The notes under the pieces were generated by a model, which worked only from the letters and a program-made list of their open reading frames with translations, did not search any database and was not told where the DNA came from. From an uncultured Spirochaetales bacterium (lineage in GTDB: Bacteria > Spirochaetota > Spirochaetia > SPDA01 > CAZSGZ01), in contig CAYTSI010000005.1 of NCBI GenBank assembly GCA_964440465.1, forward strand, positions 151 through 64,150: a stretch of DNA of 64,000 nucleotides. Direction: 5' to 3'. How positions within the stretch are numbered: position 1 is the stretch's first letter; the number at the start of each line of letters is the position of its first letter. The translations under genes and the position numbers were made by a program. Below are positions 1 to 64,000 of the stretch, in pieces.

Positions 1-736
1 CTTCGGTAATGCCGCCGTCGGTGATAAAGGCGTCGAAATCTTTTAAATCGGCGAAGTGGGTTGAATGCACCTTCCCGATTTTTGATGAATCGGCAACGAG
101 GATCGAAGATATACTCGAATCGATAATCGCCTTTTTTGTTTCCATCTCGTACTGGTTTGGGCAGGTAACGCCTAGATCTTTGCTGATTCCCCCGGCGGAG
201 ATAAAAGCTTTCGACGCCCTGGACCGCCGTATCAGGGAGATCCCCTCGGGGCTTTCAAACATCATCGTATTTTCATGAAGATATCCCCCGGCGAAGATGA
301 CGCGGCAGTTCTTCTTTTTCTGCAATTCCGCGAGGATGTTGAAAGAGTAGCAGATTACCGTCAGCGGCAGGTCCGCGGGAATGGAGCGCGCGATGTATTC
401 GGTAGTGGACCCGGCATCGATGCTGATAACGTCCTCCGCTTCGATGAGGGACGCGGCGTACCGGCCGATGGCTGCTTTTTCTTTCGTCTGTTTCGATCCC
501 GCCGTGATAAGGGAATAACTGATTTCACCCGATGGCGGTCCGCTGTTCTGGGCCGGATTTAAGACCGCGCCGCCGTGAAGGAGCTGGATGTAGTTTTGAT
601 CCTCGAGTTCCTGCAGGTCCCGCCGGATAGTCATGTGGGAAACGCCGAGCTTGTCGGCAAGTTCGTTTACCGACGCGGCATTATAAATCCGGAGAATTTT
701 CAGTATTTCATCTAACCGTTCCTTTTTATCGGCCAT
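1..736 (-). CDS. DeoR-family transcriptional regulator (HTH + sugar-phosphate sensor domain), C-terminal end truncated by window edge
   Basis: Reverse-strand translation from ATG at 736: MADKKERLDEILKILRIYNAASVNELADKLGVSHMTIRRDLQELE... then DeoR C-terminal motifs (ISIDAGSTT, ILVADSSKIGK). Not in ORF track because it runs off the window. Divergent from BMC operon. Confidence 0.8.
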   Translation of the reverse strand, partial: MADKKERLDEILKILRIYNAASVNELADKLGVSHMTIRRDLQELEDQNYIQLLHGGAVLNPAQNSGPPSGEISYSLITAGSKQTKEKAAIGRYAASLIEAEDVISIDAGSTTEYIARSIPADLPLTVICYSFNILAELQKKKNCRVIFAGGYLHENTMMFESPEGISLIRRSRASKAFISAGGISKDLGVTCPNQYEMETKKAIIDSSISSILVADSSKIGKVHSTHFADLKDFDAFITDGGITE

Positions 737-751
737 TTCCCCCGCCTTTAC

Positions 752-781
752 TTGACAAAAATGTATTATGGAATGTAAAAT
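752..781 (+). promoter_or_regulatory. Candidate sigma70-like promoter for BMC operon (TTGACA-18 nt-TAAAAT)
   Basis: ttgaca at 752-757, taaaat at 776-781, in AT-rich divergent intergenic region upstream of first shell gene. Confidence 0.3.
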
Positions 782-792
782 AACTATCAATA

Positions 793-829
793 TATGTTAA
801 CAAAATACCATCGTTATGTTAAAATTATA
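793..829. promoter_or_regulatory. Direct repeats TATGTTAA(C/A)AA(A/T)ATA spaced 22 bp; candidate operator (DeoR-type regulators bind direct repeats)
   Basis: tatgttaacaaaata (793-807) and tatgttaaaattata (815-829) between divergent deoR and BMC operon. Confidence 0.2.
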
Positions 830-860
830 ACGTAAAACCAAGAAAAAGAAAAGGGAAGGG

Positions 861-1508
861 ATGAAAATTATGAATAATATTGATTTACGGACCTATATCT
901 ACTTAGATTCACTGCAGCCGCAGATGGCATCGTATATATCCACCATTTCCCGGGGATATTTTCCGGTGGCAGGTCAGGCGTGTATGGTCGTGGAGATCTC
1001 GCCGGGTATCGAGATCAACCGGCTGACGGACATCGCTTTAAAAGCGACGAACGTACGGCCTGGAATACAAATCGTCGAGCGGCTGTTCGGGCTCTTAGAG
1101 CTCCATTCCGACAGTCAGGCCGACGCGCGGCAGTCGGGGGAGTCGATCCTGAAAGAGCTCGACTTAACCGAAGCGGACAGGATGAAGCCGACGGTACTGA
1201 CCAGTCAGCTGATAAAAAACGTGGACGACCATCACGCTCAGCTTATCAATAAAGTGCGCTACGGCAACATGATCCTCCGGGGGGACACCCTCTATGTACT
1301 GGAGCTGCAGCCGGCGGGATATGCCTATTACGCCGCGAACGAGGCGGAAAAGGCCTCGCATATAAATATTATCAACGTGCAGGGCTACGGCAGTTACGGC
1401 CGTATTTATATAGCGGGACCGGAAGCGGAAGTTCTGGTCAGCCAGCAGATTGTTGAATCCCGCCTTTTGTCGTTAAGCGGCAGGGAAGCGGGCGGTAAAA
1501 AAGAATAA
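861..1508 (+). CDS. BMC shell protein, tandem permuted BMC-T (PduB/EutL-like)
   Basis: 215 aa, two-domain; C-terminal half aligns to EutL permuted BMC domain (GDtlYvLelqPagYayyAaneaeKAshi...RIYIAGPEAEV vs EutL GDpmaYLvapPleatYgidAalKSAdvq...fLTGSQAA). GGAAGGG RBS. First gene of shell operon. Confidence 0.55.
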   Translation: MKIMNNIDLRTYIYLDSLQPQMASYISTISRGYFPVAGQACMVVEISPGIEINRLTDIALKATNVRPGIQIVERLFGLLELHSDSQADARQSGESILKELDLTEADRMKPTVLTSQLIKNVDDHHAQLINKVRYGNMILRGDTLYVLELQPAGYAYYAANEAEKASHINIINVQGYGSYGRIYIAGPEAEVLVSQQIVESRLLSLSGREAGGKKE

Positions 1509-1536
1509 CTAAAAGAATAACTAAAAGAATAACTAG
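1501..1536 (+). repeat. 12-bp tandem repeat AAGAATAACTAA x3 giving three in-frame TAA stops between BMC-T and BMC-H
   Basis: aagaataactaa aagaataactaa aagaataactag; first TAA is the stop of the 861..1508 ORF, followed by AGAGGAG RBS of next gene. Confidence 0.6.
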
Positions 1537-1547
1537 AGGAGAAAAAA

Positions 1548-1856
1548 ATGGCAGAGGTATTTGAAAACGCATTGGGAATGATCGAAACAAAGAGCTTCGC
1601 CGCGATGGTTGAAGCATCGGACGCCATGGTCAAGGCGGCAAGGGTTGAACTGACGAACTGGGTCAACACAGGCGGCGGTTATGTAACATCCATCGTCCGG
1701 GGCGATGTCGCAGCGGTACGGGCGGCCTTAGACGCGGGCGGCCGGGCGGCTGAAAAAGTCGGTGAACTGATCAGCGTTCATATTATTCCCCGTCCCCATG
1801 ACAATGTGGACAGCGCGCTTCCGTTGGGACGGACACCGCAGGGCGGAAAGAAATAG
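1548..1856 (+). CDS. BMC-H hexameric shell protein (PduA/EutM family)
   Basis: ALGMIETKSFAAMVEASDAMVKAARVEL...GGGYVTSIVRGDVAAVRAALDAG...GELISVHIIPRPH is the canonical BMC-domain signature. Confidence 0.9.
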   Translation: MAEVFENALGMIETKSFAAMVEASDAMVKAARVELTNWVNTGGGYVTSIVRGDVAAVRAALDAGGRAAEKVGELISVHIIPRPHDNVDSALPLGRTPQGGKK

Positions 1857-1860
1857 GTAG

Positions 1861-2160
1861 ATGGTACTCGCGAAAGTAGTCGGAACGGTTGTAGCTACCC
1901 GAAAAGAGCCGAAGATCGAAGGGATAAAATTCCTGCTGATAGAAAAACTGGACCCGGCAACCATGAAGGGAAAAAAAGACTTTCTCGTGGCCATGGACAG
2001 TGTCGGCGCCGGTCCCGGAGAGGTTGTCTTTTACGTGTCCGGAAGTTCGTCGAGAATGACCGCGACGACGGAGGGCAAACCGAGCGACGCGACCATAACG
2101 GCGATCGTGGACGTAATCGAAATGGACGGGAAGACCGTTTATCACAAGGACAGGCCTTAA
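1861..2160 (+). CDS. BMC-P pentameric vertex protein (EutN/PduN/CcmL family) paralog 1
   Basis: [15 protein letters not shown]...KFLLI....[23 protein letters not shown] motif pattern of EutN/CcmL fold. Confidence 0.85.
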
Positions 2161-2163
2161 GCG

Positions 2164-2451
2164 ATGATTTTTGCACAAACTGTGGGAACGGTGGTGAGCA
2201 CCGCCCGAAGCGATGAGATAGAAGGGGCGAAATTCCTTTTAGTGCGGGAATGCAGCTACAAAGGAGAACTTTCTGACAATTACATGATCGCCCTCGACGC
2301 GGTGCAGACCGGCCCGGGAGAGATGGTCCTCATTGCCCAAGGCAGTTCCTGCCGTCAGACGGAAAACACCTTCCAGAAGCCGGTGGATGCCCTGATTGTG
2401 GGAATCGTCGATTCCATAGACGAGGGAGGGGACCTTGTCTTTAGAAAGTAA
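2164..2451 (+). CDS. BMC-P pentameric vertex protein paralog 2
   Basis: MIFAQTVGTVVSTARS...KFLLV...ALDAVQTGPGEMVLIAQGSSCR. Confidence 0.85.
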   Translation: MIFAQTVGTVVSTARSDEIEGAKFLLVRECSYKGELSDNYMIALDAVQTGPGEMVLIAQGSSCRQTENTFQKPVDALIVGIVDSIDEGGDLVFRK

Positions 2452-3790
2452 GACCGCTGTCCGTCTCGCGGAGGCGGTCCGGGAGGCGGGTATCGTCGGC
2501 GCCGGCGGCGCCGGCTTCCCCACCCATAAAAAGCTCGGCGGGACCTGCCGCACGGTAATTGCCAACGGAGCCGAGTGTGAACCCCTTCTGCAGAGCGACA
2601 AATACATTATGGAAACGGAGGCGGAGAAAATCGCCGCCGCCCTCGAGCTTGCGGTGAATGAACTGCGGGCGGAAGAGGGGATTATCGCGGTAAAGGAGAA
2701 GAACAGCCGGGCTGTGGAGCGGCTCGAAGCAGCGGCGGCATCAAGGGTTGCTCTGTCCCTCTATCACCTTGAAAACTTCTATCCAGCGGGGGACGAGCAT
2801 GTGTTAGTCCATGAGATAACCGGAAAGGTAGTGCCCGAGGGGGGTATCCCGATTGCCGTGGGTGTTGTTGTCCTGAATGTGGAAACGCTGTTGAACATCT
2901 GCAACGCGGTATATGAATCGGCCCCGGTCACCCTGCGCACCGTTACCTGTACGGGAGAGGTGAAGACGCCGAAGGTGCTGCGGGTTCCGGTCGGTACGGC
3001 CATGCGGGACGTAATTCATGAGTGCGGGGGTGCTCTGGTGGAAGAACCCGCTATAATCATCGGCGGACCGATGATGGGAAAGGTCACCACCGATGTAGAT
3101 ACGCCGGTTGATAAACTGACCGGCGGAATTATCGTTTTGCCGAGGGACCACGATTGCATTCAACGGAAAACACGGCCGTTAGAAGTGCAGGTGCGGCTCT
3201 CGCGGAGCGCCTGCTGTCAGTGCGTACTGTGCAGCGAGCTCTGTCCCCGGGAGATGCTCGGGCATAATCTGTATCCGCACTTAATTATGCGGCAGATCAA
3301 TTACGGTCTTGATTTGCCGGAAGAAGCGCTGGCAGCGGCGGCGCTCTGCTGTGAATGCGGAGTGTGCGAGGTGTTCGCGTGTCCTATGGGGCTTTCCCCC
3401 TCCTTTATCAACGGAATTATCAAACAGCGGTTTGCCGAGGGGGGGTACAAGCCGGAGTTCCCCGACAGGGAGCCTAAGCCGCATGAGATGCGGGAATACC
3501 GCAAGGTGCCGGCACAGCGGATAATAGGCCGTTTGCGGCTTAACCGCTACGACGAGCCGATGTATGACCGGGGAGGCGCCGTTACACCGGAACGGGTTGA
3601 ATTGCCGCTGCGGCAGCACATCGGGGCGCCGGCGGTGCCGGTGGTTTCCCCCGGGGCAGCGGTGAAACGGGGAGACTTAATCGGGGAAATTCCCGAAGGG
3701 AGCTTAGGGGCACGGGTGCACGCCTCGGTTACGGGGACCGTTACACTGGTGGAGGAAAGCCGGATACTTATTACGGCATCAGGGGCATAA
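2435..3790 (+). CDS. PduS-like / RnfC-like flavoprotein with two 4Fe-4S clusters (BMC-associated oxidoreductase)
   Basis: 451 aa; GAGGAGFPTHKK nucleotide-binding motif; CCQCVLCSELCP and CCECGVCEVFACP ferredoxin motifs; C-terminal RnfC-type barrel-sandwich domain. Same length and domain content as Salmonella PduS (from memory). Confidence 0.75.
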   Translation: MSLESKTAVRLAEAVREAGIVGAGGAGFPTHKKLGGTCRTVIANGAECEPLLQSDKYIMETEAEKIAAALELAVNELRAEEGIIAVKEKNSRAVERLEAAAASRVALSLYHLENFYPAGDEHVLVHEITGKVVPEGGIPIAVGVVVLNVETLLNICNAVYESAPVTLRTVTCTGEVKTPKVLRVPVGTAMRDVIHECGGALVEEPAIIIGGPMMGKVTTDVDTPVDKLTGGIIVLPRDHDCIQRKTRPLEVQVRLSRSACCQCVLCSELCPREMLGHNLYPHLIMRQINYGLDLPEEALAAAALCCECGVCEVFACPMGLSPSFINGIIKQRFAEGGYKPEFPDREPKPHEMREYRKVPAQRIIGRLRLNRYDEPMYDRGGAVTPERVELPLRQHIGAPAVPVVSPGAAVKRGDLIGEIPEGSLGARVHASVTGTVTLVEESRILITASGA

Positions 3791-3793
3791 CAT

Positions 3794-4345
3794 ATGGAAT
3801 ACAGCGTAATCGGAGTACTTGAATTTTCGGCAACGGCGGCGGGCATTCTGGCCTTAGACAGCATGGTGAAGGCCGCGCCGGTGAAAATTATCGACGCGAA
3901 AACGATTTGTCCCGGCAAGTTCTATATTATCGTTACCGGAGACGTTGCCTCGGTTGATGCCGCGCTGACGGCGGGCAAAAAAGCGGGCGAGGGGTACTTG
4001 ATCGACGAGCTCTTTATTACCAACCTGCAGGAGCAGGTAATTCCGGCCATTTTAGGAACGGTGGAAACGACGAAGTGGGAATCTTTAGGCGTTATCGAAT
4101 CGTTTTCCATTGTGTCGAGTATCGTCGCGGGGGATTTGGCGGCGAAAGCGGCGGCGGTGGAGCTGCCTGAAATCAGGCTTGCTACGGGAATGGCGGGTAA
4201 ATCGTATGTAAAGATGATCGGGACGGTGCATGAGGTGGAGGTCTCCATGAAGGCGGCGAAAGAGTATGTGGGAAAGCAGGGCCTGTTATGTAAGGACGTT
4301 ATTATTCCCCACGCGCACCCGGAAATGAAGCCGTTTATTTTATAG
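3794..4345 (+). CDS. BMC-T tandem shell protein, PduT-like (possible Fe-S binding pore Cys in CPGK)
   Basis: 183 aa, two BMC domains (GVLEFSATAAGILALDSMVKAA...; SLGVIESFSIVSSIVAGDLAAKAAAVEL...); size/organisation as PduT. Confidence 0.75.
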   Translation: MEYSVIGVLEFSATAAGILALDSMVKAAPVKIIDAKTICPGKFYIIVTGDVASVDAALTAGKKAGEGYLIDELFITNLQEQVIPAILGTVETTKWESLGVIESFSIVSSIVAGDLAAKAAAVELPEIRLATGMAGKSYVKMIGTVHEVEVSMKAAKEYVGKQGLLCKDVIIPHAHPEMKPFIL

Positions 4346-4369
4346 GCACGGCGGAGGTAGGATACAGAT

Positions 4370-5815
4370 ATGCAGATAGATGAAAAAACGATACGGACGG
4401 TTGTCGAAGAGGTGTTAAAAGAGGTGAGCGCGGCGGCGGTGTCGTCCGCCTCGCCGCCCCGGACCCCTTCCCCGGCAGCCTCCTCTACATATCAGGGCTC
4501 ATTCAGTACCATGGACGCAGCCGTGCGCGCGGCGCATCAGGCGCATCTGGATTTAATGAACACGACGCTGGAAATACGGAGAAAAATGATCGATGCCATG
4601 CGGGAGACCATATGGTCCAATCTTTTTGTCCTGTCAAAAAAAGCGGTGGAGGAGACCGGCTTCGGCCGCACCGACGACAAGGTGAAGAAAAACCTTCTCG
4701 CGGCGAAGATGACACCCGGTGTGGAGGATTTAACGCCGACATCGTATACGGATGACCACGGACTTACCCTGACCGAACTCGCACCCTACGGCGTTATCGG
4801 GGCGATTGCTCCGAGTACGAACCCGACGGAGACGATTATCAGCAATGCCATTGGAATGGTAGCAGGCGGAAACACGGCGGTGTTTGGTCCCCACCCGGCC
4901 GCGAAGGAAGTTTCGAAATATACCATCTGCTTGTTAAACACGGCCATTCAGAAAGCCGGCGGACCGGCAAATGTTCTTACAACGGTGGACGAACCGACCA
5001 TCGAGGCCGCCCAGACGATGATGGACCATCCTCTCGTTTCGCTCTTAGTCGTGACCGGCGGCCCGGGAGTAGTAAAAGAGGCGATGAAACGGGCGAAAAA
5101 GGTCATTGCCGCGGGACCGGGGAACCCGCCGGTGGTGGTGGATGAAACCGCGGACATCGTGAAGGCCGGGAAAGATATCGTCGCGGGCGCGGGTTTGGAC
5201 AACAACATCATCTGTATTGACGAGAAAGAAGTCCTGGCGGTGGACTCTATTGCCGATCAGCTGAAGGCGGAAATGAAGAAAAACGGCGCCTTTGAACTGG
5301 ACCGGCAGCAGGCGGAGGCCCTGACGAAAATCGTCATTTCCGATCCCGGACGGCCGGGGCATGAAGGAATGGCGAATAAAAAATACGTGGGAAAAAACGC
5401 GTCCGTATTGGCGGACCTCATCGGCCTGAAGGTCCCCGAAGATACGCGCATCCTCATTGCCGAAGTCGACCGCGACCATCCGATGGTATGGACGGAACAG
5501 CTGATGCCCTTTATTCCGCTGGTGCGGATGAAGAGCGCCGATGAGGCGATCGATTTTGCCGTAGAATGCGAACACGGGTTTCGGCACACGGCAAGCATGC
5601 ATTCGAAAAACATCGAGCGGCTCTCAAGGATGGCGAAAGTCATGAACTGTTCCCTCTTTGTAAAAAACGGTTCGAATTTTAACGGCATGGCCTTCGGCGG
5701 CGCGGGCTACACCTCCTTTACCATTGCCAGTCCCACCGGCGACGGCTTTACCCGGGCGAGGACCTTTACCCGGGAACGGCGGTGTTCGCTCATTGATTAT
5801 TTTCGGATTGTGTAG
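4370..5815 (+). CDS. CoA-acylating aldehyde dehydrogenase (PduP/EutE family) with N-terminal encapsulation-peptide-like helix and P/S-rich linker
   Basis: 481 aa; ALDH fold motifs (VVTGGPGVVKEAMKRAKKVIAAGPGNPPVVVDETAD, NNIICIDEKEV); N-term MQIDEKTIRTVVEEVLKEV followed by AAAVSSASPPRTPSPAASS linker. Confidence 0.85.
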   Translation: MQIDEKTIRTVVEEVLKEVSAAAVSSASPPRTPSPAASSTYQGSFSTMDAAVRAAHQAHLDLMNTTLEIRRKMIDAMRETIWSNLFVLSKKAVEETGFGRTDDKVKKNLLAAKMTPGVEDLTPTSYTDDHGLTLTELAPYGVIGAIAPSTNPTETIISNAIGMVAGGNTAVFGPHPAAKEVSKYTICLLNTAIQKAGGPANVLTTVDEPTIEAAQTMMDHPLVSLLVVTGGPGVVKEAMKRAKKVIAAGPGNPPVVVDETADIVKAGKDIVAGAGLDNNIICIDEKEVLAVDSIADQLKAEMKKNGAFELDRQQAEALTKIVISDPGRPGHEGMANKKYVGKNASVLADLIGLKVPEDTRILIAEVDRDHPMVWTEQLMPFIPLVRMKSADEAIDFAVECEHGFRHTASMHSKNIERLSRMAKVMNCSLFVKNGSNFNGMAFGGAGYTSFTIASPTGDGFTRARTFTRERRCSLIDYFRIV

Positions 5816-5840
5816 GTTAAGGAAAATAGGAAGTGATGGA

Positions 5841-6113
5841 ATGAAATTAGGGAAAGTAATCGGAACGGTGGTGAGTACACAAAAGGTGGAGTCCTTCGAG
5901 GGGGTAAAGCTTCTTTTAGTACAGCCGTTAGATGAAAATTACGACGAGAAAGGCGGACCCTTAGCGGCGTGTGATACCGTTCAGGCGGGAGTTGGAGACA
6001 TTGTCCTTTATGAAGGCGGCCGGGAAGCCGCCCTGACGCTGGAAAACTGGTACAATCCGTCGGACGCGGCGGTAATGGCTATTGTCGACAGTACAAACCT
6101 GGAGGCAACCTAA
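5841..6113 (+). CDS. BMC-P pentameric vertex protein paralog 3
   Basis: MKLGKVIGTVVSTQKVESFEGVKLLLVQPL...CDTVQAGVGDIVLYEGGREA; start chosen at ATG 5841 (track ORF 5724 overlaps ALDH). Confidence 0.85.
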   Translation: MKLGKVIGTVVSTQKVESFEGVKLLLVQPLDENYDEKGGPLAACDTVQAGVGDIVLYEGGREAALTLENWYNPSDAAVMAIVDSTNLEAT

Positions 6114-6388
6114 TGCTTGTGGCTAAAGTAATCGGAACGGTTGTCGCCACGCGGAAGCATCCCGTTTTACAGGGGTATAAGCTGTTAATTGTGCAGCCGA
6201 AGGGGCCTGACGGAACGGATGCCGGCGGGATCGAGATTGCCCTCGATACGGTACAGGCAGGGACCGGCGAAACGGTGCTGCTGTTGACGGAGGGCAACTC
6301 TTCGAGGATGATTATCGGCGACGACATGGCCCCGGTACGTGCGGTGGTGGTCGGCATTATCGATGAGGTACAGTACGATGCAGTATAA
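6113..6388 (+). CDS. BMC-P pentameric vertex protein paralog 4
   Basis: [29 protein letters not shown]...ALDTVQAGTGETVLLLTEGNSSR. Confidence 0.85.
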   Translation: MLVAKVIGTVVATRKHPVLQGYKLLIVQPKGPDGTDAGGIEIALDTVQAGTGETVLLLTEGNSSRMIIGDDMAPVRAVVVGIIDEVQYDAV

Positions 6389-6929
6389 AAGTGATTCATC
6401 CATTGTACAAAATATCGTTTCCACGCTTCACACGGCCGCGGACCGGCCGCTTCCGGTGGAGAATACCGCGAACCAGGAAGACAAGGTCCTTCGGGTTGCC
6501 CTCGGGGCGGACCACGGCGGCTTCGAGGCGAAGGAGGCCCTGCGGGAGTATCTGAAGTCCTTAGGTTACCGTGTTACCGACGTCGGGACCGACAGTACCG
6601 AAAGCGTCGACTATCCCGATTTCGCGGTAAAGGTGGCGAAAAAAGTGGCCTCCGGGGAATGCGAGCGGGGAATTATGATCGACGGCGCGGGAATCGGATC
6701 GACGATGGTATGCAACAAGGTGCGGGGCATCCGCGCGGCGCTGTGCTACGATGTGAAAACAATCAGCAACAGCAGGGTGCACAATAACGCGAACGTGCTG
6801 TGCTTAGGCGGCCCCCTGCACGGCAGAGAGGAAATTTTTGAAATGGCAAAGCTGTGGCTAACCACGCGATTCGAGGGCGGCAGACACTGGCCGCGGATTA
6901 ATAAAATGATGGCAGTTGAACGAGGATAA
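6378..6929 (+). CDS. rpiB: Ribose-5-phosphate isomerase B (RpiB/LacAB family) with ~35-aa N-terminal extension (candidate encapsulation peptide)
   Basis: Core LRVALGADHGGFEAKEALREYLKSLGYRVTDVG...GIMIDGAGIGSTMVCNKVRGIRAALCYD...NANVLCLGG is RpiB; N-terminal MQYKSDSSIVQNIVSTLHTAADRPLPVENTANQEDK precedes the core. Start ambiguous (6339/6378). Confidence 0.8.
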   Translation: MQYKSDSSIVQNIVSTLHTAADRPLPVENTANQEDKVLRVALGADHGGFEAKEALREYLKSLGYRVTDVGTDSTESVDYPDFAVKVAKKVASGECERGIMIDGAGIGSTMVCNKVRGIRAALCYDVKTISNSRVHNNANVLCLGGPLHGREEIFEMAKLWLTTRFEGGRHWPRINKMMAVERG

Positions 6930-6941
6930 GAGGATAGACAG

Positions 6942-7820
6942 ATGGAGCAGAAAGATTTAGTAGAAAAATTGACGAAAGAGGTTATCGCGCGGCTTACGCA
7001 GGAAGGCAGCGGCGTTACAGGCGGCGCGCCTGCAGGCGGCAGCAGGACAACGGCCTCCGGCGGCGTCGGCGGCAATATGGGCGGCGGCCGGTCATCGGGC
7101 GCCGTACAGGAAGGCGGCTCGGCTCAGGCGGCCGGTTCCGGGGAGCTCCGTCCCTCCGACCTCAATAAATATATCGACCACACTCTGCTCAAACCGGAGG
7201 CGACGAAAGAGCAGATCGACAAGCTCTGCGATGAGGCGAAGGAATACTCTTTTTATTCGGTATGCGTCAACTCGAGCTGGGTGGAATACTGCGCGAAAAA
7301 ACTCCGCGGAAGCGGAGTCAAAATCAGTGCCGTAGTGGGGTTCCCCTTAGGCGCCATGGAAGGCCGTGCGAAGGGTTATGAAACAAGACACGTCGTCGAG
7401 GCGGGTGCCGATGAAATAGATATGGTGATGAACGTGGGCGCCCTGAAATCGGGAGACACGAAAAAGGTTGAAGAAGACATCCGCTGGGTCCGCCGGTCCA
7501 CCCGGCAGAAGACGGTTGTAAAAGTAATTATCGAAGCGGCCCTGCTGACCGATGACGAGAAGGTGCTCGCCTGTCAGATTTCGAAAAACGCCGGCGCCGA
7601 TTTCGTAAAAACGTCCACCGGGTTTGCAAAAGGCGGCGCCACCGCCGAAGATGTCGCCCTGATGCGGCGCACCGTCGGTCCGAAGACGGGCGTTAAAGCT
7701 GCCGGGGGGATCCGCTCCTTCGAAGATGCTGTGAAGATGATCAATGCCGGCGCGACTCGCTTAGGCACCAGTTCCAGCGTAGAGATTGTTACGGGGCAAA
7801 AGAGCACGTCGGCGTACTAA
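6942..7820 (+). CDS. deoC: Deoxyribose-phosphate aldolase (DERA) with N-terminal amphipathic helix plus ~50-aa Gly/Ser-rich linker (encapsulation peptide)
   Basis: Core YIDHTLLKPEATKEQI...SVCVNSSWV...VVGFPLG...DEIDMVMNVGALKSG...VKVIIEAALLTDDEKV...GADFVKTSTGF is DeoC; N-term MEQKDLVEKLTKEVIARLTQEG then SGVTGGAPAGGSRTTASGGVGGNMGGGRSSGAVQEGGSAQAAGSG. Confidence 0.85.
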   Translation: MEQKDLVEKLTKEVIARLTQEGSGVTGGAPAGGSRTTASGGVGGNMGGGRSSGAVQEGGSAQAAGSGELRPSDLNKYIDHTLLKPEATKEQIDKLCDEAKEYSFYSVCVNSSWVEYCAKKLRGSGVKISAVVGFPLGAMEGRAKGYETRHVVEAGADEIDMVMNVGALKSGDTKKVEEDIRWVRRSTRQKTVVKVIIEAALLTDDEKVLACQISKNAGADFVKTSTGFAKGGATAEDVALMRRTVGPKTGVKAAGGIRSFEDAVKMINAGATRLGTSSSVEIVTGQKSTSAY

Positions 7821-7907
7821 AGACCGGACACCAGCCTCCCAAAAAGGTCCGGCGAAACGCGAAACGCTAATATTGACAACCAGTATTCAAATCGCTATCG
7901 TTATCAT

Positions 7908-8276
7908 ATGGGGACGTTTCATATCAGCTGTAAAGTAGAAAACCATATTGACCGCGGGAAAAATACTACAGTTAAAAACCTATTAGTAGACACCGGAAGC
8001 GGATTTACCTGGCTCCCCGCCTCGGAACTGGAGAACATCGATGTTGCCCGTGAGAAAAAAGATCTGCCTTTTATTATGGCAAACGGTCAAAGGATTACCA
8101 GGGACGCCGGCTTCGCGATCATCCGTGTAGAAGACCATTTCACCATTGATGAGGTTGTATTCGCGGAGGAAGGGGACTTGCTGCTGTTAGGCGCCCGCAC
8201 TTTAGAAGGACTGAACCTCCGGGTCGATTCGGTCCGGAAGAAACTCGTGGCCGCCGGACCGCTCCCGGCCGCGTAG
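7908..8276 (+). CDS. Retropepsin-like (clan AA) aspartic peptidase domain protein
   Basis: LLVDTGSGFTWLP contains the D-T/S-G catalytic motif in a ~120-aa single-domain protein typical of bacterial retropepsin-like proteases. Confidence 0.55.
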   Translation: MGTFHISCKVENHIDRGKNTTVKNLLVDTGSGFTWLPASELENIDVAREKKDLPFIMANGQRITRDAGFAIIRVEDHFTIDEVVFAEEGDLLLLGARTLEGLNLRVDSVRKKLVAAGPLPAA

Positions 8277-8286
8277 AATCTCCCTG

Positions 8287-8517
8287 TTGCCCCGCCGAGT
8301 CCTCTTTGGTATGATGGGACGGGAGATGGACAATACTCCAAAGAAAGCTCCGAACTGCCTGAAATGCCGTTTTTTTTCGGTTTCCTGGGACAGACGTTAC
8401 CCCCGGGCATGTTCCGTATTTGGTATTAAATCGAAGCAGCTTCCCAGCATGGAGGTATACCGGGCCACCGGGCGGCATTGTCCAATGTTTCAAAAATCCG
8501 AAAAAATAAAGGACTAA
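8287..8517 (+). CDS. Hypothetical small Cys-containing protein
   Basis: 76-aa ORF (CLKC...C...HCP); no recognisable family; start uncertain. Confidence 0.3.
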   Translation: MPRRVLFGMMGREMDNTPKKAPNCLKCRFFSVSWDRRYPRACSVFGIKSKQLPSMEVYRATGRHCPMFQKSEKIKD

Positions 8518-8533
8518 ACTGAAGGAATACATC

Positions 8534-9682
8534 ATGAATAGAGAACGAAAAAAAAGGCGGACACTAAAAAAGAGCGGGCCGATGATGTCCCGCCTGTACG
8601 GAGACACCGGCGTTAACGTTTCCGCGTTAGGTTTCGGCGGGATGCGGTTTGAGAAACCGGACGATATCGAGCATTCCGCCGAGACGGTGTTCCACGCCTT
8701 CGAGCGGGGGATTACCTATTTCGATACGGCGCCGGGGTATTTCGACGGTAAGTCGGAGGAGGCCGTCGGTACGGCGGTAAACGAGATGAAGAAAACCGGC
8801 AGGCCTTTTTATATATCCACGAAATCAAACAAGGCGGACGGTGCCGTGGTCCGGAAAGAGCTGGAAGAAAGCCTGAAGCGGCTGAATCTCGACTGTATCG
8901 ATTTTTATAACTGCTGGTACGTACTGACATTAGAGGATTGGGAAAAACGGAAAAACGGCGGGGCAGTGGAAGCAATTCTAAAGGCGCGGGACGAGGGGCT
9001 TGTCCGCTTTCCGGTATTTTCCACCCACCTTCCGGGAGACGCGGTACGTACGGTCATTGAAGAGGGATATTTCCGCGGCGTTACCCTCGGCTATTCGGCC
9101 ATCAATTTTCCCTACCGGGAAGAGGGGATACGGGCAGCCGGAGAGAACAATCTCGGTGTTGTCGTTATGAACCCCTTAGGGGGAGGAACAATTGTAAACA
9201 ATGCCGATGCCTTTCAATTTATCAAACGGGACAGCAAACAGACCGTTTTAGAGGCGGCCCTTCATTTTCTCTGGGCCCACGATGAAATTACGGTCGCGTT
9301 AGTAGGATGCAGGAACAAGTCCGATGTGGACGATGCCGCTGCCGCCGCGGCATCGTACGTACCCTATTCGGACGAAGATATCTCTAAAATAAAGAAGAAC
9401 ATTACCCGGGACTTCAACCAGCTGTGTACAAGCTGTACCTACTGTGATGTTTGTCCCGAAGACATCCCTGTCTGGAAGTTTGTGGAAACTGCAAACCATG
9501 TTATTTTAGGCTCTTCCGCGTCACTGTCCGGACGACTGAAATACTACTGGGGGGCTGATCCGACGGCCATGGAGCGGTGTATCCGGTGCGGGCAGTGTGA
9601 AAGTGCCTGCACCCAGCATATACCGATTATGGAACGGTTTGAGATGCTGAAAACAGCATTGACGGAGGAACCTACAAAGTAA
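8534..9682 (+). CDS. Aldo/keto reductase fused to C-terminal 2x[4Fe-4S] ferredoxin domain
   Basis: AKR N-terminal region (GFGGMRF..., DTAPGY) and C-terminal CTSCTYCDVCPEDIP / CIRCGQCESACTQHIP cluster motifs; GAAGGAA RBS before 8534. Confidence 0.75.
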   Translation: MNRERKKRRTLKKSGPMMSRLYGDTGVNVSALGFGGMRFEKPDDIEHSAETVFHAFERGITYFDTAPGYFDGKSEEAVGTAVNEMKKTGRPFYISTKSNKADGAVVRKELEESLKRLNLDCIDFYNCWYVLTLEDWEKRKNGGAVEAILKARDEGLVRFPVFSTHLPGDAVRTVIEEGYFRGVTLGYSAINFPYREEGIRAAGENNLGVVVMNPLGGGTIVNNADAFQFIKRDSKQTVLEAALHFLWAHDEITVALVGCRNKSDVDDAAAAAASYVPYSDEDISKIKKNITRDFNQLCTSCTYCDVCPEDIPVWKFVETANHVILGSSASLSGRLKYYWGADPTAMERCIRCGQCESACTQHIPIMERFEMLKTALTEEPTK

Positions 9683-9795
9683 CAGCGCCGAAAAATGGCT
9701 GTAGCTTTGTCTGAGTACAGATGATGTCCCCGCGTGCAGCCGAAAAGAGGATATATCCCGGAAGATTTGATAAATCACTTGCAGATTAGCCGAAA

Positions 9796-10953
9796 TTGTA
9801 TCAAAATAGAGGTATGGAAGAAAGAAAAGTATTAATAAAAGATTTCGAGAAAAAAATCCAATCCAATGAGGAAAAAATCAGGCTGCTGCTGATACAAACG
9901 GGTGAATACCTCTTTGCAAAGGCGAAAAAAGATACCCGGTCCGCGGCGCAGGATGATTATGATGCCGCGAAACGGCAGCTGGATTCCCTGGAACAATACA
10001 AGGACAGCAAAAAACGGATTCTTGCCATTCTCGAACGGCTTTCTGAGATTAAAGAAGAGATGACCAATTCCGGCGGGCAGATTGAGATCATAGAACGGGC
10101 GAATCTGCCGGTATATGAAGTCATAGGAGAAAAGGCCTACGAACACCTGCGTCATGATCCGTCCCGGTATAATCAGTACAGCGATGTATTTGTGGATGTC
10201 AATAATCAGATAGAGGACATTGAAAATATAGAAAATGACATTGAAGCAATACACGCGCAGAAAAAGCAGCGTAAATTCTTTGAAAAAATTGCGGACACCG
10301 GTCAGGTAACCTATTTAAAGGGGATCAAGATGGTCCGGGCAAAAACAATGCCCCGGCTGTACCGGGAGGCCGGGCAAAAGCTCACGGAAACCAATTTTTT
10401 GGAAACAACAGGAAACGAAGAAATCGTAAGCGCCGCCGGACCGTACCTGCAGAACAAAGAAAAATTGAAGGAACTGCATACCCGGATGGAGCATCTCTCG
10501 GAAGAGGAAAAGAGTTTAGAGTCGGAACTGATCAATTTAGGAGTGGACAAACGGGCAGACCGGCGAACGGACGAACTCGACCGGAATATTGCCGCTGCCC
10601 AGGAGAAATACACGGAAAAGCTTCTCGCGATTGCCCGGAAGGTGCGGGAAAACACCCCGGAGGCAATTGCCTCACTGTCGGACTATAAAGAATTTCTCAA
10701 AGAAATCGCGAAATGCGAAAAGCAGAATGATCAATACCGGGAAAATATTACAAAACTCAACGCGGCAATTGAGGCGGATAATTGTGCCCGCCAGCTTGAA
10801 AGAATGAATGAAAGTATCGGCGACCGCGAGCGGCGTATTCGGGAGTACGAACAGGAAATAGAAGACCTGCAAAAACGGATAGCGGAAACGGAGAAAGAGA
10901 AAAAGCGCTACGAGGAAATCAGGGGTCCTAAGGAACTGACACTTCAGTCGTAA
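9796..10953 (+). CDS. Coiled-coil protein of unknown function (alt. start ATG 9814)
   Basis: E/K/Q-rich heptad-like sequence throughout; no catalytic motifs recognised. Confidence 0.45.
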   Translation: MYQNRGMEERKVLIKDFEKKIQSNEEKIRLLLIQTGEYLFAKAKKDTRSAAQDDYDAAKRQLDSLEQYKDSKKRILAILERLSEIKEEMTNSGGQIEIIERANLPVYEVIGEKAYEHLRHDPSRYNQYSDVFVDVNNQIEDIENIENDIEAIHAQKKQRKFFEKIADTGQVTYLKGIKMVRAKTMPRLYREAGQKLTETNFLETTGNEEIVSAAGPYLQNKEKLKELHTRMEHLSEEEKSLESELINLGVDKRADRRTDELDRNIAAAQEKYTEKLLAIARKVRENTPEAIASLSDYKEFLKEIAKCEKQNDQYRENITKLNAAIEADNCARQLERMNESIGDRERRIREYEQEIEDLQKRIAETEKEKKRYEEIRGPKELTLQS

Positions 10954-10990
10954 TGTCTGCCCGCGGCATCCCATAACAACCTTCCACTGA

Positions 10991-11030
10991 CAGCCCGTTC
11001 GGATAACTCCGGCCGGGCTGCTCTTTTTTG
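10991..11030 (+). terminator. Rho-independent terminator after coiled-coil gene
   Basis: cagcccg...cgggctg stem followed by ctcttttttg. Confidence 0.5.
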
Positions 11031-11046
11031 TAAGCTGTGATAGGAT

Positions 11047-12174
11047 ATGTTCCGTATGAACCGGTTTACGATGTGCGCGGCAGCCGACTTTCACCTCGGC
11101 ATGAGGTTCTCTTCCTACCCTTCTGTGCAAAAGGAGCTGATACGGGCGAGGTTTTCCGCGCTCCGGCGGGTGGTGGACCGGGCAAATGCCGAACAATGCG
11201 CTCTTCTTGTGATAGCGGGAGATTTGTTTGATCGTATCAACATCCCGGTAAAAGAAGCGGAGGAAGTGATAGAAATTCTCGGCGGATTTCAGGGTGATTG
11301 CATTGCGGTTTTACCGGGTAACCACGATTATTTCAGCGGTGCAAAGAGCGGTGTCTGGAAAACCGTTACGGAGAATGGACCGGATAACCTCCTGCTGCTG
11401 TCGGAGAAGAAAAAATACTACCTCAATGATTTCCATTTGCCGGTTGTTTTATATGCCGGCCCATGCAGTTCTCAGCACGGACGTGAAAACGCGGTATCGT
11501 GGATCGGCCCGGCGGACCGAAAGGACAGAGAATTGTTTCATATAGGGGTAGCCCACGGCAGCATTGAGGGGATTTCCCCCGACGTAACCAAGCAGTATTT
11601 CCCGATGAACAGGAAGCAGCTGGAGTCCGCCGGTCTCGATTTGTGGATTATCGGGCACACCCATATACCCTTCCCGGAGCGGGAGGAAACGGTATCGCCT
11701 TTTATTATACCCGGCACACCCGAACCGGACGGTTTTGATTCCGGCGGGGACGGAGCTGCTTGGATTATTTCGGTAAATGATAACAAGGCGGTACACAAGA
11801 AGCGGTTTACTGCCGGCTCATACCGTTTTACGCGGCAGATAAAGGAAATACACTCCGCCGGGGACATTGAGGAGGCGGTCCGTGAAATGAGCGGAACGGC
11901 CGGTCCTTCCGTTCTCCTGCAGCTGAAACTGCGGGGCACTCTTGTGAAGGGCGATTTTCCCCTTTTAGGTCCGGCAATGGAAGAATTGGCACAGCGGTTT
12001 TTTTATACGGATATTGATACGGAAAGCGTGAAAACAAAGCTGACCCCCGGAGAAATCGGCAATGAATTCCGGGAAGGGACCTTTCCCTATATTCTTCTTT
12101 CCCGTCTCTCCGAGTACGGCGATACCGAGGCGCTCGAGCGGGCTTACAGGATCCTAGAGGAGATGAGGAAATGA
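11047..12174 (+). CDS. sbcD: SbcD/Mre11-like calcineurin-family metallophosphoesterase (DNA repair exonuclease, YhaO-like)
   Basis: Phosphoesterase motifs AAADFHLG, VIAGDLFD, LPGNHD, GHTH; overlaps downstream ATPase gene by 4 bp. Confidence 0.7.
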   Translation: MFRMNRFTMCAAADFHLGMRFSSYPSVQKELIRARFSALRRVVDRANAEQCALLVIAGDLFDRINIPVKEAEEVIEILGGFQGDCIAVLPGNHDYFSGAKSGVWKTVTENGPDNLLLLSEKKKYYLNDFHLPVVLYAGPCSSQHGRENAVSWIGPADRKDRELFHIGVAHGSIEGISPDVTKQYFPMNRKQLESAGLDLWIIGHTHIPFPEREETVSPFIIPGTPEPDGFDSGGDGAAWIISVNDNKAVHKKRFTAGSYRFTRQIKEIHSAGDIEEAVREMSGTAGPSVLLQLKLRGTLVKGDFPLLGPAMEELAQRFFYTDIDTESVKTKLTPGEIGNEFREGTFPYILLSRLSEYGDTEALERAYRILEEMRK

Positions 12175-14651
12175 TCATCCGGGACCTGCACATTCATACC
12201 TTCGGGGACTTTCAGGATGTCCGGCTGCAGTTTGCAGACGGGTGTAATATTGTCCTTGGTGAAAATGAAGCGGGTAAGTCAACGGTTTTCAATGTAATCG
12301 ATCATCTGCTGTTTACTCCCGTCAAGCTGACGAAGCGTGAAATGGAAAAAAGCTTGAATCGATGGTTTCCCGTTGGAGGCGGGGATACGTTGAGCGCGGA
12401 ATTATCTGCCGAACTCGGGGACAGAGCTGTTCGGTACTTCAAGTGCTGGGGCGGGAATCCGGAAGGAACAATTCGATTTTCACCGGGAGGGACCTATTCG
12501 GGCGATGATGCCCTCGCTGCGGAAACGGAAAAATTGTGGGGATACTCTCCGGAGACGGTGCGGCAGGTTTGCCTGCTGCGGCAGAGTACCCTCGCGGATA
12601 CGCTGCCTTCCTACCAGAATTCGAAGGAGGTATTGCAGTCTCTTACCGACATCCTGCAAAATTCTTTAATAGAAGGCGGCGGTATTTCCACCTCCGGTTT
12701 TATTGAAACTCTCCGGGACCGGTACAGCTTGTTTTTTTCAAGATGGGACAGAGACCGGAACTATCCGGAAAAAAACAGAGGGATTGAAAATCCATGGTCG
12801 GTAAACGTGGGTACGGTTTTGAAATGGTGGTATGAAATGAAGCGGGCCGAGTTAGAGGTCCGGCGGGTAGAGCAGCTGGAAGACTCAATATGTTTACTGC
12901 AGAGCAGCCAAAAAGAAAAAAAGAAGGAAACGGCAGCTCTCGAGTCGTTTCTTTCTGCCTTTGAGACAGTCTACAACACTGCCGGAGACAGAAAAAGCCT
13001 GGAATTGGAACTGCGGGAAATTATCGGTACGATGGAGCGGATAAAGAAAGACAGTCAATCCTGGGGACGGGGGAGGGATGGTCTTGAACAGGCGCTCCGG
13101 GAGCGGAAAGAAGGGAACGAAGAACTTGGAAAGCTCCGCGGGCGGATCGAAAGCAGGGATGAAGTAACGGCGAAACGGAAACGGTTCGAAAAATATCGTC
13201 GGCTGCTGGAGGTGAAAACAAAACTCGACGCCCTGGAGGCAAAGCTCAGAGAACAGCCGGCAATACCGGAAAAGGATTTGCAGGCACTCCGTGAATCAAG
13301 GTTGGCAATTCGGGAAAGTGAGGTGAAACTGCAGTCCGGAACACTCTTTGCACAGCTGACCGCGAAGAAAAATATCAGTTTTTCCTATACTCCCGGATTG
13401 GGCACTGAAAAGCGGCGTGACCTTATGGCAGGGAATTCGCTTGAAATAACGGCGGAAGGGAAAATTCGGCTGAGCCACGAAGACTGGGAGCTGGATGTTT
13501 ATTCGGGAAACGAAGATTACGAAACCGTCAAAAAGGAGCTGGAGGCAGGCAAAAAAGAGTTTAACGCTCTCTGTGAGAAGTACGGTGTTGTTTCCGTCGA
13601 GGAAGGAGAAGCACAGCGGAAGGTTTATACTGATCTGGAAGGGGAAACGGCACGGGCGCGGAAACAATTTTCCGAGGAACGCGGAGAGGACTCTTTTGAA
13701 GCCCTGAAGAAGGAAGTCGAAAGTTTTGGGGCCCTTCCTGAGGAAACCGACAGTACCGAGCTGGGAAGAGAATACGGTTCTCTCAATGAACGGCTTGCCG
13801 CGCTTGAAAAAACAATACAGGAACATCGGGAACGGTTGTCGTATTTGGAAGAGACATATGGGACGGAGGAAAAGCTTCTGGACATGCTCGCGGACCTCCG
13901 CGGCCGGCAGCGGGACTTGGAGAAACAAGTGGCTGCTCTTCCGGAAATTCCTGACCCCTTCGAAACGGCGGAAGAATTTCTTGAGGCATACAGGGAAAAA
14001 CAAAGAAAAAGGGAGACGCTCCGTCAGGAAATATTTGAGTTAGATAAGGCGGCCGCCCTTGCGGTAAAAGACCTCCCGGACATCTCCCTCGAGGAGCTCG
14101 AAGCGGACGCTGAAGCCGCGCGGCGGCGTTTTCAATCCGCGCTTTCGGAGGGGGAGACAATCGGCCGGATTCTCGAGACAGCGCTGCGGATCCAAAAAGA
14201 AATTCAGGAGAACCCCTATACCGCCTTTATGGAGGCGGCGGAAGCAAACCTTAAAAAAATGACCGGGCAGAGGCTGCAGTATAAAAGCAGATCAGGCGGG
14301 GGGGACGGTCAGGCAGCGGCCCCTTTTCACGGTGATGTTAGAAACAGCCGGGGAGAAATTCTGGCGTACGGACAGCTTTCAGGCGGAACGAAAGACGCGG
14401 TTTCTCTAGCCGTCCGGCTGGCAATGGCGGAGTATTATCTGAAAAATAAAGCAGGGTTTCTCCTCTTTGATGATCCCCTAGTGGAAATGGACCCGCGGCG
14501 CCAGAAGGCCGCCGCCGAACTGCTTTCCGAAACCGCCCGGCGCTACCAGTCGATAATCTTTACCTGTCATCCCCACATGCGCGATTTATTCCCGAATGCC
14601 AATGTAATTGAGCTGCATCGGGACGGGGAACGGAGGCGTGTTAAATTTTAA
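12171..14651 (+). CDS. sbcC: SbcC/Rad50-like ABC ATPase with long coiled coil (YhaN-like)
   Basis: Walker A GENEAGKST near N-terminus, ~600 aa coiled-coil, C-terminal LSGGTKDAVSLA signature and LLFDDPLVEMD Walker B/D-loop. Confidence 0.75.
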   Translation: MIIRDLHIHTFGDFQDVRLQFADGCNIVLGENEAGKSTVFNVIDHLLFTPVKLTKREMEKSLNRWFPVGGGDTLSAELSAELGDRAVRYFKCWGGNPEGTIRFSPGGTYSGDDALAAETEKLWGYSPETVRQVCLLRQSTLADTLPSYQNSKEVLQSLTDILQNSLIEGGGISTSGFIETLRDRYSLFFSRWDRDRNYPEKNRGIENPWSVNVGTVLKWWYEMKRAELEVRRVEQLEDSICLLQSSQKEKKKETAALESFLSAFETVYNTAGDRKSLELELREIIGTMERIKKDSQSWGRGRDGLEQALRERKEGNEELGKLRGRIESRDEVTAKRKRFEKYRRLLEVKTKLDALEAKLREQPAIPEKDLQALRESRLAIRESEVKLQSGTLFAQLTAKKNISFSYTPGLGTEKRRDLMAGNSLEITAEGKIRLSHEDWELDVYSGNEDYETVKKELEAGKKEFNALCEKYGVVSVEEGEAQRKVYTDLEGETARARKQFSEERGEDSFEALKKEVESFGALPEETDSTELGREYGSLNERLAALEKTIQEHRERLSYLEETYGTEEKLLDMLADLRGRQRDLEKQVAALPEIPDPFETAEEFLEAYREKQRKRETLRQEIFELDKAAALAVKDLPDISLEELEADAEAARRRFQSALSEGETIGRILETALRIQKEIQENPYTAFMEAAEANLKKMTGQRLQYKSRSGGGDGQAAAPFHGDVRNSRGEILAYGQLSGGTKDAVSLAVRLAMAEYYLKNKAGFLLFDDPLVEMDPRRQKAAAELLSETARRYQSIIFTCHPHMRDLFPNANVIELHRDGERRRVKF

Positions 14652-14667
14652 GGCACCCGCGAAAGAA

Positions 14668-15645
14668 TTATGAATCGAAGCTGTATTCCCCGCGCCATGA
14701 AACAATGTATTCCCAGACATTTCCCCGCGGCGGCCGTACCGATCCTCCTGTGCCGGGGTCGTACGTCCACGTTCCCGTAATCCCCTTTTCCGCGGCGGCG
14801 GCTTCGAAATGATACATTGCAATTCCCGTATCGATCCGCTGTAGGTCAATGTGCTTCCTGAAAAGCCCGTAAGCTCTGTCCCTTTGCAGAAAAAAATGCA
14901 CCAGGTTCTCCGCTTTCCCGCTGCCCCGGAAGGTGATTATCAGCCGCCATGGCTGCTTGTTTGATGCCGAGGGAGCAAGTCGCACGCATTCGAGAATGAT
15001 CTTTGTTTTTTCGGAAACTTCACTGGGTTGCAGAGGTTTGAGGGGGACAGAGCTGCAGGTAACGAAAAACAGTTTTTCCCACGGTTTCCGGCGTTTCGAT
15101 CCCGCGGCAAATCTGATGAAGCGTGCAGCCGGCCGCCTACGTTCCGCCGGATATCCCACAGGTGTTATTGCAGGGATAATTTCGTTGTCTGGAAGATTGA
15201 GGTATTCTGAAAGTTTCCCGCGCTGAAAAGTTCCCCCGAGCCAGCAGGTCCCGAGGCCGAGATTCGTCAACTGCAGGATAATATGTTCAAAGGTGTAGCC
15301 GAGGTCCGTCATTTTCTGAGGGACAGAGCTGCCTTTTGAGGAATTTTCTATGTTTCGCTTCCGATTTGCAGTGTCCGCCGCGACTGATTTTTCTGTAACT
15401 GTAACAATGCCCGCGGCAAAAAGGCGTGCCCCTCGTATAAAACCGTAAGTACCAAGTGAGCTCCGCCACTCCTCCGGCATACCGGATAGGTCAATCAGCG
15501 TAAACCGGATGCGCGATCCGAACGGCGGGACAGCACCGGGATGTACGATGAGTTTTTCAATTTTATTTACCAGTTCCGGTTCGCAATGCCGCCCAGAATA
15601 AGAGCGGATCGACCTTCTCCGAAGTATTGTATCGTGTATCGTCAT
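14668..15645 (-). CDS. Nitroreductase-family protein (start taken at MTIHDTILRRRSIRSY)
   Basis: N-terminal ILRRRSIRSY nitroreductase motif; larger than typical, may be tandem-domain. Track ORF extends to 15723. Confidence 0.6.
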   Translation of the reverse strand: MTIHDTILRRRSIRSYSGRHCEPELVNKIEKLIVHPGAVPPFGSRIRFTLIDLSGMPEEWRSSLGTYGFIRGARLFAAGIVTVTEKSVAADTANRKRNIENSSKGSSVPQKMTDLGYTFEHIILQLTNLGLGTCWLGGTFQRGKLSEYLNLPDNEIIPAITPVGYPAERRRPAARFIRFAAGSKRRKPWEKLFFVTCSSVPLKPLQPSEVSEKTKIILECVRLAPSASNKQPWRLIITFRGSGKAENLVHFFLQRDRAYGLFRKHIDLQRIDTGIAMYHFEAAAAEKGITGTWTYDPGTGGSVRPPRGNVWEYIVSWRGEYSFDS

Positions 15646-15836
15646 CGTCTCTTGTCGAGGGTAATTATATTCACAGGTAGGAGAATACTCTAATTGGGAG
15701 TCTACTTCTATGGGCGACCTCAAGTTTTCCCTTACTGGTCTGGAGATGTAAAGCGTTTAGGAAAATCAGCTACTTACTCTTAATGCTCCGTCCCTCATCA
15801 ACAGCACCGGTTATCGCTCACCGGTATTCGGCATTA

Positions 15837-16343
15837 TCAGCGTAACTTCATCCAAACCCGCCGCAGGAAATCATTAGGCGGCCGCTCTAATATGTCCAGC
15901 TGTCCCTTATAGATCAAACTCATGCCGCTGTATTTATAGTCTGTCGCGTATTGGACCATTTTGGCGCGAACTGGGTTATTGGCTATATAAACAAATGTGG
16001 CAAGATATTGCAGGAAACTGTGAATTATTTTGCTTTTAAACCGCTCGTTCCATACATGGCCGGTTAGCCCAAATGTTTTATTATACTGCATCGCGAAAAC
16101 GCTTAAAACCCATTGCATAATGGCCGATAAGCTCTCATTATTCAGCGGTTTTATGATGAAATGGTAATGGTTTCCCATTATACAGAAGTTTTTGATAGTG
16201 AAGCGGTATTTTTTTTTTGCCCTTCTGATGACTTCCATAAACATTTCTTGTATTTCCGGTGTTTTGAATATTACTTCTTTGCGGTTCACTCTGGAAACTA
16301 CGTGATAACTTGCCCCATACTGTAATTGCCTTGGTTTTCTCAT
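15837..16343 (-). CDS. IS200/IS605-family HUH Y1 transposase homolog, possibly a REP-associated tyrosine transposase (RAYT)
   Basis: 168 aa; HUH motif GNHYHFII; YHVVSRVNRKEVIF N-terminal motif; VWNERFKSKIIHSF...YIANNPVRAKMV C-terminal similarity to IS200 TnpA/RAYT. No obvious IS ends identified. Confidence 0.6.
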   Translation of the reverse strand: MRKPRQLQYGASYHVVSRVNRKEVIFKTPEIQEMFMEVIRRAKKKYRFTIKNFCIMGNHYHFIIKPLNNESLSAIMQWVLSVFAMQYNKTFGLTGHVWNERFKSKIIHSFLQYLATFVYIANNPVRAKMVQYATDYKYSGMSLIYKGQLDILERPPNDFLRRVWMKLR

Positions 16344-16464
16344 TCTTTACCCCCTCGAATAGTCGGTATTTTTTTTTGCCTATACTTAATAAGAAGGGGT
16401 AAATAGGATTGCTGATTTTAAAATTCGGTCATTTTTTTTATTTTTTTTGCTCTGTCCCCATCTT

Positions 16465-17661
16465 TTAGCTTTTTAACCGCTTGAGAAGTTCCCGGGCGAC
16501 AGCTGTCTCAACTTTATCCTCTGTCCCTAGCCCGCATACAGTACGGACCATGTGTTCATGTCCGTTTGCGGCCAGTTCTTCAGCGAACTGCTTGTCCCCT
16601 GGGAAAAGAATGCCGTTTTCGTCGGATCCGCGGAATGCAAACCCGGCGGCGGCTGCCTCGGCAATTGCGCTATAGGGAAGCCCGTGGGTTTCGGCTAAAA
16701 GCATTGCTCCGACCAGCCTATCGTCTTTGGCAAGTTTCCGTTGAAGGTCCCGGCCGACCCGGAAAATGGTATCACCCAATGCTTTATTTCGGAACCTGTT
16801 TAGAAGGTCGCCAATGTGTTCTCGGAGCGCGTCCAGAGAGAGATCGGCCGGGTACGCGGCGTGAAGGGCTTCTCCTGACTGTTCCATTGCTTTTTGTACT
16901 TTATCCTTAATTTCCGGAAGCTCAAGGGGTTCCCAGATGTAGGTAAACCCGGGTTCCTTACGATATCCGATATACGCCGCCGCCGCGTGACCCATATTAT
17001 GAATGAACAGTTTCCTGTCTACGTAGGCGGTTATATTTTCCACTGCTTTTATCTCGGGGAAATCCGGCACTTCTCGGACAAATCCGTGTTTATCAAGGAT
17101 AAGCGTATTGTATTCTTCCGAGAATACCCACAGTGGATCTTCGTTTTTGTCTTCCTCCCGCATAATCGGTACCATTTTCCCAATACTCGTTTCAACCAGG
17201 CCCACTGTTTTCTGAATGGGGAAGCCGGGAGGTAGATATTTCTGCAGTTCCCTTCTAAAAAAAGCAGCTCCGTCCCTCATATTTTCAGCAATAATGATGT
17301 CGATTTTTGCCGCTTCCGTCCGCATTTTTATCCCTTCGGCAATAACGGGGATTATATGCGGTAAGACCCCCTTCCCAACAGACGTGGCAATGTACGCCGC
17401 TTTGGAAATTTCTTCCGCTACTGCAGCTCTGTCCCTGCCGTCGACGGCTCGGACACCGGTAACGAAGACCTCTTCATCTTCCTGATTGTTCCGTTTAATA
17501 ATGACACGATAGGAGTTCCTGCTGTTCAACTCCCGTATCAGCGTTTCATCAATATCGACAAAGACAACCTCATAACCGTTGCCTGCAAACACCTTCCCGA
17601 TAAATGATCTGCCGATATTTCCGGCACCGAACTGCACTAGTTTTTTCTGTTTTTCCTGCAT
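16465..17661 (-). CDS. mtlD: Mannitol-1-phosphate 5-dehydrogenase
   Basis: KLVQFGAGNIGRSFIG N-terminal Rossmann motif and overall collinearity with E. coli MtlD (~380 aa). Confidence 0.8.
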   Translation of the reverse strand: MQEKQKKLVQFGAGNIGRSFIGKVFAGNGYEVVFVDIDETLIRELNSRNSYRVIIKRNNQEDEEVFVTGVRAVDGRDRAAVAEEISKAAYIATSVGKGVLPHIIPVIAEGIKMRTEAAKIDIIIAENMRDGAAFFRRELQKYLPPGFPIQKTVGLVETSIGKMVPIMREEDKNEDPLWVFSEEYNTLILDKHGFVREVPDFPEIKAVENITAYVDRKLFIHNMGHAAAAYIGYRKEPGFTYIWEPLELPEIKDKVQKAMEQSGEALHAAYPADLSLDALREHIGDLLNRFRNKALGDTIFRVGRDLQRKLAKDDRLVGAMLLAETHGLPYSAIAEAAAAGFAFRGSDENGILFPGDKQFAEELAANGHEHMVRTVCGLGTEDKVETAVARELLKRLKS

Positions 17662-17748
17662 ACCCTATTATAAAGTGTTCGTGTACTCCGATACAAGCCG
17701 AGCGGGAGAGCCTGTCCTTGCCTCCGAAGGCCTTCAGTGCTCTGTCCC

Positions 17749-17774
17749 CGGAATTGCCGGAATTGCGGAATTGA
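17749..17774. repeat. 9-bp tandem repeat CGGAATTGC x ~3 in divergent promoter region between mtlD and kinase gene
   Basis: cggaattgc cggaattgc ggaattga, 20 bp upstream of ATG 17795. Confidence 0.5.
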
Positions 17775-17794
17775 ACTGTCTGCCATTGCACTAG

Positions 17795-18769
17795 ATGATC
17801 ATATTTGAAATACTAAAGAAAAGTGAGGCTGATGTGAAACCAGTAATAACTGCATATGGCGAGGCCCTGTGGGACCTTCTGCCGGAAGGCCCGGTCTTAG
17901 GCGGGGCATTGCTGAATTTTACCTACCGGGCAAAGAGCTTAGGCGCTGACGCGGAATGTATCAGCAGGCTCGGTATGGACGATTTGGGGGACAGAGCTGC
18001 CGGAAAAATGAACGACTTGGGGTTTGATATGAATTATATTCAGAGGGACAGTGCTCACTCTACCGGGACGGTCCCAGTCAGTTTTGATGAACAGAAAAAT
18101 CCCAGCTATGTCATTACCCCGGAGGTTGCGTTTGATTTTATTGAAGACACGGAAAATCTTGAGGCCAGAATACAACAATCCGACTGCCTCTGCTTCGGGA
18201 GCCTTATTCAGCGCGCTCCGGTTTCGCGGGAAACCCTCTACAAACTGATCGAGCAATTCGGGGGCAGGTACCTGCTTTTCGATATCAATTTACGAAAAGA
18301 CTGTTATTCCTCCAAAACGGTGCGCACGTCCCTGGAAAAATGTCATATTGCGAAGCTCAATGAGGACGAACTGCATGAGCTTAAAGAATTAATTGGAATT
18401 TCCGGGAATTCAGTCCGGAAACTGACGCAATCCTGTGTTGAAACCTACGGTTTGACCTATTGTCTCGTAACTTTAGGAGACAAGGGGCTTTTTGCCGCGG
18501 CTGATTCGGGGACAGAGGTGTATGTTCCGGGTATTGTCGTCGACCTTGTCGACCCGATTGGTGCCGGGGACGCCTGTACGGCAGGGTTTATTTTTTCTCT
18601 CCTGCAGGACAGTCCTCTCGATTACGCGTGCAAATATGCCAATGCAATCGGTGCGGCGGTCGCGGAAACTTCCGGGGCCACCGGTTTTGTATCGAAAGAG
18701 CGGATCGAAGCGGTCCTCCGCGGTGGGGACTATTCGGAGCCTCATCCAGAATTTCGGAGGAAGTACTGA
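17795..18769 (+). CDS. PfkB-family carbohydrate kinase (fructokinase/ribokinase-like)
   Basis: C-terminal DPIGAGDACTAGF anion-hole/GAGD motif; ~320 aa. Confidence 0.75.
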   Translation: MIIFEILKKSEADVKPVITAYGEALWDLLPEGPVLGGALLNFTYRAKSLGADAECISRLGMDDLGDRAAGKMNDLGFDMNYIQRDSAHSTGTVPVSFDEQKNPSYVITPEVAFDFIEDTENLEARIQQSDCLCFGSLIQRAPVSRETLYKLIEQFGGRYLLFDINLRKDCYSSKTVRTSLEKCHIAKLNEDELHELKELIGISGNSVRKLTQSCVETYGLTYCLVTLGDKGLFAAADSGTEVYVPGIVVDLVDPIGAGDACTAGFIFSLLQDSPLDYACKYANAIGAAVAETSGATGFVSKERIEAVLRGGDYSEPHPEFRRKY

Positions 18770-18822
18770 ACTTTTAGTTGATTTTTTTGCGCTTTACTAT
18801 TATTATATCTCGAAACAACTAA

Positions 18823-19008
<186 letters not shown>

Positions 19009-19050
19009 CACTTTTACGTAAGCAGTGTTAAGCTGCATTTTGTATGAAAG

Positions 19051-19090
19051 CTGCTGCCGGCCGTTGGTGCCGACGGCAGCTTTTTGTTTG
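19051..19090 (+). terminator. Rho-independent terminator after ferredoxin gene
   Basis: gctgccg...cggcagc stem followed by tttttgtttg. Confidence 0.6.
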
Positions 19091-19120
19091 CCCGGCGAAG
19101 CCGGCAAACCTGCCGCGGTG

Positions 19121-19173
19121 GGGACAGAGCATGCCGATCGATGCCTAATTAATTCGTTGACAGGGGACAGAGC
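19121..19173 (+). repeat. Two same-strand copies of GGGACAGAGC 43 bp apart in intergenic region
   Basis: 19121-19130 and 19164-19173, between ferredoxin terminator and secreted-protein gene. Confidence 0.7.
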
Positions 19174-19203
19174 CGAAGGTAAACTTTTTTTAAGGAGTGT
19201 GGT

Positions 19204-19875
19204 GTGAAAAAAATACTAAGTGCTCTCGTGTTGTTGTTCTTTTGCCGCGTTTTTCCTGTTTTTTCCTTCAATCCGGAGGAACTGAACACAATTACCTTTC
19301 ATAATAATACAGGTTACGATATTTACTATATTTTCCTCTCCCCGGGAGACAGCGACTTTTGGGGGCCGGAGGTGCTCGGGGCCGACCGCGTCCTTGGCGC
19401 CGGGGAAAGCCTGGGGTTTTATATTCATTACCCCGATTTTTCGAACACTTTCGATATTATGGCCATCGATGACGACGGGTATACCTTTATTCTGTGGGAC
19501 TATGAAGTCTCCGACGATGCTCCGGCGGAACTGACTTTCGATTTTGAAGACCTTTTGGACGATCCTCCGGACCTGGAGTTTATTACACTCAATGTAACAA
19601 ATGAAACGGTGCCGGTTTATCTTCTTTTCGTATCTCCCGAAGATTCAAACATGTGGGGTGTCGATTTGCTGGATGAATATACCATTTTAGAATCGGAAAA
19701 ATCCTTCAGTGTTCTCGTTCCGGTGGGTGGGACTACAACAACCTACAACGTTCTGGCGGTGGACGAGGACATGGATGAATACATCTTTGATATTCACCTC
19801 AACACCCGCTATGCCGATTCCGAAGGGACCATGTACGAGGCCGTTACCCTGGATGATTTGGTTACCGGCTACTGA
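19204..19875 (+). CDS. Secreted protein with signal peptide and internal two-fold repeat, unknown function (GTG start)
   Basis: MKKILSALVLLFFCRVFPVFS signal; two similar ~85-aa acidic repeats; AAGGAG RBS. Confidence 0.5.
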   Translation: MKKILSALVLLFFCRVFPVFSFNPEELNTITFHNNTGYDIYYIFLSPGDSDFWGPEVLGADRVLGAGESLGFYIHYPDFSNTFDIMAIDDDGYTFILWDYEVSDDAPAELTFDFEDLLDDPPDLEFITLNVTNETVPVYLLFVSPEDSNMWGVDLLDEYTILESEKSFSVLVPVGGTTTTYNVLAVDEDMDEYIFDIHLNTRYADSEGTMYEAVTLDDLVTGY

Positions 19876-21944
19876 ACCGTAAGTTCTTTCAGCGGCTGCG
19901 GTTTCGATATTTCGTACCCCTGAGCGTAGTCGACACCGATTTCCGTTAGTTTTTCGAGGATCGTACTATTTCGAACAAATTCGGCAATTGTTTCTATTCC
20001 CATGACATGACCTAACGTGTTAATAGCTTCAACCATAGCTGAGTTGACGCTGTTTTCATCCATATCTTTTACAAAGGAACCGTCTATTTTGAGGTAATCG
20101 ACAGGCATATTTTTCAGGTAATTGAAAGAGGAAAAACCGCTCCCGAAATCGTCCAATGAAAATGTACATCCCATTTTTTTCAGCTCGTGAATAAACTGGC
20201 TTGCCGTGGTCATATTGCTGATGGTGACGGTTTCGGTTATTTCAAAGCAAAAGTTTTCCGGCGCCGCGCCGCTGCTGTGAAGCTGGTTCTGTATAAACTC
20301 GAGAAAATGCTCATCCGCCATACTTTCGGCGGAAAGATTGATGGAAAATACCTTTTTCCCGGCGCCGCCGTTCAACTTGTTAAACATCCCGACCGCTGTT
20401 TTCACGACCCAGCGGTCCACGAGGGGCATTAAATTGTAGCGTTCCGCGGCGGGAAGAAAATCGATCGGGGGGATTATCCCTCCGTTTTCGTCTATCATCC
20501 GGATGAGGACCTCCATTTTTTCCGACGTGCTGGCAACCGCGTGGGGCGAAATGGGCATAATCGTCTGATAGTAGAGCTCAAACCTGTCTTCTTCCAAAGC
20601 CTTGGTTAATCGGGTTACCCACTGCATTTCTCCGCGGCGCTGTTTAAATTGTTTGTCCGATGTTTTATAGACCCGGATCCGCCTTCCCCCCTCGTCTTTT
20701 GCGATGTAGCAGGCATCGTCGGCGGCGGCTAAAACCGAATGGATGTCTTCGCTTGTATCATCGATTACAACGAGGCCGATACTCGAGTGGATGTTGAACG
20801 CGTTCTGGCCCCATACCAGGCGCCGTTCCTTCAGCCGGTTCTGCAGCCGCTCGGCGATAATGTGGGCGGTTTCCTGGTCGGTGTTGTTCAGGACAATACC
20901 GAACTCGTCGCCGCCGAGCCGCGCGCAGATGTCACTGCTTCGAAATACGTTTTTGACAATTGCCGTAGTCTCGAGCAGCAGCTCATCTCCCGCGGCGTGG
21001 CCGATGGTGTCGTTTATCAGCTTAAACTGGTCGAGGTCGAGATAGATGAGGGCGTGCTGTGCCCCTTCTTTTTTCGCGGAATTGATAAGGCCCTTCAATG
21101 CCTGTGAAAAAGCGTCCCGATTTAAAAGGCCGGTAAGAGCGTCGTGGCTTGCCTGATAGGAAATTTTGTTCGACATCTCCCTCAGTTCCGAGATGTCCCG
21201 TACTGCTATTACCTGTCCCTCGATTCCCGATTGGCTGTCCCGGATACTGGCTACCGTACCTTCGACGGGGATCGTTTCGCCGTTTTTGTTCTTGATTACC
21301 GCTTCTTTGAAGAAAAATGTTCCCTGTTGAGGGTTTTTAACGTCGATATCGGGAAGCATAATCTCTTGCTTGGTATTTTCGTCATATATCTTTATCACCG
21401 ATGCAATATGCTTTGCTTTGGCTTCGGTTTCTTCGAGTCCCGTTATCGATTCCGCAACGGGATTCATGAATTCCACGTTCCGCTGATTGTCGGTTGCAAT
21501 TATCCCGTCGGCAATGCTGTGAAGAATAGCTGAAAACCGCCGTTCCTGCCGTTTCAGGGTTTTATCCACCTGGTATTTATAGATTGCTATATCAATGGTA
21601 GTGTAGAGTTCTTTTTCTTTAAAGGGTTTGAGAATGTAGCCGAAAGGTTCCGCTTCTTTCGCCCGGTTTAAGGTCTTTTCATCGGCATAGGCCGTGAGAA
21701 AAATGACGGGTATCTGGTTCCGGTCTTTAACGATTTTTGCCGCGTCGATACCGTCGATATCACCTCCGCCAAGCATAATGTCCATAAGAATGATATCCGG
21801 GTTAAGTTCCGCCGCTTTATCTATAGCTTCCTGTCCGGTAGTGCAGAGCCCGACAACATCGTAGTCGAATTTTTCCAAACGCCGCTGCAGGTCGAGGGAA
21901 ATTATTTTTTCATCTTCAACAATAAGAATTCGTTCTTTACTCAT
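19869..21944 (-). CDS. Response-regulator receiver-PAS-GGDEF-EAL protein (c-di-GMP turnover)
   Basis: N-terminal REC (ILIVEDE...D...LTAYAD), RLGGDEFGIV GGDEF motif, EAL-domain motifs (FEITET, DDFGSGFSS). Confidence 0.85.
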   Translation of the reverse strand: MSKERILIVEDEKIISLDLQRRLEKFDYDVVGLCTTGQEAIDKAAELNPDIILMDIMLGGGDIDGIDAAKIVKDRNQIPVIFLTAYADEKTLNRAKEAEPFGYILKPFKEKELYTTIDIAIYKYQVDKTLKRQERRFSAILHSIADGIIATDNQRNVEFMNPVAESITGLEETEAKAKHIASVIKIYDENTKQEIMLPDIDVKNPQQGTFFFKEAVIKNKNGETIPVEGTVASIRDSQSGIEGQVIAVRDISELREMSNKISYQASHDALTGLLNRDAFSQALKGLINSAKKEGAQHALIYLDLDQFKLINDTIGHAAGDELLLETTAIVKNVFRSSDICARLGGDEFGIVLNNTDQETAHIIAERLQNRLKERRLVWGQNAFNIHSSIGLVVIDDTSEDIHSVLAAADDACYIAKDEGGRRIRVYKTSDKQFKQRRGEMQWVTRLTKALEEDRFELYYQTIMPISPHAVASTSEKMEVLIRMIDENGGIIPPIDFLPAAERYNLMPLVDRWVVKTAVGMFNKLNGGAGKKVFSINLSAESMADEHFLEFIQNQLHSSGAAPENFCFEITETVTISNMTTASQFIHELKKMGCTFSLDDFGSGFSSFNYLKNMPVDYLKIDGSFVKDMDENSVNSAMVEAINTLGHVMGIETIAEFVRNSTILEKLTEIGVDYAQGYEISKPQPLKELTVQ

Positions 21945-22031
21945 AGATGCTTATCTTTTCCTTATTACGTTGTATAATATTACCATGATTATTGCAACAT
22001 CAATCTTAATAAATATATACTATTATATAAT

Positions 22032-23165
22032 ATGCAGTTTGTAAATAAAATAAATGTTATGGAGTTGCAAAAACGGGAGCGTCCACGGGAGGAAGATCTG
22101 CGGGGGGCCTTTTTCAGGGACACTACCGCTATTATTCACTCCTATCCTTTCCGAAGGCTGCGGCACAAAACACAGGTATTTTTTTCACCGAAAAACGATC
22201 ATATCTGTACGCGCATCGAACATGTCATGCATGTCGCGACTGTGGCGACCACCATCTGCAAAGCCTTGAAACTCGATACCGACCTGGCTTGGGCAATCAG
22301 CATGGGCCACGACTTAGGGCATACTCCCTTCGGGCATTCCGGCGAAAAAATTATCGAGAAGATGTTTGCCGACCGGGGAGGGTTCGCCCACGAACTCTAC
22401 TCCCTTCGGGTGGTGGACAAACTCCACAAATACGGAAAGGGAATGAACCTGACCTATGCCGTGCGGGACGGAATTGTTACCCACTGCGGAGAAAAGTTTG
22501 AGCAGTTTATTTCCCCCGACCACAGGGTAAAAGAACTTTCTTCCATTACCGACAGGGAGTCCTATCCGGCAACGTGGGAAGGGGCTGTTGTCCGGATGTC
22601 CGACAAAATTGCTTACTTAGGAAGGGACATGGAGGATGCCGTACGGCTGAATGTTATCACTCCGAAAGAGCTTCCCGATACTGTAGTACGGGTCTTAGGA
22701 ACGCGGAACAGCGATATTATTGACACCCTCGTACGTGACTGTGTAGCAACTTCGACAGCTGAGGGACAGATCGGGTTCAGCCCGCGGGTCTACTCCGCTC
22801 TTATCGATTTAAAAGATTTCAACTATGAGCATATTTATACAAGCAGGGCCCTCTCCCGCTATACAGCCTTCTTTGAAAGGATCCTTACGACATTGTTTTT
22901 GTATTTGGAGCGAATTTTTAAAGCTTACCGCTTTACATTTGCCGATTACCAGCGGGAGCATACAATTCTTGCCATCCGCTTTGGAGATTACCTGTCTAAA
23001 ATGCAGTCCTTCTACACCGCCGAGAGAGCGGGGGACGATCAGATAGTAATTGATTATGTAGCAGGAATGACCGACGATTACGCGATAGACTGTATAGAAG
23101 AGATTATGGTCCCAAAAGAGTTTGAACATTACGACAGAGAGCTGTACACAAAGTTGAATTTATGA
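22032..23165 (+). CDS. HD-domain dGTP triphosphohydrolase-like protein (alt. start MELQK at 22062)
   Basis: HD motif region HVMHVATVA...GHDLGHTPFGH. Confidence 0.65.
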   Translation: MQFVNKINVMELQKRERPREEDLRGAFFRDTTAIIHSYPFRRLRHKTQVFFSPKNDHICTRIEHVMHVATVATTICKALKLDTDLAWAISMGHDLGHTPFGHSGEKIIEKMFADRGGFAHELYSLRVVDKLHKYGKGMNLTYAVRDGIVTHCGEKFEQFISPDHRVKELSSITDRESYPATWEGAVVRMSDKIAYLGRDMEDAVRLNVITPKELPDTVVRVLGTRNSDIIDTLVRDCVATSTAEGQIGFSPRVYSALIDLKDFNYEHIYTSRALSRYTAFFERILTTLFLYLERIFKAYRFTFADYQREHTILAIRFGDYLSKMQSFYTAERAGDDQIVIDYVAGMTDDYAIDCIEEIMVPKEFEHYDRELYTKLNL

Positions 23166-23192
23166 TTTAATGCAGATATTAGAGGAAAATGA

Positions 23193-23561
23193 ATGCCGTT
23201 TAGTATTTTGGAAAAAGACAGGAAGACATTTGAATATTTTAAAAAATACGTTGAGTTTTTAGAGCTCGAGGAAAACACCTGTCTCATCCTTGACAACAAG
23301 ATACAATCCGAGGAAATCCAGGAGCATTTGCGCCGGACCGGTCATAACAGCGGAATGGATGGAAGGAAAAAAGAGATTATTTCACAGTGGATTAAAGAAA
23401 ATGCCCGTCCGTTCCGGGATTATCTGAACAGCATCAAACTTGCCTATGTCGTATGGAAATGCATGGGCAAAGAATGGTCCGAGATAACCTGGGAAGAGTT
23501 CTTCAAAATCGAAGAGCGCCTCAATTCCCTCAAGTACAAATGTCTCGATACGATTTTTTAA
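23193..23561 (+). CDS. Hypothetical protein
   Basis: 122-aa ORF, no recognisable motifs. Confidence 0.3.
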   Translation: MPFSILEKDRKTFEYFKKYVEFLELEENTCLILDNKIQSEEIQEHLRRTGHNSGMDGRKKEIISQWIKENARPFRDYLNSIKLAYVVWKCMGKEWSEITWEEFFKIEERLNSLKYKCLDTIF

Positions 23562-25399
23562 GAAAACATCATGCTGTTCACGTAATCGTCCATAAACTCC
23601 GGCGAAGATGACAATTCAATATATTCGGTCTGTTCACTCAGTGCCCCGCATTCCTGTAATTTTTCCCGGGACAGCAGCGCCATAATCGCGCCGGAGCCGG
23701 CTGCATTGCCGATAACTTCAATCTTGTTTTCCAGTTCTTTGGGAATAAGGCCGATATGTATTGCGTGATGTTTATCGATATAGCTGCCGAATCCGCCCGC
23801 GAGGAACACCCGTTCGATATCATGAACGCTCTTACCGGCGGTTTTCATGAGGGTGGTTATTCCCGCTGCAATTGAAGCTTTCGCGTTTTGCACCTCCCGT
23901 ATGTCCTTCTGGGTAAGAAGAATTGCATCGCCGTGGGACGTATCTTCAGCCTTTACCAAGGTGTAGGCGGTCTGTTTGTCGAGTTTGGTCAGGTTTTCCG
24001 CTAAATGCTTTCCGGTTTCGTTTTCTATATCATCGGCATCAACCATCCTGCCGGTTTCATCGATAATACCGGCATAGAGCAGGTTGGAAATGGCATCCAC
24101 AATTCCGGAACCGCAAATGCCTAAAGGTTTTTTATCGGCAATGGTAGTACAGGATATCGATGAATCGTGAAGGGCGACCGTATCGATTGCTCCGGCTATT
24201 CCTCCGACTCCGTCCCTGATGGTGGCGCCTTCAAATGCCGGTCCGGCCGCGGTGGAACAGGAAAGCAGCCGGTCCTTGTTTCCGAGCATAATTTCACCGT
24301 TTGTTCCGATGTCGATGAGGAGGCTCAAGCTTTCTTCTTTTGCCATTCCGCTGGCCAATGTAGCGGCGGTAATGTCCGCGCCGATATAGGCTGAAATCCC
24401 GGGCAGCAGATAGATCCACCCCTGTTCGGCAATGGCAATCCCCATTTCAGCCGCGGTTGTCCGCGTCATTTCCAGACTGGCGGGGATAAAGGGCGCCGCG
24501 GCGATATTTTTCGGAGGTATTCCCGCCGCGAGGTGCATCATGGTGGAGTTCCCCACGATGGTCATGCTGTAGATGCTCTTCCGGTCAATTGCATATTTGG
24601 AGACAAGCGAATCGATGAGGTCATTCAGCTGCCCGATAATGCCGTTGTGCAGTGTTTCCAAGCCCTGTTCATTCGTCATGGTGTGATTTATCCGGGCAAT
24701 AACGTCCTGTCCGTAACTTTTCTGCACGTTCAGGCCGGAGGCCACGCCGATTTTTTTCCCGGAAGTCATGTCTAAAAGATAGACGACCACGGTTGTTGTC
24801 CCGATATCCACCGCCAGGCCGTAATTGATATCTTCGGTGTTCCCCTGCTCGATGGTCAGAATCTGCGCGTCGTTGTAGACCGCGGTAGCGGAAAAACCGT
24901 TGTCCCGAAGCACCGAGGGCAGTTTTCCGATCTCATTCAGCGTAATCCTGTGGTCCGGCAGTTTGAGTTCGTCCCGAAGCCTTTTCAGGTCGTCCCGCTG
25001 GTCTTCTAAGGTCGGCTTGGAAAGGGAAACATATTTCTTTTTAATGCATGGGTTTAGATGTTCCCGAAACTCGCTGCTGTCCTCTAATATAACGATCTGT
25101 CCGGACTTGTCGTTTAAGGTAACGGTAATGTCTCCGGTTATCTGAGTAGAACAGGCAAGTCTGTATCCCCGGGCGAGTTCGGTTTCCGACAGTTTTTTCT
25201 TTTCAATTTCGGTAACGCCGGAAGCTCCGTCCCCCTCTACACGGACAAGGCATTTGCCGCAGGTCCCCCTCCCCCCGCAGGGTGTTTCGATAAACGACCT
25301 GTATTTTTCACCCACCGCTTCTAAAATCGTAGTTTCTTTTTTGCATGATACCGTTTCTGTTTCGTTTTCGGTAATAATGGTAACGTTGTATTCTGACAT
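23558..25399 (-). CDS. RACo-type ATP-dependent reductive activator of corrinoid proteins (2Fe-2S ferredoxin domain + ASKHA ATPase/DUF4445)
   Basis: N-terminal plant-type ferredoxin Cys pattern (PCGGRGTCGKC...C) followed by ~500-aa ASKHA-like domain (DIGTTTVVVYL). Confidence 0.7.
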   Translation of the reverse strand: MSEYNVTIITENETETVSCKKETTILEAVGEKYRSFIETPCGGRGTCGKCLVRVEGDGASGVTEIEKKKLSETELARGYRLACSTQITGDITVTLNDKSGQIVILEDSSEFREHLNPCIKKKYVSLSKPTLEDQRDDLKRLRDELKLPDHRITLNEIGKLPSVLRDNGFSATAVYNDAQILTIEQGNTEDINYGLAVDIGTTTVVVYLLDMTSGKKIGVASGLNVQKSYGQDVIARINHTMTNEQGLETLHNGIIGQLNDLIDSLVSKYAIDRKSIYSMTIVGNSTMMHLAAGIPPKNIAAAPFIPASLEMTRTTAAEMGIAIAEQGWIYLLPGISAYIGADITAATLASGMAKEESLSLLIDIGTNGEIMLGNKDRLLSCSTAAGPAFEGATIRDGVGGIAGAIDTVALHDSSISCTTIADKKPLGICGSGIVDAISNLLYAGIIDETGRMVDADDIENETGKHLAENLTKLDKQTAYTLVKAEDTSHGDAILLTQKDIREVQNAKASIAAGITTLMKTAGKSVHDIERVFLAGGFGSYIDKHHAIHIGLIPKELENKIEVIGNAAGSGAIMALLSREKLQECGALSEQTEYIELSSSPEFMDDYVNSMMFS

Positions 25400-25444
25400 A
25401 GGACATCCTTTCTTACATATAGAATTTTTAATATATTGATTAAT

Positions 25445-25720
25445 TTACATCGATTTTATCAATTGTTCAAGTCTGTTTTCGGTAATAATTGAACCGGCAC
25501 TGACCTGTTTTCCCCGAACAAGAAGGGCGGGAAACTGATGAATTTCAACACCGGGTACCGTGCATTCTTCATCCGCCCGGAGTTTTACATGATTTATTTG
25601 TATATCGGGATGTTTGGTCTGTATCTCACGCAATACTTCACGAACAATTTGATCGCTAATTGTGCAGGAAGCGCAATGCTGGTCTTTTGAAACAAGGGTA
25701 ATGGTAACAGGTTCAGCCAT
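25445..25720 (-). CDS. Small thioredoxin-fold redox protein (CxxC)
   Basis: 91 aa, HCASC motif and FPALLVRGKQVSAG resembling small redox-active disulfide proteins. Confidence 0.45.
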   Translation of the reverse strand: MAEPVTITLVSKDQHCASCTISDQIVREVLREIQTKHPDIQINHVKLRADEECTVPGVEIHQFPALLVRGKQVSAGSIITENRLEQLIKSM

Positions 25721-26651
25721 TTCCTTCTATTGTACACGCTTTAATGCTTTGCGCAAGAGATTCTTCGCTGATGCTGCCGCGGATAAGGACGATTTTGCTG
25801 CTGTTTGCTTCGAGAAGCGCGGGAACAGGGGGTTTTTCGGAATAGACGCCGTCAATAATTTCAAAGTACTTCGGACCTTCGGGAAAGCGGAGGACCCCTT
25901 TGCCACGGAGTATTTCCGGTTGTATTTTTTTAATATACGCCTCCCATTTCCCCCGGTCGAGGAGGGCTTTCAGTTCAATACTGAAAGAGAAAAAATTATC
26001 CGGCGGTGTATCGCTGCATTTTTCGGGGACATCCTTCTGCCGCGGCGCGATTTCTTCCAGTGCGTCCCGGGAAACTTCCCCGAAACGGGCGGGAAAGATG
26101 GGGGCGGATTCATTATGTTCCCGCAGAAGCTTTTCCGTTTCTTCCAACCGCTCCGGCGTTACCGTGTCGACTTTATTCAGAATAAAGGCGTCGGCGTATT
26201 CTGCCTGGATCTGTACCGCCTCTAAGGTGGCCTCGACTTTATGAAAATTCGCCGCGTCGATAACACAGAAATTCTGTTCCAGTGATATCAGCTTATCGAG
26301 CCCGTCGAGGCGCATCATGGCATACATATCATCCACCCGGGCGATCCCGGTTGCTTCGATAAGGAGAAAATCGGGCCGCGTCTTCTCCGCTATGTTTTTC
26401 AGCTCCGCGATAAAATCGGTGCGCATGCATACGCAGAAAATGCTGCCCTTGTTGAGTTCGATTTTGTAAAAATCGCCCTCCCGTACCAGGGCGCCGTCAA
26501 TCCCGATGGACCCGAACTCATTAATCATCACCGCGAGTTTTCCGCCCCGGGTACTGTACCATTCGATAAGCCGGTTAATAAGTGTCGTTTTCCCGGCGCC
26601 TAAGAACCCCGTAACCAGGACGGTTTTAATTAGAGGATAGCTTTGATCCAT
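25713..26651 (-). CDS. CobW/COG0523-family metallochaperone GTPase
   Basis: VTGFLGAGKTTL P-loop, CVC metal-binding motif, ~310 aa. Confidence 0.75.
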   Translation of the reverse strand: MDQSYPLIKTVLVTGFLGAGKTTLINRLIEWYSTRGGKLAVMINEFGSIGIDGALVREGDFYKIELNKGSIFCVCMRTDFIAELKNIAEKTRPDFLLIEATGIARVDDMYAMMRLDGLDKLISLEQNFCVIDAANFHKVEATLEAVQIQAEYADAFILNKVDTVTPERLEETEKLLREHNESAPIFPARFGEVSRDALEEIAPRQKDVPEKCSDTPPDNFFSFSIELKALLDRGKWEAYIKKIQPEILRGKGVLRFPEGPKYFEIIDGVYSEKPPVPALLEANSSKIVLIRGSISEESLAQSIKACTIEGNG

Positions 26652-28249
26652 TCCTTAATAACCTCTTTGTCGATTACCTTTCCGAAAGATTTGAGTTCTT
26701 TTTTAACGGAAATGACCGCCGGCAGTTTTTTTACCTTTAAATCGCGGATTTCGTCGGTATCATTAACCCGTTCGATGGTAATATTGCTTCCCAGTTCCCG
26801 CTGGGCCCTGTTGATGTTGTCGAGCAGCTCCATCGATTCGTCGGAACCGTCGTCTATAACGATCAGTTTCGAGTCGGCCCGCTTAATCCGCGCCCGTTCA
26901 ATCATCCTCTTGTAGACGGCATGGACTAAGTCTTCCCGTTTCGGGATTTGGCTGATAAAAGCAACCTGCCCGTCGATACAGATGGTGGGCACTTTTTCCA
27001 CATGCAGAGCCTCCATCAGTTCGATGGATTCCTTTGTTTTAATTTTATGTTCCCGCCATTCGACCACCCCTTCGAACTCCGGCGCGATTTCCTGCACGCT
27101 TTCCACCATGTACTGACAGGGGGCGCAGGATTCGGAGTCAAGGGTTATGATATCAACCTTGATTTTATCCAGGCCGCCGTAATCGGACATGTCCAGGTCG
27201 GAATGTTCGGCCACCTCTGTCCCCACTAACTCCATGGCAACCTGAAGCTTGTAATCGTCCTTCAGCATTTCCGAAACGGCGATAATGTTTTCCTTCGGTA
27301 CGCCGAAGGGAATATCGCATCCCGGGGCGAGGATAAATCCCGTTTTTCCGCCGGTCTGCAGGCATTCCGCCGCGTGCCGGAGGTTGTCCTTTTCATCCCC
27401 GAAGAGCATGATCGTTGTCAGGCGCATATTGCCGCCGAAGGAAACGTTGTATTTTTCAGCGGTCTCCCGAACGTAATCGAGGGGAATGTTTTCATCAATT
27501 GATACATTGTCGGGCCTGCATTTACACATGGCCTCGACATTTTTCTGGGCGTGGCCGCATACAAAAAAGGATGAGTAGGTGTTTTCCTCCCGAATATGGG
27601 AAAAAATGTCGGAGCAGTATTTTGAGACGTAGGTCCCGAAATCTTTCGGGCTTATCTGGCTTGTCATAGGATCGACAACCGCAATCACATCGCAGCCGTT
27701 TTTTATGTAGTAGGAAGCCATTTTTTTCCCAATTTCCGTACCGAATCGCATTACCTCATGGACTTTCTCCGGATTATCGTACATTTCCATAAAGATTTCC
27801 GGCCCTAACAGGTGCAGTGACAATGTAAAGGGCCCTGTTATCAGGCCGTACAGGGCCACTTCGGGGTATTTCTCCCGGATCTTCCGGGTAACTTCCATAA
27901 TCATCGGAATACGACCCTTGGTTTCATTCAATTCCGGAAGGTCCTCCAGTTTTTTTCCGCCTGTAAGGGCGTGGCTGGATACCGCCGGCGGATTGTCCCG
28001 GGCCCAGATCAGGTCGCAGCCTAAAATTTCCGCTTCCACCTGCAGGTCGAAAATGACCGGGATCCCGTCGGGCCGGTAGGTGTCAACTGCCGCGGAAATG
28101 CCCGCGATCATATTGTCTTTGCTTTTTAAAAACTCCTCGGCCCCCATTCCCAGAAGGGCCGCCGCGTGCACCCCCACAAAGGGGACATAGGGTACACGGA
28201 GGGTCTCTTTATTTTGAATAGCTGTTACTACGAGTTCTTTACCTGTCAA
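26630..28249 (-). CDS. URO-D-family (MtaA/MtbA-like) methylcobamide:thiol methyltransferase fused to C-terminal thioredoxin-like domains
   Basis: N-terminal ~340 aa uroporphyrinogen-decarboxylase-like fold as in corrinoid:CoM/THF methyltransferases; C-terminal CAPC ... VPTICIDG thioredoxin-fold motifs. Confidence 0.6.
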   Translation of the reverse strand: MTGKELVVTAIQNKETLRVPYVPFVGVHAAALLGMGAEEFLKSKDNMIAGISAAVDTYRPDGIPVIFDLQVEAEILGCDLIWARDNPPAVSSHALTGGKKLEDLPELNETKGRIPMIMEVTRKIREKYPEVALYGLITGPFTLSLHLLGPEIFMEMYDNPEKVHEVMRFGTEIGKKMASYYIKNGCDVIAVVDPMTSQISPKDFGTYVSKYCSDIFSHIREENTYSSFFVCGHAQKNVEAMCKCRPDNVSIDENIPLDYVRETAEKYNVSFGGNMRLTTIMLFGDEKDNLRHAAECLQTGGKTGFILAPGCDIPFGVPKENIIAVSEMLKDDYKLQVAMELVGTEVAEHSDLDMSDYGGLDKIKVDIITLDSESCAPCQYMVESVQEIAPEFEGVVEWREHKIKTKESIELMEALHVEKVPTICIDGQVAFISQIPKREDLVHAVYKRMIERARIKRADSKLIVIDDGSDESMELLDNINRAQRELGSNITIERVNDTDEIRDLKVKKLPAVISVKKELKSFGKVIDKEVIKEWIKAIL

Positions 28250-28388
28250 TATATTCTCCTTACATATGAATATACAAAAATTGCCGCTCTGGAGAAAGGA
28301 TGATCTTTCTAATTTTTGTAATTCCTCTTCCTCCGTCCCCTCATTTATGGTATTTTAGCTGTGGACCCGCAAAATAGAAGGAGAAGAT

Positions 28389-29285
28389 ATGGCACGAACG
28401 ACAATAACAGAGGCAATAGCGGCGCGGAAAGTACTCGTTTCCGACGGCGCGTGGGGAACAATGATGCAGATGGGGGGGCTCTCGCCGGGTGAATGCCCGG
28501 AGGCCTGGAACACGGAAAAGGCCGATACGGTATTCGAAATCGGCAAGGCGTATATCGATGCCGGGTCCGATATTATCGAGACAAACAGCTTCGGCGGAAC
28601 ATCATATAAATTGAAGTACTACGGTCTTGAAGACCGGGTCGAAATACTGAATAAACTGGCCGCGGAATTGTCCCGGAAGGCCGCCGGCGAGGACAGATGG
28701 GTAATGGGGTCCATGGGACCGACAGGGAAGCTAACGGTAATGGGGGACATAACGGAAGAGGAATATTTCACCGCCTTCACCGAGCAGGCAAAGGCCCTCG
28801 AGGCTGGCGGCGCGGACGCGCTGATGATAGAAACCCAAATGGCCCTTGATGAGGCGTTGGCAGCGGTCCGGGCCGGGAAAGAACATACCTCTCTCGAGAT
28901 TATCGCCTCGTTTACTTTTGAAGAAACCGAAAAAGGCGGTTTTAAAACGATGATGGGTGTAAGCCCCGCGCGGGCGGTTACGGCTGCCGTGGACGCCGGG
29001 GCCTCGATTATCGGCGCGAACTGCGGCAGAGGCTATGCAGGAATGGAACGGGTAATACGGGAGTTCAAGGAGGCCCGCCCGGATGTACCTGTCCTTATTC
29101 AGACAAATGCCGGAATTCCGAAGCAGGAGGACGGGGTAGATGTGTTCCCCGCGACACCGGAGGAGATGGCGGGACAGGTGCCGCTATGGATTGAAGCCGG
29201 GGCCTCGATTATCGGCGGCTGCTGCGGAACGACGGAACAGCATATTGCCGCGATCCGGAAAGCCGTCGATGAATATCTACGCTGA
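28389..29285 (+). CDS. Stand-alone homocysteine S-methyltransferase domain (MetH Hcy-binding-domain-like, Zn-dependent)
   Basis: LVSDGAWGTMMQ (cf. LDGAMGT), GANCG, C-terminal GGCCGTT zinc-site motif. Confidence 0.75.
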   Translation: MARTTITEAIAARKVLVSDGAWGTMMQMGGLSPGECPEAWNTEKADTVFEIGKAYIDAGSDIIETNSFGGTSYKLKYYGLEDRVEILNKLAAELSRKAAGEDRWVMGSMGPTGKLTVMGDITEEEYFTAFTEQAKALEAGGADALMIETQMALDEALAAVRAGKEHTSLEIIASFTFEETEKGGFKTMMGVSPARAVTAAVDAGASIIGANCGRGYAGMERVIREFKEARPDVPVLIQTNAGIPKQEDGVDVFPATPEEMAGQVPLWIEAGASIIGGCCGTTEQHIAAIRKAVDEYLR

Positions 29286-29299
29286 CAAAAGGACGGAAC

Positions 29300-30349
29300 A
29301 TGGACCGAAAACTGAAGCTCTCGATTAGGAAAACTGAAAATGAAAAACTCCGGGGGGAAATTCAAACCCGCCTCGACGACTTGACGAAGCCCCCGGGAAG
29401 CCTGGGACGGTTGGAAGAACTGGTTATGCAGTACTGTCTCTGCAGAGGTAATGCCGATGCCGTACTTGAAAAAATGAAGATTTTTACCTTTGCCGGGGAC
29501 CACGGGATTACCGAAGAAGGCGTCAGCCCCTATCCCTCGGAGGTTACCATGCAGATGGTGATGAACATGGCCGCCGGCGGGGCCGCTATCAGTGTGCTCT
29601 GTAAGAACGCGGGAATCGAATATTCCGTTGTGGATATCGGCGTTGCCGGGGACCTTCCGAAGATTGACGGCATTATCTATCAAAAAATTGCACGGGGGAC
29701 GGAGAATTTTGCCAAAGGGCCGGCAATGACGGAGGAGCAGTGCTTCAATGCCCTGCAGGCGGGCATTGATCTCGCCGGCGCGGGACCCCGCGACCTGTAT
29801 GGCGTCGGGGAGATGGGGATTGGCAACACTTCATCCGCTTCCGCCCTCTGTGCCCTTTTGCTGGGAATACCGGCCGAGGAAACAGTCGGTGCCGGGACCG
29901 GAGCGTCGGGAGATCTTCTGGCGCGAAAAAAAGAAGTCATACGGGCGGCGGTTCATTTTCACCGAAAGTCCTGGGACGGAAGCGGGTTTGACGCCCTGCG
30001 CCGTGTCGGGGGGTATGAACTTGCCGGAATGGCCGGTGTCATGCTGGGTGCCGCCGCGAAAAGGGTCCCGACCGTGGTCGACGGCTTTATCTCCTCCGCG
30101 GCGGCGCTGGCGGCGCTTCGTATCTGTCCCGAAACGGAGGATTATCTTATCTTTTCTCACGCATCGGCGGAACATTATCACCGGGCTTTTTTAGAAAAAC
30201 TTTCCGTCAAGCCGGTAATGGACCTGCGGATGCGTTTAGGTGAGGGGACCGGTTCCGCCCTGGCAATGCAGATTATTCAGCAGGGAATGAACTGCTATCA
30301 CCAGATGGCCACCTTCAGTTCCGCCGGGGTTTCGGGGACGGAGGAATAG
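29300..30349 (+). CDS. cobT: Nicotinate-nucleotide--dimethylbenzimidazole phosphoribosyltransferase
   Basis: [15 protein letters not shown] and [14 protein letters not shown] signature motifs. Confidence 0.85.
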
Positions 30350-30356
30350 CCGCGGC

Positions 30357-31271
30357 ATGCCGATTAAAATACCCGACAATTTACCCGCCCACCTTGTCTT
30401 GTCCCGGGAAAACATCTTCGTTATGGACGAGACCCGGGCAATCCATCAGGATATCAGGCCGTTAAAAATCCTTTTACTCAATTTGATGCCGACAAAAATT
30501 ACGACGGAAACCCAGGTGATGCGTCAGCTTTCCAACTCGCCCCTGCAGATCGAGGTTGAGCTGCTGCATCCGAAAACGCATATACCGAAAAACACCCCTT
30601 CCGAGCATCTGCTGGCTTTTTATAAAACCTTTGACGATGTGAAACATCAAAAATACGACGGCCTTATTATTACCGGCGCGCCTGTTGAGCGTATCGAATT
30701 TGAAGAGGTCACCTACTGGGAAGAGCTTACCCGCATTATGGAATGGTCGATACATCATGTAACGTCGACAATGCACGTCTGCTGGGCCGCCCAGGCGGGG
30801 CTGTACTATCATTACGGGATAAAAAAGCACGATCTTTCGAAAAAAATGTTCGGTGTCTTCCCGCATTCCACCCTGAACAGATCGATACCCCTAGTCCGCG
30901 GCTTCGATGACGTGTTTGTCGCCCCCCATTCGAGGCATACGGAGGTCCGGCGGGAAGAAATCGCGGCCCATCCGGAGCTCGAACTTTTAAGTGAATCCCA
31001 GGAGGCGGGAGTATACATCGTTTTGGCGAAAAACGGCATGATTTTCGTAACCGGTCATGCCGAATACGATCCCCTTACCCTGAAGGAGGAGTACGAACGG
31101 GACCGGCAGAAGGGGGAGTACATCGAATTACCGAAAAACTACTTTATCAATGATGATCCGGGACTAGGCGTTATCGTCCGCTGGCGAAGCCACGCCCAGC
31201 TCCTCTTTTCGAACTGGCTTAATTACTACGTCTACCAGCTTACCCCCTATGATATGAACCAGATCCGGTAG
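30357..31271 (+). CDS. metA: Homoserine O-acyltransferase (MetA family)
   Basis: [16 protein letters not shown] and [15 protein letters not shown] motifs. Confidence 0.85.
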
Positions 31272-31273
31272 CT

Positions 31274-32800
31274 TTACTCCTGAAAGATCCGTTTTGTCGC
31301 GTAGACAGGGTCCGCCGTCAAGTTTACGCCGATCCTCCTCAGTCCCGCCTCATCGCCGGGGCTCGGAATATGGGTCAGATGCATTTTGCAGCCCCGAATT
31401 TCGTGCAGTTTATCCATGCAGGCCTTGACCATCGGGGTGAGGGCGGAACTTATCGCTAAAGCGATCAGGGCCTCATCCACATCAAGACTGGGATGTTTCC
31501 CGCCTCCCACTTCCCGTTTAAAACCGGCGATGGATTCGATAATCAGCGGGGAAAGGAGGTGTATCGAATCCGGTACGCCCGCGAGTCTCTTCAGCCCGTT
31601 AATGATTGCCGCGGTTGCCGCGTGCAGCAGGTGGGAATTTTTTCCCGTTATCATTTCTCCCGAGGAAAGTTCCAAAGCGGCACCGCAGATGGTAAGTCCG
31701 TCGGCAACACCCCCTTTCGCGCCCAAACGTTCCGCTCTTTCCTCCACCGTTTTTCGGGCGGGAGTTACAACCGGCCGATACTCCGGTGTTATCCCCAGCT
31801 CCTTCAGAAGCATATGGGCTTTATTGAGAGACTCTATGTCAGCTAATCCCATCATATACTCACAGGCCGTCCGAAAATATCTGTAAACGGTTTCCTGCTT
31901 TGCCGATTCACGGGCAGCGTCGTCGTTAACAATAGCGAATCCCACGCGGTTTACCCCCATTTCCGTTGGGGACCGGTAGATCGGCCGGGAAGCGGTAATA
32001 CGTTCTAGTATCGCCTTTAAAATAGGAAAGGACTCCACGTCCCGGTTGTAGTTGATTGCACTTTCCCCCGCGGCCTCCAGGTGGAAAGGGTCGATACAAT
32101 TAACGTCCTTGAGGTCCAGTGTAGCAGCTTCGTAGGCAATATTGACGGGGTGTTTAAAGGGGAGGTTCCACACGGGGAAGGTTTCGAACTTCGCGTACAT
32201 TGCGGGGACCCCCCGTTTATAATCATGGTAAACCTGGGAGAGGCATGTTGCCATTTTCCCCGAACCGGGGCCGGGACCGGTAACCACCACCAGGGGGCTC
32301 GAGACTTCGATCCTGGGATTCGCGCCGTACCCTTCGCCGGAAACAATAAGGTCGATATCGGCAGGATAGCCGCTGATCGGCGCGTGCGTGTAGACCCTGA
32401 GTCCGCGGTTCTCCAGCTTCGTTTTGAATACTTTTGCCTGGCGCTGCCCCTCCCACCGGGTAATGACCACCGCGGACACGGCAAGACTTCTTTCGGCGAG
32501 ATCGTCGATGAGTTTCATGGCGTCGGCATCGTAGGTTATCCCGTAATCGGCCCGGATCTTCCGCTGTTCGATGGCTCCCGCGTGGATGCATAAAAGGATG
32601 TCCGCCTCCTTCTTAAGTTCCTTGAGAAGTCTGACTTTTATATTCGGATCATATCCGGGAAGGACCCGGGCGGCATGGAAGTCATTCAGCAGCTTTCCTC
32701 CGAATTCCAGGTAGAGCCTTCCTTTTGATGTACGCATCCGTTCTCTGATGCAAGAGGTCTGTTCTTGGAGGTAAATTTCGTTATCGAATGCCTTTTCCAT
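31274..32800 (-). CDS. Conserved protein, likely DUF1846/UPF0371 family
   Basis: 508-aa ORF; family assignment from memory of UPF0371 proteins, not verifiable here. Confidence 0.35.
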   Translation of the reverse strand: MEKAFDNEIYLQEQTSCIRERMRTSKGRLYLEFGGKLLNDFHAARVLPGYDPNIKVRLLKELKKEADILLCIHAGAIEQRKIRADYGITYDADAMKLIDDLAERSLAVSAVVITRWEGQRQAKVFKTKLENRGLRVYTHAPISGYPADIDLIVSGEGYGANPRIEVSSPLVVVTGPGPGSGKMATCLSQVYHDYKRGVPAMYAKFETFPVWNLPFKHPVNIAYEAATLDLKDVNCIDPFHLEAAGESAINYNRDVESFPILKAILERITASRPIYRSPTEMGVNRVGFAIVNDDAARESAKQETVYRYFRTACEYMMGLADIESLNKAHMLLKELGITPEYRPVVTPARKTVEERAERLGAKGGVADGLTICGAALELSSGEMITGKNSHLLHAATAAIINGLKRLAGVPDSIHLLSPLIIESIAGFKREVGGGKHPSLDVDEALIALAISSALTPMVKACMDKLHEIRGCKMHLTHIPSPGDEAGLRRIGVNLTADPVYATKRIFQE

Positions 32801-32953
32801 GGTAACGCCTTGTCCCGGGGCAGTCTAACCGGTATCCGGTCTTTTGGGAATAGAACAGATTGAATGATGTTTATTCCCCGCCGATGTTACAACTTTTTTA
32901 CAATTGTTTTACACTGGTCTGACTAAAAAAAATCTCCGGGATATAGATTTGTA

Positions 32954-34321
32954 ATGAAAGAATCTAATTGCAAGGAGAAAGAAATGAAAAAAAGCGGTAT
33001 TATAACGGTGTTTTTGGCGGCAGCGGTCGTTATCGGCGGTGTTTTCGGAGGGACAGAGCTGTCCGCGCAGACTGTGGACTTGAAGGTTTCCGTGTCGAAC
33101 CCGTATCTGCTCGCTGGGGAGCGGCAGAGTGTCTTTCTGAAGGTGGGGCTGACCGGGTTTGAGCTGGATGGACGGATAGACAGGCCGCCCGCGAATGTTT
33201 CTATTGTGCTGGACAAGTCGGGGTCGATGGAGGGGGAAAAGCTGGTCCGGGCGAAGGAAGCGGCGCTGTTAGCGGTGGAGATGCTCGGAGACAGGGACAT
33301 TGTTTCGATTGTGACCTATTCCGATACTGTATCGGTCCTGGTGCCCGCGACACGGGTATCGGAGCGGAGTTATATCCGGCGGCGGATCGAGTCGATTTTT
33401 GCCGGGGGATCGACGGCGCTGTTTGCCGGGGTGAGCAAAGGGGCCGACGAGGTGTCGAAATTCTTAGAGCGGAACAAGGTAAACCGGGTCATTCTTCTTT
33501 CCGACGGTCTGGCGAATGTGGGGCCGGATTCGCCTATGGCGTTAGGCAGTTTGGGAGAATCGTTGAAGCGCACGGGGATTTCGGTGACCACTATCGGCCT
33601 CGGCTTGGGTTACAATGAAGACTTGATGGTTGCTTTAGCGGAACGGAGCGACGGGAACCATGCTTTTGTGGAAAATTATCGCGATTTGACAAGGATTTTT
33701 CAGTATGAGTTTCAGGACATTCTGTCCGTGGTGGCGCAGGACGTGAAAATAGAAATTATATGCGACGAACGGATTGTTCCCCGGCGGATTTTAGGCAGAA
33801 ACGCGGAAATTATCGGGAACAAAGTGTATACCAACCTCAATCAGCTTTACAGCAATCAGGAAAAGTATCTGCTTATCGAGCTCGAAGTGCCCCCGTTTCA
33901 GGAGGGGACACAGATTGATGCCGCCCGGGTAAGTATACAGTATGATAATATGGGGACATACAAGTCCGATTATCTAACGGGGGCCGCGGCCGTCAGTTTT
34001 ACCCGGTCGAAGCAGGCTGTCGACGATGCGAAGGACCGGGCGACATTGGTAGACGCGGTAAAGCAGATAGCAACGGAACGGAGTGAAGAGGCCATCAGTC
34101 TGCGGGACAAGGGAGAGGTGGAGGAAGCACGGCGGGTTTTGCAGGCGAATTCCGAGTTTTTGCTGGAAGAGGCGGAAGAACTGGCATCGCCGGAACTGGA
34201 AGGATTAAGCCAGTCGATTCAGATGGACGCGGCGGCAATTGAGGATGATGCCGAGTGGAATTCCAACCGGAAACGGATGAAGAAGGAGTCCTATGAAGTC
34301 CAGAATCAGCAGAGTTACTAA
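32954..34321 (+). CDS. Secreted von Willebrand factor A (VWA) domain protein (likely start MKKSGII at 32984)
   Basis: Signal peptide; MIDAS motif IVLDKSGSMEG; C-terminal coiled/acidic region. Confidence 0.7.
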   Translation: MKESNCKEKEMKKSGIITVFLAAAVVIGGVFGGTELSAQTVDLKVSVSNPYLLAGERQSVFLKVGLTGFELDGRIDRPPANVSIVLDKSGSMEGEKLVRAKEAALLAVEMLGDRDIVSIVTYSDTVSVLVPATRVSERSYIRRRIESIFAGGSTALFAGVSKGADEVSKFLERNKVNRVILLSDGLANVGPDSPMALGSLGESLKRTGISVTTIGLGLGYNEDLMVALAERSDGNHAFVENYRDLTRIFQYEFQDILSVVAQDVKIEIICDERIVPRRILGRNAEIIGNKVYTNLNQLYSNQEKYLLIELEVPPFQEGTQIDAARVSIQYDNMGTYKSDYLTGAAAVSFTRSKQAVDDAKDRATLVDAVKQIATERSEEAISLRDKGEVEEARRVLQANSEFLLEEAEELASPELEGLSQSIQMDAAAIEDDAEWNSNRKRMKKESYEVQNQQSY

Positions 34322-35954
34322 CAAAAAACTAATTGCGGTTTTTCTACTATTGACCGCGGTACCGGTAGGGCTGCTGGGCTGGCTTGCCGTAGTGGGCTAC
34401 AGGTCCGAAGCGGAACGGACTCGGCAGCAGCTCGAGGCCCTGGGGAGGGAACGCCTTACCACCGTTAATCTGCAGATAGAACACCATTTTTCTTCCCTGG
34501 AATCGGAGCTGCTGGGCCTGCCGAATCTGTATGAGGCATTTACCCGCGGCGCCGGCGAAGGCGCCGGCGCCGCGGGGACGGAGGAGCTGCGGGAACTTAC
34601 CCGTGAAAATTTTCTTTTTCGCCAGGTTTTTATCCTCGATAGCGAAAACCGCATGCTTTTCCCCGATGCTGAAATGCCGTTAAGCGAAAATGAACGTGAT
34701 TTTCTCCTTCGGACAAAGGAGATTGGGCTCTCCCGGGGGCTGTTTGAAAATAGCAGCGAGAAACGTACCGGTACACAGGAGTACGGCTGGTATACCTGGT
34801 ATTTAGGTGAAGGCATCAATTTTATTTTCTGGCAAAAAGGGGAACAAAAAGGGGGGACAGAGCAAGAAAAAAGCGTGATAACCGCTGTTGAATTAAACCG
34901 TATGGCCGTTATTTCCGGTGTTATCCGGGGACTTCCGGCAACCGACCCTAAGAGCGGTGACAGGTTTCGCGTGGTTTTAAAGGATGTCGGGAATAATGAA
35001 GTGTATATATGGGGCAGCTATGTTCCTGAAGAGGGGATTCCGCCAACGGCAACTGCTTCGGTAGTACCGCCGCTTGCCGCGTGGAGTCTCGAATATTACC
35101 TTCCGCCGGGGACAGAGGAGGCGGCCGCGGGAAGAATTATCCCGCTGTTCGGCGTAATCGGGTTTGTTTCCCTGGCGATTATCGGTTTGGCGGTGTATTT
35201 TTACCGGGAAAGTAGGAGGGAAGTCCGTGAAGCGTATAAAAAGGTCAGTTTCGTCAATCAGGTCAGCCATGAATTGAAAACTCCGTTAACGAATATCCGA
35301 ATGTACGCGGAGCTTCTCGAGAACAGGCTGCCTGAAGAGGATGAGAGGGGAAGCAGCTATCTCGATATCGTTATATCCGAAAGCAGAAGGCTGGGCAGGC
35401 TGATAGGCAATGTGCTTACCTTTGCAAGAGAGGGGCAAAACGGGGCCGCGTTTTCTCCCTCGGAGGAAGTCCCGGACCGGATCGTACAAGCGGTGGTCGG
35501 GAATTTTCGCGCCTCCCTGGAATCGAAAAAAATTCACGTTGAGTTGGACCTTCATGCCGGTACGGCGGTGATGATAGACAGGGACATTACCGAACAAATA
35601 GTGAGTAATCTAATCAGCAATGTGGAAAAGTATGCCGCCTCCGGCGAGTACCTGGGAATACAAACAAAGCAGTACGGGCAAACCGCGAAGAGCTTTACTA
35701 CTGAAATTACCGTTGTCGACAAGGGGCCGGGAATTCCGAAGGGTTTGCGGGAAAAGGTGTTTTCGCCGTTTTTCAGAATCAGCAGCAAGTCGACAGACGG
35801 GATTTCCGGGACCGGTATCGGTTTGTCGATTGTCCGCGGTCTGGCAAAGAAACACGGCGGAAGCGCGGCTGTAATTTCCGGCGGGGGGCCGGGGACAGAG
35901 CTGCGGGTTGTTTTGAAAACTGAAAGAGGACAAAATGAAAATACTGTTAGCTGA
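34293..35954 (+). CDS. Sensor histidine kinase (two TM, periplasmic sensor, HisKA + HATPase_c)
   Basis: VNQVSHELKTPLTNI H-box, G-boxes (DKGPGIP, GTGIGLSIV). Confidence 0.8.
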   Translation: MKSRISRVTNKKLIAVFLLLTAVPVGLLGWLAVVGYRSEAERTRQQLEALGRERLTTVNLQIEHHFSSLESELLGLPNLYEAFTRGAGEGAGAAGTEELRELTRENFLFRQVFILDSENRMLFPDAEMPLSENERDFLLRTKEIGLSRGLFENSSEKRTGTQEYGWYTWYLGEGINFIFWQKGEQKGGTEQEKSVITAVELNRMAVISGVIRGLPATDPKSGDRFRVVLKDVGNNEVYIWGSYVPEEGIPPTATASVVPPLAAWSLEYYLPPGTEEAAAGRIIPLFGVIGFVSLAIIGLAVYFYRESRREVREAYKKVSFVNQVSHELKTPLTNIRMYAELLENRLPEEDERGSSYLDIVISESRRLGRLIGNVLTFAREGQNGAAFSPSEEVPDRIVQAVVGNFRASLESKKIHVELDLHAGTAVMIDRDITEQIVSNLISNVEKYAASGEYLGIQTKQYGQTAKSFTTEITVVDKGPGIPKGLREKVFSPFFRISSKSTDGISGTGIGLSIVRGLAKKHGGSAAVISGGGPGTELRVVLKTERGQNENTVS

Positions 35955-36621
35955 AGATGATCAGTTTACCCGGGAGGGACTATCGGAGATTTTTGAACGG
36001 GAAGGGTACAACGTAACCACCGCGGGGGACGGAGCCGCGGCAATTGAGCTGTTTCGGGAAAGTCGGCCGGATATGGTTGTTCTTGATATTATGATGCCGG
36101 AGATAAGCGGCTATGATGTCTGCAGGAAAATTAGAAAAGAGGACAAACACGTGCCCGTCATCTTTTTAAGTGCAAAATCGGAGGAAATTGACAAGGTTGT
36201 AGGGCTCGAACTGGGGGCAGACGACTATATTTCGAAGCCCTTCGGCGTGCGGGAAGTTGTCGCGCGGATCCGGGCCGTTACGAGGAGAGTGATGAATGCA
36301 GGATCAGAATCACCTGCTGCCGTTGAAACCTTCGTGCTGGGAGACCTTGAGGTATATCCGGCCGAGCTGAAGGCCCAGAGAGGGACGGAGGAAATCGATT
36401 TGAGTCTGCGTGATGTGAAAATACTGTCGCTTTTTGCCCGAAACAGGGGGAAAGTCCTTAGCCGGGACGAGATCTACAACACCGGCTGGGGAATCAGCCA
36501 CATGCCGAATTCACGGACCCTCGATCAGCATATATCACAACTGAGAAAAAAAATCGAAGTAGACCCCAAAAATCCTCAGATTATTACGACTGTCCATTCC
36601 GCGGGCTACCGGTATCCCTGA
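35935..36621 (+). CDS. OmpR-family response regulator
   Basis: MKILLAEDD...DVLDIMMP...winged-helix C-terminus (TVHSAGYRY). Confidence 0.85.
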   Translation: MKILLAEDDQFTREGLSEIFEREGYNVTTAGDGAAAIELFRESRPDMVVLDIMMPEISGYDVCRKIRKEDKHVPVIFLSAKSEEIDKVVGLELGADDYISKPFGVREVVARIRAVTRRVMNAGSESPAAVETFVLGDLEVYPAELKAQRGTEEIDLSLRDVKILSLFARNRGKVLSRDEIYNTGWGISHMPNSRTLDQHISQLRKKIEVDPKNPQIITTVHSAGYRYP

Positions 36622-36722
36622 GGCGGTTCGATAGGTGTTATTTGTACAGTCCTATTTCGGAAACTTGGATATCGGCATCGAATTCGGCTTTTGCCGCTAC
36701 TACGGCAATACTTTTTAGGTGT

Positions 36723-37592
36723 TCAGTTTTTACATCGGGCGGTCTGCCGTTTAAAAACAATGTCCCCGAGGGTGACTCCAAGTTCCCGGGCCACGCAGAC
36801 GCATTTCGTCCTCAAAAGAAAGTAGATATTTGCTTCGAGTTCGGAGAGGGTTTCAAAGTTTGCATGCCCCTTGCTGATGATGATATCGGCACTGGAAAAG
36901 CAGTTTTTGAATTCATCGGAAGTGTGGTCCCAATGAACACCCAGATGCCCCGATCCGGTCCCGATAACCTTGACAATATCGGTCAGTCCGGCGAATTCGG
37001 CGTCTTCCATGGTTACATCGTTGATAATCGGGGCTGATTTTACAGAATATGTCAGCTCTGTCCCCAGTTCCAGCAGTTCTTCAACGAAGACCCGGTCAAA
37101 AATGATTTCTCCCGAGTTGTCTCCAATGTAAAGGACCTTTGCGCCCGGCCCGATGTCTTCGCGGAATTGTTCAATATCGTCAATTGCAAAGGTCTGTTCC
37201 GCAATCGGCAGTACGTCACGCTCGACTTTCAGGTCCGGATTAATTCCGAAATCGATAATATTTCCCGCCACGGCCATGTGGACCGCGCTGCGTAACGGGT
37301 CATCCGAGGTAAACACCAGTTTTTCCAGCGTCGGCAGCAGGTCCTTCGCCTGTCTGTTAGTCTCTGCTTTCATGCTTTTATACGGATCGGCTTCTCCGGT
37401 AACCTCCGTAACAATATCGTACACGTGCTGCGAAACTGCCGCCGGGGTGTCCCGGTCTAACACCATTTCTTTTACGCGATCGGCAAGCCGCCGGATAACT
37501 TCTTCCCATTCATCCGGATTATTCGACGCTATTTTTGATGTACGTATCGCCTGGCCGAAAATACAGGAGAGGCATTCAGGATATGCTTTCAT
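36723..37592 (-). CDS. DUF89 (ARMT1-like) metal-dependent phosphatase family protein
   Basis: GDNSGEIIFD motif characteristic of DUF89. Confidence 0.55.
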   Translation of the reverse strand: MKAYPECLSCIFGQAIRTSKIASNNPDEWEEVIRRLADRVKEMVLDRDTPAAVSQHVYDIVTEVTGEADPYKSMKAETNRQAKDLLPTLEKLVFTSDDPLRSAVHMAVAGNIIDFGINPDLKVERDVLPIAEQTFAIDDIEQFREDIGPGAKVLYIGDNSGEIIFDRVFVEELLELGTELTYSVKSAPIINDVTMEDAEFAGLTDIVKVIGTGSGHLGVHWDHTSDEFKNCFSSADIIISKGHANFETLSELEANIYFLLRTKCVCVARELGVTLGDIVFKRQTARCKN

Positions 37593-37693
37593 GCTGTTTC
37601 ATACCATGCCTCGGTGTCTTGTGCAAGAGCGGCTCGTTTAAAAGATTTGCCGGAATGATTGTATTTCGGCACAAATTTGCGTACTTTTATGAT

Positions 37694-40273
37694 ATGAAAA
37701 ACAGGCAAGGACGAATATGGACTGCGGTTGTCGTTTCAACATTGTTTCTCGGCTCATGTTCCTCAATGGCCGGGAGGTATATCGGGTATAGGCTGAATCC
37801 CGATACCGTACAAACAACAGGAACGATAGAAGTTGATGTCGAAGCTGACCTGCAGCAGCCGGTAACAGTATACCTGGACGATTACGCGGTGCCCCACATC
37901 CAGGCTGACAGCGAGTACGATCTCTATTTTGCCCTCGGCTATATGCAGGGGCGGGACAGGCGGTTTCAGCTCGAGATGTTCAAGATGCTTGCATACGGCA
38001 GGCTGCGGGAGTTAGTCGGCGACCGGGACAAAACGGGGATCCTTAAGCAGACTGAAATGATGAGCAGGATGCTCGGTTTTTATAAAGATGCTGAGTATCT
38101 TCTGCGGGAGGCCTCGGAAGAGGATGCGCGGCTGCTCGAGGCATTTTCGGCAGGCATCAACGAGGCGACCCGGCTCGAACCTCGGCCCATGGAATTCCGG
38201 GTGCTGGATTATCAGCCGGAGGAGTGGAAGCCGGAAGATTCGATGGTTATTTTTGCAATGATTTCCTTCGGTTTATGTAAAAACTGGGAACACGAATTGA
38301 GCAGGCTGGAACTGATAGTGCATCAGCTCAGAATCGGCCAAAGTATTGATCGAAGCTTACAGATATATAAACCCGTTTATGAATTACCGCCGTATCTTAT
38401 CAGTGACGGGGCTGCCAATACCTACTCACCAAACGGGAGCGGATACCGCTCTCCTGCCGACGGCGGCGTTTCTCTTATTTCCCCGGAGCTTGTCAGTTAT
38501 TTAGAAGCGTTTGTTGAAGATTATCCCGAACCGGACATGGAAAACCCGGCCGAAGATGCCGGACTTGTCTACAGAGGGATGGATAACTGGTACCGCGGCA
38601 ACAGCGCAAGCAACAACTGGGCGGTTGACGGCAGCTGGACCGGCACCGGCAAAGCGGCGCTGGCAACGGATTCACATATGCCGCATATGCTGCCGTCGAT
38701 GGGATATCTTTTTCACCTGGAAAAAGAGGGTGCATATTCGGCAATCGGGGCGGGCTTTACCGGCCTGCCCGCGGTCCCATTCGGGACAAACGGTAACGTT
38801 GCGTGGGGTGCGACTTCGAACTGGGCGGACGTAACGGACCTGTTTGTTGAAAAACCCGTATCGGGCGATCCGGATTTTTACTATTTTGAAGGGGAAGCTG
38901 TCCCGTTCGAAAAGCGGGTCGAGACATTTAAAATTCGCCGTGACGACGGCAGTTTTACGGAAGAAACCTATACGGTAAGGGAGTCGCGTCACGGGGTTAT
39001 CCTCAACGATTTTATAGAACGGATTGGCGGCGATTTTCCTCTTTTGGCACTGCGAAGAAACCGCATATTGGGAGAGCCCCTCAGTGCTCTCCGGCGGGCT
39101 TATAACGCTTATAATGTGGATGATGCGAGAGGGGCCTTTGAGGATTTCTATGGTTTTACCGGACACTGGGCCCTGGCGGATGTAAACGGGGACATAGGCT
39201 ATGTTGGAAGTGTCAGGCTGCCGCGGCGGCAGTTTCATCCGGGGACTCTCCCGGTACCGGGATGGATTGATCGGTATGAATGGAAGGAATATGTAGGGAC
39301 GGAGGAACTTCCGTTTATCAAAAACCCGCCGGCGGGACACCTCGGCACTGCAAATAATCAGGTCGTCGACCCTGAGTCAGTTTCATATCCGTTAAACCTG
39401 GACGGCTCTACGCCATTTCGCTATCAGCGAATAAAGGAAGTATTGGATAAAGGCAGCGAGGGCAGGGAAATATCGGAGATTATGTCGGAATTACAGATGG
39501 ACGACAAATTTATGGGCTGGGAGCTTCTCCGTTCCCGCTTTGGGGCCTTTCTAACCCCATTGTTACATGATGCTGATCCGCTTGTTGCTGATGCTTCCGC
39601 GATATTGCTGGAGTGGGACGGTCGGAATATTGATACGAGTACCGGGCCGACGATTTTTAATATTTTCCAGATCCAGGCATTCATTGCGGCCCTCGAGGAT
39701 GAGGTAAGTCCGAAAACGCTTCATTTCTACCTTTCCTTTTATAATATGGAGCCGCTTGTTTACGATCTTCTCGGTGATCCTGAAAATCCGGCCTGGGATG
39801 ATATCCGGACGTCCGGAAGGGAAACCTATGAAGAGGTCCTCGATGAGGCTTTCCGGAAGACTGTTTCCATGTGTGCCGATCTATATGGGGAAAAGGTTGA
39901 AAAATGGAGATGGGACCGGGGAGCGACCTTTATTTTAGAACACCCCTTCGGGACGGAAAAGGCCCTTGCCGGCTTTTTAAACAGGGGCCCCCTGCCGCTC
40001 CGCGGTGCTACCGACACACTGTTTGCACATCAAATCCAGAGGAGTGAAATCGACCACTTCGATATCAAAGGCGGTCCGGTTCTTCGTGTAGTCGTCGATT
40101 TTGGTGATCTTGAGCGTTCTTTTATGAGTTTACCAGGTGGTCAGTCGGGACGTCCTGTATCCGGCCACTATGACGATATACTTCCGCTGTATGTGAAAGG
40201 GAAGGGAATACCGATGTTAACCGATTTTTACCGGCTTGACTCCAACGCGAAGGGGCGGATAATTCTTTATTAG
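37694..40273 (+). CDS. Penicillin amidase/acylase-family Ntn-hydrolase lipoprotein (possible acyl-homoserine-lactone acylase)
   Basis: Lipobox FLGSC; GSNNWAV nucleophile-Ser motif of beta-subunit; ~860 aa. Start moved from track 37535 to ATG 37694 to avoid overlap with the 36723..37592 gene. Confidence 0.75.
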   Translation: MKNRQGRIWTAVVVSTLFLGSCSSMAGRYIGYRLNPDTVQTTGTIEVDVEADLQQPVTVYLDDYAVPHIQADSEYDLYFALGYMQGRDRRFQLEMFKMLAYGRLRELVGDRDKTGILKQTEMMSRMLGFYKDAEYLLREASEEDARLLEAFSAGINEATRLEPRPMEFRVLDYQPEEWKPEDSMVIFAMISFGLCKNWEHELSRLELIVHQLRIGQSIDRSLQIYKPVYELPPYLISDGAANTYSPNGSGYRSPADGGVSLISPELVSYLEAFVEDYPEPDMENPAEDAGLVYRGMDNWYRGNSASNNWAVDGSWTGTGKAALATDSHMPHMLPSMGYLFHLEKEGAYSAIGAGFTGLPAVPFGTNGNVAWGATSNWADVTDLFVEKPVSGDPDFYYFEGEAVPFEKRVETFKIRRDDGSFTEETYTVRESRHGVILNDFIERIGGDFPLLALRRNRILGEPLSALRRAYNAYNVDDARGAFEDFYGFTGHWALADVNGDIGYVGSVRLPRRQFHPGTLPVPGWIDRYEWKEYVGTEELPFIKNPPAGHLGTANNQVVDPESVSYPLNLDGSTPFRYQRIKEVLDKGSEGREISEIMSELQMDDKFMGWELLRSRFGAFLTPLLHDADPLVADASAILLEWDGRNIDTSTGPTIFNIFQIQAFIAALEDEVSPKTLHFYLSFYNMEPLVYDLLGDPENPAWDDIRTSGRETYEEVLDEAFRKTVSMCADLYGEKVEKWRWDRGATFILEHPFGTEKALAGFLNRGPLPLRGATDTLFAHQIQRSEIDHFDIKGGPVLRVVVDFGDLERSFMSLPGGQSGRPVSGHYDDILPLYVKGKGIPMLTDFYRLDSNAKGRIILY

Positions 40274-40293
40274 TGCCGTTTAACAAGTGCCGT
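40264..40293. repeat. 15-bp perfect tandem duplication GTGCCGTTTAACAAG x2 at acylase gene 3' end
   Basis: Seen directly at 40264-40278 and 40279-40293. Confidence 0.6.
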
Positions 40294-40434
40294 TTAACAA
40301 GGGACCGCTTGCCGATACTATTTTTTCAGGAAGCCCTAAGTACAGAAATGAAAAGATATCTCTATTAATTTTCAAAAGGACCTGAAAGTTTTTATGTGGA
40401 AGTCAATACCGTTGTACTAGTTGTACTATATGTG

Positions 40435-40472
40435 CAAGAGAAACAAGGCAATGCAATTGCCTTGTTTCTCTT
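40435..40472. terminator. Near-perfect 17-18 bp inverted repeat between convergent genes (bidirectional terminator / structured element)
   Basis: caagagaaacaaggcaat gc attgccttgtttctcttg; lies 7 bp beyond stop of minus-strand gene 40479..40760. Confidence 0.5.
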
Positions 40473-40478
40473 GAGATA

Positions 40479-40760
40479 TTATTCGCCTGTTATAATAGTA
40501 GTTATTTTATACCCGACGAAAAACCAGTTGTATTCTATATCAACAGTACCAATCTTGGAGATACCTCCATTTTGGGCGGCTTTTCTAAGTCCGGCATCAC
40601 CGGTTGCTGGGAAAAACAGAATACTCGTCATTTCCGATCGTCCAACTTTTGATCCCACTTTGCCACTGGCGCCGGCATCAAATGGCCTTACATTAACACA
40701 AGATCCAAGTAATGCAATAATGAACACCACAGTAATAGCTAACATTACCCCTTTTTTCAT
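40479..40760 (-). CDS. TRL-like lipoprotein (start at MKKGVMLAITVVFIIALLGSC)
   Basis: Lipobox LLGSC; GLRKAAQNGGISKIGTVDIEY resembles TRL-domain lipoproteins. Confidence 0.45.
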   Translation of the reverse strand: MKKGVMLAITVVFIIALLGSCVNVRPFDAGASGKVGSKVGRSEMTSILFFPATGDAGLRKAAQNGGISKIGTVDIEYNWFFVGYKITTIITGE

Positions 40761-40914
40761 GAAAATACTCCTTAGGCTAAGTTTTTTTATGCAGTTTGTA
40801 TGATATAATATTAATAAAATCATGTCAATCTGTTTTTTTTCGAACTTTTTGCGAGATTATCCAAATTTCTTTGATATTTTCTAGGCTGCTTTATACCATT
40901 TAACCTGGGTAAGC

Positions 40915-41259
40915 TTACTCGATTGGATATAACTTGTAATAGTGTTCTTCTTGGGGGCCGTAAACCCATAAAAGAGGCCACGGAGCAAAGAAGAATGGAA
41001 TACTAGCAATAATAGCCCCTGCCTTTATCTCTTTTTCCAATTGAGCAGAAACTTCTTGGTATCCTTGTTTTTTTATTTTTACGTTGTAGGTGTTGCCAGC
41101 AAAATCACTCAATTCCGTTTTCACCGGAGTAGCTCCGACGTACCTATGATTAATGAATACATCGGATCCTTTCGGTTCACTATCAATCGAAACAACTGTT
41201 GTGCAACTTATTAGCGTAGCAATTAAAATAATAGATGTAATATTCTTGACGAAAATCAT
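40915..41259 (-). CDS. PEGA-domain lipoprotein
   Basis: Lipobox LISC; EPKGSDVFINHRYVGATP PEGA-like motif. Confidence 0.5.
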   Translation of the reverse strand: MIFVKNITSIILIATLISCTTVVSIDSEPKGSDVFINHRYVGATPVKTELSDFAGNTYNVKIKKQGYQEVSAQLEKEIKAGAIIASIPFFFAPWPLLWVYGPQEEHYYKLYPIE

Positions 41260-41289
41260 AAGCCTTTTAAAATTATAATACATGGCTGC

Positions 41290-42864
41290 CTACTCCGGCG
41301 GCATGGTGGTGAGGGTTAGAAACGCCTCTCCAACTTTTACGTCGGTGCTGCCCGTCTCGCTCTGCTTTTTTCGCAGTCCCCGTGTTTGAGCGACAACCGC
41401 CTTCGCGTCTCCAAACACTTCGTAACGCTCGCCGTCAATGTAATCGATAATGACGTTTGCCGGCGGCGGTTCCTTTGAGAAGGCCGTTACCATGAGATGT
41501 TCGACGCCGTACGGCGGGACAACTTCAAATTCGTACGAGTATTTCACTACCCGGTTAACCATATCCATGCCGATATAAAAGGATTCTTCTAAAAGCACCT
41601 TTTCTCCGGTTGCCAAATCGTAGGTAAGCTGGAGGAACGCCGGCTGGTTGACCTTGAAATAGAGCTGTAGAGATTCTCCGCCTGTAAAAACGAGAACATC
41701 TCCATTTCTGCCTCTGTTTGTCCATATGTCTACCTTCAGTCCCCCGTCGGTAAAGGCGCCGTCGGCTATGGCATACTGTGTTTTCAGTGCTTCTTCGGCG
41801 TTTTGCGGTTTTATGTCATATCCCCCGGGGGCGGAGGAAACCGGAAACTCGGCAAAACCGCTGCCGAGGCTTTGCCCCGTCTCGACCGACCTCGCGACGA
41901 CCATCAGTTCAATGGAATCGCCTTTTTCCCAGTATGTGCCCCGCACTGCAATTTTGCTCTGTCCCCGTGTAAGCCGGGTATTGACGAGATTTTCAAGTTT
42001 CCGTGAAGCATAATTGCCGAAAGCGCTGGTAAAGTCGGAGTTCTGATACAAAAGAGGCGGGACTTGAAAGGAGCCGCCTTGTACCTGCTGCGTGGCGAGC
42101 ATAACGACGATTTTGTCCAGCGCGGCGTCGAGGTCGGGGACAGAGCCTTTCTGCAGGGTGGTTATTTTATTTCTAATCTCACCTTCTAAGCGGAAAAAGG
42201 TGTCCGCGTTGGTAATCCCGCCGACATTTCCCGCGGGGAAAAAACCGCTTTCGTAGCTCCCTTCCGCTAAGACATTGAAAATTGACCGGTTTTCGAGTAC
42301 ATCGGAAAAATACGGCAGTATGCCGATATATATGTCGATGGCGGACCCGATATCTCCCGCGCGTTCGGCATTTTCCGCCCGGTTTTTCCCCTGGACGATC
42401 TTTTGAAGCGCCTCCGTCCCTCTGCTCAGGAACGTATTCCGAAGCGGCCCCTTCGCGGCGTAGGCGAGGGCGTAGTGATGCTTCCAGTCGCCTGCAATTT
42501 CAAAGTCGATGTTGGTCAGTTTCATATTGCTGATGCTCCTGCTGACCATGGATACACTGGAGGACGCCGTCCCGCCGCTATCGGCCGTCGACGTGGTAAT
42601 GGTACTGGAAACCTGTACCCTGATTTTACGAATTAAATCGTCTAACGCGCCGGTTTTCGCGGCTTCCAGGGACTCGGCATCATCCGCTCCCCGCTCAGCC
42701 ATCCCGAATCCGGTAATGTGCCGCGTATCGGAGTAGGGTGATTGTAAGCCGTACTCCCGCGCCCATTCCGGCAGGCTTTGAGCGCCGGCAGGTCCGGGAA
42801 CTAGTACCGCCGCAAAGAGAAAAAGCGGCAGCGCGGCATGGAGTGTCACTTTTTTCATCATCAC
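41290..42864 (-). CDS. Secreted protein (LPP20-like N-region, DUF4384-like C-region), unknown function
   Basis: Signal peptide MMMKKVTLHAALPLFLFAAVLVPGPAGA; first gene of 3-gene minus-strand operon. Confidence 0.4.
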   Translation of the reverse strand: MMMKKVTLHAALPLFLFAAVLVPGPAGAQSLPEWAREYGLQSPYSDTRHITGFGMAERGADDAESLEAAKTGALDDLIRKIRVQVSSTITTSTADSGGTASSSVSMVSRSISNMKLTNIDFEIAGDWKHHYALAYAAKGPLRNTFLSRGTEALQKIVQGKNRAENAERAGDIGSAIDIYIGILPYFSDVLENRSIFNVLAEGSYESGFFPAGNVGGITNADTFFRLEGEIRNKITTLQKGSVPDLDAALDKIVVMLATQQVQGGSFQVPPLLYQNSDFTSAFGNYASRKLENLVNTRLTRGQSKIAVRGTYWEKGDSIELMVVARSVETGQSLGSGFAEFPVSSAPGGYDIKPQNAEEALKTQYAIADGAFTDGGLKVDIWTNRGRNGDVLVFTGGESLQLYFKVNQPAFLQLTYDLATGEKVLLEESFYIGMDMVNRVVKYSYEFEVVPPYGVEHLMVTAFSKEPPPANVIIDYIDGERYEVFGDAKAVVAQTRGLRKKQSETGSTDVKVGEAFLTLTTMPPE

Positions 42865-42909
42865 CTCCTGTAGATAGTATAGCGCTTTTTTTCCGGAAAA
42901 CCAGGCCCC

Positions 42910-43671
42910 CTATACTCCTCGAACTTCGCAGTTGATGCCCGTTTCTCGGACGATTTCAGCCGCGCGGCGCAGTTCAGTCCCGAAATAGGGACAGAGCTCG
43001 CTGAACGCGGGGTCGAGGGTCGTGCCGGGCCTGAATTGCGTCAGAATGTACCTGCCCGCGCTTTGCGGGTCCCGGGCCGCCGAAGTATAAGCCGATTTCA
43101 GGAGTTCCGCTATTGCTGCCGCCTCCTCCGTCCCCGCTATACCCGGGGCCATGGTGGTGCGGAATTCGTGGCGCACCCCGGAAGAGATGATGATTTCAAT
43201 GCTTTGCCGCAGGGCGTTTTCCACAGTGTCGACAGCCGCGGATGCCGGAGGGACAGAGCTGCTGAGAAGGCCGTATTTCTCCGGGACCGTTTTGATGTCC
43301 ATGGCAATATAGTCGGTCCGTGCAAGCAGCGGACGAAGCAGGCGGGGAAAGCAGCCGTTCGTGTCGAGTTTTACTTTTAAACCGAGGTTTTTACAGAAAT
43401 CGATAAACCCTATCAGGTCCGTATGCAGAAGCGGTTCGCCGCCGGTAACGCAGACCCCCCCGAGGACGGAAGCGCGTTTTGCTACAAACCGCCGCACCTC
43501 TTCAATCGGCAGCAGGTCATCCGGAAACGGCGGTATAACGAGCTCGGGATTGTGGCAGTAGGGGCAGCGGAGGTTGCAGCCCGGTGTAAACACCGTGGCC
43601 GCAACCTCTCCCGGAAAGTCGATTAAGGTCGTTTTAACCAGCCCTGCCCTGGTAAGCGTCATGGCCGGCAC
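42910..43671 (-). CDS. nrdG: Anaerobic ribonucleoside-triphosphate reductase activating protein (radical SAM)
   Basis: CNLRCPYCHN CxxxCxxC motif near N-terminus; operon context. Confidence 0.8.
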   Translation of the reverse strand: MPAMTLTRAGLVKTTLIDFPGEVAATVFTPGCNLRCPYCHNPELVIPPFPDDLLPIEEVRRFVAKRASVLGGVCVTGGEPLLHTDLIGFIDFCKNLGLKVKLDTNGCFPRLLRPLLARTDYIAMDIKTVPEKYGLLSSSVPPASAAVDTVENALRQSIEIIISSGVRHEFRTTMAPGIAGTEEAAAIAELLKSAYTSAARDPQSAGRYILTQFRPGTTLDPAFSELCPYFGTELRRAAEIVRETGINCEVRGV

Positions 43672-43691
43672 ACTAACCGGAGAAAACGACC

Positions 43692-44228
43692 CTAGGAGAC
43701 GCCGGCTTCCGCAAGTGAAAACACCTGCTCCATGGTTTCGGTGTTATTCGCCCGAAACACCTCGTGATCCTGGACGTCGAAAAAGATCACCGTTGGAGAG
43801 GCAAGTACCTGATGCTCTATCGCCGAATCCATTCCTTCGGGGGTATCAACATCGACGGAACTGCCGGGCATGGAAAGCTTGTTTACATATTCTTTAACCG
43901 GAGGACAATTCGGGCATGTGCCGCGGTAAAAAAACGTATAGGAAGCGGCCGATTCCGCGATGTCCCGGGGAGGGGACCCGCCGGTGCCCATCTCTTTTCC
44001 CGCGAATTCCGGCTGCCTCGAGCCGTGTTTTATCATGTTTTTCGGTTCCGAAAACAGCTTTCGGTAGTCGTATTCCTCCCGCTTCCCCTTGTTCCAATTT
44101 GCCACGGAACGGTAATATCCGACAATCCGCGTATATACTTCGGTTTTCGTACCGGTCACGCCCCGCAGATGCTGTTGTAATTCGGCTATTTCTTTGTCCA
44201 CCTGTTCAACTGTTCGTGTCGCGTTCAT
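43692..44228 (-). CDS. Stand-alone glycyl-radical domain (NrdD C-terminal-like) fused to CxxC redoxin domain
   Basis: N-terminal TEVYTRIVGYYRSVANWNKGKREE matches NrdD glycyl-radical motif (RVCGYLG...N.GK..E); C-terminal YTFFYRGTCPNCPPV...SPTVIFFD thioredoxin/glutaredoxin fold. ATG overlaps nrdD stop (ATGA). Confidence 0.6.
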   Translation of the reverse strand: MNATRTVEQVDKEIAELQQHLRGVTGTKTEVYTRIVGYYRSVANWNKGKREEYDYRKLFSEPKNMIKHGSRQPEFAGKEMGTGGSPPRDIAESAASYTFFYRGTCPNCPPVKEYVNKLSMPGSSVDVDTPEGMDSAIEHQVLASPTVIFFDVQDHEVFRANNTETMEQVFSLAEAGVS

Positions 44229-46351
44229 TTCTTCTCTCCCTTCTGTGTTTTAACCAGTTTCTGCTTTTCTGTTTGCAGTTCATCGAGCCGCCGCTGGATT
44301 TTCTCCCGTTCTTCATCGGCGCATTTCGGGCAGGCGAAATGTTCACCGTTTAAATATCCGTGTATCGGGCAGATAGAGAACGTCGGCGAGATGGTAAAAT
44401 AGGGGAGCCTGTAATTCCAGGCAATGGCGCGCACGAGATTTCTGCATGCCTCCCAGTTGTCCACGGCTTCACCCAGAAATCCATGGAATACAGTCCCCCC
44501 TGTATATTTAATTTGAAGCTCGTCCTGATGGTCGAGGGCCTCAAAAATGTCCGAAGTAAAATCGACGGGCATCTGCGTCGAATTGGTGTAGAAGGGCTCC
44601 TGAACGCCGCTGGTAATAATGTCCGGATACCGCTCTCTGTCGTGTTTTGCCAGCCTGTAGGAGGTGCTCTCCGCGGGTGTTGCCTCAAGATTGAACAGGT
44701 CTCCCGTGTCTTCCTGCAGGTCCGCAAGGTGCCGCCGCATGTAGTCGAGAATTTCCAGAGCAAATTCGCGGCCTGTTTCGGTGGTCATGTCCTCTCCTGA
44801 AAAATTAAGAGTGCATTCGTTCATCCCCACGATGCCGATAGTCGAAAAGTGGTTGTCCAGGTGTTTCAGGTACCGTTTGGTATATGGAAACAGTCCGGCT
44901 TCCATCAGCCTGTTGATTACCTTCCGTTTAATAGTGAGGGACTCCGCGGCGGTGTCCATCAGTTCGGTAAGCCGGTGGAAGAAATCCACTTTCGTGTTCG
45001 AAAGATATCCGATTCTCGGAAGGTTGATGGTTACCACCCCGATAGACCCGGTAAACTCGTCGGAACCGAAGAGGCCGCCCCCCCGTTTCCGGAGTTCCCG
45101 CTTGTCCAGCTGCAGCCGGCAGCACATGGAGCGGACATCCCCGGGATTCAGGTCGCTGTTGACGAAATTCTGAAAGTAGGGTGTTCCGTACTTCGAGGTC
45201 ATTTCAAACAGCAGTTTCGCGTTTTCCGAATCCCAGTTGAAATCGTCGGTAATGTTGTAGGTGGGTATAGGATATTGAAACCCCCGGCCGTTGGCGTCAC
45301 CGTCAATCATAAGATGAATGAAAGCCTTGTTGATGAGGTCCATCTCCCGCTGACAGTCGCCGTAGGTAAAGTCAAGATCTTCACCCCCCACAATTGCCGG
45401 CCGTTCCTGCAGGTCGGAAGGAACATTCCAGTCCAGGGTAATGTTGGTGAACGGCGCCTGACTTCCCCAGCGGGACGGTGTATTAACACCGAAAATAAAA
45501 CTCTGGATTGCCTGTTTTACCTGTTCGAAGCTTAAATCATCAATTTTTACAAAGGGGGCCAAGTAGGTGTCGAAACTCGAAAGCGCCTGCGCGCCGGCCC
45601 ATTCGTTCTGCATAATCCCTAAAAAATTGACAATCTGCTGAATTAAGGTGTTTAAGTGCTTTGCCGGTTTCGACGTAATTTTATCGGGAACGCCGCCTAA
45701 GCCTTCCATAATCAGCTGACGCAGGGACCAGCCGGCGCAGTAGCCGGAAAACATTGACAGATCGTGGATATGAAAATCGGCATTCTGATGGGCCATGGAA
45801 ACGTCCTCGGGATAGATGTTTTTAAGCCAGTAATTTGCCGTGATGGTACCCGAATTGTGAAGGACCAGCCCGCCTAATGAAAAATTAACGTTGGCGTTTT
45901 CGTTTACCCGCCAGTCGGACTGGCTTAAGTATCCGTCCATGGTTGAGCTGATGTCCAGTGTCAGCTTTCTGGTGTCCCTTATTATCTCATGTTTGGCCCG
46001 GTAGATAATATAGGCTTTTGCAATATCGAACTGCTTCCTTTCCATCAGGACCGTTTCCACTAAGTCCTGTATCTCCTCTATTGCCGGTACCGAGTTCGGA
46101 TGCCGTGCGGACATTACCTTCCGCATCCGTTCCTCCACCTGACTTGTAAGCTCCTCTACAAAGTCGAGGTCTTCCTCTCCCCGGACTGCCCGGACCGCTT
46201 TCCCGACGGCCCCGGCAATTTTCCATCGGTCATACTTTTCCAATTTCCCGTTTCTTTTAATAACCTGCCGTATCACTGCCCCTGCAGCCGGCTTCTCGGA
46301 ACTCTCTATGCCGAGAAACTCCTCCCAATAGCTGCGTCCTGTATGCTCCAA
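44225..46351 (-). CDS. nrdD: Anaerobic (class III) ribonucleoside-triphosphate reductase catalytic subunit, apparently lacking its own glycyl-radical domain
   Basis: N-terminal ATP-cone (VIKRNGKLEKYDRWKI), core RNR-III motifs, C-terminal Zn-site CPIH...CPKC, then ends with basic coiled tail without the RxxGY motif. Confidence 0.85.
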   Translation of the reverse strand: MEHTGRSYWEEFLGIESSEKPAAGAVIRQVIKRNGKLEKYDRWKIAGAVGKAVRAVRGEEDLDFVEELTSQVEERMRKVMSARHPNSVPAIEEIQDLVETVLMERKQFDIAKAYIIYRAKHEIIRDTRKLTLDISSTMDGYLSQSDWRVNENANVNFSLGGLVLHNSGTITANYWLKNIYPEDVSMAHQNADFHIHDLSMFSGYCAGWSLRQLIMEGLGGVPDKITSKPAKHLNTLIQQIVNFLGIMQNEWAGAQALSSFDTYLAPFVKIDDLSFEQVKQAIQSFIFGVNTPSRWGSQAPFTNITLDWNVPSDLQERPAIVGGEDLDFTYGDCQREMDLINKAFIHLMIDGDANGRGFQYPIPTYNITDDFNWDSENAKLLFEMTSKYGTPYFQNFVNSDLNPGDVRSMCCRLQLDKRELRKRGGGLFGSDEFTGSIGVVTINLPRIGYLSNTKVDFFHRLTELMDTAAESLTIKRKVINRLMEAGLFPYTKRYLKHLDNHFSTIGIVGMNECTLNFSGEDMTTETGREFALEILDYMRRHLADLQEDTGDLFNLEATPAESTSYRLAKHDRERYPDIITSGVQEPFYTNSTQMPVDFTSDIFEALDHQDELQIKYTGGTVFHGFLGEAVDNWEACRNLVRAIAWNYRLPYFTISPTFSICPIHGYLNGEHFACPKCADEEREKIQRRLDELQTEKQKLVKTQKGEKK

Positions 46352-46367
46352 TTGGTCCCCCTTCCCC

Positions 46368-46832
46368 TCATGACGATTTATTTGACAACTTTCCTATTTC
46401 ATCGATAAATTGATCAACATTTTCAAACATCCGGTATACCGAGGCAAACCGGACATACCCCACCATATCAACGTCGAATAATTTTGAAAGCACCATTTCC
46501 CCTAATTTCCGCGAGGTAATCTCATGGGTGCTTTTTGCCTGCATGGCCGCTTCATCTTCCAATTCGTGAAGCATTTCTTCTACTTTCAGCTGGGGGACCG
46601 GCCGTTTTTCCAGGGAAATTTGAATACCCCGTTCGAGTTTGGTCAAATCGAACTGCTGCCGCCGGCCGTCACGCTTTACAACCATCAGCTTTTTTTCTTC
46701 AATGTGTTCGTAGGATGTGAATCGATACCCGCAGTGCAGACATTCCCTCCGCCGGCGTATGGACGTGCCGCTGGCGTTCTGTCTGGACTCGAGGACCCTG
46801 TCTTCGTGACTTTCACAAAGCGGGCATTTCAC
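46368..46832 (-). CDS. nrdR: NrdR transcriptional repressor (Zn-ribbon + ATP-cone), GTG start
   Basis: VKCPLCESHEDRVLESRQ...RRRRECLHCGYRFTSYE Zn ribbon; ATP-cone; GGAAGG RBS. Track ORF is 5'-extended. Confidence 0.85.
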   Translation of the reverse strand: MKCPLCESHEDRVLESRQNASGTSIRRRRECLHCGYRFTSYEHIEEKKLMVVKRDGRRQQFDLTKLERGIQISLEKRPVPQLKVEEMLHELEDEAAMQAKSTHEITSRKLGEMVLSKLFDVDMVGYVRFASVYRMFENVDQFIDEIGKLSNKSS

Positions 46833-46864
46833 AACCTTCCCCCAATTAACGCGGCCGCCCAAAA

Positions 46865-46880
46865 CCTCTATATATAGTGG
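46865..46880. promoter_or_regulatory. NrdR-box-like palindrome 1
   Basis: cctctatatatagtgg, matches consensus acaCwAtATaTwGtgt class (AT-rich core palindrome). Confidence 0.45.
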
Positions 46881-46907
46881 AATTAGCCGCAACAATATCA
46901 CTATATC

Positions 46908-46923
46908 ACACCATATATTGTGT
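46908..46923. promoter_or_regulatory. NrdR-box-like palindrome 2
   Basis: acaccatatattgtgt, near-perfect match to NrdR box consensus; 43 bp centre-to-centre from box 1. Confidence 0.55.
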
Positions 46924-47039
46924 TGCAACACAATTCTAATATTTTTATCGACATTTCTTGCCAAACCCTAAACGGATGTGTGTAAAATTTTCGGTAACGG
47001 GTATATACTGATACCAATGACCACTGTAAGGAGATATGA

Positions 47040-50000
47040 ATGAAACGGACCGTAATGCTGATTGCCCTTTTACTAGGCAGCATACTGCTTGTTTTTACCG
47101 GCTGCACCAGGGAGGAAGCCCCCGGGGCGAAACCTGCTACGGAGGAAAACACGGAGGAGATGAGTGAAAGCCAAAAAATCCAGCGGCAGCTGTATCAAGA
47201 CGCGGCAATTAACGAGGACCTAGCCTCCTATGACATTACCTACTACGAGCCGGACTCGATACAAACGGTAGCGGCGCCGGTGAAGGAATCGGACGAACCG
47301 TTTCAAATTGTCGATTACGGTCCCGTCGAGGAGCTTCCCCCGGAGGTCGTTTATCCGTCGATGTATGTCGTTTTCTCCCAGCCGGTGGTGCCTCTGCGGC
47401 AGCTGGGAGAACCTATGCGTTCGTCTGACATTATGTCAATTGACCCGCCCATACAAGGTACCTTCCGATGGTACGGGACCAGGCTTTTGAGTTTTGACGC
47501 CGATGAAAAGGCCCTTCCCCAGCGGCGTTACACCGTTTCAATTTCGGATACCGCGCGGTCATTAGGCGGCAAAGAGCTGACGGGAGAGAAATCCTTCAGT
47601 TTTCATACCGAATATCTTTCGATTCGGGACTTTTTTACCGGTACAGCGGAGGGGGACTACAGCTTAGATGATGTGCCCCCAGACGAAGCAAAAACAATCC
47701 ACATCGTATTTTCCCACAAGGTCAACCTCAATGTTATCAAAAATTATCTGTCCGTCGAAGCGGGAGGCCGCGGCTATAATTTTACCATTGCCCGTCCCGA
47801 CGACCCGGAAAATCGGCTGTCCGAAGAAATCAAGGAACGGACGGCAGTCCTGCATGTGGAAGGTCTGTTCCCTGAAGATACCGATGTTACCGTAACAGTA
47901 CGGAAAGGGGCGCGGAGTGAAGCCGATTTTATCGGTACGCCGGTGAACATAACACGGAGTTTTCATACCCTCAGGCCCTTCCGGTTTGTGGATTACGATA
48001 CCTGTTCCTGGTCCTTTCCCCGGAGCAGGCAGGGCGAAGCAAATCCGGTATATCTAAAGTTCAGTCATTCCGTAAAAGCCGAGGACCTCACGGGTAAGGT
48101 CCGCACCAATCCGGCAATGGAAATAACGGAAGAGAATGTCGAGGTTTACCGGGACCGGGTCCGGATCAACAATCTGCCCGTTGCCCCCGAGTCGGTATAC
48201 ACTCTGTTTCTGGACGCCGGTATTACCGACGTGTACGGGAGAAAACTACAAAGGAGCGAACAGGTCCGAGTCGAGGTCCCTCCGGCGGAACGCTACGCCT
48301 ATTTTCCGAATACCGGGCCCCGGATGCTGGAGGCCGCGTTCCCGAAGCGGATTATGTGGGAGCACCAGAATGTTTTCGAAGGCCTGTGGAAGGCGGATAC
48401 CGTTTCCGACCCCTACGGGACGTTCAGTCATGAGGAGCTCAGGCCCTACAATTTCGGAGAAATCGAGAGGAATAAACGGTATTTTGAGGTCTACAATTTC
48501 AAGGACTATTTGAACAGTGAAGGATACGGCTGGGTCGGCTTCTCCTGGAACTTCGGGAAGAGGAACAACGACGGCACCATGCCGACATGGACGAAACGGG
48601 ACCTTCGGCTGCAGGTTACCGATTTGGGCCTTACGGTCCGCCACGGTTACAATAAAATTATTACCCTTGTTACTTCCCTCGCGACAGGCGAGGCGGTAGA
48701 GGGTGCCGAGGTAAGCATTACGCGGAAACAGGCCGTTAAAAAGAGCACCGAAACGGATGCCGACGGCTTAGCGGTATTCGAGCTGGAAGAAGGGGAATAC
48801 TTTGAATATTTCGGGGTCCCCGGACGGACCTATGAAAATGAACTGCGGATACGGGTCAAGTACGGAAACGACAAAATAGAATTTAAACCGAATTACAGTC
48901 ACGATACGTGGCGTTCCAATATATACAACACCGCGGCGCCGACACAGATCGGGACCCCGAATATGGTCACCTATCTGTTTACCGACCGCAAACTGTACAA
49001 GCCGGGGGAAACGGTCACCTTCAGAGGTATCGACCGGAACCAGCAGTACGGTAAATACACGCCTTTTTCCGGCGGGTACGATATCGCCGTTCGTGAGTCC
49101 CGGTACCGCGGAAGAGAAATAACCCGTTTCCGCGGTGAAACAACCGGTTCCGGCGGGTTGTACGGGAGTTTTACCCTGCCGGAGGACGCGGAACCGGGGT
49201 GGTATGAAATTGCTTACAGCCGGGACGAAAAAACGGTCCGGGAGCTGTTCCAGGTGGCCCACTTCCGGCGGCTTCTCTTTTCCGTCGATATGTCGAGTCC
49301 CGACATTACCCATTATCAGGGGGACACGGTGAGTTTTACCGTTGCCTCGGAATATCTTGCAGGCGGGGCTCTCAGCCGGGGAAATTACGAGGTCTATTGG
49401 TCGAAACGTCCGGTTACCTACACGCCGCCGGGAGATGACTGGAAGGATTACCGGTTCGGACCGGAAGGGTACGACAGCAGACACAGCCTGGAAACTGCCG
49501 AAGGCAGCCTGCCGCCGACGGGTACTATCAATGTGAAGCAGAAAACATCACCCGAGGGCATCGAGGGGAGGGCCTATGTTTATGAAGCAGAAGCGCGAAT
49601 CAGCGACGTCAGCAATCAGCTTGTAGCAAAGCGGGAGGGTGTAACGGTCCATCCCGCCGCTTTTTACATCGGCGCCCGGGTGAAGGACGCTGCCGGCTCC
49701 TGGTATACCTTTGTGGAAAAGGGAAAGGAGATGGAGTGTGAGGTCCGGCTGGTTACACCGGAAGGCGGCCTTGTAAAAGACGGAGAAAAAATCAGCCTTA
49801 CAGGTGAATTGTATAAAATCGAGTGGAAACTGGCCCAGCAGCAGGGGGTGTATGATACCATCAACTCCCGCTGGGAGCGGGTGGAGACGAAAATCGCCGA
49901 CGAGGAAATAACCCTAAGCAGCGGAAAGGGGACGGCGCGGTTTACCCCCGGGGAGAGCGGTTCGTATTATATCAAATTTACCGCCGAGGACGCCATGGAG

Positions 50001-52820
50001 CGGAAAGCGGTAACGGAACTGAGCTTGTACGCCACCGGCGGCGGGTGGGTCCGCTGGGGGTCCGGAGACGCGGACATGCTGGAGCTGAAACCGGACAAGC
50101 AGCTGTATAAGCCGGGAGATACGGCGAAAATCCTGCTGCAGTCTCCCATTCCCGAAGGGGACTACCTGATAACCGTCGAGCGGGAGGGAATTTTCAATGA
50201 GAGAAAAATCAGCGTGGAAGGATCGGCGAAGCTGATCGAGGTCCCGATTACGGAGGACTATCTGCCGGTTGTGTATGTCAGCGTTTCCTCCTATACGGTG
50301 AGGACCGGCAAACCGGAGCATACCTACTTCGAACCCGATTTAGACAAGCCGAAGGGACTCTACGGCGTTACGCCGCTGCGGGTTGAAACGGCGGCGAAAT
50401 TGATCGATATCAGTATCGAACCGGCGGCACCTGCCTATTTGCCGGGGGCTGAGGCGGAAGTGGTCCTTACCGCGACACAAAACGGCAGGCCCGTGGAAAA
50501 CGCGGAGCTTACCTTTTTGGCAGTCGACCGCGGGGTTTTAGACCTCATCAACTACCATATTACGGACCCGCTTGCATTTTTCTACAGTGAAGGACGGTTT
50601 CCCCTGGCCGTGGAGGGGGCGGATTCCCGGTCCCTCTTAATCGACCCGGTTACCTACGACGTGCCCGACCTGGCAGGGGGCGACGGGAAAGACGGAGAAG
50701 ACGAGGGAGGCGCCGGTATGGGGATGAAAAGGCGGGAGGATTTTAACCCTACCGCGGTTTTCGAGCCGTTTCTCAGTACCGATGAAGAGGGCAGAGTAAC
50801 GGTGCGCTTTACCCTTCCCGATACCCTTACAACGTACCGCTTAACCGCCGTTGCGGTACGGGACAACAGCTTCGGTATTCAGGAAAAAGAGCTGAAGGTC
50901 CAGAATCCCATCAACGTAAAAACCGCCTTTCCGCGGCGTCTCCGCTACCGGGACACCGCCGTCGGCAGCGTGCTGCTTACCAATTTAGACGGCAAAGAGC
51001 ACGAAGTTACCCTGAATATCGAATCGGACATTCTCGGTATCGGAGGAAAAAACTCCAAGACCGTTGCCATACCCGCGGCGTCCACCTTGGAAGTGCCGTT
51101 TCAGCTCTTAGCTGTTTCGCCGGGTACGGCGGAAATTACGGTCACCACGAAGTCCGAAGTCCTGGAAGAACAGCTTGTGGAAACACTAATTGTTGAAAAG
51201 CCCTACATTTTCGAAACATTTGCCACTATCGGGCAGGCGGAGGACTCCGCGGGAGAGGGGATTGTACTTCCTTCCTATGTCGACGACGATGAGGGGAGCC
51301 TTACCATTAACCTTTCCGGTTCCCGGGCCGCCTCGTTAGGAGAGGCAATCGACTATGTAATCGGATATCCGTACGGCTGCATGGAGCAGCGGGCGAGCAA
51401 ACTCTTGCCGCTGGTGCTTTTAGAGGATTATGTCGACGATTTCGCTTTGGAAAATCCCGTCGGGGACATCAGGGGAACGGTGCAGGCCGACCTCGACTTG
51501 TGGGGAGCGTATCAGCGTTCCGACGGGGGGTTCCCCTTCTGGCCGGTCCGGGAAGGTGTATATTCATCCTACTATGCCACTGTCCGTGCCGGACACCTCC
51601 TGGCCCTCGCACGGGACCGGGGCTACACGATTCCGGACGGCCTCAGTGTTCCCGGGCTGCTCGACTATCTGGCCAATCCCCCCTCCTCCGCGCGGGGGAA
51701 CAATTACCTCATGCTCTACGGGCTCTATGTCCGCTCCCTCCTCGGTGCCGGAGTTTCCGGGGAGGCGGCCCGCTATTTTGCCAGGGGTGATGAAATTGGT
51801 ATTTCAGGATACGGATTTTTAGGGCTTATTTACCTGGACCAAAACCAGGACAATCAGGCGGAGCAGTGCCTGAACAGAATTAAGCAGTTTGTCCGGCCCG
51901 GTACCCGGTCCGTTGATCTAACGGAAACATACGAAAGCTCCTCGTTTTATAATTCCCAGGTTGAGCAGCTGGCGCTGTTTCTCATGCTTTACAGCCGGAT
52001 CGACCCCGAAAGCGATATGGTAACCAGGATTACCAACACCCTCATGGACAGACAGAAGGGGGGAATCTGGAAAAATACCGCCGATACAAACTGGGCCATT
52101 CAGGCCTTTACCTCATTACTGCAAGCCGAAGGCGGGGGAGGGCCCGATTTTGCCGCGGAGGTGACAATCGACGGTGAGACAATCGCGGAAGCTGAAATCG
52201 ATTCGATCGCGGAAATTTTCAACCGGAAGCTGCCCCTGTCGGGAAGCGTGCTTACGGGATTCGACCGGGACACCATGTATCCCCTTACATTTACAAAAGA
52301 GGGGGCGGGCCGCCTCTACTATACCGCGAGTCTGCGTTACGCAATTCCTTCGGAAATAAGCTACCCCCGGGACGAGGGGATAGGGATTGTCTATGAAATC
52401 AGCACCGTAGACGGGCAGAAGGTGGAGGGTGCTGCCCTTACCGTCGGTAAAACGTACCGTCTGAAAGCGGTAGTTTCCAGCCACCGCGGCCGGAGCTACG
52501 TAGCTGTCCGTCTGCCCGTGCCGTCGGGGGCGGAAATCCTCGATGCCGCTTTCGTTACCACACCGAAGTACGACGAATTTCAGGACCCGGACGTCGACTG
52601 GTCCCGGTATGTTCCATTCGGGTCGAAAATATTCGACAACGAAGTGCGCTATTTCTGGGACGAGTTCCCCCGGGGGCGGCAGGAGGTGAGTTTTCTCTTC
52701 CGGACGACCAGCGGCGGTGTTTTTCCCACGCCTCCGGCAACGGCGGAATGTATGTACGAACCGGAAATTTTCGGCCGGACCGGGGGGAGGATCTTTATTA
52801 TCAAACGGGATGAGGAGTAG
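47040..52820 (+). CDS. Bacterial alpha-2-macroglobulin-family lipoprotein (1926 aa)
   Basis: Lipobox VFTGC; thioester-region motif GYPYGCMEQ; very large multi-MG-domain protein. Confidence 0.85.
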   Translation: MKRTVMLIALLLGSILLVFTGCTREEAPGAKPATEENTEEMSESQKIQRQLYQDAAINEDLASYDITYYEPDSIQTVAAPVKESDEPFQIVDYGPVEELPPEVVYPSMYVVFSQPVVPLRQLGEPMRSSDIMSIDPPIQGTFRWYGTRLLSFDADEKALPQRRYTVSISDTARSLGGKELTGEKSFSFHTEYLSIRDFFTGTAEGDYSLDDVPPDEAKTIHIVFSHKVNLNVIKNYLSVEAGGRGYNFTIARPDDPENRLSEEIKERTAVLHVEGLFPEDTDVTVTVRKGARSEADFIGTPVNITRSFHTLRPFRFVDYDTCSWSFPRSRQGEANPVYLKFSHSVKAEDLTGKVRTNPAMEITEENVEVYRDRVRINNLPVAPESVYTLFLDAGITDVYGRKLQRSEQVRVEVPPAERYAYFPNTGPRMLEAAFPKRIMWEHQNVFEGLWKADTVSDPYGTFSHEELRPYNFGEIERNKRYFEVYNFKDYLNSEGYGWVGFSWNFGKRNNDGTMPTWTKRDLRLQVTDLGLTVRHGYNKIITLVTSLATGEAVEGAEVSITRKQAVKKSTETDADGLAVFELEEGEYFEYFGVPGRTYENELRIRVKYGNDKIEFKPNYSHDTWRSNIYNTAAPTQIGTPNMVTYLFTDRKLYKPGETVTFRGIDRNQQYGKYTPFSGGYDIAVRESRYRGREITRFRGETTGSGGLYGSFTLPEDAEPGWYEIAYSRDEKTVRELFQVAHFRRLLFSVDMSSPDITHYQGDTVSFTVASEYLAGGALSRGNYEVYWSKRPVTYTPPGDDWKDYRFGPEGYDSRHSLETAEGSLPPTGTINVKQKTSPEGIEGRAYVYEAEARISDVSNQLVAKREGVTVHPAAFYIGARVKDAAGSWYTFVEKGKEMECEVRLVTPEGGLVKDGEKISLTGELYKIEWKLAQQQGVYDTINSRWERVETKIADEEITLSSGKGTARFTPGESGSYYIKFTAEDAMERKAVTELSLYATGGGWVRWGSGDADMLELKPDKQLYKPGDTAKILLQSPIPEGDYLITVEREGIFNERKISVEGSAKLIEVPITEDYLPVVYVSVSSYTVRTGKPEHTYFEPDLDKPKGLYGVTPLRVETAAKLIDISIEPAAPAYLPGAEAEVVLTATQNGRPVENAELTFLAVDRGVLDLINYHITDPLAFFYSEGRFPLAVEGADSRSLLIDPVTYDVPDLAGGDGKDGEDEGGAGMGMKRREDFNPTAVFEPFLSTDEEGRVTVRFTLPDTLTTYRLTAVAVRDNSFGIQEKELKVQNPINVKTAFPRRLRYRDTAVGSVLLTNLDGKEHEVTLNIESDILGIGGKNSKTVAIPAASTLEVPFQLLAVSPGTAEITVTTKSEVLEEQLVETLIVEKPYIFETFATIGQAEDSAGEGIVLPSYVDDDEGSLTINLSGSRAASLGEAIDYVIGYPYGCMEQRASKLLPLVLLEDYVDDFALENPVGDIRGTVQADLDLWGAYQRSDGGFPFWPVREGVYSSYYATVRAGHLLALARDRGYTIPDGLSVPGLLDYLANPPSSARGNNYLMLYGLYVRSLLGAGVSGEAARYFARGDEIGISGYGFLGLIYLDQNQDNQAEQCLNRIKQFVRPGTRSVDLTETYESSSFYNSQVEQLALFLMLYSRIDPESDMVTRITNTLMDRQKGGIWKNTADTNWAIQAFTSLLQAEGGGGPDFAAEVTIDGETIAEAEIDSIAEIFNRKLPLSGSVLTGFDRDTMYPLTFTKEGAGRLYYTASLRYAIPSEISYPRDEGIGIVYEISTVDGQKVEGAALTVGKTYRLKAVVSSHRGRSYVAVRLPVPSGAEILDAAFVTTPKYDEFQDPDVDWSRYVPFGSKIFDNEVRYFWDEFPRGRQEVSFLFRTTSGGVFPTPPATAECMYEPEIFGRTGGRIFIIKRDEE

Positions 52821-52832
52821 AAACAGCCGGTG

Positions 52833-52862
52833 ATTAACCCGCTCGGAAATGAGCGGGTTAAT
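52833..52862 (+). terminator. Perfect 12-bp stem-loop just after A2M stop (weak/no U-tract)
   Basis: attaacccgctc ggaaat gagcgggttaat. Confidence 0.35.
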
Positions 52863-53118
52863 TAAGTGACAAGGCCCCTCGCCCGCGGAGGGTTCCCGGC
52901 CCCGTCCTGCTACGTCTTCTGGCTGACGGTATGAAAAGTATGCGGATAGTCCTTCCCGCTCACGTGGCAGTGGACCAACCGCGTAGAAACCCTCCACCGA
53001 ACACAGCAGCGCGTCTGCAGCGGAATTACACCGCAATTCCGTATAGCAGGACGGTTAGAAATCACCAACTGTCGGCAGTATACTATTCATCCGCCGGGAA
53101 TGCAAGCAAAAATCCGGC

Positions 53119-53382
53119 TTGATCTTCCGGTATCCGGGGTTTATATTTGTATTAATGAAAAAGACAATAATTCTCCTGCTGGTCCTGATGTGCGCGGTCC
53201 CGGTTTTCGGACTGGAGAGTATTTCCGTATATGGACGCCTGGTCGATTACGCCTGGGCGCATTCCTCGGATGAATTGGCCCTGCTGCTTTTTCGGGGGAA
53301 GGGCATCCCGATGTATATTTTTACAACGGACCTGAGCTGCTTCTGCGGACCGATGTATATCCCGGCATCATTACACTTGTAG
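53119..53382 (+). CDS. Small secreted protein (signal peptide); possibly 5' part of a frameshifted gene continuing in 53409..53696
   Basis: MKKTIILLLVLMCAVPVFG signal. The downstream ORF's frame stays open back to a TGA near 53273, and a TTTTTCGGGGG homopolymer lies in the overlap. Confidence 0.4.
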   Translation: MIFRYPGFIFVLMKKTIILLLVLMCAVPVFGLESISVYGRLVDYAWAHSSDELALLLFRGKGIPMYIFTTDLSCFCGPMYIPASLHL

Positions 53383-53408
53383 GCTGGGATGAAGGGTACG
53401 CGTACTGC

Positions 53409-53696
53409 ATGTCCGATGTACTCCTCGATGCGGGGATGACACAGGGTGAACGGGAGGAGTCGTACCGGAGGAGCGGAGAGGCCGAAGATGGCATTTCCTT
53501 TCGGGATTCGAAGTATTTTGTTGATGAACGGCTCAGGCTGTACCGGATCGATCCGGAAACAGGGACGGCGGTAGAATCCGAGAAATATTACAAGGAGCTG
53601 ATTAGCACTTCCTCCAGCGGTACCTACACTGTTGACTTTTCACAAATTACGCTTCCGGAGTCGGGATTCTCTCAGATTACCGTCAGCATTTTTTAA
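53409..53696 (+). CDS. Hypothetical protein (possible 3' part of frameshifted gene)
   Basis: ORF with no signal peptide; see previous feature. Confidence 0.35.
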   Translation: MSDVLLDAGMTQGEREESYRRSGEAEDGISFRDSKYFVDERLRLYRIDPETGTAVESEKYYKELISTSSSGTYTVDFSQITLPESGFSQITVSIF

Positions 53697-53851
53697 GCGG
53701 GCCGTATGGACCATCCCGGGCACGCCCGTCACCACCTTAAAATTGTTGAAGACCTGCCGCTGTCGCAAATAGAAGGGCTGAAAAGCGGCGCGAAGGAGAT
53801 GCTCCACGATCGGCATTTGATTCCCCTTTAAAAAAGGCGTACATTGTTGGC

Positions 53852-55759
53852 ATGAACGACAAAGAAAACCAATTTCAAAATCAATTTGACAAACTGCCCG
53901 GCTTTTCCGGCGGGGACAACGGCAACTTTTTCCGCAAATGGGGACCGCTGCTTCTCCTGCTCCTTCTGTTTACCATTCCCTGGATCGTGACCCTCTTTTC
54001 CGGAGGGGTAACCCGTACACAGGTAAGCTATTCCTTTTTTATTCAACAGCTGAACGAGGGAAATATCGAGTCCGTGCTGGTCCGCGGCGAAGAAATACAA
54101 GGAACGCTGAAGGAAAATGCCCTGACGCTGTCGACGGAAGGGGACGGCGGGGGGACGGAGGTGCGCCGGTTTACCACATTTTATCCGGCAAAGATCAGCA
54201 GTTCGCTCATTTCCGACCTCCAGGGCGGCAATGTTGTGGTATACACCCAGCCTGAAAGGGAGGGGGATTTTTTTACCGTTCTTCTGAATATTCTTCCGTT
54301 TCTTTTTATTTTCTGGATCATTTTTCGGCTTTCCAAACGGATGCGCGCCCAGGGCGGAGGGCTGTTCAATGTTGGCCGGAACAAAGCGAAAAAATATGAA
54401 AAGAAACGGCAGGAGGAAACCACCTTTGACGATGTGGCAGGGATAGAATCGGCGAAGGCCGAACTCAAGGAAATTGTCGATTTTTTAAAGAAGCCGGACA
54501 AGTACCGCAATTTCGGCGCGAAAACGCCGAAGGGAGTACTGTTAGTGGGTCCTCCGGGGACCGGAAAAACGCTCCTTGCCCGCGCGGTCGCGGGGGAGGC
54601 GGATGTGCCCTTTTTCAGCATCAGCGGTTCCGATTTTATGGAAATGTTTGTCGGTGTCGGCGCTTCACGGGTGAGAAATCTGTTTCGGGACGCAAAAAAG
54701 CAGCAGCCGAGTATTATTTTTATCGACGAACTCGACTCCATCGGCAGGAGCCGGGGCGCGGGTTTAGGGGGCGGACACGACGAGCGGGAACAGACCCTCA
54801 ATCAGCTCCTTTCCGAACTGGACGGATTCGAGCAGGACGAAAGCACAATCGTTCTAGCCGCTACCAATCGGCCGGACATTCTCGACCCCGCTCTGCAGCG
54901 CCCGGGAAGGTTTGACCGGCAGATTACCACAAATCTGCCGCCGAAGAAGGACAGAACGTCTATTCTGCGAATCCACAGTAAAAACAAACCATTGGCGGAA
55001 TCCGTGGACCTCGAGCGGCTTGCCTCGAGCACACCCGGGTTCAGCGGCGCGGATTTGGCAAACCTGCTGAACGAGGCGGCCTTGATCGCGGTAAAAAACG
55101 GGAAAAAGGAAATTGAACAGGAGGACCTTGATACGGCCAGGGACAAGGTGATACTTGGTCTTGAACGGAAAAGTGTCGTCATGAGCGACCGGGAAAAGGA
55201 GATTGTAGCGTATCACGAATCGGGGCATGCCTTAGTGGCGGCGCTCCTTCCCAATGCGGAGCCGGTCCACAAGGTCACCATTATCCCACGGGACCGTTCC
55301 ATGGGGGCGACGCAGCAGCTTCCCGAAGAAGACAGGTATCTGTATGAACTCGCCTATCTGCAGGACCGGATTTCGGTAATGATGGGAGGCCGGGCGGCTG
55401 AAAAACTGAAAACCGGTACCCTGACAAGCGGCGCGGAAAACGACTTGAAGGAGGCACAGAAACTCGCGCGGAAAATGGTCCTTGACTGGGGAATGGCGGA
55501 ACAATTCGAGAATATCGCCATGGGCAGCCAGCGGCAGAATGTTTTTTTAGGTGAACAGATCGCGGCTGAAAAAGAGTACAGCGAAGAGACAAACCGGCAC
55601 ATCGATGAAGCGGTGCAAAAACTGCTGACCGATGCTTTTAACCGGGCAACGGAAAACTTACAGGAGCAGGAGAAAGTCCTGGACGGTATTGCCGAAATAC
55701 TGCTGCGGGAAGAGGAGATATCCGGGCGGCAGATTTATGAAATGCTCCACACACAGTGA
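53852..55759 (+). CDS. ftsH: ATP-dependent zinc metalloprotease FtsH
   Basis: [18 protein letters not shown] Walker A, SRH region, HESGHAL zinc motif. Confidence 0.9.
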
Positions 55760-55761
55760 AG

Positions 55762-55790
55762 TTGACCTGCATTTTTTCTTTTAGTATATT
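55762..55790 (+). promoter_or_regulatory. Near-consensus sigma70-type promoter (TTGACC-17 nt-TATATT)
   Basis: ttgacc 55762-55767, tatatt 55785-55790, upstream of 55834 ORF and pbpC. Confidence 0.4.
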
Positions 55791-55833
55791 TACCGTATCA
55801 GTTTCGTAGAGGAGCTGAAAGAGGAGGAGACCT

Positions 55834-56217
55834 ATGGCTACAATAGATTCAACAATAATAGAGCAGCTGCAGTCGATTATCACTTCGGGGGTGGACGACA
55901 GTGAGCAGAAGTGTAAAGCGGCGTTTAAGGAAGTAATGCCGGAAAATCTGCCCGCTGATAAAATGTTTAACGAAGCGGCGGAGAAATTTTCCGACGAAGA
56001 ACTGGCGGAAGTGTGCGGAGAGGTTGCTTTAACGGTACACGCGGGATGCACCCGTGACGATTTTCACAATTGGAACTACGATCATCTCGAGTTTATCATT
56101 GACCTTTCGAACCGTTACGATTTTGATATACCGAAAAATTTTTTAAACGGGCTTCCCGAGCAGCTGATTATCCTGGTTGATTCGGACCATGTGAAAAAGC
56201 CCGAATGCGATGATTAG
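55834..56217 (+). CDS. Hypothetical acidic protein
   Basis: 127-aa ORF with GGAGGAG RBS. Confidence 0.4.
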   Translation: MATIDSTIIEQLQSIITSGVDDSEQKCKAAFKEVMPENLPADKMFNEAAEKFSDEELAEVCGEVALTVHAGCTRDDFHNWNYDHLEFIIDLSNRYDFDIPKNFLNGLPEQLIILVDSDHVKKPECDD

Positions 56218-56229
56218 AAAACAGGCTTA

Positions 56230-58476
56230 TTGAAAAGAAACGGTAACTATATACCGGTAATTGTCGCGGGAATAATTATTTTCCTGTTTGTTACCGGAGA
56301 AATTACACTGCGGCATCTCCCCTTTCCCGAACTTGAGGCGTTTCAGAACAGGGCGTACAGTACAATAGTAACCGACAGAAACGGCACAATTCTCAGAATT
56401 CTTCCTCTCGAAGGAGGATTGAGGCGGGAATACGTTCCCCTCGAAGAACTGCGCCCGGAGATTGTCCGGATTTTTATCGAAAGCGAAGACAAGCGGTTCT
56501 CTTTTCACCGCGGTGTGGACGGTTTTGCCGTGCTGCGCGGTTTTTTTCAAAACAGACGAGCGGGACGGACGGTTTCGGGGGCGTCCACCATCTCCATGCA
56601 GCTGGCGGGTCTTGTCCGCCCGCGAAAGCAGACCGTCGGGGGCAAGGTCCTTGAAGCCTGGGACGCCCTTCGCCTGGAGGCAAAACTCTCGAAACGGGAA
56701 ATCCTCGAGCTGTGGCTAAACTCTCTCCCCTTCGGCAGGCAGGCGGAGGGTGTCGGGAGCGGCAGCAGGGCCTACTTCAATATATCCGCCGCGGACCTCT
56801 CAATTCCGGAGGCGGCCCTTCTTGCCGTTGTTCCGAGGCATCCGAAAAAGTACAGCCCCGTCGACAATCCAGAGGGCGCGTATGAAGGCGCGCTCCGCAA
56901 TGCCGGGAGGCTTCGTACGGACATTTCCGCACAGGAGCTGCGGAAGGCCGCCCGGGCCGCGGAGCCGGGAAATTTTATCTACCACGCGCCCCATTTTCTT
57001 CGTCAAATAGGGACAGAGCTCGGCGGCAAGCAGGGCGGCAGGGTAACAACCACATTGGATCTGGAACTTCAGCAGCATTTTCACCGTCTTTTGTCCACCT
57101 ATCAGCAGCGGTACGCCCAAAGCCGCATTACCAGCGCCGCCGGAATGCTCATCGACAATCATACGGGCGAAGTCCTTGCCTACGTCGGTTCACTCGACTT
57201 TTTCTCCGGCAGAGCGGGGGAGCAGCTGGACGGGGTAACCGTCCCGCGGCAGCCCGGGTCCTGTCTTAAACCCTTTCTTTACGCGGCGGCGCTGGAGGAC
57301 GGGTGGTATCCGAACACACTGCTTCCCGACGTCCCGCTCAATTTCGGCGGGGGCGAGGTATATGTGCCTTCGAATTTCACAAATTCTTTTTCCGGTCCCG
57401 TCAGGCTTCGGGTTGCCCTCGGGTCGTCTCTGAACGTACCGGCGGTCTATCTGTTGGATGAGATCGGGTTGGAACGGTTCGGGGAGCTGCTGCGGGCGGC
57501 GGGTTTTCACGTCGGAGCGGGCGCGCTTGAGAAGGCGGGCCTCGGCGCCGCGTTGGGCAATCTGGATGTCTCCCTCCTGGAACTGACCCGGGGCTTCGCC
57601 CTTTTCCCCCGGCGTGGTGTGCCCCTGGAGCTTTCATGGACACTCCCCGAAGTTTTCGAAGGGCCCTCCCCCGCGGGACGGGCCGTTTCCGAATACACCG
57701 CCGATATTATCTGCGACATCCTCTCGGACCCGGCGGCGAGGGCCCGGGGGTTCGGGTACAATTCCGCTTTTACCCTTCCCTTTCCCGCCATGTTTAAAAC
57801 CGGGACAACCGATCAGTTTCAGCACATCTGGGCCCTTGCCGCGACGCCGGATTATACCGTGGGCATATGGATGGGAAACAACACCGGGGAAACGGTAATC
57901 GGCCGGACCGGTTCCTCCGTCCCCGCGCGGATAGCGGCTGAAGTGCTTACCTTCGCGCGGAAGGGGAGGGCGGAATTCCCGGTCCCGGCGGGGGCGGTGC
58001 CGGTGGAGATCTGCACAGTATCCGGGCAGCGGGGGACGGAGCTCTGTCCCTCCGTTGTTACCGAATACCTGCCGGCGGCCGGCGGGGAAGGGGCTGTACC
58101 CGGTCCCTGTACATTTCATATACTGCGAAACGGTACGGTAACAACCGAGTATCCGGAAAAATATCATGCATGGCTGCGGGAGCTGGGCCGGTCGGGGGGA
58201 TTTTCCTTCTCCGGCGGAGAAGGCCTTGAAATTATTCACCCCCGCGGCGGAGCGGTATTTTACTATGACCCGACAGTTTCCGCCGGAGTCCAGGCGCTGC
58301 GGGTCGAGGCAGCTGCCGGCAGGCCCGGGGCCTGCACACTCTATGTAAACGGCGAAAGGGCGGGTACTGTTTTCCATCCCCCCTATGTATGGTTTTTGCC
58401 GCTTCAGCGGGGAGCGTGGGAATTGACCGTATCGAATACCGGTTCCGAGGCGACGGTGCGCGTCGAAGTCCGCTAA
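56230..58476 (+). CDS. pbpC: Penicillin-binding protein 1C (GT51 transglycosylase + transpeptidase + C-terminal domain), TTG start
   Basis: EDKRFSFHRGVD and GASTISMQLA GT51 motifs; transpeptidase domain; co-localised with alpha-2-macroglobulin as in many bacteria. Confidence 0.8.
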   Translation: MKRNGNYIPVIVAGIIIFLFVTGEITLRHLPFPELEAFQNRAYSTIVTDRNGTILRILPLEGGLRREYVPLEELRPEIVRIFIESEDKRFSFHRGVDGFAVLRGFFQNRRAGRTVSGASTISMQLAGLVRPRKQTVGGKVLEAWDALRLEAKLSKREILELWLNSLPFGRQAEGVGSGSRAYFNISAADLSIPEAALLAVVPRHPKKYSPVDNPEGAYEGALRNAGRLRTDISAQELRKAARAAEPGNFIYHAPHFLRQIGTELGGKQGGRVTTTLDLELQQHFHRLLSTYQQRYAQSRITSAAGMLIDNHTGEVLAYVGSLDFFSGRAGEQLDGVTVPRQPGSCLKPFLYAAALEDGWYPNTLLPDVPLNFGGGEVYVPSNFTNSFSGPVRLRVALGSSLNVPAVYLLDEIGLERFGELLRAAGFHVGAGALEKAGLGAALGNLDVSLLELTRGFALFPRRGVPLELSWTLPEVFEGPSPAGRAVSEYTADIICDILSDPAARARGFGYNSAFTLPFPAMFKTGTTDQFQHIWALAATPDYTVGIWMGNNTGETVIGRTGSSVPARIAAEVLTFARKGRAEFPVPAGAVPVEICTVSGQRGTELCPSVVTEYLPAAGGEGAVPGPCTFHILRNGTVTTEYPEKYHAWLRELGRSGGFSFSGGEGLEIIHPRGGAVFYYDPTVSAGVQALRVEAAAGRPGACTLYVNGERAGTVFHPPYVWFLPLQRGAWELTVSNTGSEATVRVEVR
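58033..58050. repeat. Palindromic head-to-head pair of the over-represented motif (GGGACgGAGC|TCTGTCCC)
   Basis: gggacggagctctgtccc inside pbpC coding sequence. Confidence 0.6.
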
Positions 58477-58481
58477 ATACA

Positions 58482-59417
58482 ATGAAATGGCATGAAATAA
58501 TACAGAAATACTTCGGTCTCATATTTTTCGCGGCGATGGCGGCGGGATTTCTTTTTTCGGATGTTTTCCGTCCTCTTTCGGAAATTACCTATATTGTTTT
58601 AGGGGTAATTATTACCATATCCTTTCTCACCCTCGATTACCGGCAGTTCGCCCATACGCTGAAGCGCTTTTATGTTCCCGTCGGGGTGTTCATTGTCTAT
58701 AAACTGGTCATTCCCGCCGCCTTCTACTATATCATCTCTTTATGGGACAGAAATATCGCCCTTGCGGCACTCCTTCTGGCGGCCACACCCGTGGGGATGA
58801 TTACTCCGGCCCTTTCACAGCTCATCGGGGCCGATAGGGAATTTGTTCTTTCCATTGTAGTTATCACCTCATTCGCGGCCCCCTTTTATCTGCCCTTTCT
58901 TATTAAGCTGGTTGCCGGGGCCCATATCAGTGTCGATCCCGTTTCCATGATGTTTTCGCTTATCAAACTGATCTTTATCCCCTTTGCTGTTTCCCTCGTT
59001 GTGAGAAAATGGGGGAAACGGTTTATCGATACAACAAAGCACTTTCACAGCGCCCTTTCCGTTCTTTTGCTGATTTTCGTGCTGCTTGGAATTGTGGCAA
59101 AAGGCGCTCCCCATATCCGTGATAATTGGACGGTGTCTGTCGGTTTTCTCGGGATGTCCGTTGTTTTTTGCGCCGCGCTTGCCGGTCTGGGGTTCGGTCT
59201 GTTTTGGTTTTTATCGAAAGAAAAGCGGTTCGGACTTGCCGTTTCGGTCCCGTATATGAATTTGGCCATGTCCATCGTAATCGCGGCCGTTTATTTCCGG
59301 CCGGATGTTCTCCTGTTCTGCATTATGTATGAAGTTCCGGTAAATCTCCTGCCGGTCATTCTTCGCGGAATCAAGCGGAAGCCGGCCGCGGAAAGCGCGG
59401 CTGACGGAGGGGACTAA
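58482..59417 (+). CDS. Polytopic membrane transporter, possibly bile-acid:sodium-symporter (BASS)-like
   Basis: ~10 predicted TM helices; weak family resemblance only. Start moved to ATG 58482. Confidence 0.4.
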   Translation: MKWHEIIQKYFGLIFFAAMAAGFLFSDVFRPLSEITYIVLGVIITISFLTLDYRQFAHTLKRFYVPVGVFIVYKLVIPAAFYYIISLWDRNIALAALLLAATPVGMITPALSQLIGADREFVLSIVVITSFAAPFYLPFLIKLVAGAHISVDPVSMMFSLIKLIFIPFAVSLVVRKWGKRFIDTTKHFHSALSVLLLIFVLLGIVAKGAPHIRDNWTVSVGFLGMSVVFCAALAGLGFGLFWFLSKEKRFGLAVSVPYMNLAMSIVIAAVYFRPDVLLFCIMYEVPVNLLPVILRGIKRKPAAESAADGGD

Positions 59418-59450
59418 GTGTGTTACAATCACTACAACAGAGAATAAAAC

Positions 59451-60119
59451 GTGTTTCATATCGATAAAAACGACATTAAAAAGAAGCGGGTAGTTAAACT
59501 CTTTATAGAAGCCGCGTCGGATATTATCAGCAATGAAGGGATCGACGGAGTAACCATCCGAAAAGTTGCCGAACGTACCGGCTATAACAGTGCTTCCATC
59601 TATTCCTATTTTGATAATTTCCGGCAGCTGGTGTTCCTCGCCTCGGCGTCCTCGCTGCACGACTATGTTACCGCTATGCCGAAATATATTAAAAAGGGGA
59701 AAAACGCCCTGGATAAATTCCTGCTGATGTGGGAATGTTTCTGCCGGTATTCTTTTCAGAAGCCCCGGGATTATTACGCGGTATTTTCAGACGACATAGG
59801 GTCCGAGCCGGAGGCCCTGGTTGCCCATTATTATGAACTGTTTCCCGAAGAATTAGCGGAGGCCCCGAAGGACCTGCGTCCAATGCTTACAGAAACAGAC
59901 CTGAAGCGCAGAAACATGATTGCAATCAGCGGCTGCACGGAGGCGGGATTTTTCTCAGAAGCTGATGAAGAAGTCGTGGAGGAATCGATCCGGTTGATCT
60001 ATCAGGGGATGCTTACGCTGATGGTGAACCGCCGTGTGGAATATACGCCTGAAGAGGCGGTGAAACGGACAATGCGGAGCATTACAAAAATCGCGGAGAG
60101 TTATTCCCGGCGTTCCTGA
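59451..60119 (+). CDS. TetR/AcrR-family transcriptional regulator
   Basis: N-terminal HTH VTIRKVAERTGYNSASIYSYF. Confidence 0.8.
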   Translation: MFHIDKNDIKKKRVVKLFIEAASDIISNEGIDGVTIRKVAERTGYNSASIYSYFDNFRQLVFLASASSLHDYVTAMPKYIKKGKNALDKFLLMWECFCRYSFQKPRDYYAVFSDDIGSEPEALVAHYYELFPEELAEAPKDLRPMLTETDLKRRNMIAISGCTEAGFFSEADEEVVEESIRLIYQGMLTLMVNRRVEYTPEEAVKRTMRSITKIAESYSRRS

Positions 60120-60155
60120 TAACCGGCTGCCGCGGGCTGCTGTGTATAGAAAAAA

Positions 60156-60201
60156 CTCCAGCCGTAAACGGCAGGACAACTGCCGCCTGACCTGGCTGGA
60201 G
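60156..60201 (-). terminator. Rho-independent terminator for minus-strand MttB-family gene (also hairpin for convergent TetR gene)
   Basis: ctccagcc...ggctggag 8-bp stem with nested cggcag/ctgccg; on minus strand followed by TTTTTTCTA. Confidence 0.55.
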
Positions 60202-60229
60202 AATTGGAAGGATTTTTACATAAACTTTT

Positions 60230-61654
60230 TTACATGTTCTTTTTTTTACTTACAAACCCTATAAGGTCTTTTTCCAGTTTTGGATCGATATCCGGTTTCT
60301 CCCATTCCTCAAGCCGCCGTTCGAGGATTTTTTCCGCGCGGTCAACCGCGAGGGGTTTACCGCTGCTTTCCCAGGAGGGGAAATCGGAAACAGTCATAAT
60401 TTCAGGATCGAAAAATTCGCTTCTGCACCGCTCGATAGTTTTGTCCTGGGTCATAAACTCTCCGCCGATTCCCGCCTCCCGGAACGCGGCGACGTCAATT
60501 TCGTCACCTGAAATTACAGTCGGCGTAATCAGTTTCCTGATCATTCCGGCAAGTTCTTCGTCGGCAAGGTATTTTTCATAACTCATTGCCAGATAGGAAC
60601 CGAGGATTCCGGCAGAATGGAGGATGAAATTGATGCCGCTTCGTATGGCCGTGGAAAGGGCCAGCGCGGACTGGGCACCGGCCTGGATGTCGGGGTAATT
60701 AGCATCCGTCAGTCCTCCGCCGCTCCGGGACGGCAGGTGGTAGTAGTGTGCCAACTGGGCGGTAAAGGAAACCAGCATGGAAAGTTCCGGCGCTCCGATG
60801 GAGAGGCCGCCGGTTTTCATGTCCATCGGTGCCGATGTGGAGCCGTAAATAACCGGCGCGCCGGGGCGAACGAGCTGGGCGAGGGTAAGCCCTGCCAGCA
60901 CTTCCGCGTTCTGCTGCGCCAATACTCCCGGCAGTGTAATAGGCCCGGAGGACCCCGCCATAATAAGGCTTGCGATAACACAAGCCTGTCCGCCGCGGAC
61001 CAAGGCAATCAGGCTCCCTGCCATCTCTTCCGAAAATCCCAGGGGAGACAGTGAATTGATCAGGGATACGGTGGCCGGGGCGCGTTCCATTTCCTCCTTT
61101 CCCCAGACAATTTCGAGCATTTCAGCGCACTCGTCCGCCCCCTGCCGTGAAACGGGGCTTCCCATAAACGGTTTATCACAGTGCAGTATATTAGCCAGCA
61201 GCATATCGAGGTGCGCGGTGGCGGCGGGAATACCCGACGGTTCGACCATCATAAAACCGTTCATATTGATGTGCCGGGATGTCTGCGCCAGTTTACAGAA
61301 GTTGTTGTAATCCTCCATGCTCGCTTCCCGCCGCGCCTTTTCCGCGGTAATAATGAATGGGGCCCCGTAGCCCGGTACAAGGGCAAAATCGTCTTTTCCA
61401 ATGGGAACACTTTTTTCAGGGTCCCGTGCCGTAACAATAAAGGTTTCCGGCGCCGAATCGAGGGCTTTCCTGATGTCCGCCTCCGATAAATAAACGACAT
61501 AACCGTCTGTTGTAACACCGTGTTTTTTAAATATCTCGATGGCCTCGTCTTCTTTAAACCGTATCCCGACCGAACTCAATATTTCCATCGAAGAAGAATG
61601 GATAAGTTCGAGGTCCGTTTTCGTCAATTCCTGTATTCGGTCATACATTGGCAT
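60230..61654 (-). CDS. MttB-superfamily (non-pyrrolysine) methyltransferase, quaternary-amine:corrinoid methyltransferase-like (MtgB/MtcB/MtpB-type)
   Basis: 474 aa, full-length MttB-like with no in-frame amber; family resemblance over whole length. Confidence 0.75.
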   Translation of the reverse strand: MPMYDRIQELTKTDLELIHSSSMEILSSVGIRFKEDEAIEIFKKHGVTTDGYVVYLSEADIRKALDSAPETFIVTARDPEKSVPIGKDDFALVPGYGAPFIITAEKARREASMEDYNNFCKLAQTSRHINMNGFMMVEPSGIPAATAHLDMLLANILHCDKPFMGSPVSRQGADECAEMLEIVWGKEEMERAPATVSLINSLSPLGFSEEMAGSLIALVRGGQACVIASLIMAGSSGPITLPGVLAQQNAEVLAGLTLAQLVRPGAPVIYGSTSAPMDMKTGGLSIGAPELSMLVSFTAQLAHYYHLPSRSGGGLTDANYPDIQAGAQSALALSTAIRSGINFILHSAGILGSYLAMSYEKYLADEELAGMIRKLITPTVISGDEIDVAAFREAGIGGEFMTQDKTIERCRSEFFDPEIMTVSDFPSWESSGKPLAVDRAEKILERRLEEWEKPDIDPKLEKDLIGFVSKKKNM

Positions 61655-61790
61655 TTACCCTCCTTATCTCCTTGGCTGAAATTCTACCATGGCTTTTTCC
61701 AGACGTCAATCAAGATTATTAATTAATCGCGATTATTTTGTTGTTATTTTTCATCTATACCTTTATACTGAATACAGAAGGGGGTATATA

Positions 61791-62462
61791 ATGAAAGTAA
61801 AAAAACTGATGACGCCTGCACCGATAACCGCCGGAACGAACACAAGCTACAATGAAGCCGTAAAACTGTTGCAGGAGAACGAAATTCGGCATTTGCCGGT
61901 TATCGGTAAAAAAGGAAAGCTTGTTGGAATAGTCTCTCTCGAGGACTTGTTAAGTGCAAAGCCTTCGGGAGTTTCTACATTGAGCGTTTATGAAATTGCC
62001 TCTCTGCTTGAATCCGTGAAGCTTGAAAAGGTTATGACGTCTCCGGTATATGCCGTTAGTGAAGATTGCAGTCTGACGAACGCGGCACGTTTTATGATCG
62101 AAAAAAAGATCGGCTGTCTTCCTGTTGTGCAAGATGATAAACTGATCGGCATTATTACCGACACCGATATTTTCCGCAGCTTTGTTGAAATCTCCGGAGG
62201 AGGTCAGCCGGGGACCCGAATTGAAATCAAGATGCCCGATAAAAAAGGTGAACTGGCAAAAATTATCCAGGCTTTGGCAGACGCCGGAAGCTATATTGTT
62301 TCCGTTACTCTCACGTACGAGAAAGGTGAACCGGTCTGTATTGCCGATATCAAAGAGCGGGACGGCGACGAAAAAAACCTCCGGGAGGAACTCGAAAAAC
62401 TCGAAGGGATGGAAATTACAACTTTCAGGCCCCACCGGGAGGATAAACTGCTGTCCTACTAA
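61791..62462 (+). CDS. CBS-pair + ACT domain protein (AcuB-like)
   Basis: Two CBS motifs (IRHLPVIGKKGKLVGIVS; IGCLPVVQDDKLIGIIT) then ACT-like C-terminus. Start at ATG 61791. Confidence 0.65.
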   Translation: MKVKKLMTPAPITAGTNTSYNEAVKLLQENEIRHLPVIGKKGKLVGIVSLEDLLSAKPSGVSTLSVYEIASLLESVKLEKVMTSPVYAVSEDCSLTNAARFMIEKKIGCLPVVQDDKLIGIITDTDIFRSFVEISGGGQPGTRIEIKMPDKKGELAKIIQALADAGSYIVSVTLTYEKGEPVCIADIKERDGDEKNLREELEKLEGMEITTFRPHREDKLLSY

Positions 62463-62482
62463 AACGGCACAGCGCTGCCTCA

Positions 62483-63358
62483 TTAAACCGGGGGGGTAAA
62501 TTGATCAGCGGGCTTTTTCGGATGCCGGTTCCGATTTAACATGATAAAAAGCGATACCCCTCCCACCACAAAGGTCGTGCCGATCCATTGGTAGAGGGTA
62601 AAGCTTTCCGAGAACAGCAGGGATGCATACAGAAATGCAACGGGAATTTCCGCCATGGAAAGTATTCCGGCAATGCTCACCTGTAGTTTCCGCAGTGTCG
62701 CGGTGTAAAGTGCAAACGGCAGAAGTGTTGAAATAATAACGAGCCCGCCAAGCCACAGGCAGGAAACCGCGGGAAAACTTGCCGGAGGCGGAACGAAGAA
62801 CTGGATTGGAAGGAGTACCAGCGCCCCGAAACCGAAGCCGTAGGTAAGAATTGTAAAAGGATGATACTTGCCGGTAATTTTTTTTCCAAAGAGATTAAAC
62901 AGAGCATAGGCTAGTGGAATAGAGAACCCGACAATGACACCGGTTATGTTTGCCGGCCCGGGACCGCCTCTAAGCAGTCCCGACAGAAAAACGGACCCGC
63001 TAAGAGTCAGCACGACGGCGATTATTTTCCTAAAATTAAACGCTTCTTTAAAAAAAAGCCGGGCCGCGACGGCAAGGATTATCGGCATAATCGCCTGCTG
63101 TACCGTGGAAACCGCTACACCGTTTATTCCCACGCCGAAATTCCACAGCAGGTGGAACACCCCGAGGCCGAGGCCGCCGAGTGCGGCAAGCCAGGGGATG
63201 TCCTTCCGGTCAACGCGAAGCAGGTCGCGCCTGAAGATGAGGAGAATAAACAAAAGACAGAAGAACGTTGCAAGATCTCGGTAGAAGGCCAGGGAGTATT
63301 CCGATATTTCCGCCGAGGACAATGTCAGCTTGATAAAAACGCCGGATGTCGCCCACAT
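62483..63358 (-). CDS. EamA/DMT-family transporter (10 TM)
   Basis: Two EamA-like repeats; start chosen at internal Met to avoid overlap with upstream gene. Confidence 0.55.
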   Translation of the reverse strand: MWATSGVFIKLTLSSAEISEYSLAFYRDLATFFCLLFILLIFRRDLLRVDRKDIPWLAALGGLGLGVFHLLWNFGVGINGVAVSTVQQAIMPIILAVAARLFFKEAFNFRKIIAVVLTLSGSVFLSGLLRGGPGPANITGVIVGFSIPLAYALFNLFGKKITGKYHPFTILTYGFGFGALVLLPIQFFVPPPASFPAVSCLWLGGLVIISTLLPFALYTATLRKLQVSIAGILSMAEIPVAFLYASLLFSESFTLYQWIGTTFVVGGVSLFIMLNRNRHPKKPADQFTPPV

Positions 63359-63395
63359 AACTGTGGTGGCGAAAACTCCGCCGTAATTCTTGGCT

Positions 63396-63884
63396 TCAGA
63401 GGTCTTTGTAGGAAACTTTGTTCCCCGTCGATTGCAGAAATTTTTTAAAATCATCTATGCTTATCGTTATAGTTGCCGTATTGACGTTCGGGTGAAACCC
63501 GATCCGTCCGCTTTTCAGAAGCTTGTTATCGACAATTACCTCGACTGCTTTCTTTTCGTCATTGATCAGCCCGAAAACAGATACGGCGCCTTTGGAGAGG
63601 CCGAGATGTTCTTGCAGCCTCCTGTCGGAGGCGAAACTCAGTGTTCCGGCTCCAATCTTGGATTGGAGGGACTTTATATCGAGGTTTTTCGCGCTGTCCA
63701 GAATAACAAGGAAATGACGGTTGCCTTTTTTGTTCCGAAAAAAAAGGTTTTTTGTATGGGACCCCTCGAGGGCCGCCCAGTGTTCATTTGCCTCCTCCAC
63801 CGTAAAAACCGGAGGGTGGGTTATTTTTTCGTACTCTATTCCAAGATCATTAAGTACTTCATACACGTTTTCTTCCGACGCCAT
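63396..63884 (-). CDS. YbaK/ProX-family aminoacyl-tRNA deacylase
   Basis: HPPVFTVEEA...SHTKNLFFRNKKG...GAVSVFGL motifs of YbaK/EbsC/ProX. Confidence 0.65.
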   Translation of the reverse strand: MASEENVYEVLNDLGIEYEKITHPPVFTVEEANEHWAALEGSHTKNLFFRNKKGNRHFLVILDSAKNLDIKSLQSKIGAGTLSFASDRRLQEHLGLSKGAVSVFGLINDEKKAVEVIVDNKLLKSGRIGFHPNVNTATITISIDDFKKFLQSTGNKVSYKDL

Positions 63885-64000
63885 AGCTGCCTCCTGGATA
63901 CTGTTGCTGAAAACAAGTATAGCAGAAGCATACGGGGGAGGCAAGGGAGTATCCGGCAAGGCAAACAGAAAACTGCAAAAAAGTAGTTAAATATTGTGTA

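Follow-up and report, generated by a model that had tools for sequence, protein, structure and literature searches.

A hyperabundant, largely intragenic DNA word and its association with a RAYT gene in uncultured Spirochaetota-like bacteria

The closest described counterparts of the DNA word reported here are the REP/REPIN-RAYT systems, such as E. coli TnpA_REP with its REP/BIME sequences and the REPINs of Pseudomonas fluorescens. The 64-kb stretch of DNA analysed here (the window) shares with them a Y1/HUH RAYT (REP-associated tyrosine transposase) gene flanked by an over-represented repeat family whose variants differ from lineage to lineage; in sequence and fold alike, the gene's product is matched best by TnpA_REP (4ER8). 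The repeats themselves differ. REPs and REPINs are extragenic, 20-40-nt imperfect palindromes, often arranged as inverted doublets, whereas the word is 11-12 nt long and hairpin-free, about 86% of its copies lie inside genes, inverted pairs are only occasional (58033/58041 in the window, 6500/6543 in L087 and 9846/9901 in L114), and copies arise by substitution rather than insertion. REPINs have been reported to decay once their RAYT is lost (bioRxiv 10.1101/2021.07.10.451892). Binding and cleavage by TnpA_REP require both a GTAG and the REP hairpin (PMC3479197); the word is without a GTAG head, and its complementary strand has CGTC or TGTC. A CGTC head has been reported for 'CGTC-tagged' REPs, described as having no transposase of their own (PMC3733652); the likeness is no more than a resemblance. 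The association of RAYTs with repeats has been defined by a flanking-16-mer test (PMC5581495), one that would miss the present word; RAYT-associated repeats can escape the usual screens, which are for extragenic, palindromic sequences of at least 16 nt.

The DNA-uptake sequences (DUS/USS) of Neisseriaceae and Pasteurellaceae are likewise 9-12-nt words, present at approximately 0.3-1 per kb on both strands and within genes in several frames, with lineage variants, an origin by point substitution and some inverted pairs (PMC3630211, PMC1626085, PMC2817400). Unlike them, the present word occurs in a different phylum, in a window with no competence genes, and is linked physically and evolutionarily to a RAYT gene, around which it clusters. 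Cyanobacterial HIP1 (GCGATCGC) is also a hyperabundant short word, largely genic and maintained at the DNA level, whose function has long resisted explanation (PMC5861425, PMC4390886); HIP1, however, is a palindromic octamer linked to orphan methyltransferases, whereas the word described here has no such symmetry, is longer and goes with the gene of an HUH nuclease.

Abundance and placement of the word

The exact word, GGGACAGAGC, occurred 22 times in the window against 0.13 expected from dinucleotide shuffles (largest shuffle count 2) and 0.17 from a third-order Markov model, which bears out the strong over-representation (about 100-fold) claimed in a sequence-only reading of this DNA. All 20 exact positions given there (13 on the + strand, 7 on the - strand) were correct; two more copies, beyond its range, lie at 2750-2759 and 3238-3247 (both -), antisense within the same RnfC/Nuo51-like gene. 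The family proved wider than had been reported, comprising GGGAC[A/G]GAG[C/G] with a purine 5' of the word in all copies and usually T or A 3' of it; R-GGGAC[A/G]GAG[C/G] was found 43 times against 0.58 expected. The other eight positions were near-invariant (2 single-mismatch copies versus 43 perfect ones). A literature search for the word itself matched primers and eukaryotic sequences only. The data cover approximately 64 kb of the window's genome and, for each relative, 10-40 kb, and 'genome-wide' is therefore an extrapolation.

Density was very uneven over the window: three hot clusters (12.4-19.2 kb, 33-37 kb and 41.9-43.3 kb) each held 2-5 copies per kb, the density outside them was approximately 0.25 per kb, and no word copy was found from 43.3 to 54.1 kb. 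The first cluster follows GGGACGGAGC copies at 7145-7154 (-) and 11747-11756 (+), and begins with an exact copy at 12418-12427 (+), in sense in an SbcC-like gene and read as GDRA. Beyond a GGGACGGAGG copy at 13860-13869 (+), exact copies lie in sense (14873-14882, -) and antisense (15044-15053 and 15320-15329, both +) in a nitroreductase-like gene. On the far side of the RAYT gene are a GGGACAGAGG copy at 16518-16527 (-), a GGGACGGAGC copy at 17267-17276 (-), and exact copies in sense in a mannitol dehydrogenase gene (17426-17435, -), between genes (17739-17748, -) and in sense in a PfkB kinase gene (17988-17997, +). Another GGGACAGAGG copy (18509-18518, +) precedes an intergenic direct pair of exact copies, 19121-19130 and 19164-19173 (both +), spaced 43 nt apart. 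Of the one-mismatch sites in the sequence-only reading, that at 16518 was right, whereas two had been misplaced by approximately 10 nt, their true places being 18509-18518 (+) and 27214-27223 (-), the latter also GGGACAGAGG.

Between the first and second clusters are found, besides this site, GGGACGGAGC at 25224-25233 (-) and GGGACGGAGG at 28330-28339 (-, intergenic) and 30335-30344 (+). At 33-37 kb, exact copies lie in sense in a VWA gene (33050-33059, +, read as GTEL), in a histidine kinase gene (34854-34863 and 35892-35901, both +) and in an ARMT1-like gene (37055-37064, -), accompanied by GGGACGGAGG at 34575-34584 (+) and 36382-36391 (+), GGGACAGAGG at 35109-35118 (+) and GGGACGGAGC at 36026-36035 (+). 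After a GGGACGGAGG copy at 39296-39305 (+), the third cluster comprises exact copies in an LPP20-domain gene, one in sense in the third frame (41956-41965, -) and one antisense (42137-42146, +), two exact copies antisense in a radical-SAM gene (42988-42997 and 43250-43259, both +), and GGGACGGAGG at 42411-42420 and 43125-43134 (both -). Towards the end of the window are GGGACGGAGG at 54152-54161 (+) and 57914-57923 (-), and an exact copy in sense in a PBP1C gene (57010-57019, +). A palindrome had been described at 58033-58050: two copies do overlap there, GGGACGGAGC at 58033-58042 (+) and GGGACAGAGC at 58041-58050 (-, antisense in the PBP1C gene), but the palindrome is imperfect, because one copy is of the G-form and the other of the A-form, with 2 nt shared.

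Window-wide mapping placed 37 of the 43 family copies within genes or ORFs with Pfam support, and confirmed that copies occur in several frames and on both strands, the exact word lying in sense in three frames and also occurring in antisense ones. The remaining 6 copies fall in the 6.6% of sequence that is intergenic, an approximately 2-fold enrichment. Synonymous-codon shuffling yielded 0.57 exact copies in coding sequence versus the 18 present, and 2.15 family copies versus 37, in agreement with the earlier claim of a DNA-level signal. These values and the multiplicity of frames speak against a pattern that merely echoes protein motifs or codon choice, a reading for which the in-frame translation of most GGGACGGAGG copies as Gly-Thr-Glu (8 sense : 1 antisense) could be adduced; for the family as a whole such an artefact is refuted, and at most some GGGACGGAGG copies are partly owed to coding. 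The variant of this explanation in which the copies are fragments of a longer mobile repeat (MITE or REP) fares no better, with dissimilar flanks, gained sites free of indels, and no hairpins; taken together, artefact and fragmentation have a negligible chance of being correct. That all copies might belong to one longer dispersed repeat had been named as a way in which the sequence-only reading could fail, and this was not so, because the flanks of the copies are unrelated; a long dispersed repeat or MITE was ruled out on the same ground. No conserved flank was found beside copies in the window, and the folding energy around them equalled that at random sites, on which basis REP-type hairpins adjoining the copies were rejected.

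A Chi-like role had also been suggested. The word is G-rich, asymmetric, lineage-specific and over-represented, features that would suit a Chi-like recombination hotspot or a KOPS-like polar word whose reader is RecBCD/AddAB or FtsK and whose orientation to replication is under selection; the SbcCD genes nearby are circumstantial support only. The strand-bias check run in the window nevertheless revealed no skew (25 family copies on +, 18 on -), while cumulative GC skew rises monotonically through the window; the tendency of copies to follow the strand of the gene is no stronger than purine loading alone would produce; the word has 11-12 specified bases at a more than 70-fold excess, whereas known Chi or KOPS words are 5-8 nt long; and the link to the RAYT would be left unexplained. 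We consider such a role very improbable.

The sense orientation of all 6 intergenic copies, together with a genic sense:antisense ratio of 27:10 for the family, had raised the idea of a transcription-linked (RNA-level) function. This was rejected: the genic bias was no greater than the 1.9:1 sense bias of composition-matched purine-rich 7-mers, and the ratio for the exact word was 10:8.

A RAYT gene flanked by the word

The densest word cluster contains a gene at 15837-16343 (-) that the sequence-only reading missed. Its 168-residue product matches Pfam Y1_Tnp (E 2e-15) and narrowly passes the NCBIfam REP_Tyr_transpos model (80.2, cut-off 80). The sole PDB sequence match was 4ER8, with the catalytic Y119 aligned to its Y115; this tyrosine and the HUH motif (H59-Y-H61) provide the residues H59, H61 and Y119, which are invariant among 51 homologues. 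An AF2 model (pLDDT 92) likewise found its best fold match in 4ER8 (TM 0.71), compared to approximately 0.52 for the IS200, IS608 and ISDra2 TnpA proteins. Sequence model, catalytic residues and fold together identify the gene as a RAYT. Synteny around the gene is kept across three species, those of the window, L111 and L087, whose DNA is 72-88% identical.

Word copies lie on both sides of the gene, both intergenic: GGGACAGAGC at 16449-16458 (-), 105 nt before the ATG, and GGGACGGAGC at 15785-15794 (-), 43 nt past the stop and in direct orientation. We compared ten lineages at 53-100% identity (the window, L111, L087, L090, L094, L112, L113, L114, L115 and L116). L111, like the non-RAYT locus L126, comes from GCA_964606455.1, L112 from GCA_964410865.1, L113 from GCA_054003195.1, L114 from GCA_016932135.1, L115 from GCA_054015315.1 and L116 from a complete genome of 3.79 Mb. 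An equivalent of the upstream copy, in sense and 29-143 nt before the RAYT start, was present in 10 of 10, and was kept even where the word is otherwise nearly absent from 20 kb (L094, L113 and L116). The flanking copy carries the local variant, and the dominant local variant follows the RAYT tree. In the word-poor, low-GC lineages L113, L115 and L116, 21-24-nt inverted repeats with the word at their core bracket the RAYT, and 780-840 nt separate the two arms; in L114 an inverted word pair (9846/9901) lies upstream of the gene, and in the window and L090 the flanking copies are in direct orientation. No sigma-70 promoter or terminator above chance was detected at the RAYT-flanking word.

The genomic site of the RAYT differs among lineages; conservation of the cassette starts immediately 3' of the word, and the genes further upstream vary by lineage. 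Such an arrangement, and the direct flanking copies of the window and L090, which top-strand cleavage sites would predict, are what one would expect if the word were of independent origin and function, a host recognition word at which the RAYT cassette merely inserts, much as insertion of IS200/IS605 elements takes place 3' of a short target that is fixed; the left-end copy and the presence of RAYTs in word-dense regions would then be explained. Against this, few words occur in the 20 kb around the gene in L113, L115 and L116, and yet the word stands in both arms of the inverted repeat, and so looks like the ends of an element and not like its target. The RAYT moreover occurs once in the window and keeps its synteny between species whose DNA identity is only about 72%, and so is not an actively hopping insertion sequence. 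Insertion at a pre-existing host word is in our judgement distinctly doubtful.

Word density was also related to distance from the gene, with approximately 2-fold enrichment within 3.5 kb of it. Excluding the flank copies, 11 words were found 0.6-3.5 kb from the RAYT in the window, where the sliding-position null averaged 4.2 (P=0.017), and 14 of 26 words versus 7.4 expected at seven independent loci (circular-shift P=0.007); the proximity signals of the window, L111 and L087 are not independent of one another, because these loci are syntenic. RAYT loci were 4-6 times denser than a non-RAYT locus of the same MAG or sample (0.89 words per kb in L111 versus 0.21 in L126; 0.56 in L087 versus 0.09 in L127). 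RAYT-bearing lineages of 39-45% GC had hardly any extra copies, so the presence of a RAYT is insufficient for expansion. In the window, the clusters at 33-37 kb and 41.9-43.3 kb lie 17-27 kb away from the RAYT. The latter was considered as a former RAYT neighbourhood, an idea discarded since it has no homology to the RAYT neighbours of L114.

Dialects, turnover and the origin of copies

A search for the word in related genomes revealed lineage-specific variants, or dialects, in related species (GGGACGGAGCT and GGGACAGAGGAA), differing by A versus G at position 6 and C versus G at position 10; the RAYTs of sister lineages with different variants were 62-88% identical. The window is of the A-form and L087 of the G-form, both ending in GAGC, and L112 and L114 have an A-form ending in GAGGAA. 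Orthologous sites change between A and G in step with the lineage variant: the site at 17988 is GGGACGGAGC in L087, and that at 16518 is GGGACAGAGC in L111 and GGGACGGAGC in L087. In orthologous comparisons, words were gained and lost in place without indels, as at 17426, whose L087 counterpart is without the word, and new sites appeared as clustered substitutions. Turnover was rapid, with site conservation weakly above that of random 10-mers (3/10 versus 0.10; 10/15 versus 0.47). L001-L006, at 99.9% identity, belong to the same strain as the window and say nothing about turnover. A scan of genome contigs with FtsH gave a best match of 63% identity (an uncultured Spirochaetales), so no close reference genome was found, and the distant loci were without the word; a RAYT scan of metagenomes recovered only relatives at 24-40% identity, and the 9 viral contig hits with two words 20-50 nt apart were all unrelated local tandem repeats.

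Because of the lineage variants and the indel-free gain and loss in place, the description of a DNA-level word and not a classical REP holds, as it does for the missing hairpins, unrelated flanks and intragenic location; in its contrast with REPs, that description passed over the word-flanked RAYT gene in the densest cluster.

The likeness to DNA-uptake sequences that had been proposed extends to density, lineage variants and origin in place, but not to distribution: uptake words are independent of any particular transposase gene, whereas copies of this word stand on either side of the RAYT and are enriched around it. An uptake or transformation-bias word of the DUS/USS type is the main rival to the reading that we prefer: a competence receptor would favour DNA with the word, biased uptake and recombination would accumulate it in place, and the copies at the RAYT would be bystanders of the same drive. 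Much of the evidence is compatible with this, including 0.3-0.7 copies per kb on both strands, mostly genic and in several frames, the sharply defined word, the rapid turnover by substitution, and the occasional intergenic inverted pairs (for example L087 6500/6543); uptake sequences, too, can show an orientation bias in genes (PMC2346458). What it leaves unexplained is why the RAYT should be bracketed by this word in lineages that otherwise have few copies, and why copies are concentrated near this gene. Competence genes were not found in the 64-kb window, and uptake words have been documented in Neisseriaceae and Pasteurellaceae only (PMC3630211, PMC1626085). On this balance we hold uptake to be unlikely, if a serious contender.

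We favour, at a probability of roughly one half, the reading that the word is the cognate end motif, or 'tag', of a single-copy, vertically inherited RAYT, and that it has been expanded in one subclade. The tag would have the form R-GGGAC[A/G]GAG[C/G]-(T/A), and the ancestral state would be a RAYT gene bracketed by inverted word copies. In one subclade of uncultured Spirochaetota-like bacteria, to which the window belongs, the word would then have multiplied to a general density of approximately 0.25 per kb and to 2-5 per kb in local clusters, of which one has the RAYT at its centre; the multiplied unit would be the 11-12-nt word alone, hairpin-free and mostly intragenic. We infer that the word, when single-stranded, is bound or nicked by the RAYT, whose activity presumably keeps creating and homogenising copies. 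These would be made in place by a substitution-type drive and not by insertion, possibly through short-patch templated conversion or template switching begun at near-cognate sites, or else through a recombination bias for word-bearing single-stranded DNA. No Y1-transposase reaction is known to us that would place a word of 10-12 nt in a gene and leave no indel, which counts against the tag reading, as do the hairpin requirement of TnpA_REP when set beside hairpin-free copies, the distance of the second and third clusters from the RAYT, and the scarcity of extra copies in the RAYT-bearing lineages of 39-45% GC. Taken as a whole, the evidence suggests a relative of the REP/RAYT repeats that is unusual in being hairpin-less and intragenic.

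A more far-reaching proposal, which we put forward tentatively and think rather less than likely, is that the 11-12-nt word is the recognition word of a domesticated RAYT, which 'paints' it across the host chromosome through rewriting or recombination bias. By acting on single-stranded DNA, the RAYT would set off template-directed, short-patch rewriting at sites that are near-cognate; alternatively, word-bearing single strands would be favoured in recombination. Perfect copies would arise in genes without indels, homogenise to the lineage variant and accumulate near the RAYT. If true, this would be a new, transposition-independent route by which an HUH enzyme drives concerted evolution of a word genome-wide, and a mechanistic bridge from REP/RAYT systems to hyperabundant words of the DUS and HIP1 type.

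The clade spans a natural gradient, from the word at RAYT ends only to the word throughout genes, and bears on RAYT function, on the retention of these genes in single copy and on the origin of intragenic words such as HIP1. With a short defined word, dialects, diverged RAYTs and this gradient, specificity-swap biochemistry and comparative genomics become feasible.

IS200-like features and the RAYT leader

The gene shares with IS200/IS605 elements the Y1/HUH fold, the catalytic motifs and a specific short sequence at the left end. It differs from these multi-copy elements in being single-copy in the window and syntenic across species, and in failing the NCBIfam IS200 model (32.7, cut-off 55); neither inverted repeats nor subterminal hairpins were found at 15700-16560 of the window. 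IS200 carries a stem that occludes its ribosome-binding site, and the RAYT leader (16344-16448, -) has one as well. Its A-rich block, which follows directly on the upstream word, is conserved in L087, L090 and L111; RNAalifold predicted a stem at 16346-16403 that pairs with the ribosome-binding site, 6 bp in length and with compensatory changes at 3 pairs.

Abundance, strand and distribution of the word

The 10-nt word GGGACAGAGC is present in 22 copies in the window, both strands taken together, against a chance expectation of 0.13 by dinucleotide-preserving shuffles or 0.17 by a third-order Markov model; within the window, the strong over-representation claimed by the sequence-only reading was thus borne out. 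Its 20 exact positions were all correct, but its range left out two more copies, at 2750 and 3238, and of its three single-mismatch sites one was right and two were displaced by roughly 10 nt (correct positions 18509 and 27214). An unbiased k-mer count gave 43 copies of a word family, GGGAC[A/G]GAG[C/G], versus 0.58 expected in the window; a purine stands before every copy and, in most cases, T or A after it, and the remaining eight positions are near-invariant (two single-mismatch copies against 43 perfect ones). Comparison of the window copies revealed no shared sequence in the 40 nt on either side, and because the flanks are unrelated, an origin from one longer dispersed repeat, which the earlier reading had considered, was ruled out; the unit is the word itself.

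Thirty-seven of the 43 family copies lie inside ORFs with Pfam domain support, with both strands and every frame represented. After within-gene synonymous-codon shuffling, genes contained 0.57 exact words versus 18 observed, and 2.15 family copies versus 37 observed, upholding the proposal that the signal resides at the DNA level. The sense:antisense ratio in genes was 27:10 for the family and 10:8 for the exact word; since composition-matched purine-rich 7-mers gave 1.9:1, which the family's ratio does not exceed, we attribute the orientation bias to purine loading of the coding strand. Family copies in the window showed no strand skew (25 on the plus strand, 18 on the minus) while cumulative GC skew rises throughout, which argues against a polar Chi- or KOPS-like word, the Chi-like option having been raised earlier. 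No excess of hairpin potential was found beside the window copies.

Against a background of about 0.25 copies per kb in the window, the word is concentrated in three clusters (12.4-19.2 kb, 33-37 kb and 41.9-43.3 kb) of 2-5 copies per kb. No family copies occur at 43.3-54.1 kb, a stretch of about 10.8 kb (43300-54100) that holds nrdD, nrdR and the gene for a 1926-aa alpha-2-macroglobulin, or in the last 5 kb (59000-64000); two contigs from relatives, L126 and L127, syntenic with word-free or word-poor regions of the window, are likewise word-poor. Candidate causes of the word-free stretches are the age or expression of their genes and how far they lie from the gene for a REP-associated tyrosine transposase (RAYT).

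A RAYT gene in the densest cluster

The RAYT gene (15837-16343, minus strand), a 168-aa ORF with a Y1_Tnp domain, lies in the middle of the densest word cluster. Its product passed the NCBI equivalog model for REP-associated tyrosine transposases marginally (80.2 against a cut-off of 80) and failed the IS200 model (32.7 against 55); its sole PDB sequence match was E. coli TnpA_REP (4ER8), and the HUH histidines and catalytic tyrosine were invariant in 51 homologues. The AlphaFold model (pLDDT 92) also matched 4ER8 best (TM 0.71), versus TM of about 0.52 for the IS200, IS608 and ISDra2 transposases. In the leader (16346-16403, minus strand), a pyrimidine run, CCCCTT, pairs with the ribosome-binding site GAGGGG, directly 5' of the start codon, in a 6-bp stem, which is retained with compensatory changes in the related loci L111, L087 and L090; the pairing suggests translational occlusion of RAYT, as described for IS200 tnpA. 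The gene is single-copy in the window and in L111 and L087 occupies the same site, with mannitol dehydrogenase on one side and a nitroreductase-like gene on the other, and therefore resembles a domesticated, vertically inherited RAYT (criteria in PMC5581495).

The window comes from the chromosome of an anaerobe, was assembled from metagenomes of hypersaline or microbial-mat origin, and encodes an FtsH and a PBP1C whose nearest matches are in Spirochaetota MAGs (best identity 63% for FtsH; 44-46% to Treponema and Breznakiella for PBP1C). Closer relatives were found via exact-protein look-ups: L111 and L126 come from one MAG and have 88% DNA identity to the window; L087, L088, L127 and L128 are one species at about 72% identity; and seven further lineages are represented by L090, L112, L114, L094, L113, L115 and L116. 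The sequence covered was 64 kb of the window genome and 10-40 kb per relative.

In all 10 lineages (RAYT identity 53-100%) a sense-oriented word precedes the RAYT start by 29-143 nt, and conservation between lineages starts exactly at this copy, though the upstream genes differ. In L113, L115 and L116 (39-40% GC), whose 20-kb stretches hold hardly any other copy, inverted repeats of 21-24 nt with the word as their core enclose RAYT, the arms 780-840 nt apart; L114 carries an inverted word pair upstream of RAYT, and the window and L090 a second, directly oriented copy 3' of it. A RAYT cassette that merely targets a pre-existing word is a possibility, weakened by these inverted, word-centred ends in word-poor genomes.

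When copies within 600 nt of RAYT were left out, 11 words in the window lay within 3.5 kb of the gene versus a mean of 4.2, matched by 1.7% of sliding positions, and at seven loci with unrelated neighbourhoods 14 of 26 words did so versus 7.4 (circular-shift P=0.007), counts being small in both cases. Second contigs from the L111 MAG and the L087 samples, syntenic with the window's word-poor stretch at 46-64 kb, held 0.21 and 0.09 copies per kb versus 0.89 and 0.56 at the respective RAYT loci; the window, L111 and L087 genomes being syntenic, this comparison counts once, not three times. The word-rich VWA/histidine kinase/response regulator operon (32954-36621; nine copies), one of the three clusters, has its L090 orthologue (5051-9045) directly upstream of RAYT, with some copies apparently at matching positions, and may mark a place where RAYT once lay.

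Lineage variants and a probable cognate tag

Every word-rich lineage has its own variant: GGGACAGAGC(T) in the window and L111, GGGGACGGAGCT in L087 (without the form having A at position 6), GGGGAC[A/G]GAGGA in L090 and GGGGACAGAGGAA in L112 and L114. The word was not found in distant relatives; in closer ones, the proposed search of related genomes yielded lineage-specific variants. The variants follow the RAYT tree, and the RAYT-flanking copy is always the variant dominant in the surrounding DNA. Outside RAYT's immediate flanks, density was 0.56-0.89 copies per kb in RAYT clade A (window, L111, L087, L090), 0.21-0.27 in clade B (L112, L114) and 0-0.11 in other clades (L094, L113, L115, L116).

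In pairwise alignments, A-G switches at orthologous sites track the lineage variant. Many word sites are present in just one species of a pair, the counterpart in the other differing by substitutions only, sometimes clustered, as at about 21060 in the window, where three changes from L111 fall within 10 nt between identical flanks. Word sites were conserved slightly above random 10-mers (3 of 10 versus 0.10; 10 of 15 versus 0.47), barely better, and abundance is therefore kept by ongoing creation of copies (drive) rather than by site conservation.

Judged from sequence, the most likely role of the word is that of cognate tag for this RAYT clade. In the ancestral state it would have been confined to the ends of the RAYT gene, and in one subclade it would have multiplied by a process rewriting near-cognate sites in place; linkage, co-variation of variant with RAYT lineage, and proximity lead us to infer that RAYT itself drives this multiplication. 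The main rival, a DUS/USS-like uptake word, explains density, lineage-specific variants and in-place origin equally well, but leaves unexplained both the bracketing of RAYT in word-poor genomes and the clustering near RAYT.

A REP family is assigned to a RAYT when the gene is flanked by a genome-abundant repeat (PMC2817692, PMC5581495), as it is here by the word, which nevertheless lacks three defining REP properties: a palindrome, an extragenic location and a GTAG head. The earlier view that this is no classical REP stands on these points, copies being mostly genic, although it missed the RAYT gene in the densest cluster. E. coli TnpA_REP requires GTAG plus a hairpin (PMC3479197), and recognition by the present RAYT, if any, must therefore differ.

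Paired copies and other features

Intergenic copies tend to pair, with starts 40-56 nt apart: directly in the window (19121-19173), L113 (9889-9938) and L111 (11326-11390), and inverted in L087 (6500-6552) and L114 (9846-9914). One orthologous spacer holds a direct pair in the window, an inverted pair in L087 and a single copy in L111. In an SbcC-like gene, L111 (14060-14100) has a 15-nt tandem duplication (CTGTCCCCGAGTTCG x2), one unit of which completes the word while the other is missing the word's final three; the window (12405-12435) has a single word copy at that place. Nine viral contigs (L117-L125), picked up in a scan for pairs of exact words separated by 20-50 nt, proved to carry short local tandem repeats unrelated to the word system, and their remaining DNA was word-free.

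The anaerobic ribonucleotide reductase (43692-46351, minus strand) appears split into an ORF at 44225-46351 (Pfam NRDD positions 1-538) and one at 43692-44228, both on the minus strand and overlapping by 4 nt, the latter carrying at its N-terminus the glycyl-radical end (NRDD 532-562). Genes for corrinoid-dependent methyl transfer (23558-28249 and 60230-61654) include an MttB-family methyltransferase, a RACo corrinoid activase, CobW and a URO-D/MtaA-like protein fused to thioredoxin domains, a set which suggests that this spirochaete-like anaerobe demethylates methylamine or betaine.

Follow-up and report, generated by a model that had tools for sequence, protein, structure and literature searches.

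The gene at positions 15837-16343 (minus strand) of the 64-kb stretch of DNA analysed here (the window) is tied to a short, non-palindromic word that is strongly over-represented around it. Our main reading, to which we assign a probability of roughly 0.6, is that the gene encodes a domesticated, cis-acting single-stranded DNA nuclease of the RAYT class of Y1 HUH enzymes and that the 12-mer R-GGGAC-R-GAG-S-H is its cognate site. The word belongs to the gene unit: among more than 140 family genes from Spirochaetota, about 70-90% have a sense-strand copy 50-130 nt upstream, compared with 7% of other ORFs. Around the gene, copies of the matching dialect accumulate within about 5-10 kb, in coding as well as non-coding DNA. 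The gene and the part of its product that co-varies with the word are the following.

15837..16343, minus strand: predicted RAYT-class (TnpA_REP-like) Y1 HUH nuclease gene, 168 aa, assigned by family, motif and structure matches
Residues 99-103 of the 168-aa protein: N-E-R-F-K, the segment that co-varies with the word

The ORF is intact, and the sole domain of its product is Y1_Tnp (Pfam PF01797, E=2e-15). The HUH motif is built up by H59-Y60-H61, and the catalytic tyrosine is Y119, located within YIANNP. These residues are invariant in 36 of 36 homologues. With the HUH motif, a single catalytic tyrosine and the Y1_Tnp fold, the protein belongs to the Y1 HUH superfamily, as an earlier note on this DNA had claimed from the HYH motif. 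It is RAYT-like rather than IS200-like, again in line with that note. The score against the NCBIfam model REP_Tyr_transpos (NF047646) is a marginal pass (80.2 bits, cut-off 80), and the score against transpos_IS200 (NF033573) is 32.7 bits and lies below the cut-off of 55. The top PDB profile match is entry 4ER8, TnpA_REP from E. coli (E=6e-10); ISDra2 TnpA was matched with E=0.28. A Foldseek comparison of an AF2 model (pLDDT 91.7) resulted in a TM-score of 0.71-0.73 and an rmsd of 3.1 for 4ER8, and in a TM-score of ~0.5 and an rmsd of ~7 for the TnpA proteins of IS200, IS608 and ISDra2. TnpA_REP is the closest solved relative. The tyrosine motif is of the class-2 type Y---NP (Y119-I-A-N-N123-P124), and the Y---Q motif of IS200/IS605 TnpA (subclass 1.1) is absent. 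A second protein search for relatives outside Spirochaetota returned Spirochaetota only.

The gene also shows the low copy number, divergent paralogs and vertical inheritance that are characteristic of RAYTs. The identical protein was found in a single genomic context only. In related species, the gene occupies the same syntenic position with 80% and 89% protein identity, and synteny of the neighbouring genes extends over three species. Paralogs that share a MAG show 47-92% identity (none at or above 95%), and the homology between them comprises the ORF and at most 90 nt upstream of it. The ordinary IS200 that the earlier note had set up as the contrary case, with identical copies and defined IS ends, is therefore not what is found.

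We consider it very unlikely that the gene represents an IS200/IS605-type element, ordinary or in decay, that inserted 3' of an abundant, pre-existing target word, with the local word density mirroring a bias towards regions rich in the word. Elements of the IS200/IS605 family insert in a fixed orientation on the 3' side of a short target, which adjoins their left end (PMC6006769), and such an element would account for the constant upstream same-strand copy of the word, which recalls this left-end target. The superfamily and the fold core are shared as well, there are several paralogs per genome, and in the closest paralog pair (L037/L042) the homology begins at the word. However, the tyrosine motif, the model score and the fold point to TnpA_REP, no within-genome copies exceed 92% identity, and the gene is syntenic across species, so that the locus departs from IS200/IS605 TnpA in motif and score, in lacking hairpin ends, in copy identity and in mobility. 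The gene has neither subterminal hairpins nor a conserved right end, the 3' flank diverging even among orthologues; the spacer between word and gene varies and is poorly conserved. Flanking copies persist in word-poor genomes, and an insertion preference would leave the co-variation between dialect and residue 99 (see below) unexplained.

The flanks themselves, 15724-15836 and 16344-16464, in which the earlier note had suggested looking for conserved hairpins, fold like shuffled sequences (z from -0.30 to +0.55). A repeat search found no terminal inverted repeats above chance; it returned the word itself, a chance-level 9-nt inverted pair and a stem pairing with the ribosome-binding site, and nothing else. 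No Rfam match was obtained in the flanks, and a scan of them found neither a consensus sigma-70 promoter nor a terminator. The description of the gene as being without recognisable IS ends thus holds for both flanks. The following elements were identified in the 5' region.

16344..16447, minus strand: 5' region between word and ATG, with an A8-T-A8 tract, a conserved box and an inverted repeat
16411-16419, minus strand: conserved box AAAATCAGC
16346-16356 and 16393-16403, minus strand: inverted repeat, able to pair with the GAGGGGG ribosome-binding site

A box TTGAAGCA/AATCAG is located 34-37 nt ahead of the ATG in most family members. A promoter is presumably contained in 16344..16447, where the consensus sigma-70 scan was empty.

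The core GGGACAGAGC occurs 22 times in the window compared with an expectation of 0.13, and none of 100 shuffles reached 22 copies. The consensus is a sharply defined 12-mer and is not palindromic. A stretch of 4.3 kb around the gene holds nine of the 22 copies (scan statistic P ~0.001; 0.002-0.04 at other window sizes), and the density within 1 kb of the gene is 3.3-3.75 per kb versus 0.72 per kb window-wide. To the left of the gene there are GGGACAGAGC at 14873, 15044 and 15320 and the variant GGGACGGAGC at 15785; to its right there are GGGACAGAGC at 16449, 17426, 17739, 17988, 19121 and 19164 and the variant GGGACAGAGG at 16518. In terms of the surrounding genes these copies, together with one further out, are distributed as follows.

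16448..16459, minus strand: gene-proximal word, 12-mer GGGGACAGAGCA, in the same orientation as the gene
16518..16527, minus strand: second upstream copy (variant), in the 3' end of the mannitol dehydrogenase gene, encoding GTED
15785..15794, minus strand: downstream copy (variant), 43 nt past the stop codon, direct and not inverted
14873..15329: three copies in a TM1586-type nitroreductase gene, at 14873 (minus), 15044 (plus) and 15320 (plus), encoding QRDRAY, CSSVPL and GSSVPQ
17426..19173, mixed strands: five copies on the opposite side of the gene, namely
17426, minus strand: within the mannitol dehydrogenase gene
17739, minus strand: intergenic
17988, plus strand: within a PfkB kinase gene
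19121 and 19164, plus strand: intergenic
12418..12427, plus strand: outermost copy of the local cluster, within an SbcC-like ATPase gene

The core of the gene-proximal word begins 115 nt upstream of the ATG, and the word starts a few bases past the stop codon of the mannitol dehydrogenase gene. Its position is conserved at the orthologous loci L007 (AGGGACAGAGCA) and L004 (AGGGACGGAGCA), each in its own dialect. The downstream copy at 15785..15794 follows a weak 6-bp ACCGGT stem, which is not significant, and is not conserved in L004 or L007. Within the window, 18 of the 22 GGGACAGAGC copies are located in ORFs, 10 of them in sense and 8 in antisense orientation, and in different frames. These counts bear out the picture drawn in the earlier note, in which clustered copies of a non-palindromic, mostly intragenic repeat flank the gene on both sides. 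The information content of the word ends at -1 and +1, and its flanks are neither conserved nor complementary; a longer element hidden around the word was rejected on these grounds. Clustering of words with one another was also rejected as a sufficient explanation for the local cloud (0.5-1.0 per kb for words far from the gene versus 3.3-3.75 per kb near it).

The association extends across the family. Our word scans cover family-bearing genomes and loci, and the comparison is with other ORFs in these. A sense-strand copy was found within 260 nt upstream in 71 of 82 loci. Between -250 and -30, a sense-strand word is present at 49/67 family ORFs compared with 58/789 other ORFs, and an antisense word at 3/67 compared with 55/789. 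The result was replicated in independent metagenome loci, 44 of 63 of which carry the sense-strand upstream word; most of the remaining ones bear variant arrays such as GGGACAGTGC. This upstream sense-strand copy, which is located ahead of the promoter region, is the only constant element of the family loci. In the first kb downstream, 64 same-strand and 52 opposite-strand copies were counted, i.e. there is no preferred orientation.

With growing distance from the gene the word density takes values of 2.61, 1.16, 0.78, 0.59, 0.38, 0.23 and 0.22 per kb, a roughly 10-fold drop over 5-7 kb. The density is higher near the gene than far from it in 17 loci and lower in 3 (Wilcoxon p=5e-4), and in coding DNA alone it decreases from 1.64 to 0.2 per kb. 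The word-poor loci L055, L015 and L078 retain the flanking copies and almost no others. The absence of any association between gene position and word density, which the earlier note had named as evidence against its idea, is contradicted by the upstream counts, their replication and the decay from 2.6 to 0.2 per kb. The unusual relationship between a RAYT and a non-palindromic, intragenic word that it had suspected is supported and proves to be general across the family.

One could argue that the word is a host signal serving other machinery, such as a DNA-uptake sequence, a Chi-like site or a nucleoid-protein site, and that RAYT-like genes only bear a copy of it, e.g. as an operator. We regard this as unlikely. 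The word does resemble USS and DUS: it is short, is found in both orientations and all frames, has far more perfect than one-off copies and forms species dialects. Dense word patches without a nearby family gene are also present at 33-37 kb and 42-43.3 kb of the window, where tblastn found no family-gene remnants and the genes are ordinary. Furthermore, the upstream copy shows a helical phasing of ~11 bp (raw p=2.5e-7; p ~0.01-0.04 after collapsing related sequences). This phasing, which is a hint only, suggests duplex binding near the promoter, as expected for an operator, and fits a regulator better than a single-stranded DNA enzyme. On the other hand, the density decays away from family genes, word-poor loci keep the gene-flanking copies only, and the upstream word is present at just 7% of other ORFs. 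A single genome-wide reader also predicts one dialect per genome, whereas one 945-kb contig contains two dialect neighbourhoods, and the dialect co-varies with a residue aligned to a DNA-contacting residue of TnpA_REP.

The dialect of the upstream copy follows the protein tree, and from it the dialect of the other copies at a locus can be predicted (48/72, 212/261 and 50/64). Proteins with Y99 have G at word position 6 in 78 cases and A in none; for proteins without Y99, A is found in 37 cases and G in 8. From the sequence comparison this pattern appears to involve few independent switches (at least three), and residue 99 is a candidate specificity residue. Residues 99, 100 and 103 align with Q95, P96 and W99 of TnpA_REP, and R101 aligns with R97; in TnpA_REP, these residues contact or sequester guide nucleotides (PMC3479197). 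The co-variation at word positions -1, 8, 10 and +1 is diffuse. Residue 100 (E/C) was considered as a determinant of position 8 (A/T) and rejected, as it is contradicted by P0188 (E100, T8) and P0190 (C100, A8). Loci L004 and L088 are exceptions to the residue-99 rule and combine N99 with G6.

P0188 and P0190 are two paralogs on one 945-kb contig, each located in a neighbourhood of its own dialect. For both, the longest contig is given as 945,500 nt, and 672,032 + 273,358 is close to that value. Around P0188, GGGACAGTGC occurs 11 times and GGGACAGAGC twice; around P0190 the counts are 0 and 18 (Fisher p=9e-7). L107 is the only locus with two gene copies, and both share one dialect. Dialect contrasts within MAGs were also seen in JAFGDJ and JAFGRV, and chimeric bins could explain some of these.

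It is quite improbable, in our view, that the gene was imported together with a segment of several kb from a donor of the respective dialect, in which case cloud and dialect match would be inherited and not made in place. The GC content of the gene (0.40) and of its 5' flank (0.32) is indeed lower than that of the window (0.52), the block of mannitol dehydrogenase and RAYT-like genes is 82% identical between L001 and L007 compared with 89-93% in its flanks, and dialect neighbourhoods differ inside one genome. However, the neighbours are syntenic in three species, and those bearing words are ordinary metabolic genes of normal GC content. At 17 of 20 informative loci the gradient has the gene at its centre and extends to both sides, so that imports would always have to be gene-centred. 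Moreover, a switch of dialect in place is seen at orthologous word sites. An example is the site in the PfkB gene, whose orthologous counterpart in L004 is a GGGACGGAGC copy.

Alignments also bear on how intragenic copies arise. The words in the nitroreductase gene differ from the L004 ortholog by substitutions, with no gap at the words, and at the mannitol dehydrogenase word site, too, the difference from L004 is a substitution. An origin by insertion was rejected because the alignable sites show substitutions and no gaps; for these sites, the intragenic copies appear to come from substitution. A codon or peptide origin of the word was rejected as well, since all six frames and both orientations are occupied. 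Perfect copies far outnumber those with one mismatch. A comparison of L001 and L007 gave no significant sign of purifying selection on word sites (8/13 versus 43% background, p=0.15).

The tie between protein and short word is of a previously undescribed type and constitutes a variant of the RAYT/REP and TIRYT/TIR systems. In common with RAYT/TnpA_REP systems (REPtrons) are the domesticated protein of the Y1 HUH type carrying Y---NP, the few divergent paralogs, the flanking of the gene by the over-represented repeat of the genome and the co-variation of the repeat variant with the protein, for which RAYT/REP co-evolution is a precedent (PMC8266576). REP/REPIN hairpins with a conserved 5' tetranucleotide foot were not found; the flanks fold like shuffles. 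In contrast to REPs, the repeat described here is a 12-nt non-palindromic word without a hairpin that is largely intragenic and occupies six frames, new copies arise by substitution and not by insertion, a gradient of ~5-10 kb surrounds each gene, and the constant copy is the upstream sense-strand one only.

Di Nocera et al. (2013, PMC3733652) described TIRYTs, RAYT-like genes without REPs that are flanked by short repeats with GGGGWSAS (TIRtrons); in some genomes these repeats form moderately abundant families, often as dimers or clusters. The upstream copy GGGGACAG and the A-dialect copies fit this motif, whereas the G-dialect GGGGACGG departs from it at one position. TIRtrons have inverted repeats on both sides. 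The copies at 16449 and 15785 (both on the minus strand), by contrast, are direct, and the family has no preferred downstream orientation; massive intragenic spread, gradients and co-variation of a residue with the dialect have not been described for TIRtrons. Quentin (2018, PMC6006769) equates TIRYT with subclass 2.1, which has a median length of 238 aa, a C-terminal HTH-like domain and the motifs YIELNP / Y[IV]HLNP, whereas the protein studied here has 168 aa, no C-terminal HTH and YIANNP. Subclass 2.4 (Bertels RAYT group 4) is characterized by NH[IFV]H, WQ and YIxNNP and by 'long double foot' REPs, often inserted in the gene (PMC6006769). In the present family YIxNNP was observed, together with NH[YIVF]H, a W followed by Y/G/N and not Q, and no such REPs.

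Outside the HUH enzymes, the Ssn GIY-YIG single-stranded DNA nucleases with NTS/SRM repeats offer a parallel in logic, not in descent: the nuclease gene is spatially tied to its own repeated target, and this logic of a gene next to its motif has been validated for Ssn/NTS (PMC11893778). Their nuclease is of the GIY-YIG and not of the HUH type, and their repeats are hairpins of ~30 bp. The USS of Pasteurellaceae and the DUS of Neisseriaceae resemble the word in being non-palindromic, 10-12 nt long, over-represented at least 100-fold and present in both orientations and all frames, with copies gained by substitution in coding regions and with species-level dialects. They differ in that the dialects described here vary between neighbourhoods of one genome, matching the local RAYT-like paralog, and in that the density is centred on RAYT-like genes. 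We know of no link between the R-GGGAC-R-GAG-S-H word and competence.

Based on these observations we propose the following mechanism for the RAYT-class nuclease. The protein would bind the word on single-stranded DNA and probably nick and rejoin it. Recognition would involve the W-x-x-R-F-x segment, the predicted counterpart of the 5' GTAG guide contact in E. coli TnpA_REP. The enzyme would act mainly in cis, close to its site of synthesis, and its activity, or selection dependent on this activity, would favour sequence changes by which perfect words are generated or preserved. The outcome would be a private word cloud around each paralog and a sparser background in the genome as a whole. A role in autoregulation is also probable for the upstream copy or copies.

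We infer that the enzyme itself may disseminate the word. To our knowledge, no HUH/Y1 reaction yields base substitutions. Known RAYTs require a hairpin, and there is none at this gene. The strongest form of the proposal, in which each RAYT-class paralog writes or maintains a private 12-nt word within 5-10 kb by cis-acting base substitution, unrelated coding genes included, is accordingly put forward as a tentative one, to which we give somewhat less than even odds.

RAYTs are widespread domesticated transposases of unclear function. A literature search for the word returned unrelated eukaryotic matches only, and no paper on such words in spirochaetes was found. Repeat-free RAYT groups have been reported from flanking 16-mers (Bertels 2017) or from searches for REP-like secondary structure (Quentin 2018, PMC6006769). 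A 12-nt word without a hairpin would escape both screens, as these need 16-mers or secondary structure. If paralogs do write their words by substitution, RAYT groups called repeat-free may thus have short words that were missed. A possible yield is programmable, single-stranded-DNA-recognising HUH tags, which could have a 12-nt specificity. If the enzyme causes the enrichment, this would be a third route to genome-wide over-representation of a short word, beside uptake bias and transposition, and a rare imprint of the sequence preference of a protein on neighbouring coding DNA. Should the tentative substitution proposal be true, it would amount to a protein-specified molecular drive on sequence, distinct from both REP/REPIN transposition and USS/DUS uptake bias.

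The gene within the densest word cluster of the window encodes a protein of the RAYT class, in line with the earlier note, which had proposed a Y1 HUH transposase homolog with an HYH motif:

15837-16343, minus strand: RAYT-like HUH gene, 168 aa (Pfam Y1_Tnp, NCBIfam REP_Tyr_transpos)

The protein matches Y1_Tnp with E = 2e-15 and barely passes REP_Tyr_transpos (80.2, curated cut-off 80), and it does not satisfy the IS200 model (32.7, cut-off 55). The HUH motif is His59-Tyr60-His61 and the catalytic tyrosine is Tyr119 within YIANNP, both invariant in an alignment of 36 homologues. The tyrosine motif has the form Y---NP, by which TnpA_Y1 class 2 (RAYT-like) is recognised, whereas IS200 has Y---Q (Quentin et al. 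2018, PMC6006769). A profile search with the family, i.e. this protein and its relatives, gave E = 6e-10 for the structure of E. coli TnpA_REP (4ER8), as against 0.28 for ISDra2 TnpA. A superposition of the AlphaFold model (pLDDT 91.7) with 4ER8 resulted in a TM of 0.71-0.73 and an rmsd of 3.1 Å, compared to a TM of ~0.5 for the transposases of IS200, IS608 and ISDra2.

The window originates from an uncultured spirochaete of microbial mat metagenomes, and an identical protein was found in one genomic context only. A scan of one genome per species yielded 291 relatives, the best 80 of which are nearly all from Spirochaetota MAGs, several of them multi-copy; a metagenome scan yielded at least 470. 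Family members with a spirochaete-type word nearby also occur in a Candidatus Margulisiibacteriota MAG (JBAZXJ01; loci L068 and L076) and a Lokiarchaeota MAG (protein P0012), which could reflect mis-binning or horizontal transfer of gene and word. One 5.4-kb contig (L107) carries two family genes 3.5 kb apart (1129-1629 and 4598-5098), which share orientation and dialect, as we call a word variant favoured by a locus or clade.

Orthologues in the loci L004 (80% protein identity) and L007 (89%, closest species) both occupy the same position, directly 3' of a mannitol dehydrogenase gene, and most of the region is syntenic. In the window and in L004 the next gene is a TM1586-type nitroreductase, whereas window positions 14668-15836 cannot be aligned with L007 10508-11885, which holds only shorter ORFs. 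The mannitol dehydrogenase/RAYT block is more diverged between window and L007 (82%) than its surroundings (89-93%), and the GC content of the gene is 0.40 compared to 0.52 over the window. An SbcD/SbcC-like nuclease-ATPase pair (assigned by Pfam families) lies at 11047-14651, beyond the nitroreductase gene and about 1.2 kb from the RAYT-like gene; locus L005 also holds homologues of this pair, further away.

No recognisable IS ends were found, as the earlier note had stated. Neither flank (15724-15836, 16344-16464) outdoes shuffled sequence in folding; the two contain no terminal repeats besides the word itself and match no Rfam family. One inverted repeat recalls the RBS-occluding stem of IS200, but the stem sequences of L004 and L007 differ from it:

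16346-16356 / 16393-16403: inverted repeat, 11 nt, 91% complementary, 36 nt between arms; can pair with the GAGGGGG RBS

Paralogs inside one MAG are 47-92% identical, their homology is limited to the ORF plus no more than 90 nt of upstream sequence, and no recent duplicates are apparent among them. The family consists of domesticated RAYT-class genes and is not an active insertion sequence.

The word GGGACAGAGC is the commonest 10-mer of the window, with 22 copies compared to 0.13 expected from dinucleotide-preserving shuffles. As noted earlier it is mostly intragenic: 18 of the 22 copies lie within ORFs, in various frames, with 10 in sense and 8 in antisense direction. We built a consensus from 916 distinct instances in the window and 160 related loci. 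Its information content ends exactly one base beyond the 10-mer on each side: a purine stands at -1 (C or T in 0-3%), G is almost absent at +1 (2-3%), and no conservation or complementarity was found beyond these bases. By this consensus the unit is a 12-mer, R-GGGAC-R-GAG-S-H, and non-palindromic. It comes in the dialects GGGACAGAGC, GGGACGGAGC, GGGACGGAGG and GGGACAGAGG; some clades add GGGACAGTGC and GGGACAGGGC. Perfect copies of GGGACAGAGC number 145 compared to 0-4 for most single-mismatch variants, which are common solely where they are alternative dialects. Within coding regions every one of the six reading frames holds copies. Those of GGGACAGAGC divide into 111 sense, 77 antisense and 68 intergenic ones, and the density of the word per kb is 3-5 times higher in intergenic than in coding DNA. 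Extreme saturation was seen in locus L033 (JAOABY010000002.1), whose 16.8 kb hold 40 twelve-mers (one per 420 bp), 33 of them inside ORFs and with a strand bias of 28:12. This is denser than the uptake signal sequence (USS) of Haemophilus, at roughly one per 1.2 kb.

Intragenic copies arose by substitution where orthologous sequence could be aligned: they differ from it in single bases and the alignment is ungapped at the word. At two orthologous sites, in a PfkB gene and upstream of the RAYT-like gene, GGGACAGAGC of the window corresponds to GGGACGGAGC of L004, a locus with 8 copies of its own dialect and 0 of the window's. Between window and L007, word sites are not conserved significantly above background.

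Of 82 loci, 71 have a sense-strand copy no more than 260 nt ahead of the start codon; three of the 11 exceptions have almost no upstream sequence, and most others have a variant or antisense copy. With a stricter pattern, a sense copy at -250 to -30 was found for 49/67 family ORFs versus 58/789 other ORFs of the same loci, and an antisense copy for 3/67 versus 55/789. In an independent metagenome set 44 of 63 genes have the upstream sense copy, and most others have arrays of GGGACAGTGC or similar. Otherwise nearly word-free loci (L055, L015, L078) keep their gene-adjacent copies, so the word is more than a widespread host sequence that the gene happens to adjoin. In the window and its two orthologues upstream conservation starts at the word: the upstream copy belongs to the gene unit. 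The family ORFs themselves (L007-L086) are nearly word-free (3 copies in 43 kb), though they lie in the densest zone.

Between word and ATG, a variable A/T-rich spacer leads to a box that is conserved as TTGAAGCA or AATCAG at 34-37 nt from the ATG. We read this region as a putative promoter; a scan of the window with a simple promoter consensus did not call it. Word-to-ATG distances in 124 loci cluster at about 51, 63, 73, 85, 96 and 110-117 nt, a period of ~11 bp (raw p = 2.5e-7; ~0.01-0.04 once related sequences are collapsed). Tandem arrays lie upstream with 23-36 nt spacing in L025, L034 and L078 and downstream in L062 and L077. A pair in the window has a counterpart at similar spacing in L004 (6500 and 6542):

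19121-19173: two same-strand GGGACAGAGC copies, 43 nt apart, intergenic, before the ORF at 19204

The dense cluster described earlier comprises nine GGGACAGAGC copies in the 4.3 kb holding the gene (14873-19173; scan statistic P ~0.001). Word density falls with distance from the gene across the family.

Word density by distance from the gene, 23 loci with full 10 kb on either side
0-0.4 kb: 2.61 per kb
0.4-1 kb: 1.16 per kb
1-2 kb: 0.78 per kb
2-3 kb: 0.59 per kb
3-5 kb: 0.38 per kb
5-7 kb: 0.23 per kb
7-9.9 kb: 0.22 per kb

Words are denser at 0.4-3 kb than at 5-9.9 kb in 17 loci, with the reverse in 3 (Wilcoxon p = 5e-4), and coding DNA alone shows a like decay (1.64 to ~0.2 per kb). All sequences come from MAGs or metagenome contigs, and co-occurrence was scanned solely in genomes that carry the family. 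The window has 3.3-3.75 words per kb within 1 kb of the gene and 0.5-1.0 per kb around gene-distant words; its cluster is therefore one instance of the general pattern. Dense patches without a family gene occur at 33-37 kb and 42-43.3 kb. A second dialect family is far over-represented in the window (GGGACGGAG, 19 copies) and may be the mark of another paralog elsewhere in the genome. Its copies lie mostly away from the RAYT-like gene:

13860, 28330, 30335, 34575, 36382, 39296, 42411, 43125, 54152, 57914: GGGACGGAGG, ten copies
7145, 11747, 25224, 36026, 58033: GGGACGGAGC, five of seven copies in the window

Within 4 kb of the gene are 1/10 GGGACGGAGG versus 10/22 GGGACAGAGC copies. At 58033-58050, in a PBP1-type gene, two overlapping copies, which run in opposite directions and differ in dialect, form the near-palindrome GGGACGGAGCTCTGTCCC, the sole such juxtaposition in the window.

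The family proteins P0188 (165 aa) and P0190 (172 aa) are paralogs of one genome: the longest contig given for each measures exactly 945,500 nt, and a second assembly from the same sample series places them on two contigs (672,032 and 273,358 nt) that add up to 945,390 nt.

Upstream copies of two paralogs, and copies more than 400 nt away within ±10 kb
P0188: upstream AGGGACAGTGCT (two); GGGACAGTGC 11, GGGACAGAGC 2
P0190: upstream GGGGACAGAGCT; GGGACAGTGC 0, GGGACAGAGC 18

The two neighbourhoods differ in dialect (Fisher p = 9e-7), with copies in coding as well as intergenic DNA. Paralog neighbourhoods also differ in the MAGs JAFGDJ (19:0 versus 0:12) and JAFGRV (5:0 versus 1:9), for both of which chimeric binning is possible. 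A single genome-wide reader of the word, e.g. an uptake receptor, does not predict such private neighbourhoods, whereas they are expected of a protein that works chiefly in the vicinity of its gene.

The dialect of the upstream copy tracks the protein tree and predicts which dialect the locus shows beyond 400 nt (48/72, 212/261, 50/64 and 8/10). Its cleanest correlate in the protein is residue 99, which follows a conserved tryptophan.

Residue 99 and position 6 of the upstream word
Tyr: G 78, A 0
Not Tyr (G, N, A, R, S, H): G 8, A 37

At least three independent switches were observed: in a large G99 clade, in L161 (R99 nested among Y99) and in the window's clade (N99/A99). Residues 100 and 103 rank high as well. 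In a profile alignment to 4ER8, residues 99, 100, 101 and 103 correspond to Gln95, Pro96, Arg97 and Trp99 of TnpA_REP, in which Gln95 and Trp99 wedge between and sequester the 5' GTAG guide nucleotides and Arg97 makes a base-specific contact (PMC3479197). The co-varying positions are thus those expected to touch DNA; given the common descent of the sequences and two exceptions (L004, L088), this is suggestive rather than conclusive.

The closest known kind is the RAYT/REP system (REPtrons): there too a domesticated protein of this class is flanked by, and co-evolves with, the repeat of its genome. However, the hairpin repeat that defines REPtrons is absent here, and location and mode of origin of the repeat differ. 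TIRtrons are RAYT-like genes between inverted repeats sharing GGGGWSAS (Di Nocera et al. 2013, PMC3733652). This motif fits GGGGACAG of the window, so an ancient origin of the word core within this branch is probable, but the inverted-repeat arrangement is not found in the family. Nor does the window's protein resemble the long HTH-bearing protein with which Quentin et al. equated TIRYTs (PMC6006769); by its motifs it looks more like subclass 2.4. USS/DUS share the word-like behaviour and lack the gene-centred, paralog-specific distribution. Ssn/NTS is a precedent for inferring a cognate ssDNA nuclease from gene-motif adjacency, but with a different fold and hairpin repeats (PMC11893778).

Based on these results we consider gene and word to be functionally coupled, with a probability of about 0.85. 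We also lean, less firmly, towards the protein itself reading the word and causing the local enrichment. It would recognise the 12-mer, most likely on ssDNA, through the W-x-x-R-F-x segment and act preferentially in cis, and its action, or selection depending on it, would favour perfect words. Y1 HUH enzymes cut and rejoin DNA; they are not known to change bases. Possible routes are that nicking at near-cognate sites provokes repair or recombination, that near-cognate sites are cut yet poorly resealed and selected against, or that word-rich DNA linked to the gene gains a selfish advantage. The upstream copy or copies may double as an operator.

Earlier screens for RAYT repeats employed flanking 16-mers (Bertels 2017) or REP-like secondary structures (Quentin 2018, PMC6006769), both of which a 12-nt non-hairpin word would have escaped. 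Every part of the observation in the earlier note held up, and the unusual RAYT-repeat relationship suspected from the window is supported by the constant upstream copy, the local clouds and the dialect matching. It is new in form: a short, non-palindromic, largely intragenic cognate word, with a paralog-specific cloud for each gene.

Follow-up and report, generated by a model that had tools for sequence, protein, structure and literature searches.

Can a short run of genes in spirochaete DNA, encoding a corrinoid activase, a methyltransferase fused to thioredoxin-like domains, and a stand-alone homocysteine-binding module, make up most of a methionine synthase? We analyzed the whole 64-kb stretch that holds them (here called the window) together with related loci from other genomes, referred to by L numbers. 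An earlier note on this DNA had described a corrinoid-reactivation and methionine-synthase-like neighbourhood. Our analysis supports that description: a check of the open reading frames found every gene at the exact coordinates claimed, and the domain calls stand. The predicted features are as follows (FUS, the fusion of a URO-D domain with two thioredoxin [Trx] domains; Hcy, homocysteine).

23558-25399, minus strand: RACo, 613 aa (Fer2, RACo_linker, Raco_middle, and RACo_C_ter; E 1e-79)
25445-25720, minus strand: small CxxC protein, 91 aa, motif CASC
25713-26651, minus strand: cobW/COG0523-type GTPase, 312 aa (cobW 132.8 bits, CobW_C 28.4 bits)
26630-28249, minus strand: FUS, 539 aa (URO-D 192.9 bits, Thioredoxin_3 53.5 bits)
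27227-28249, minus strand: URO-D/MtaA-like TIM-barrel methyltransferase domain of FUS, aa 1-341
26882-27163, minus strand: thioredoxin-like domain 1 of FUS, redox type, aa 363-456
26636-26872, minus strand: thioredoxin-like domain 2 of FUS, aa 460-538
28250-28388, no strand: divergent intergenic region between the FUS operon and the Hcy-module operon, 139 bp
28389-29285, plus strand: stand-alone Hcy-binding methyltransferase module (S-methyl_trans), 298 aa, 234 bits
29300-30349, plus strand: cobT (DBI_PRT 418.7 bits; TIGR03160 416.5 against a cut-off of 319)
30357-31271, plus strand: metA, homoserine O-acetyltransferase type (HTS 459.9 bits; NF047918 MetA_acetyl 490.5 against a cut-off of 460.5)
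60230-61654, minus strand: MttB-family methyltransferase, non-Pyl (MTTB 467 bits, one stretch)

The four minus-strand genes overlap or lie at most 45 bp apart and are therefore likely to form one operon, in which the GTPase gene and the fusion gene share 22 bp. Promoter and terminator scans of the 139-bp divergent spacer stayed at background level, and no riboswitch was found in 28250-28388 at the Rfam gathering threshold or in a permissive scan (E ≤ 1) of 28200-28420.

The product of 23558-25399 has an N-terminal [2Fe-2S] ferredoxin domain followed by linker, middle, and ASKHA domains, which predicts a RACo-type enzyme that reductively activates corrinoid proteins at the expense of ATP. Against NCBIfam AcsV it scores 465 bits, below the cut-off of 800, and its homologues adjoin FUS in L001 to L003, L005, L076, and L093. 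For the neighbouring small protein, previously called a thioredoxin-fold protein, the gene and its CASC motif were confirmed, and the thioredoxin call is weak (22.4 bits against a Thioredoxin_3 cut-off of 24.8); the L001 orthologue scores 26.0, and a thioredoxin-like fold is probable for the 91-aa protein. Its distribution is confined to the spirochaete clade (L001 to L003 only), it is joined to RACo in one reading frame in L003, and BLAST did not match it to either Trx domain of FUS.

The fusion protein and its GTPase partner

The earlier note had assigned two extra thioredoxin-fold domains to the C terminus of FUS and had named structure prediction as what could refute this. The C-terminal 190 aa came out as two thioredoxin-like units (AF2 models, pLDDT 85.9 and 84.4), the Thioredoxin_3 profile matches in two stretches, and the nearest PDB folds (Foldseek) are PDI a-b, QSOX1 Trx1-Trx2, Pyrococcus furiosus PDO (1A8L), and thioredoxins. 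Only the first unit carries a CxxC motif, C375-A-P-C378, which is invariant in the alignment together with the cis-Pro P421 and takes the form C-[AP]-P-C in 73/73 family members. Its modelled topology is beta-alpha-beta-alpha-beta-beta-alpha, with an HMM match to the MJ0307 thioredoxin 1FO5 and a score of 42.9 bits, below cut-off, against NCBIfam HUIPC_Trx_selen. The second unit, which matches MTH895 (1ILO, E 3.6e-7), is free of cysteine in the window, has CxxC in just 3 of the 73 members, and in the model looks like the second (b) member of a PDI a-b pair. FUS thus shares with PDI pairs and PDO the succession of a catalytic CxxC domain and a cysteine-less Trx-like domain, but its domains are of the much smaller, cytoplasmic MTH895/MJ0307 type and are fused to a methyltransferase. 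Far from being atypical, as had been thought, the URO-D(MtaA-like)-Trx-Trx architecture is the hallmark of a large conserved family of about 539 aa in more than 10 bacterial phyla, on which our literature search found no paper.

The GTPase gene lies directly downstream of FUS in 68 of 80 loci, and this synteny spans Spirochaetota, PVC, KSB1, Calditrichota, Sumerlaeota, Chitinivibrionales, and others. Gene order across these genomes shows that FUS and the GTPase have stayed together as a two-gene module across more than 10 phyla. We classify the GTPase of the window, by its motifs and neighbours, as a divergent COG0523-like G3E GTPase and a dedicated partner of FUS. Like the COG0523 metallochaperones (CobW, ZigA/YeiR/ZNG1, and Nha3), it has a G3E core and CobW_C, and its gene is linked to that of a presumed metalloenzyme client; COG0523 subfamily 13 likewise clusters with mtaABC and ramM in Methanosarcina (PMC2770081). 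In 55 sequences, Walker A, EATG, and NKxD never vary. Where the metallochaperones have their defining CxCC motif, however, all 55 have S-x-F-C-x-C (GSxFCxC instead of GCxCC), a His-rich stretch is absent, and the scores fall far under the equivalog cut-offs (ZigA, 94 bits against 600; CobW, 86 against 332). The GTPase is also absent from all 11 Hcy-module loci without FUS. The proposal of one zinc chaperone for both methylases is thus unsupported, since the GTPase tracks FUS only.

By both sequence (E 6e-33) and fold (TMt 0.90, rmsd 2.1), the best PDB match of the URO-D domain is MtaA (4AY7), and the domain shares its TIM-barrel fold with the methanogen soluble CoM methyltransferases MtaA, MtbA, MtsA, and MtpA. 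The two groups also have corrinoid proteins and RamA-type activases as partners. FUS nevertheless lies below all cut-offs of that family (139.7 bits against 235.4 for NCBIfam MtaA/CmuA), differs from it in the C-terminal Trx domains and the strict coupling to the GTPase, and occurs in bacteria without known CoM. It keeps two of the three zinc-ligand positions, C231 and C311, both invariant in motif counts over 73 members, but Phe229 stands in place of the canonical H-x-C histidine, as it does throughout the near clade. Because this histidine ligand is absent, zinc dependence of FUS is unproven, and so is the view that both methyltransferases are zinc-dependent thiol methylases; the GTPase partner of FUS also departs from the zinc chaperones.

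Homocysteine modules and corrinoid proteins in related clusters

The product of 28389-29285 is predicted to be a stand-alone homocysteine module of the MetH N-terminal or MtgE-like type. Its zinc triad, GANC(212)G and GGC(278)C(279)G, has its cysteines kept in at least 97% of 119 homologues; the best NCBIfam matches are PRK07534 (BHMT type, 251 bits), the YitJ N terminus (239), and MetH (173), with MmuM at only 92. The module lies in one predicted operon with cobT and metA, and its synteny with cobT is kept in L001 to L003 only. CobT, the nicotinate-nucleotide:DMB phosphoribosyltransferase, activates the cobamide lower ligand, and MetA performs the first committed step of methionine synthesis.

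Where is the corrinoid protein? As the earlier note had observed, the window holds none (tblastn with eight corrinoid proteins and a full MetH; DxHxxG scan). An activation domain was likewise not found in the 64 kb, and the system in the window is therefore incomplete. In other genomes, orthologues of the Hcy module come straight after a dedicated corrinoid protein (L085, L088, L091, L093, and L094) and are accompanied by a MetH-type activation domain in L072, L091, and L093, which bears out the module as the homocysteine part of a split B12 methionine synthase. The module also turns up next to FUS in at least four phyla. Several complete one-strand clusters combine these parts with FUS (CP, corrinoid protein; Act, activation domain): RACo-[IS]-URO-D-Trx-GTPase-CP-Act-HcyMT in the metagenomic L093, CP-FUS-[TA]-HcyMT-GTPase in L085, FUS-GTPase-CP-UROD-HcyMT-Act in L072, and FUS-GTPase-CP-RACo in L005. 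The corrinoid proteins adjoining FUS and those adjoining the Hcy module form one orthologous group, 52 to 65% identical across phyla.

B12-binding proteins and URO-D paralogues (6 each) and RACo (3) are the commonest Pfam families among 112 same-strand operon partners of FUS besides the GTPase. A corrinoid protein, RACo, activation domain, Hcy module, or MetH is present in 15 of the 80 FUS loci, where chance would give such a gene at roughly 0.4% per gene. The full MetH of L051 aside, neither the window nor the FUS clusters yielded a pterin-binding methyltransferase; matches in L007 and L039 are weak (28 to 30% identity) and presumed FolP-like. Extra URO-D paralogues occur in L008, L012, L047, L072, and L078. 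Genes for GH2, MFS, and sulfatase proteins lie near the clusters in L047, L012, and L008.

Donor side or acceptor side?

Our best explanation, which we regard as about evenly balanced between right and wrong, is that the window holds most of a rearranged multicomponent (split) cobalamin-dependent methionine synthase, with FUS on the methyl-donor side. It is based on FUS loci elsewhere with a corrinoid protein, RACo, activation domain, Hcy module, or MetH, such as L093; in L093 and L085, FUS is the sole methyltransferase besides the Hcy module. Counting against this reading, about 80% of FUS loci have no corrinoid gene in the vicinity and show the two-gene module alone, the complete MetH beside FUS in L051 comes with a folate module of its own, and the Cys-rich site of FUS points to sulfur chemistry and away from pterin binding. 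The extra URO-D paralogues could instead be the donor-side enzymes, with FUS then on the acceptor side. We consider it possible, although rather unlikely, that FUS is such an acceptor-side (MT2, MtaA-type) thiol methylase parallel to the Hcy module, a methyl sink onto a small thiol or sulfide; donor-specific enzymes (URO-D paralogues, perhaps MttB) would load the corrinoid proteins, and Trx would supply the thiol acceptor or keep it reduced. The nearest characterized relatives of FUS are indeed CoM methylases (MtaA 4AY7; NCBIfam MtaA/MtbA), and two Cys ligands typical of S-methyltransferases are retained. In L047, L012, and L008, FUS and its GTPase lie with a corrinoid protein and divergent URO-D paralogues; since the Hcy module and a pterin MT2 are both missing there, FUS sits where an MT2 is expected. 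L093 and L085, however, have no donor-side enzyme except FUS, and a candidate acceptor thiol pathway was seen in none of the loci. Moreover, the MT2 homologues MtsA and MtpA function as MT1, and CmtA uses methyl-H4MPT (10.1101/548461), so that the direction in which an enzyme works cannot be read from its membership of the MT2 family.

Could methylated amines feed the pathway? The earlier note had joined a split methionine synthase to the MttB protein, with the COG0523 protein as zinc chaperone for both thiol methylases. Its call of a non-Pyl MttB is confirmed, because the MTTB profile is matched in one uninterrupted stretch; MttB, the RACo activase, and the MtgE-like Hcy module all lie inside 64 kb, and in Ruegeria the MttB-type MtgB and the split MetH share a corrinoid protein (PMC12478193). 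The amine feed itself now appears improbable: the MttB gene is an orphan 31 kb from the locus, with TetR, CBS/ACT, and EamA neighbours and no corrinoid protein beside it, and MttB homologues number 0 in the 80 FUS-anchored loci and in the 14 loci L081 to L094. The distribution and motifs of the GTPase also speak against the shared-chaperone part. A function unrelated to methionine synthesis, for instance thiol or metalloid (As, Se) methylation or detoxification with a coincidental neighbouring Hcy module, would fit the majority of FUS loci, which hold nothing corrinoid-related, and the ArsP_1-type permeases that adjoin FUS in L033, L049, L054, and L079, the first with a full ars operon after FUS-GTPase. 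Mlp homologues are implicated in methyl-selenide metabolism (PMC10418091), and there are weak selenoprotein-family matches (HUIPC Trx; CobW-related selenoprotein, 69.5 bits). We hold this to be very unlikely: in at least four phyla FUS is again found next to an Hcy module or MetH, corrinoid proteins, activation domains, and RACo recur far above chance, the ars link comes from four loci, two of them near-identical, and the selenoprotein matches are far under their cut-offs. Least probable to us is a cobalamin processing or loading device like CblC/MMACHC with a MeaB-like G3E protein, in which thiols would dealkylate or reduce incoming cobamides for delivery to corrinoid proteins or MetH. In chemical terms, an MtaA-type enzyme dealkylates methylcobalamin with the help of a thiol, and the module adjoins corrinoid proteins, the full MetH of L051, activases, and, in the window, cobT. 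The B12 chaperone MeaB is itself a G3E GTPase (PMC2770081). This idea is wholly inferential, however; neither protein is related in sequence to CblC or MeaB (MeaB, only 23.8 bits), and L088, L091, and L094 are CP-Act-HcyMT loci with neither FUS nor the GTPase in cis.

A proposed split methionine synthase

Split methionine synthases are known from Phaeobacter inhibens, with a three-part MetH and a RamA-like activase (Price et al. 2018, PMC5764234), and from Ruegeria pomeroyi, with MtgC/MtgD/MtgE (Mausz et al. 2025, PMC12478193). As in those systems, we find a stand-alone PF02574 Hcy protein (its best NCBIfam match is the Sinorhizobium meliloti BHMT type, a homologue of MtgE), a corrinoid protein encoded separately, here in related loci, and ferredoxin-ASKHA (RamA/RACo) reactivation that replaces or adds to the MetH activation domain. 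Unlike in those systems, the MtgD-type pterin module (PF00809) is absent from the window and related clusters, outside the L051 MetH and the weak L007 and L039 matches; DUF1638 was not seen; and the recurrent extra parts are the MtaA-like-Trx fusion and the G3E GTPase. Whereas P. inhibens and R. pomeroyi are aerobic Alphaproteobacteria, the lineages that carry the parts described here are anaerobic (Spirochaetota, PVC, KSB1, and similar groups). The type 1 mlp clusters, for which S- or Se-methyl chemistry was proposed (Kountz & Balskus preprint, PMC10418091), are also bacterial and combine an MtaA-like URO-D protein, a corrinoid protein, and a RACE/RamA activase without a folate methyltransferase. 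They are defined by Mlp2 and Mlp3 and are mostly from Firmicutes, their Mlps have a canonical His-Cys-Cys site that FUS lacks, and their description mentions no Trx fusion, COG0523 gene, or Hcy module (PMC10418091).

Taken as a split methionine synthase, the system would use a corrinoid protein encoded elsewhere in the genome as the methyl-group shuttle, which RACo would return from Co(II) to Co(I) with ATP and its [2Fe-2S] cluster. FUS and the GTPase most likely represent the second methyltransferase, on the methyl-donor side. FUS would replace the folate module of MetH and methylate Co(I) from a donor that may be a methyl-pterin or a methyl-thioether, both with precedent among MtaA homologues. 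The CxPC of the first Trx domain may keep the active-site cysteines C231 and C311, or a thiol substrate or product of FUS, reduced, and the GTPase may insert or re-insert metal at the non-canonical FUS site. Methionine would then form on the Hcy module, where homocysteine activated by zinc would accept the methyl group of CH3-Co(III).

Gene layout of the window

The open reading frames lay at the positions that the earlier note had assigned to them. Because the four minus-strand genes either overlap (by 22 and 8 bp) or, at the one gap, lie 45 bp apart, they likely form one operon. A spacer of 139 bp separates them from a divergent plus-strand operon, in which a stand-alone homocysteine-binding methyltransferase (PF02574; here called the Hcy module) is predicted from the gene layout to be co-transcribed with metA.

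Genes of the window: coordinates, strand and product
23558-25399, minus, RACo-type activase (613 aa; Pfam Fer2, RACo_linker, Raco_middle, RACo_C_ter)
25445-25720, minus, small CxxC protein (91 aa; weakly thioredoxin-like, 22.4 bits versus a cut-off of 24.8)
25713-26651, minus, cobW/COG0523-type GTPase (Pfam cobW, 132.8 bits)
26630-28249, minus, FUS, a URO-D domain fused to two C-terminal Thioredoxin_3-type stretches (539 aa)
28389-29285, plus, Hcy module, S-methyl_trans (298 aa; Pfam, 234 bits)
3' of the Hcy module, plus, cobT and then metA (acetyl type), with gaps of 14 and 7 bp
60230-61654, minus, MttB family, non-Pyl type (MttB profile matched without interruption)

RACo, the [2Fe-2S]/ASKHA reductive activase of corrinoid proteins, has all four Pfam domains in the right order (ferredoxin, linker, middle, ASKHA), and its score against the AcsV equivalog (465 bits) was below the cut-off of 800 and does not assign a client to it. 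The small protein beside it had been described as a CxxC protein of thioredoxin fold; the CxxC was recovered, and the thioredoxin likeness proved weak, with a score under the cut-off. The zinc site ascribed to the Hcy module was borne out by C212, C278 and C279, which are kept in at least 97% of 119 homologues. The MttB-family gene is of the non-Pyl type, as had been claimed, since its profile matched without interruption. Our searches also agreed that the window holds no corrinoid protein: neither a corrinoid-binding protein nor a pterin-binding domain was found within the 64 kb. Rfam searches revealed no riboswitch, either in the 139-bp spacer (including a permissive scan at E<=1) or in 13 related loci whose upstream regions are long, and promoter and terminator scans gave background levels.

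The Hcy module is predicted to be the homocysteine part of a methionine synthase that is B12-dependent and split. The set in the window is rearranged and incomplete: the minus strand carries FUS, the GTPase, the CxxC protein and RACo, and the plus strand the Hcy module with cobT and metA. The corrinoid protein of this system would be encoded elsewhere in the genome.

Several other features of the window were recorded. A 122-aa open reading frame (23193-23561, plus strand) that matches nothing in Pfam or NCBIfam terminates 4 bp within the RACo stop region and is conserved at 72-98% identity, downstream of a dGTPase-like HD gene, in L001-L003, three of the 80 genome loci anchored on FUS (L001-L080); L001, from an uncultured Spirochaetales MAG, is 96% identical to the window, which marks the window as spirochaetal. 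In L003 (10528-12702), the small CxxC protein and RACo form one uninterrupted 724-aa reading frame that may encode a Trx-RACo fusion; they are separate genes in L002 (10528-10842 and 10883-12727) and in the window. A full-length cobalamin riboswitch (RF00174, 50.7 bits; 52892-53065, minus strand) has no plausible same-strand downstream gene. Downstream, it runs into the 3' end of a convergent gene for a 1926-aa alpha-2-macroglobulin (47040-52820, plus strand), and 5.9 kb separate it from nrdR-nrdD-nrdG, the next genes on the minus strand. The riboswitch may be a relic or may regulate an antisense or non-coding RNA. The anaerobic ribonucleotide reductase gene nrdD itself (43692-46351, minus strand) looks split into two open reading frames that overlap by 4 bp. 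One, of 708 aa (44225-46351), covers profile positions 1-538 of 562, and the last ∼30 positions, which presumably include the glycyl-radical region, lie at the beginning of the second frame, of 178 aa (43692-44228).

The URO-D-thioredoxin fusion and its GTPase

The AlphaFold2 model of FUS (pLDDT 85.9, from a 30-sequence alignment) revealed a TIM barrel (aa 1-341) followed by two beta-alpha-beta-alpha-beta-beta-alpha units (aa 363-456 and 460-538). The barrel is of the URO-D type found in the MtaA/CmuA family (Pfam URO-D, 192.9 bits). Its nearest relative by sequence is the coenzyme M (CoM) methyltransferase MtaA of Methanosarcina mazei (PDB 4AY7, E 6e-33), which it also matches by fold (Foldseek; TMt 0.90, rmsd 2.1 A), and uroporphyrinogen decarboxylases come next. 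The curated subfamily cut-offs were not reached: TIGR01463 (MtaA/CmuA) gave 139.7 bits versus 235.4, PRK06252 158.8 versus 244, MtaA_Meth 126 versus 400 and MtbA 117 versus 600. When the C-terminal 194 aa were modeled on their own (pLDDT 84.4), the nearest folds were PDI a-b pairs, the QSOX1 Trx1-Trx2 pair, the P. furiosus protein disulfide oxidoreductase and thioredoxins, so that the thioredoxin-like character proposed for this region stands, with two Trx folds in the model.

Motifs were counted in 73 full-length members of the FUS family. C231, C311 and the C-[AP]-P-C of the first Trx domain occur in all 73, and H233 in 92% of them. The first domain thus carries the invariant CxPC and also P421 (the cis-Pro) of a thioredoxin fold. 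A CxxC in the second domain occurs in 3 of the 73 members; the window protein has none, and its second domain is a thioredoxin fold without any Cys. FUS lacks the His-x-Cys...Cys site, the His of the MtaA H-x-C zinc motif being Phe229. This substitution extends through the whole near clade, including one-Trx and stand-alone forms at >=35% identity, and more distant MtaA-like proteins retain H-x-C-G. Phe229 and the scores under every curated MtaA, MtbA and CmuA cut-off place FUS outside any characterized subfamily; it is predicted to be MtaA-like in its working, with a putative zinc dependence.

One relative, P0375 (455 aa, URO-D with one Trx domain), has TTG for VCG and GRD for GCD, and its Trx CxxC is gone. 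The joint loss of C231, C311 and the CxxC, in this single case, suggests that the four cysteines are one unit and fits a coupled function. Selenoprotein families (HUIPC Trx and a CobW-related selenoprotein) were rejected on matches far below cut-offs and no in-frame UGA.

The earlier note had called the redoxin fusions atypical. This was overturned by the database, which holds thousands of FUS homologues: the best 120 of these thousands are 539-560 aa long (save one 473-aa fragment) and share at least 50% identity with FUS of the window. The 30-odd of these 120 with a named source belong to Spirochaetota, Bacteroidota, KSB1, Victivallales, Planctomycetota and Raymondbacteria. A search with the di-Trx region alone, for other fusion partners, returned only fragments of the same family. 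The apparent split between URO-D and di-Trx genes in L085, one of the further related loci (L081-L094), is due to a frameshift within an ordinary fusion; the one in L084 falls in the linker and could be genuine.

A GTPase homologue lies directly downstream of FUS in 68 of the 80 genome loci, across >10 phyla, usually as a bare two-gene operon; 4 of the 12 loci without it end at that point. In 55 GTPase sequences the motifs GxxGxGKTT, EATG and NKxD are invariant, as is a two-Cys motif, G-S-x-F-C-x-C. COG0523 members all carry a conserved GCxCC (CxCC) metal-binding motif (PMC2770081), which the GTPase lacks, and its score against the ZigA equivalog (94 bits, cut-off 600) does not assign zinc specificity; it also scored far below the CobW cut-off. 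None of the 11 Hcy-module loci without FUS contains the GTPase. It therefore tracks FUS rather than the Hcy module or the corrinoid protein, and the proposal of one zinc chaperone shared by both methyltransferases is not supported. A full-text literature search found no paper on the URO-D-thioredoxin fusion or its COG0523 pairing.

Corrinoid genes that recur around the fusion

Among 112 same-strand operon partners of FUS (Pfam; GTPase excluded), the commonest families were B12-binding proteins (6), URO-D paralogues (6) and RACo (3). In 15 of the 80 FUS loci, tblastn and Pfam detected one or more of the corrinoid protein, RACo, the MetH-type activation domain, the Hcy module and MetH; the chance for any one unlinked gene to fall within 8 kb is ∼0.4%.

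Corrinoid-related genes in FUS loci (tblastn/Pfam)
Small corrinoid protein: L005, L008, L012, L045, L047, L053, L072, L078
RACo: L001-3, L005, L076
Stand-alone MetH activation domain (PF02965): L009, L072
Orthologous Hcy module: L001-3, L058, L072, L078
Full MetH: L051

Homologues of the L072 activation protein were detected by tblastn in L091 and L093. A reciprocal search from the Hcy module gave 9 loci on metagenome contigs; 4 of these have the same corrinoid protein orthologue directly upstream, 2 of them with the activation domain in between. In all, a corrinoid protein lies upstream of orthologous Hcy modules in L085, L088, L091, L093 and L094. The fullest arrangement, in L093, reads on one strand RACo, an IS element, URO-D with one Trx domain (motifs FVCGD, APGCD and CAAC), GTPase, corrinoid protein, activation domain and Hcy module. 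L085, recruited by a search with the di-Trx region, reads corrinoid protein, frameshifted FUS, a toxin/antitoxin insertion, Hcy module and GTPase. In both, FUS is the sole methyltransferase besides the Hcy module. The gene context for the corrinoid-thiol methyl transfer predicted for FUS is a corrinoid protein in 8 of the 80 loci, in L085 and in L093. The insertions, mobile elements in clusters that are otherwise intact, are an IS with an rve integrase (L093 3165-4211) and an NTP_transf_2/HEPN pair (L085 7694-8412).

Together, RACo and the Hcy module in the window and the clustering of the same parts in related loci uphold the earlier view of a split, RACo-serviced, methionine-synthase-like system. 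Split B12-dependent methionine synthases with RamA-like reactivation have been identified by genetics in Phaeobacter and Desulfovibrio (PMC5764234), and that of Ruegeria is MtgC/D/E (PMC12478193). Shared with three-part MetH and MtgCDE are the stand-alone PF02574 module with a Cys3 zinc site and a separate reactivation protein (RACo in the window, PF02965 in related loci). A stand-alone corrinoid protein, absent from the window, is present in related loci. In contrast to these systems, the pterin-binding (PF00809) module is missing from every related cluster. No PF00809 methyltransferase was found in the window, in L081-L094 or in any corrinoid-bearing FUS cluster; matches in L001-L080 were limited to the full MetH of L051 and weak ones in L007 and L039 (28-30% identity, assumed to be FolP-like). 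The recurrent extra relative to known split synthases is the MtaA-like-Trx fusion with its private GTPase. The window does not correspond to a type 1 mlp cluster, in which Mlp2 and Mlp3, URO-D proteins that bear the His-Cys-Cys site, are grouped with RACE and a corrinoid protein (PMC10418091); it has one URO-D gene, no corrinoid protein and no His ligand.

Other neighbors were observed in subsets of loci. A GH2 glycosidase, an MFS transporter, sulfatases and GntR/PBP-type regulators lie beside some KSB1/PVC clusters of FUS, corrinoid protein and URO-D paralogues (L047 11899-13775, L053 6688-7968, L012 4604-6184, L076 6450-7841), a hint that the extra paralogues may demethylate methylated sugars. 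The association of FUS with sulfatases (7 loci) fits the high sulfatase background of PVC genomes. In L033 (5245-8897), a complete ars operon (ArsR, ArsP_1 permease, DUF6951, LMW-PTP-type ArsC, Acr3) lies 3' of FUS-GTPase on the same strand, and ArsP_1 permeases adjoin FUS in L049, L054 and L079 as well; the L054 protein has an HMA domain (Pfam), and the L049 copy is 91% identical over its full length.

A proposed modular methionine synthase and its alternatives

The system is best read as a modular corrinoid-dependent methionine synthase. Its methyltransferase other than the Hcy module would be FUS, an uncharacterized and widespread fusion of an MtaA-like barrel to thioredoxin that has a divergent G3E GTPase of its own. 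FUS and the GTPase probably belong to a corrinoid methyl-transfer system linked to the split synthase. The position of FUS as sole other methyltransferase in L093 and L085, and an Hcy-module reaction that runs towards methionine, make a donor-side role the simplest: FUS would methylate the Co(I) corrinoid protein, and the Hcy module would then pass the methyl group on towards methionine. In our judgment, the chances that FUS is this donor-side enzyme are about even. Alternatively, FUS could work alongside the Hcy module as a thiol methylase on the acceptor side. This reading draws on L047, L012 and L008, where FUS and a corrinoid protein occur with additional URO-D paralogues and no Hcy module.

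Can the methyl groups come from methylated amines, as the earlier note had suggested? A methylamine-fed route through MttB is not supported. The MttB gene lies far from the locus as an orphan among TetR, CBS/ACT and EamA genes, unlike an MttB-superfamily quaternary-amine system of the MtgB/C/A type, and has no adjoining corrinoid protein or acceptor-side methyltransferase (MT2); MttB was absent from all FUS clusters examined, and the link is conserved in none of the related loci. A reading of FUS-GTPase as a cobalamin-processing device has little support. The pair may instead have a role unrelated to corrinoids, such as metalloid handling, to which the ArsP-type permeases of four loci and the one full ars operon give a weak hint.

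For the donor-side reading, MtaA homologues offer precedents for both pterin and thioether methyl donors: MtsA performs both half-reactions with methyl-thioethers, MtpA is an MMPA-specific donor-side methyltransferase (MT1), and CmtA/MtsF prefers methyl-tetrahydromethanopterin (10.1101/548461). Sulfur chemistry is favored by the Cys-rich site of FUS, and a central donor such as CH3-THF by the housekeeping-like degree to which the protein is conserved. Based on strict fusion and synteny, and on the clustering of COG0523 genes with mtaABC and ramM (PMC2770081), the CxPC domain may keep C231/C311 or a thiol substrate reduced, and the GTPase may insert metal.

We tentatively propose, as a possibility more than an expectation, that FUS, the GTPase, a dedicated corrinoid protein, the activation domain and/or RACo, and the Hcy module constitute an unrecognized, widespread type of cobalamin-dependent methionine synthase. 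In this enzyme the folate domain of MetH would be replaced by a non-homologous MtaA-family barrel, whose Cys2 metal site would be maintained by its own metallochaperone and by the thioredoxin fused to it, and the methyl source would be CH3-THF or environmental methyl-sulfur compounds. The range of the proposed type would include PVC, KSB1, Spirochaetota, Calditrichota and Bacteroidota.

To find methionine synthase, a core enzyme, annotation pipelines search for the MetH, MetE or Mes families. Hosts of FUS-GTPase are abundant in sediments, guts and digesters, and if many anaerobic heterotrophs rely instead on a modular enzyme, their one-carbon fluxes and their dependence on methionine and B12 are mis-predicted. 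If the proposal is true, the methyl-donor module of the synthase is an MtaA-like-thioredoxin fusion with its own GTPase, and FUS would be, as far as our literature search showed, the first corrinoid methyltransferase hard-wired to thioredoxin. The two proteins also offer a clean client-chaperone pair for a COG0523-like GTPase with a non-canonical metal motif. If the donor is a methyl-thioether, methanethiol and dimethyl sulfide (DMS) turnover would be tied directly to methionine synthesis in bacteria.
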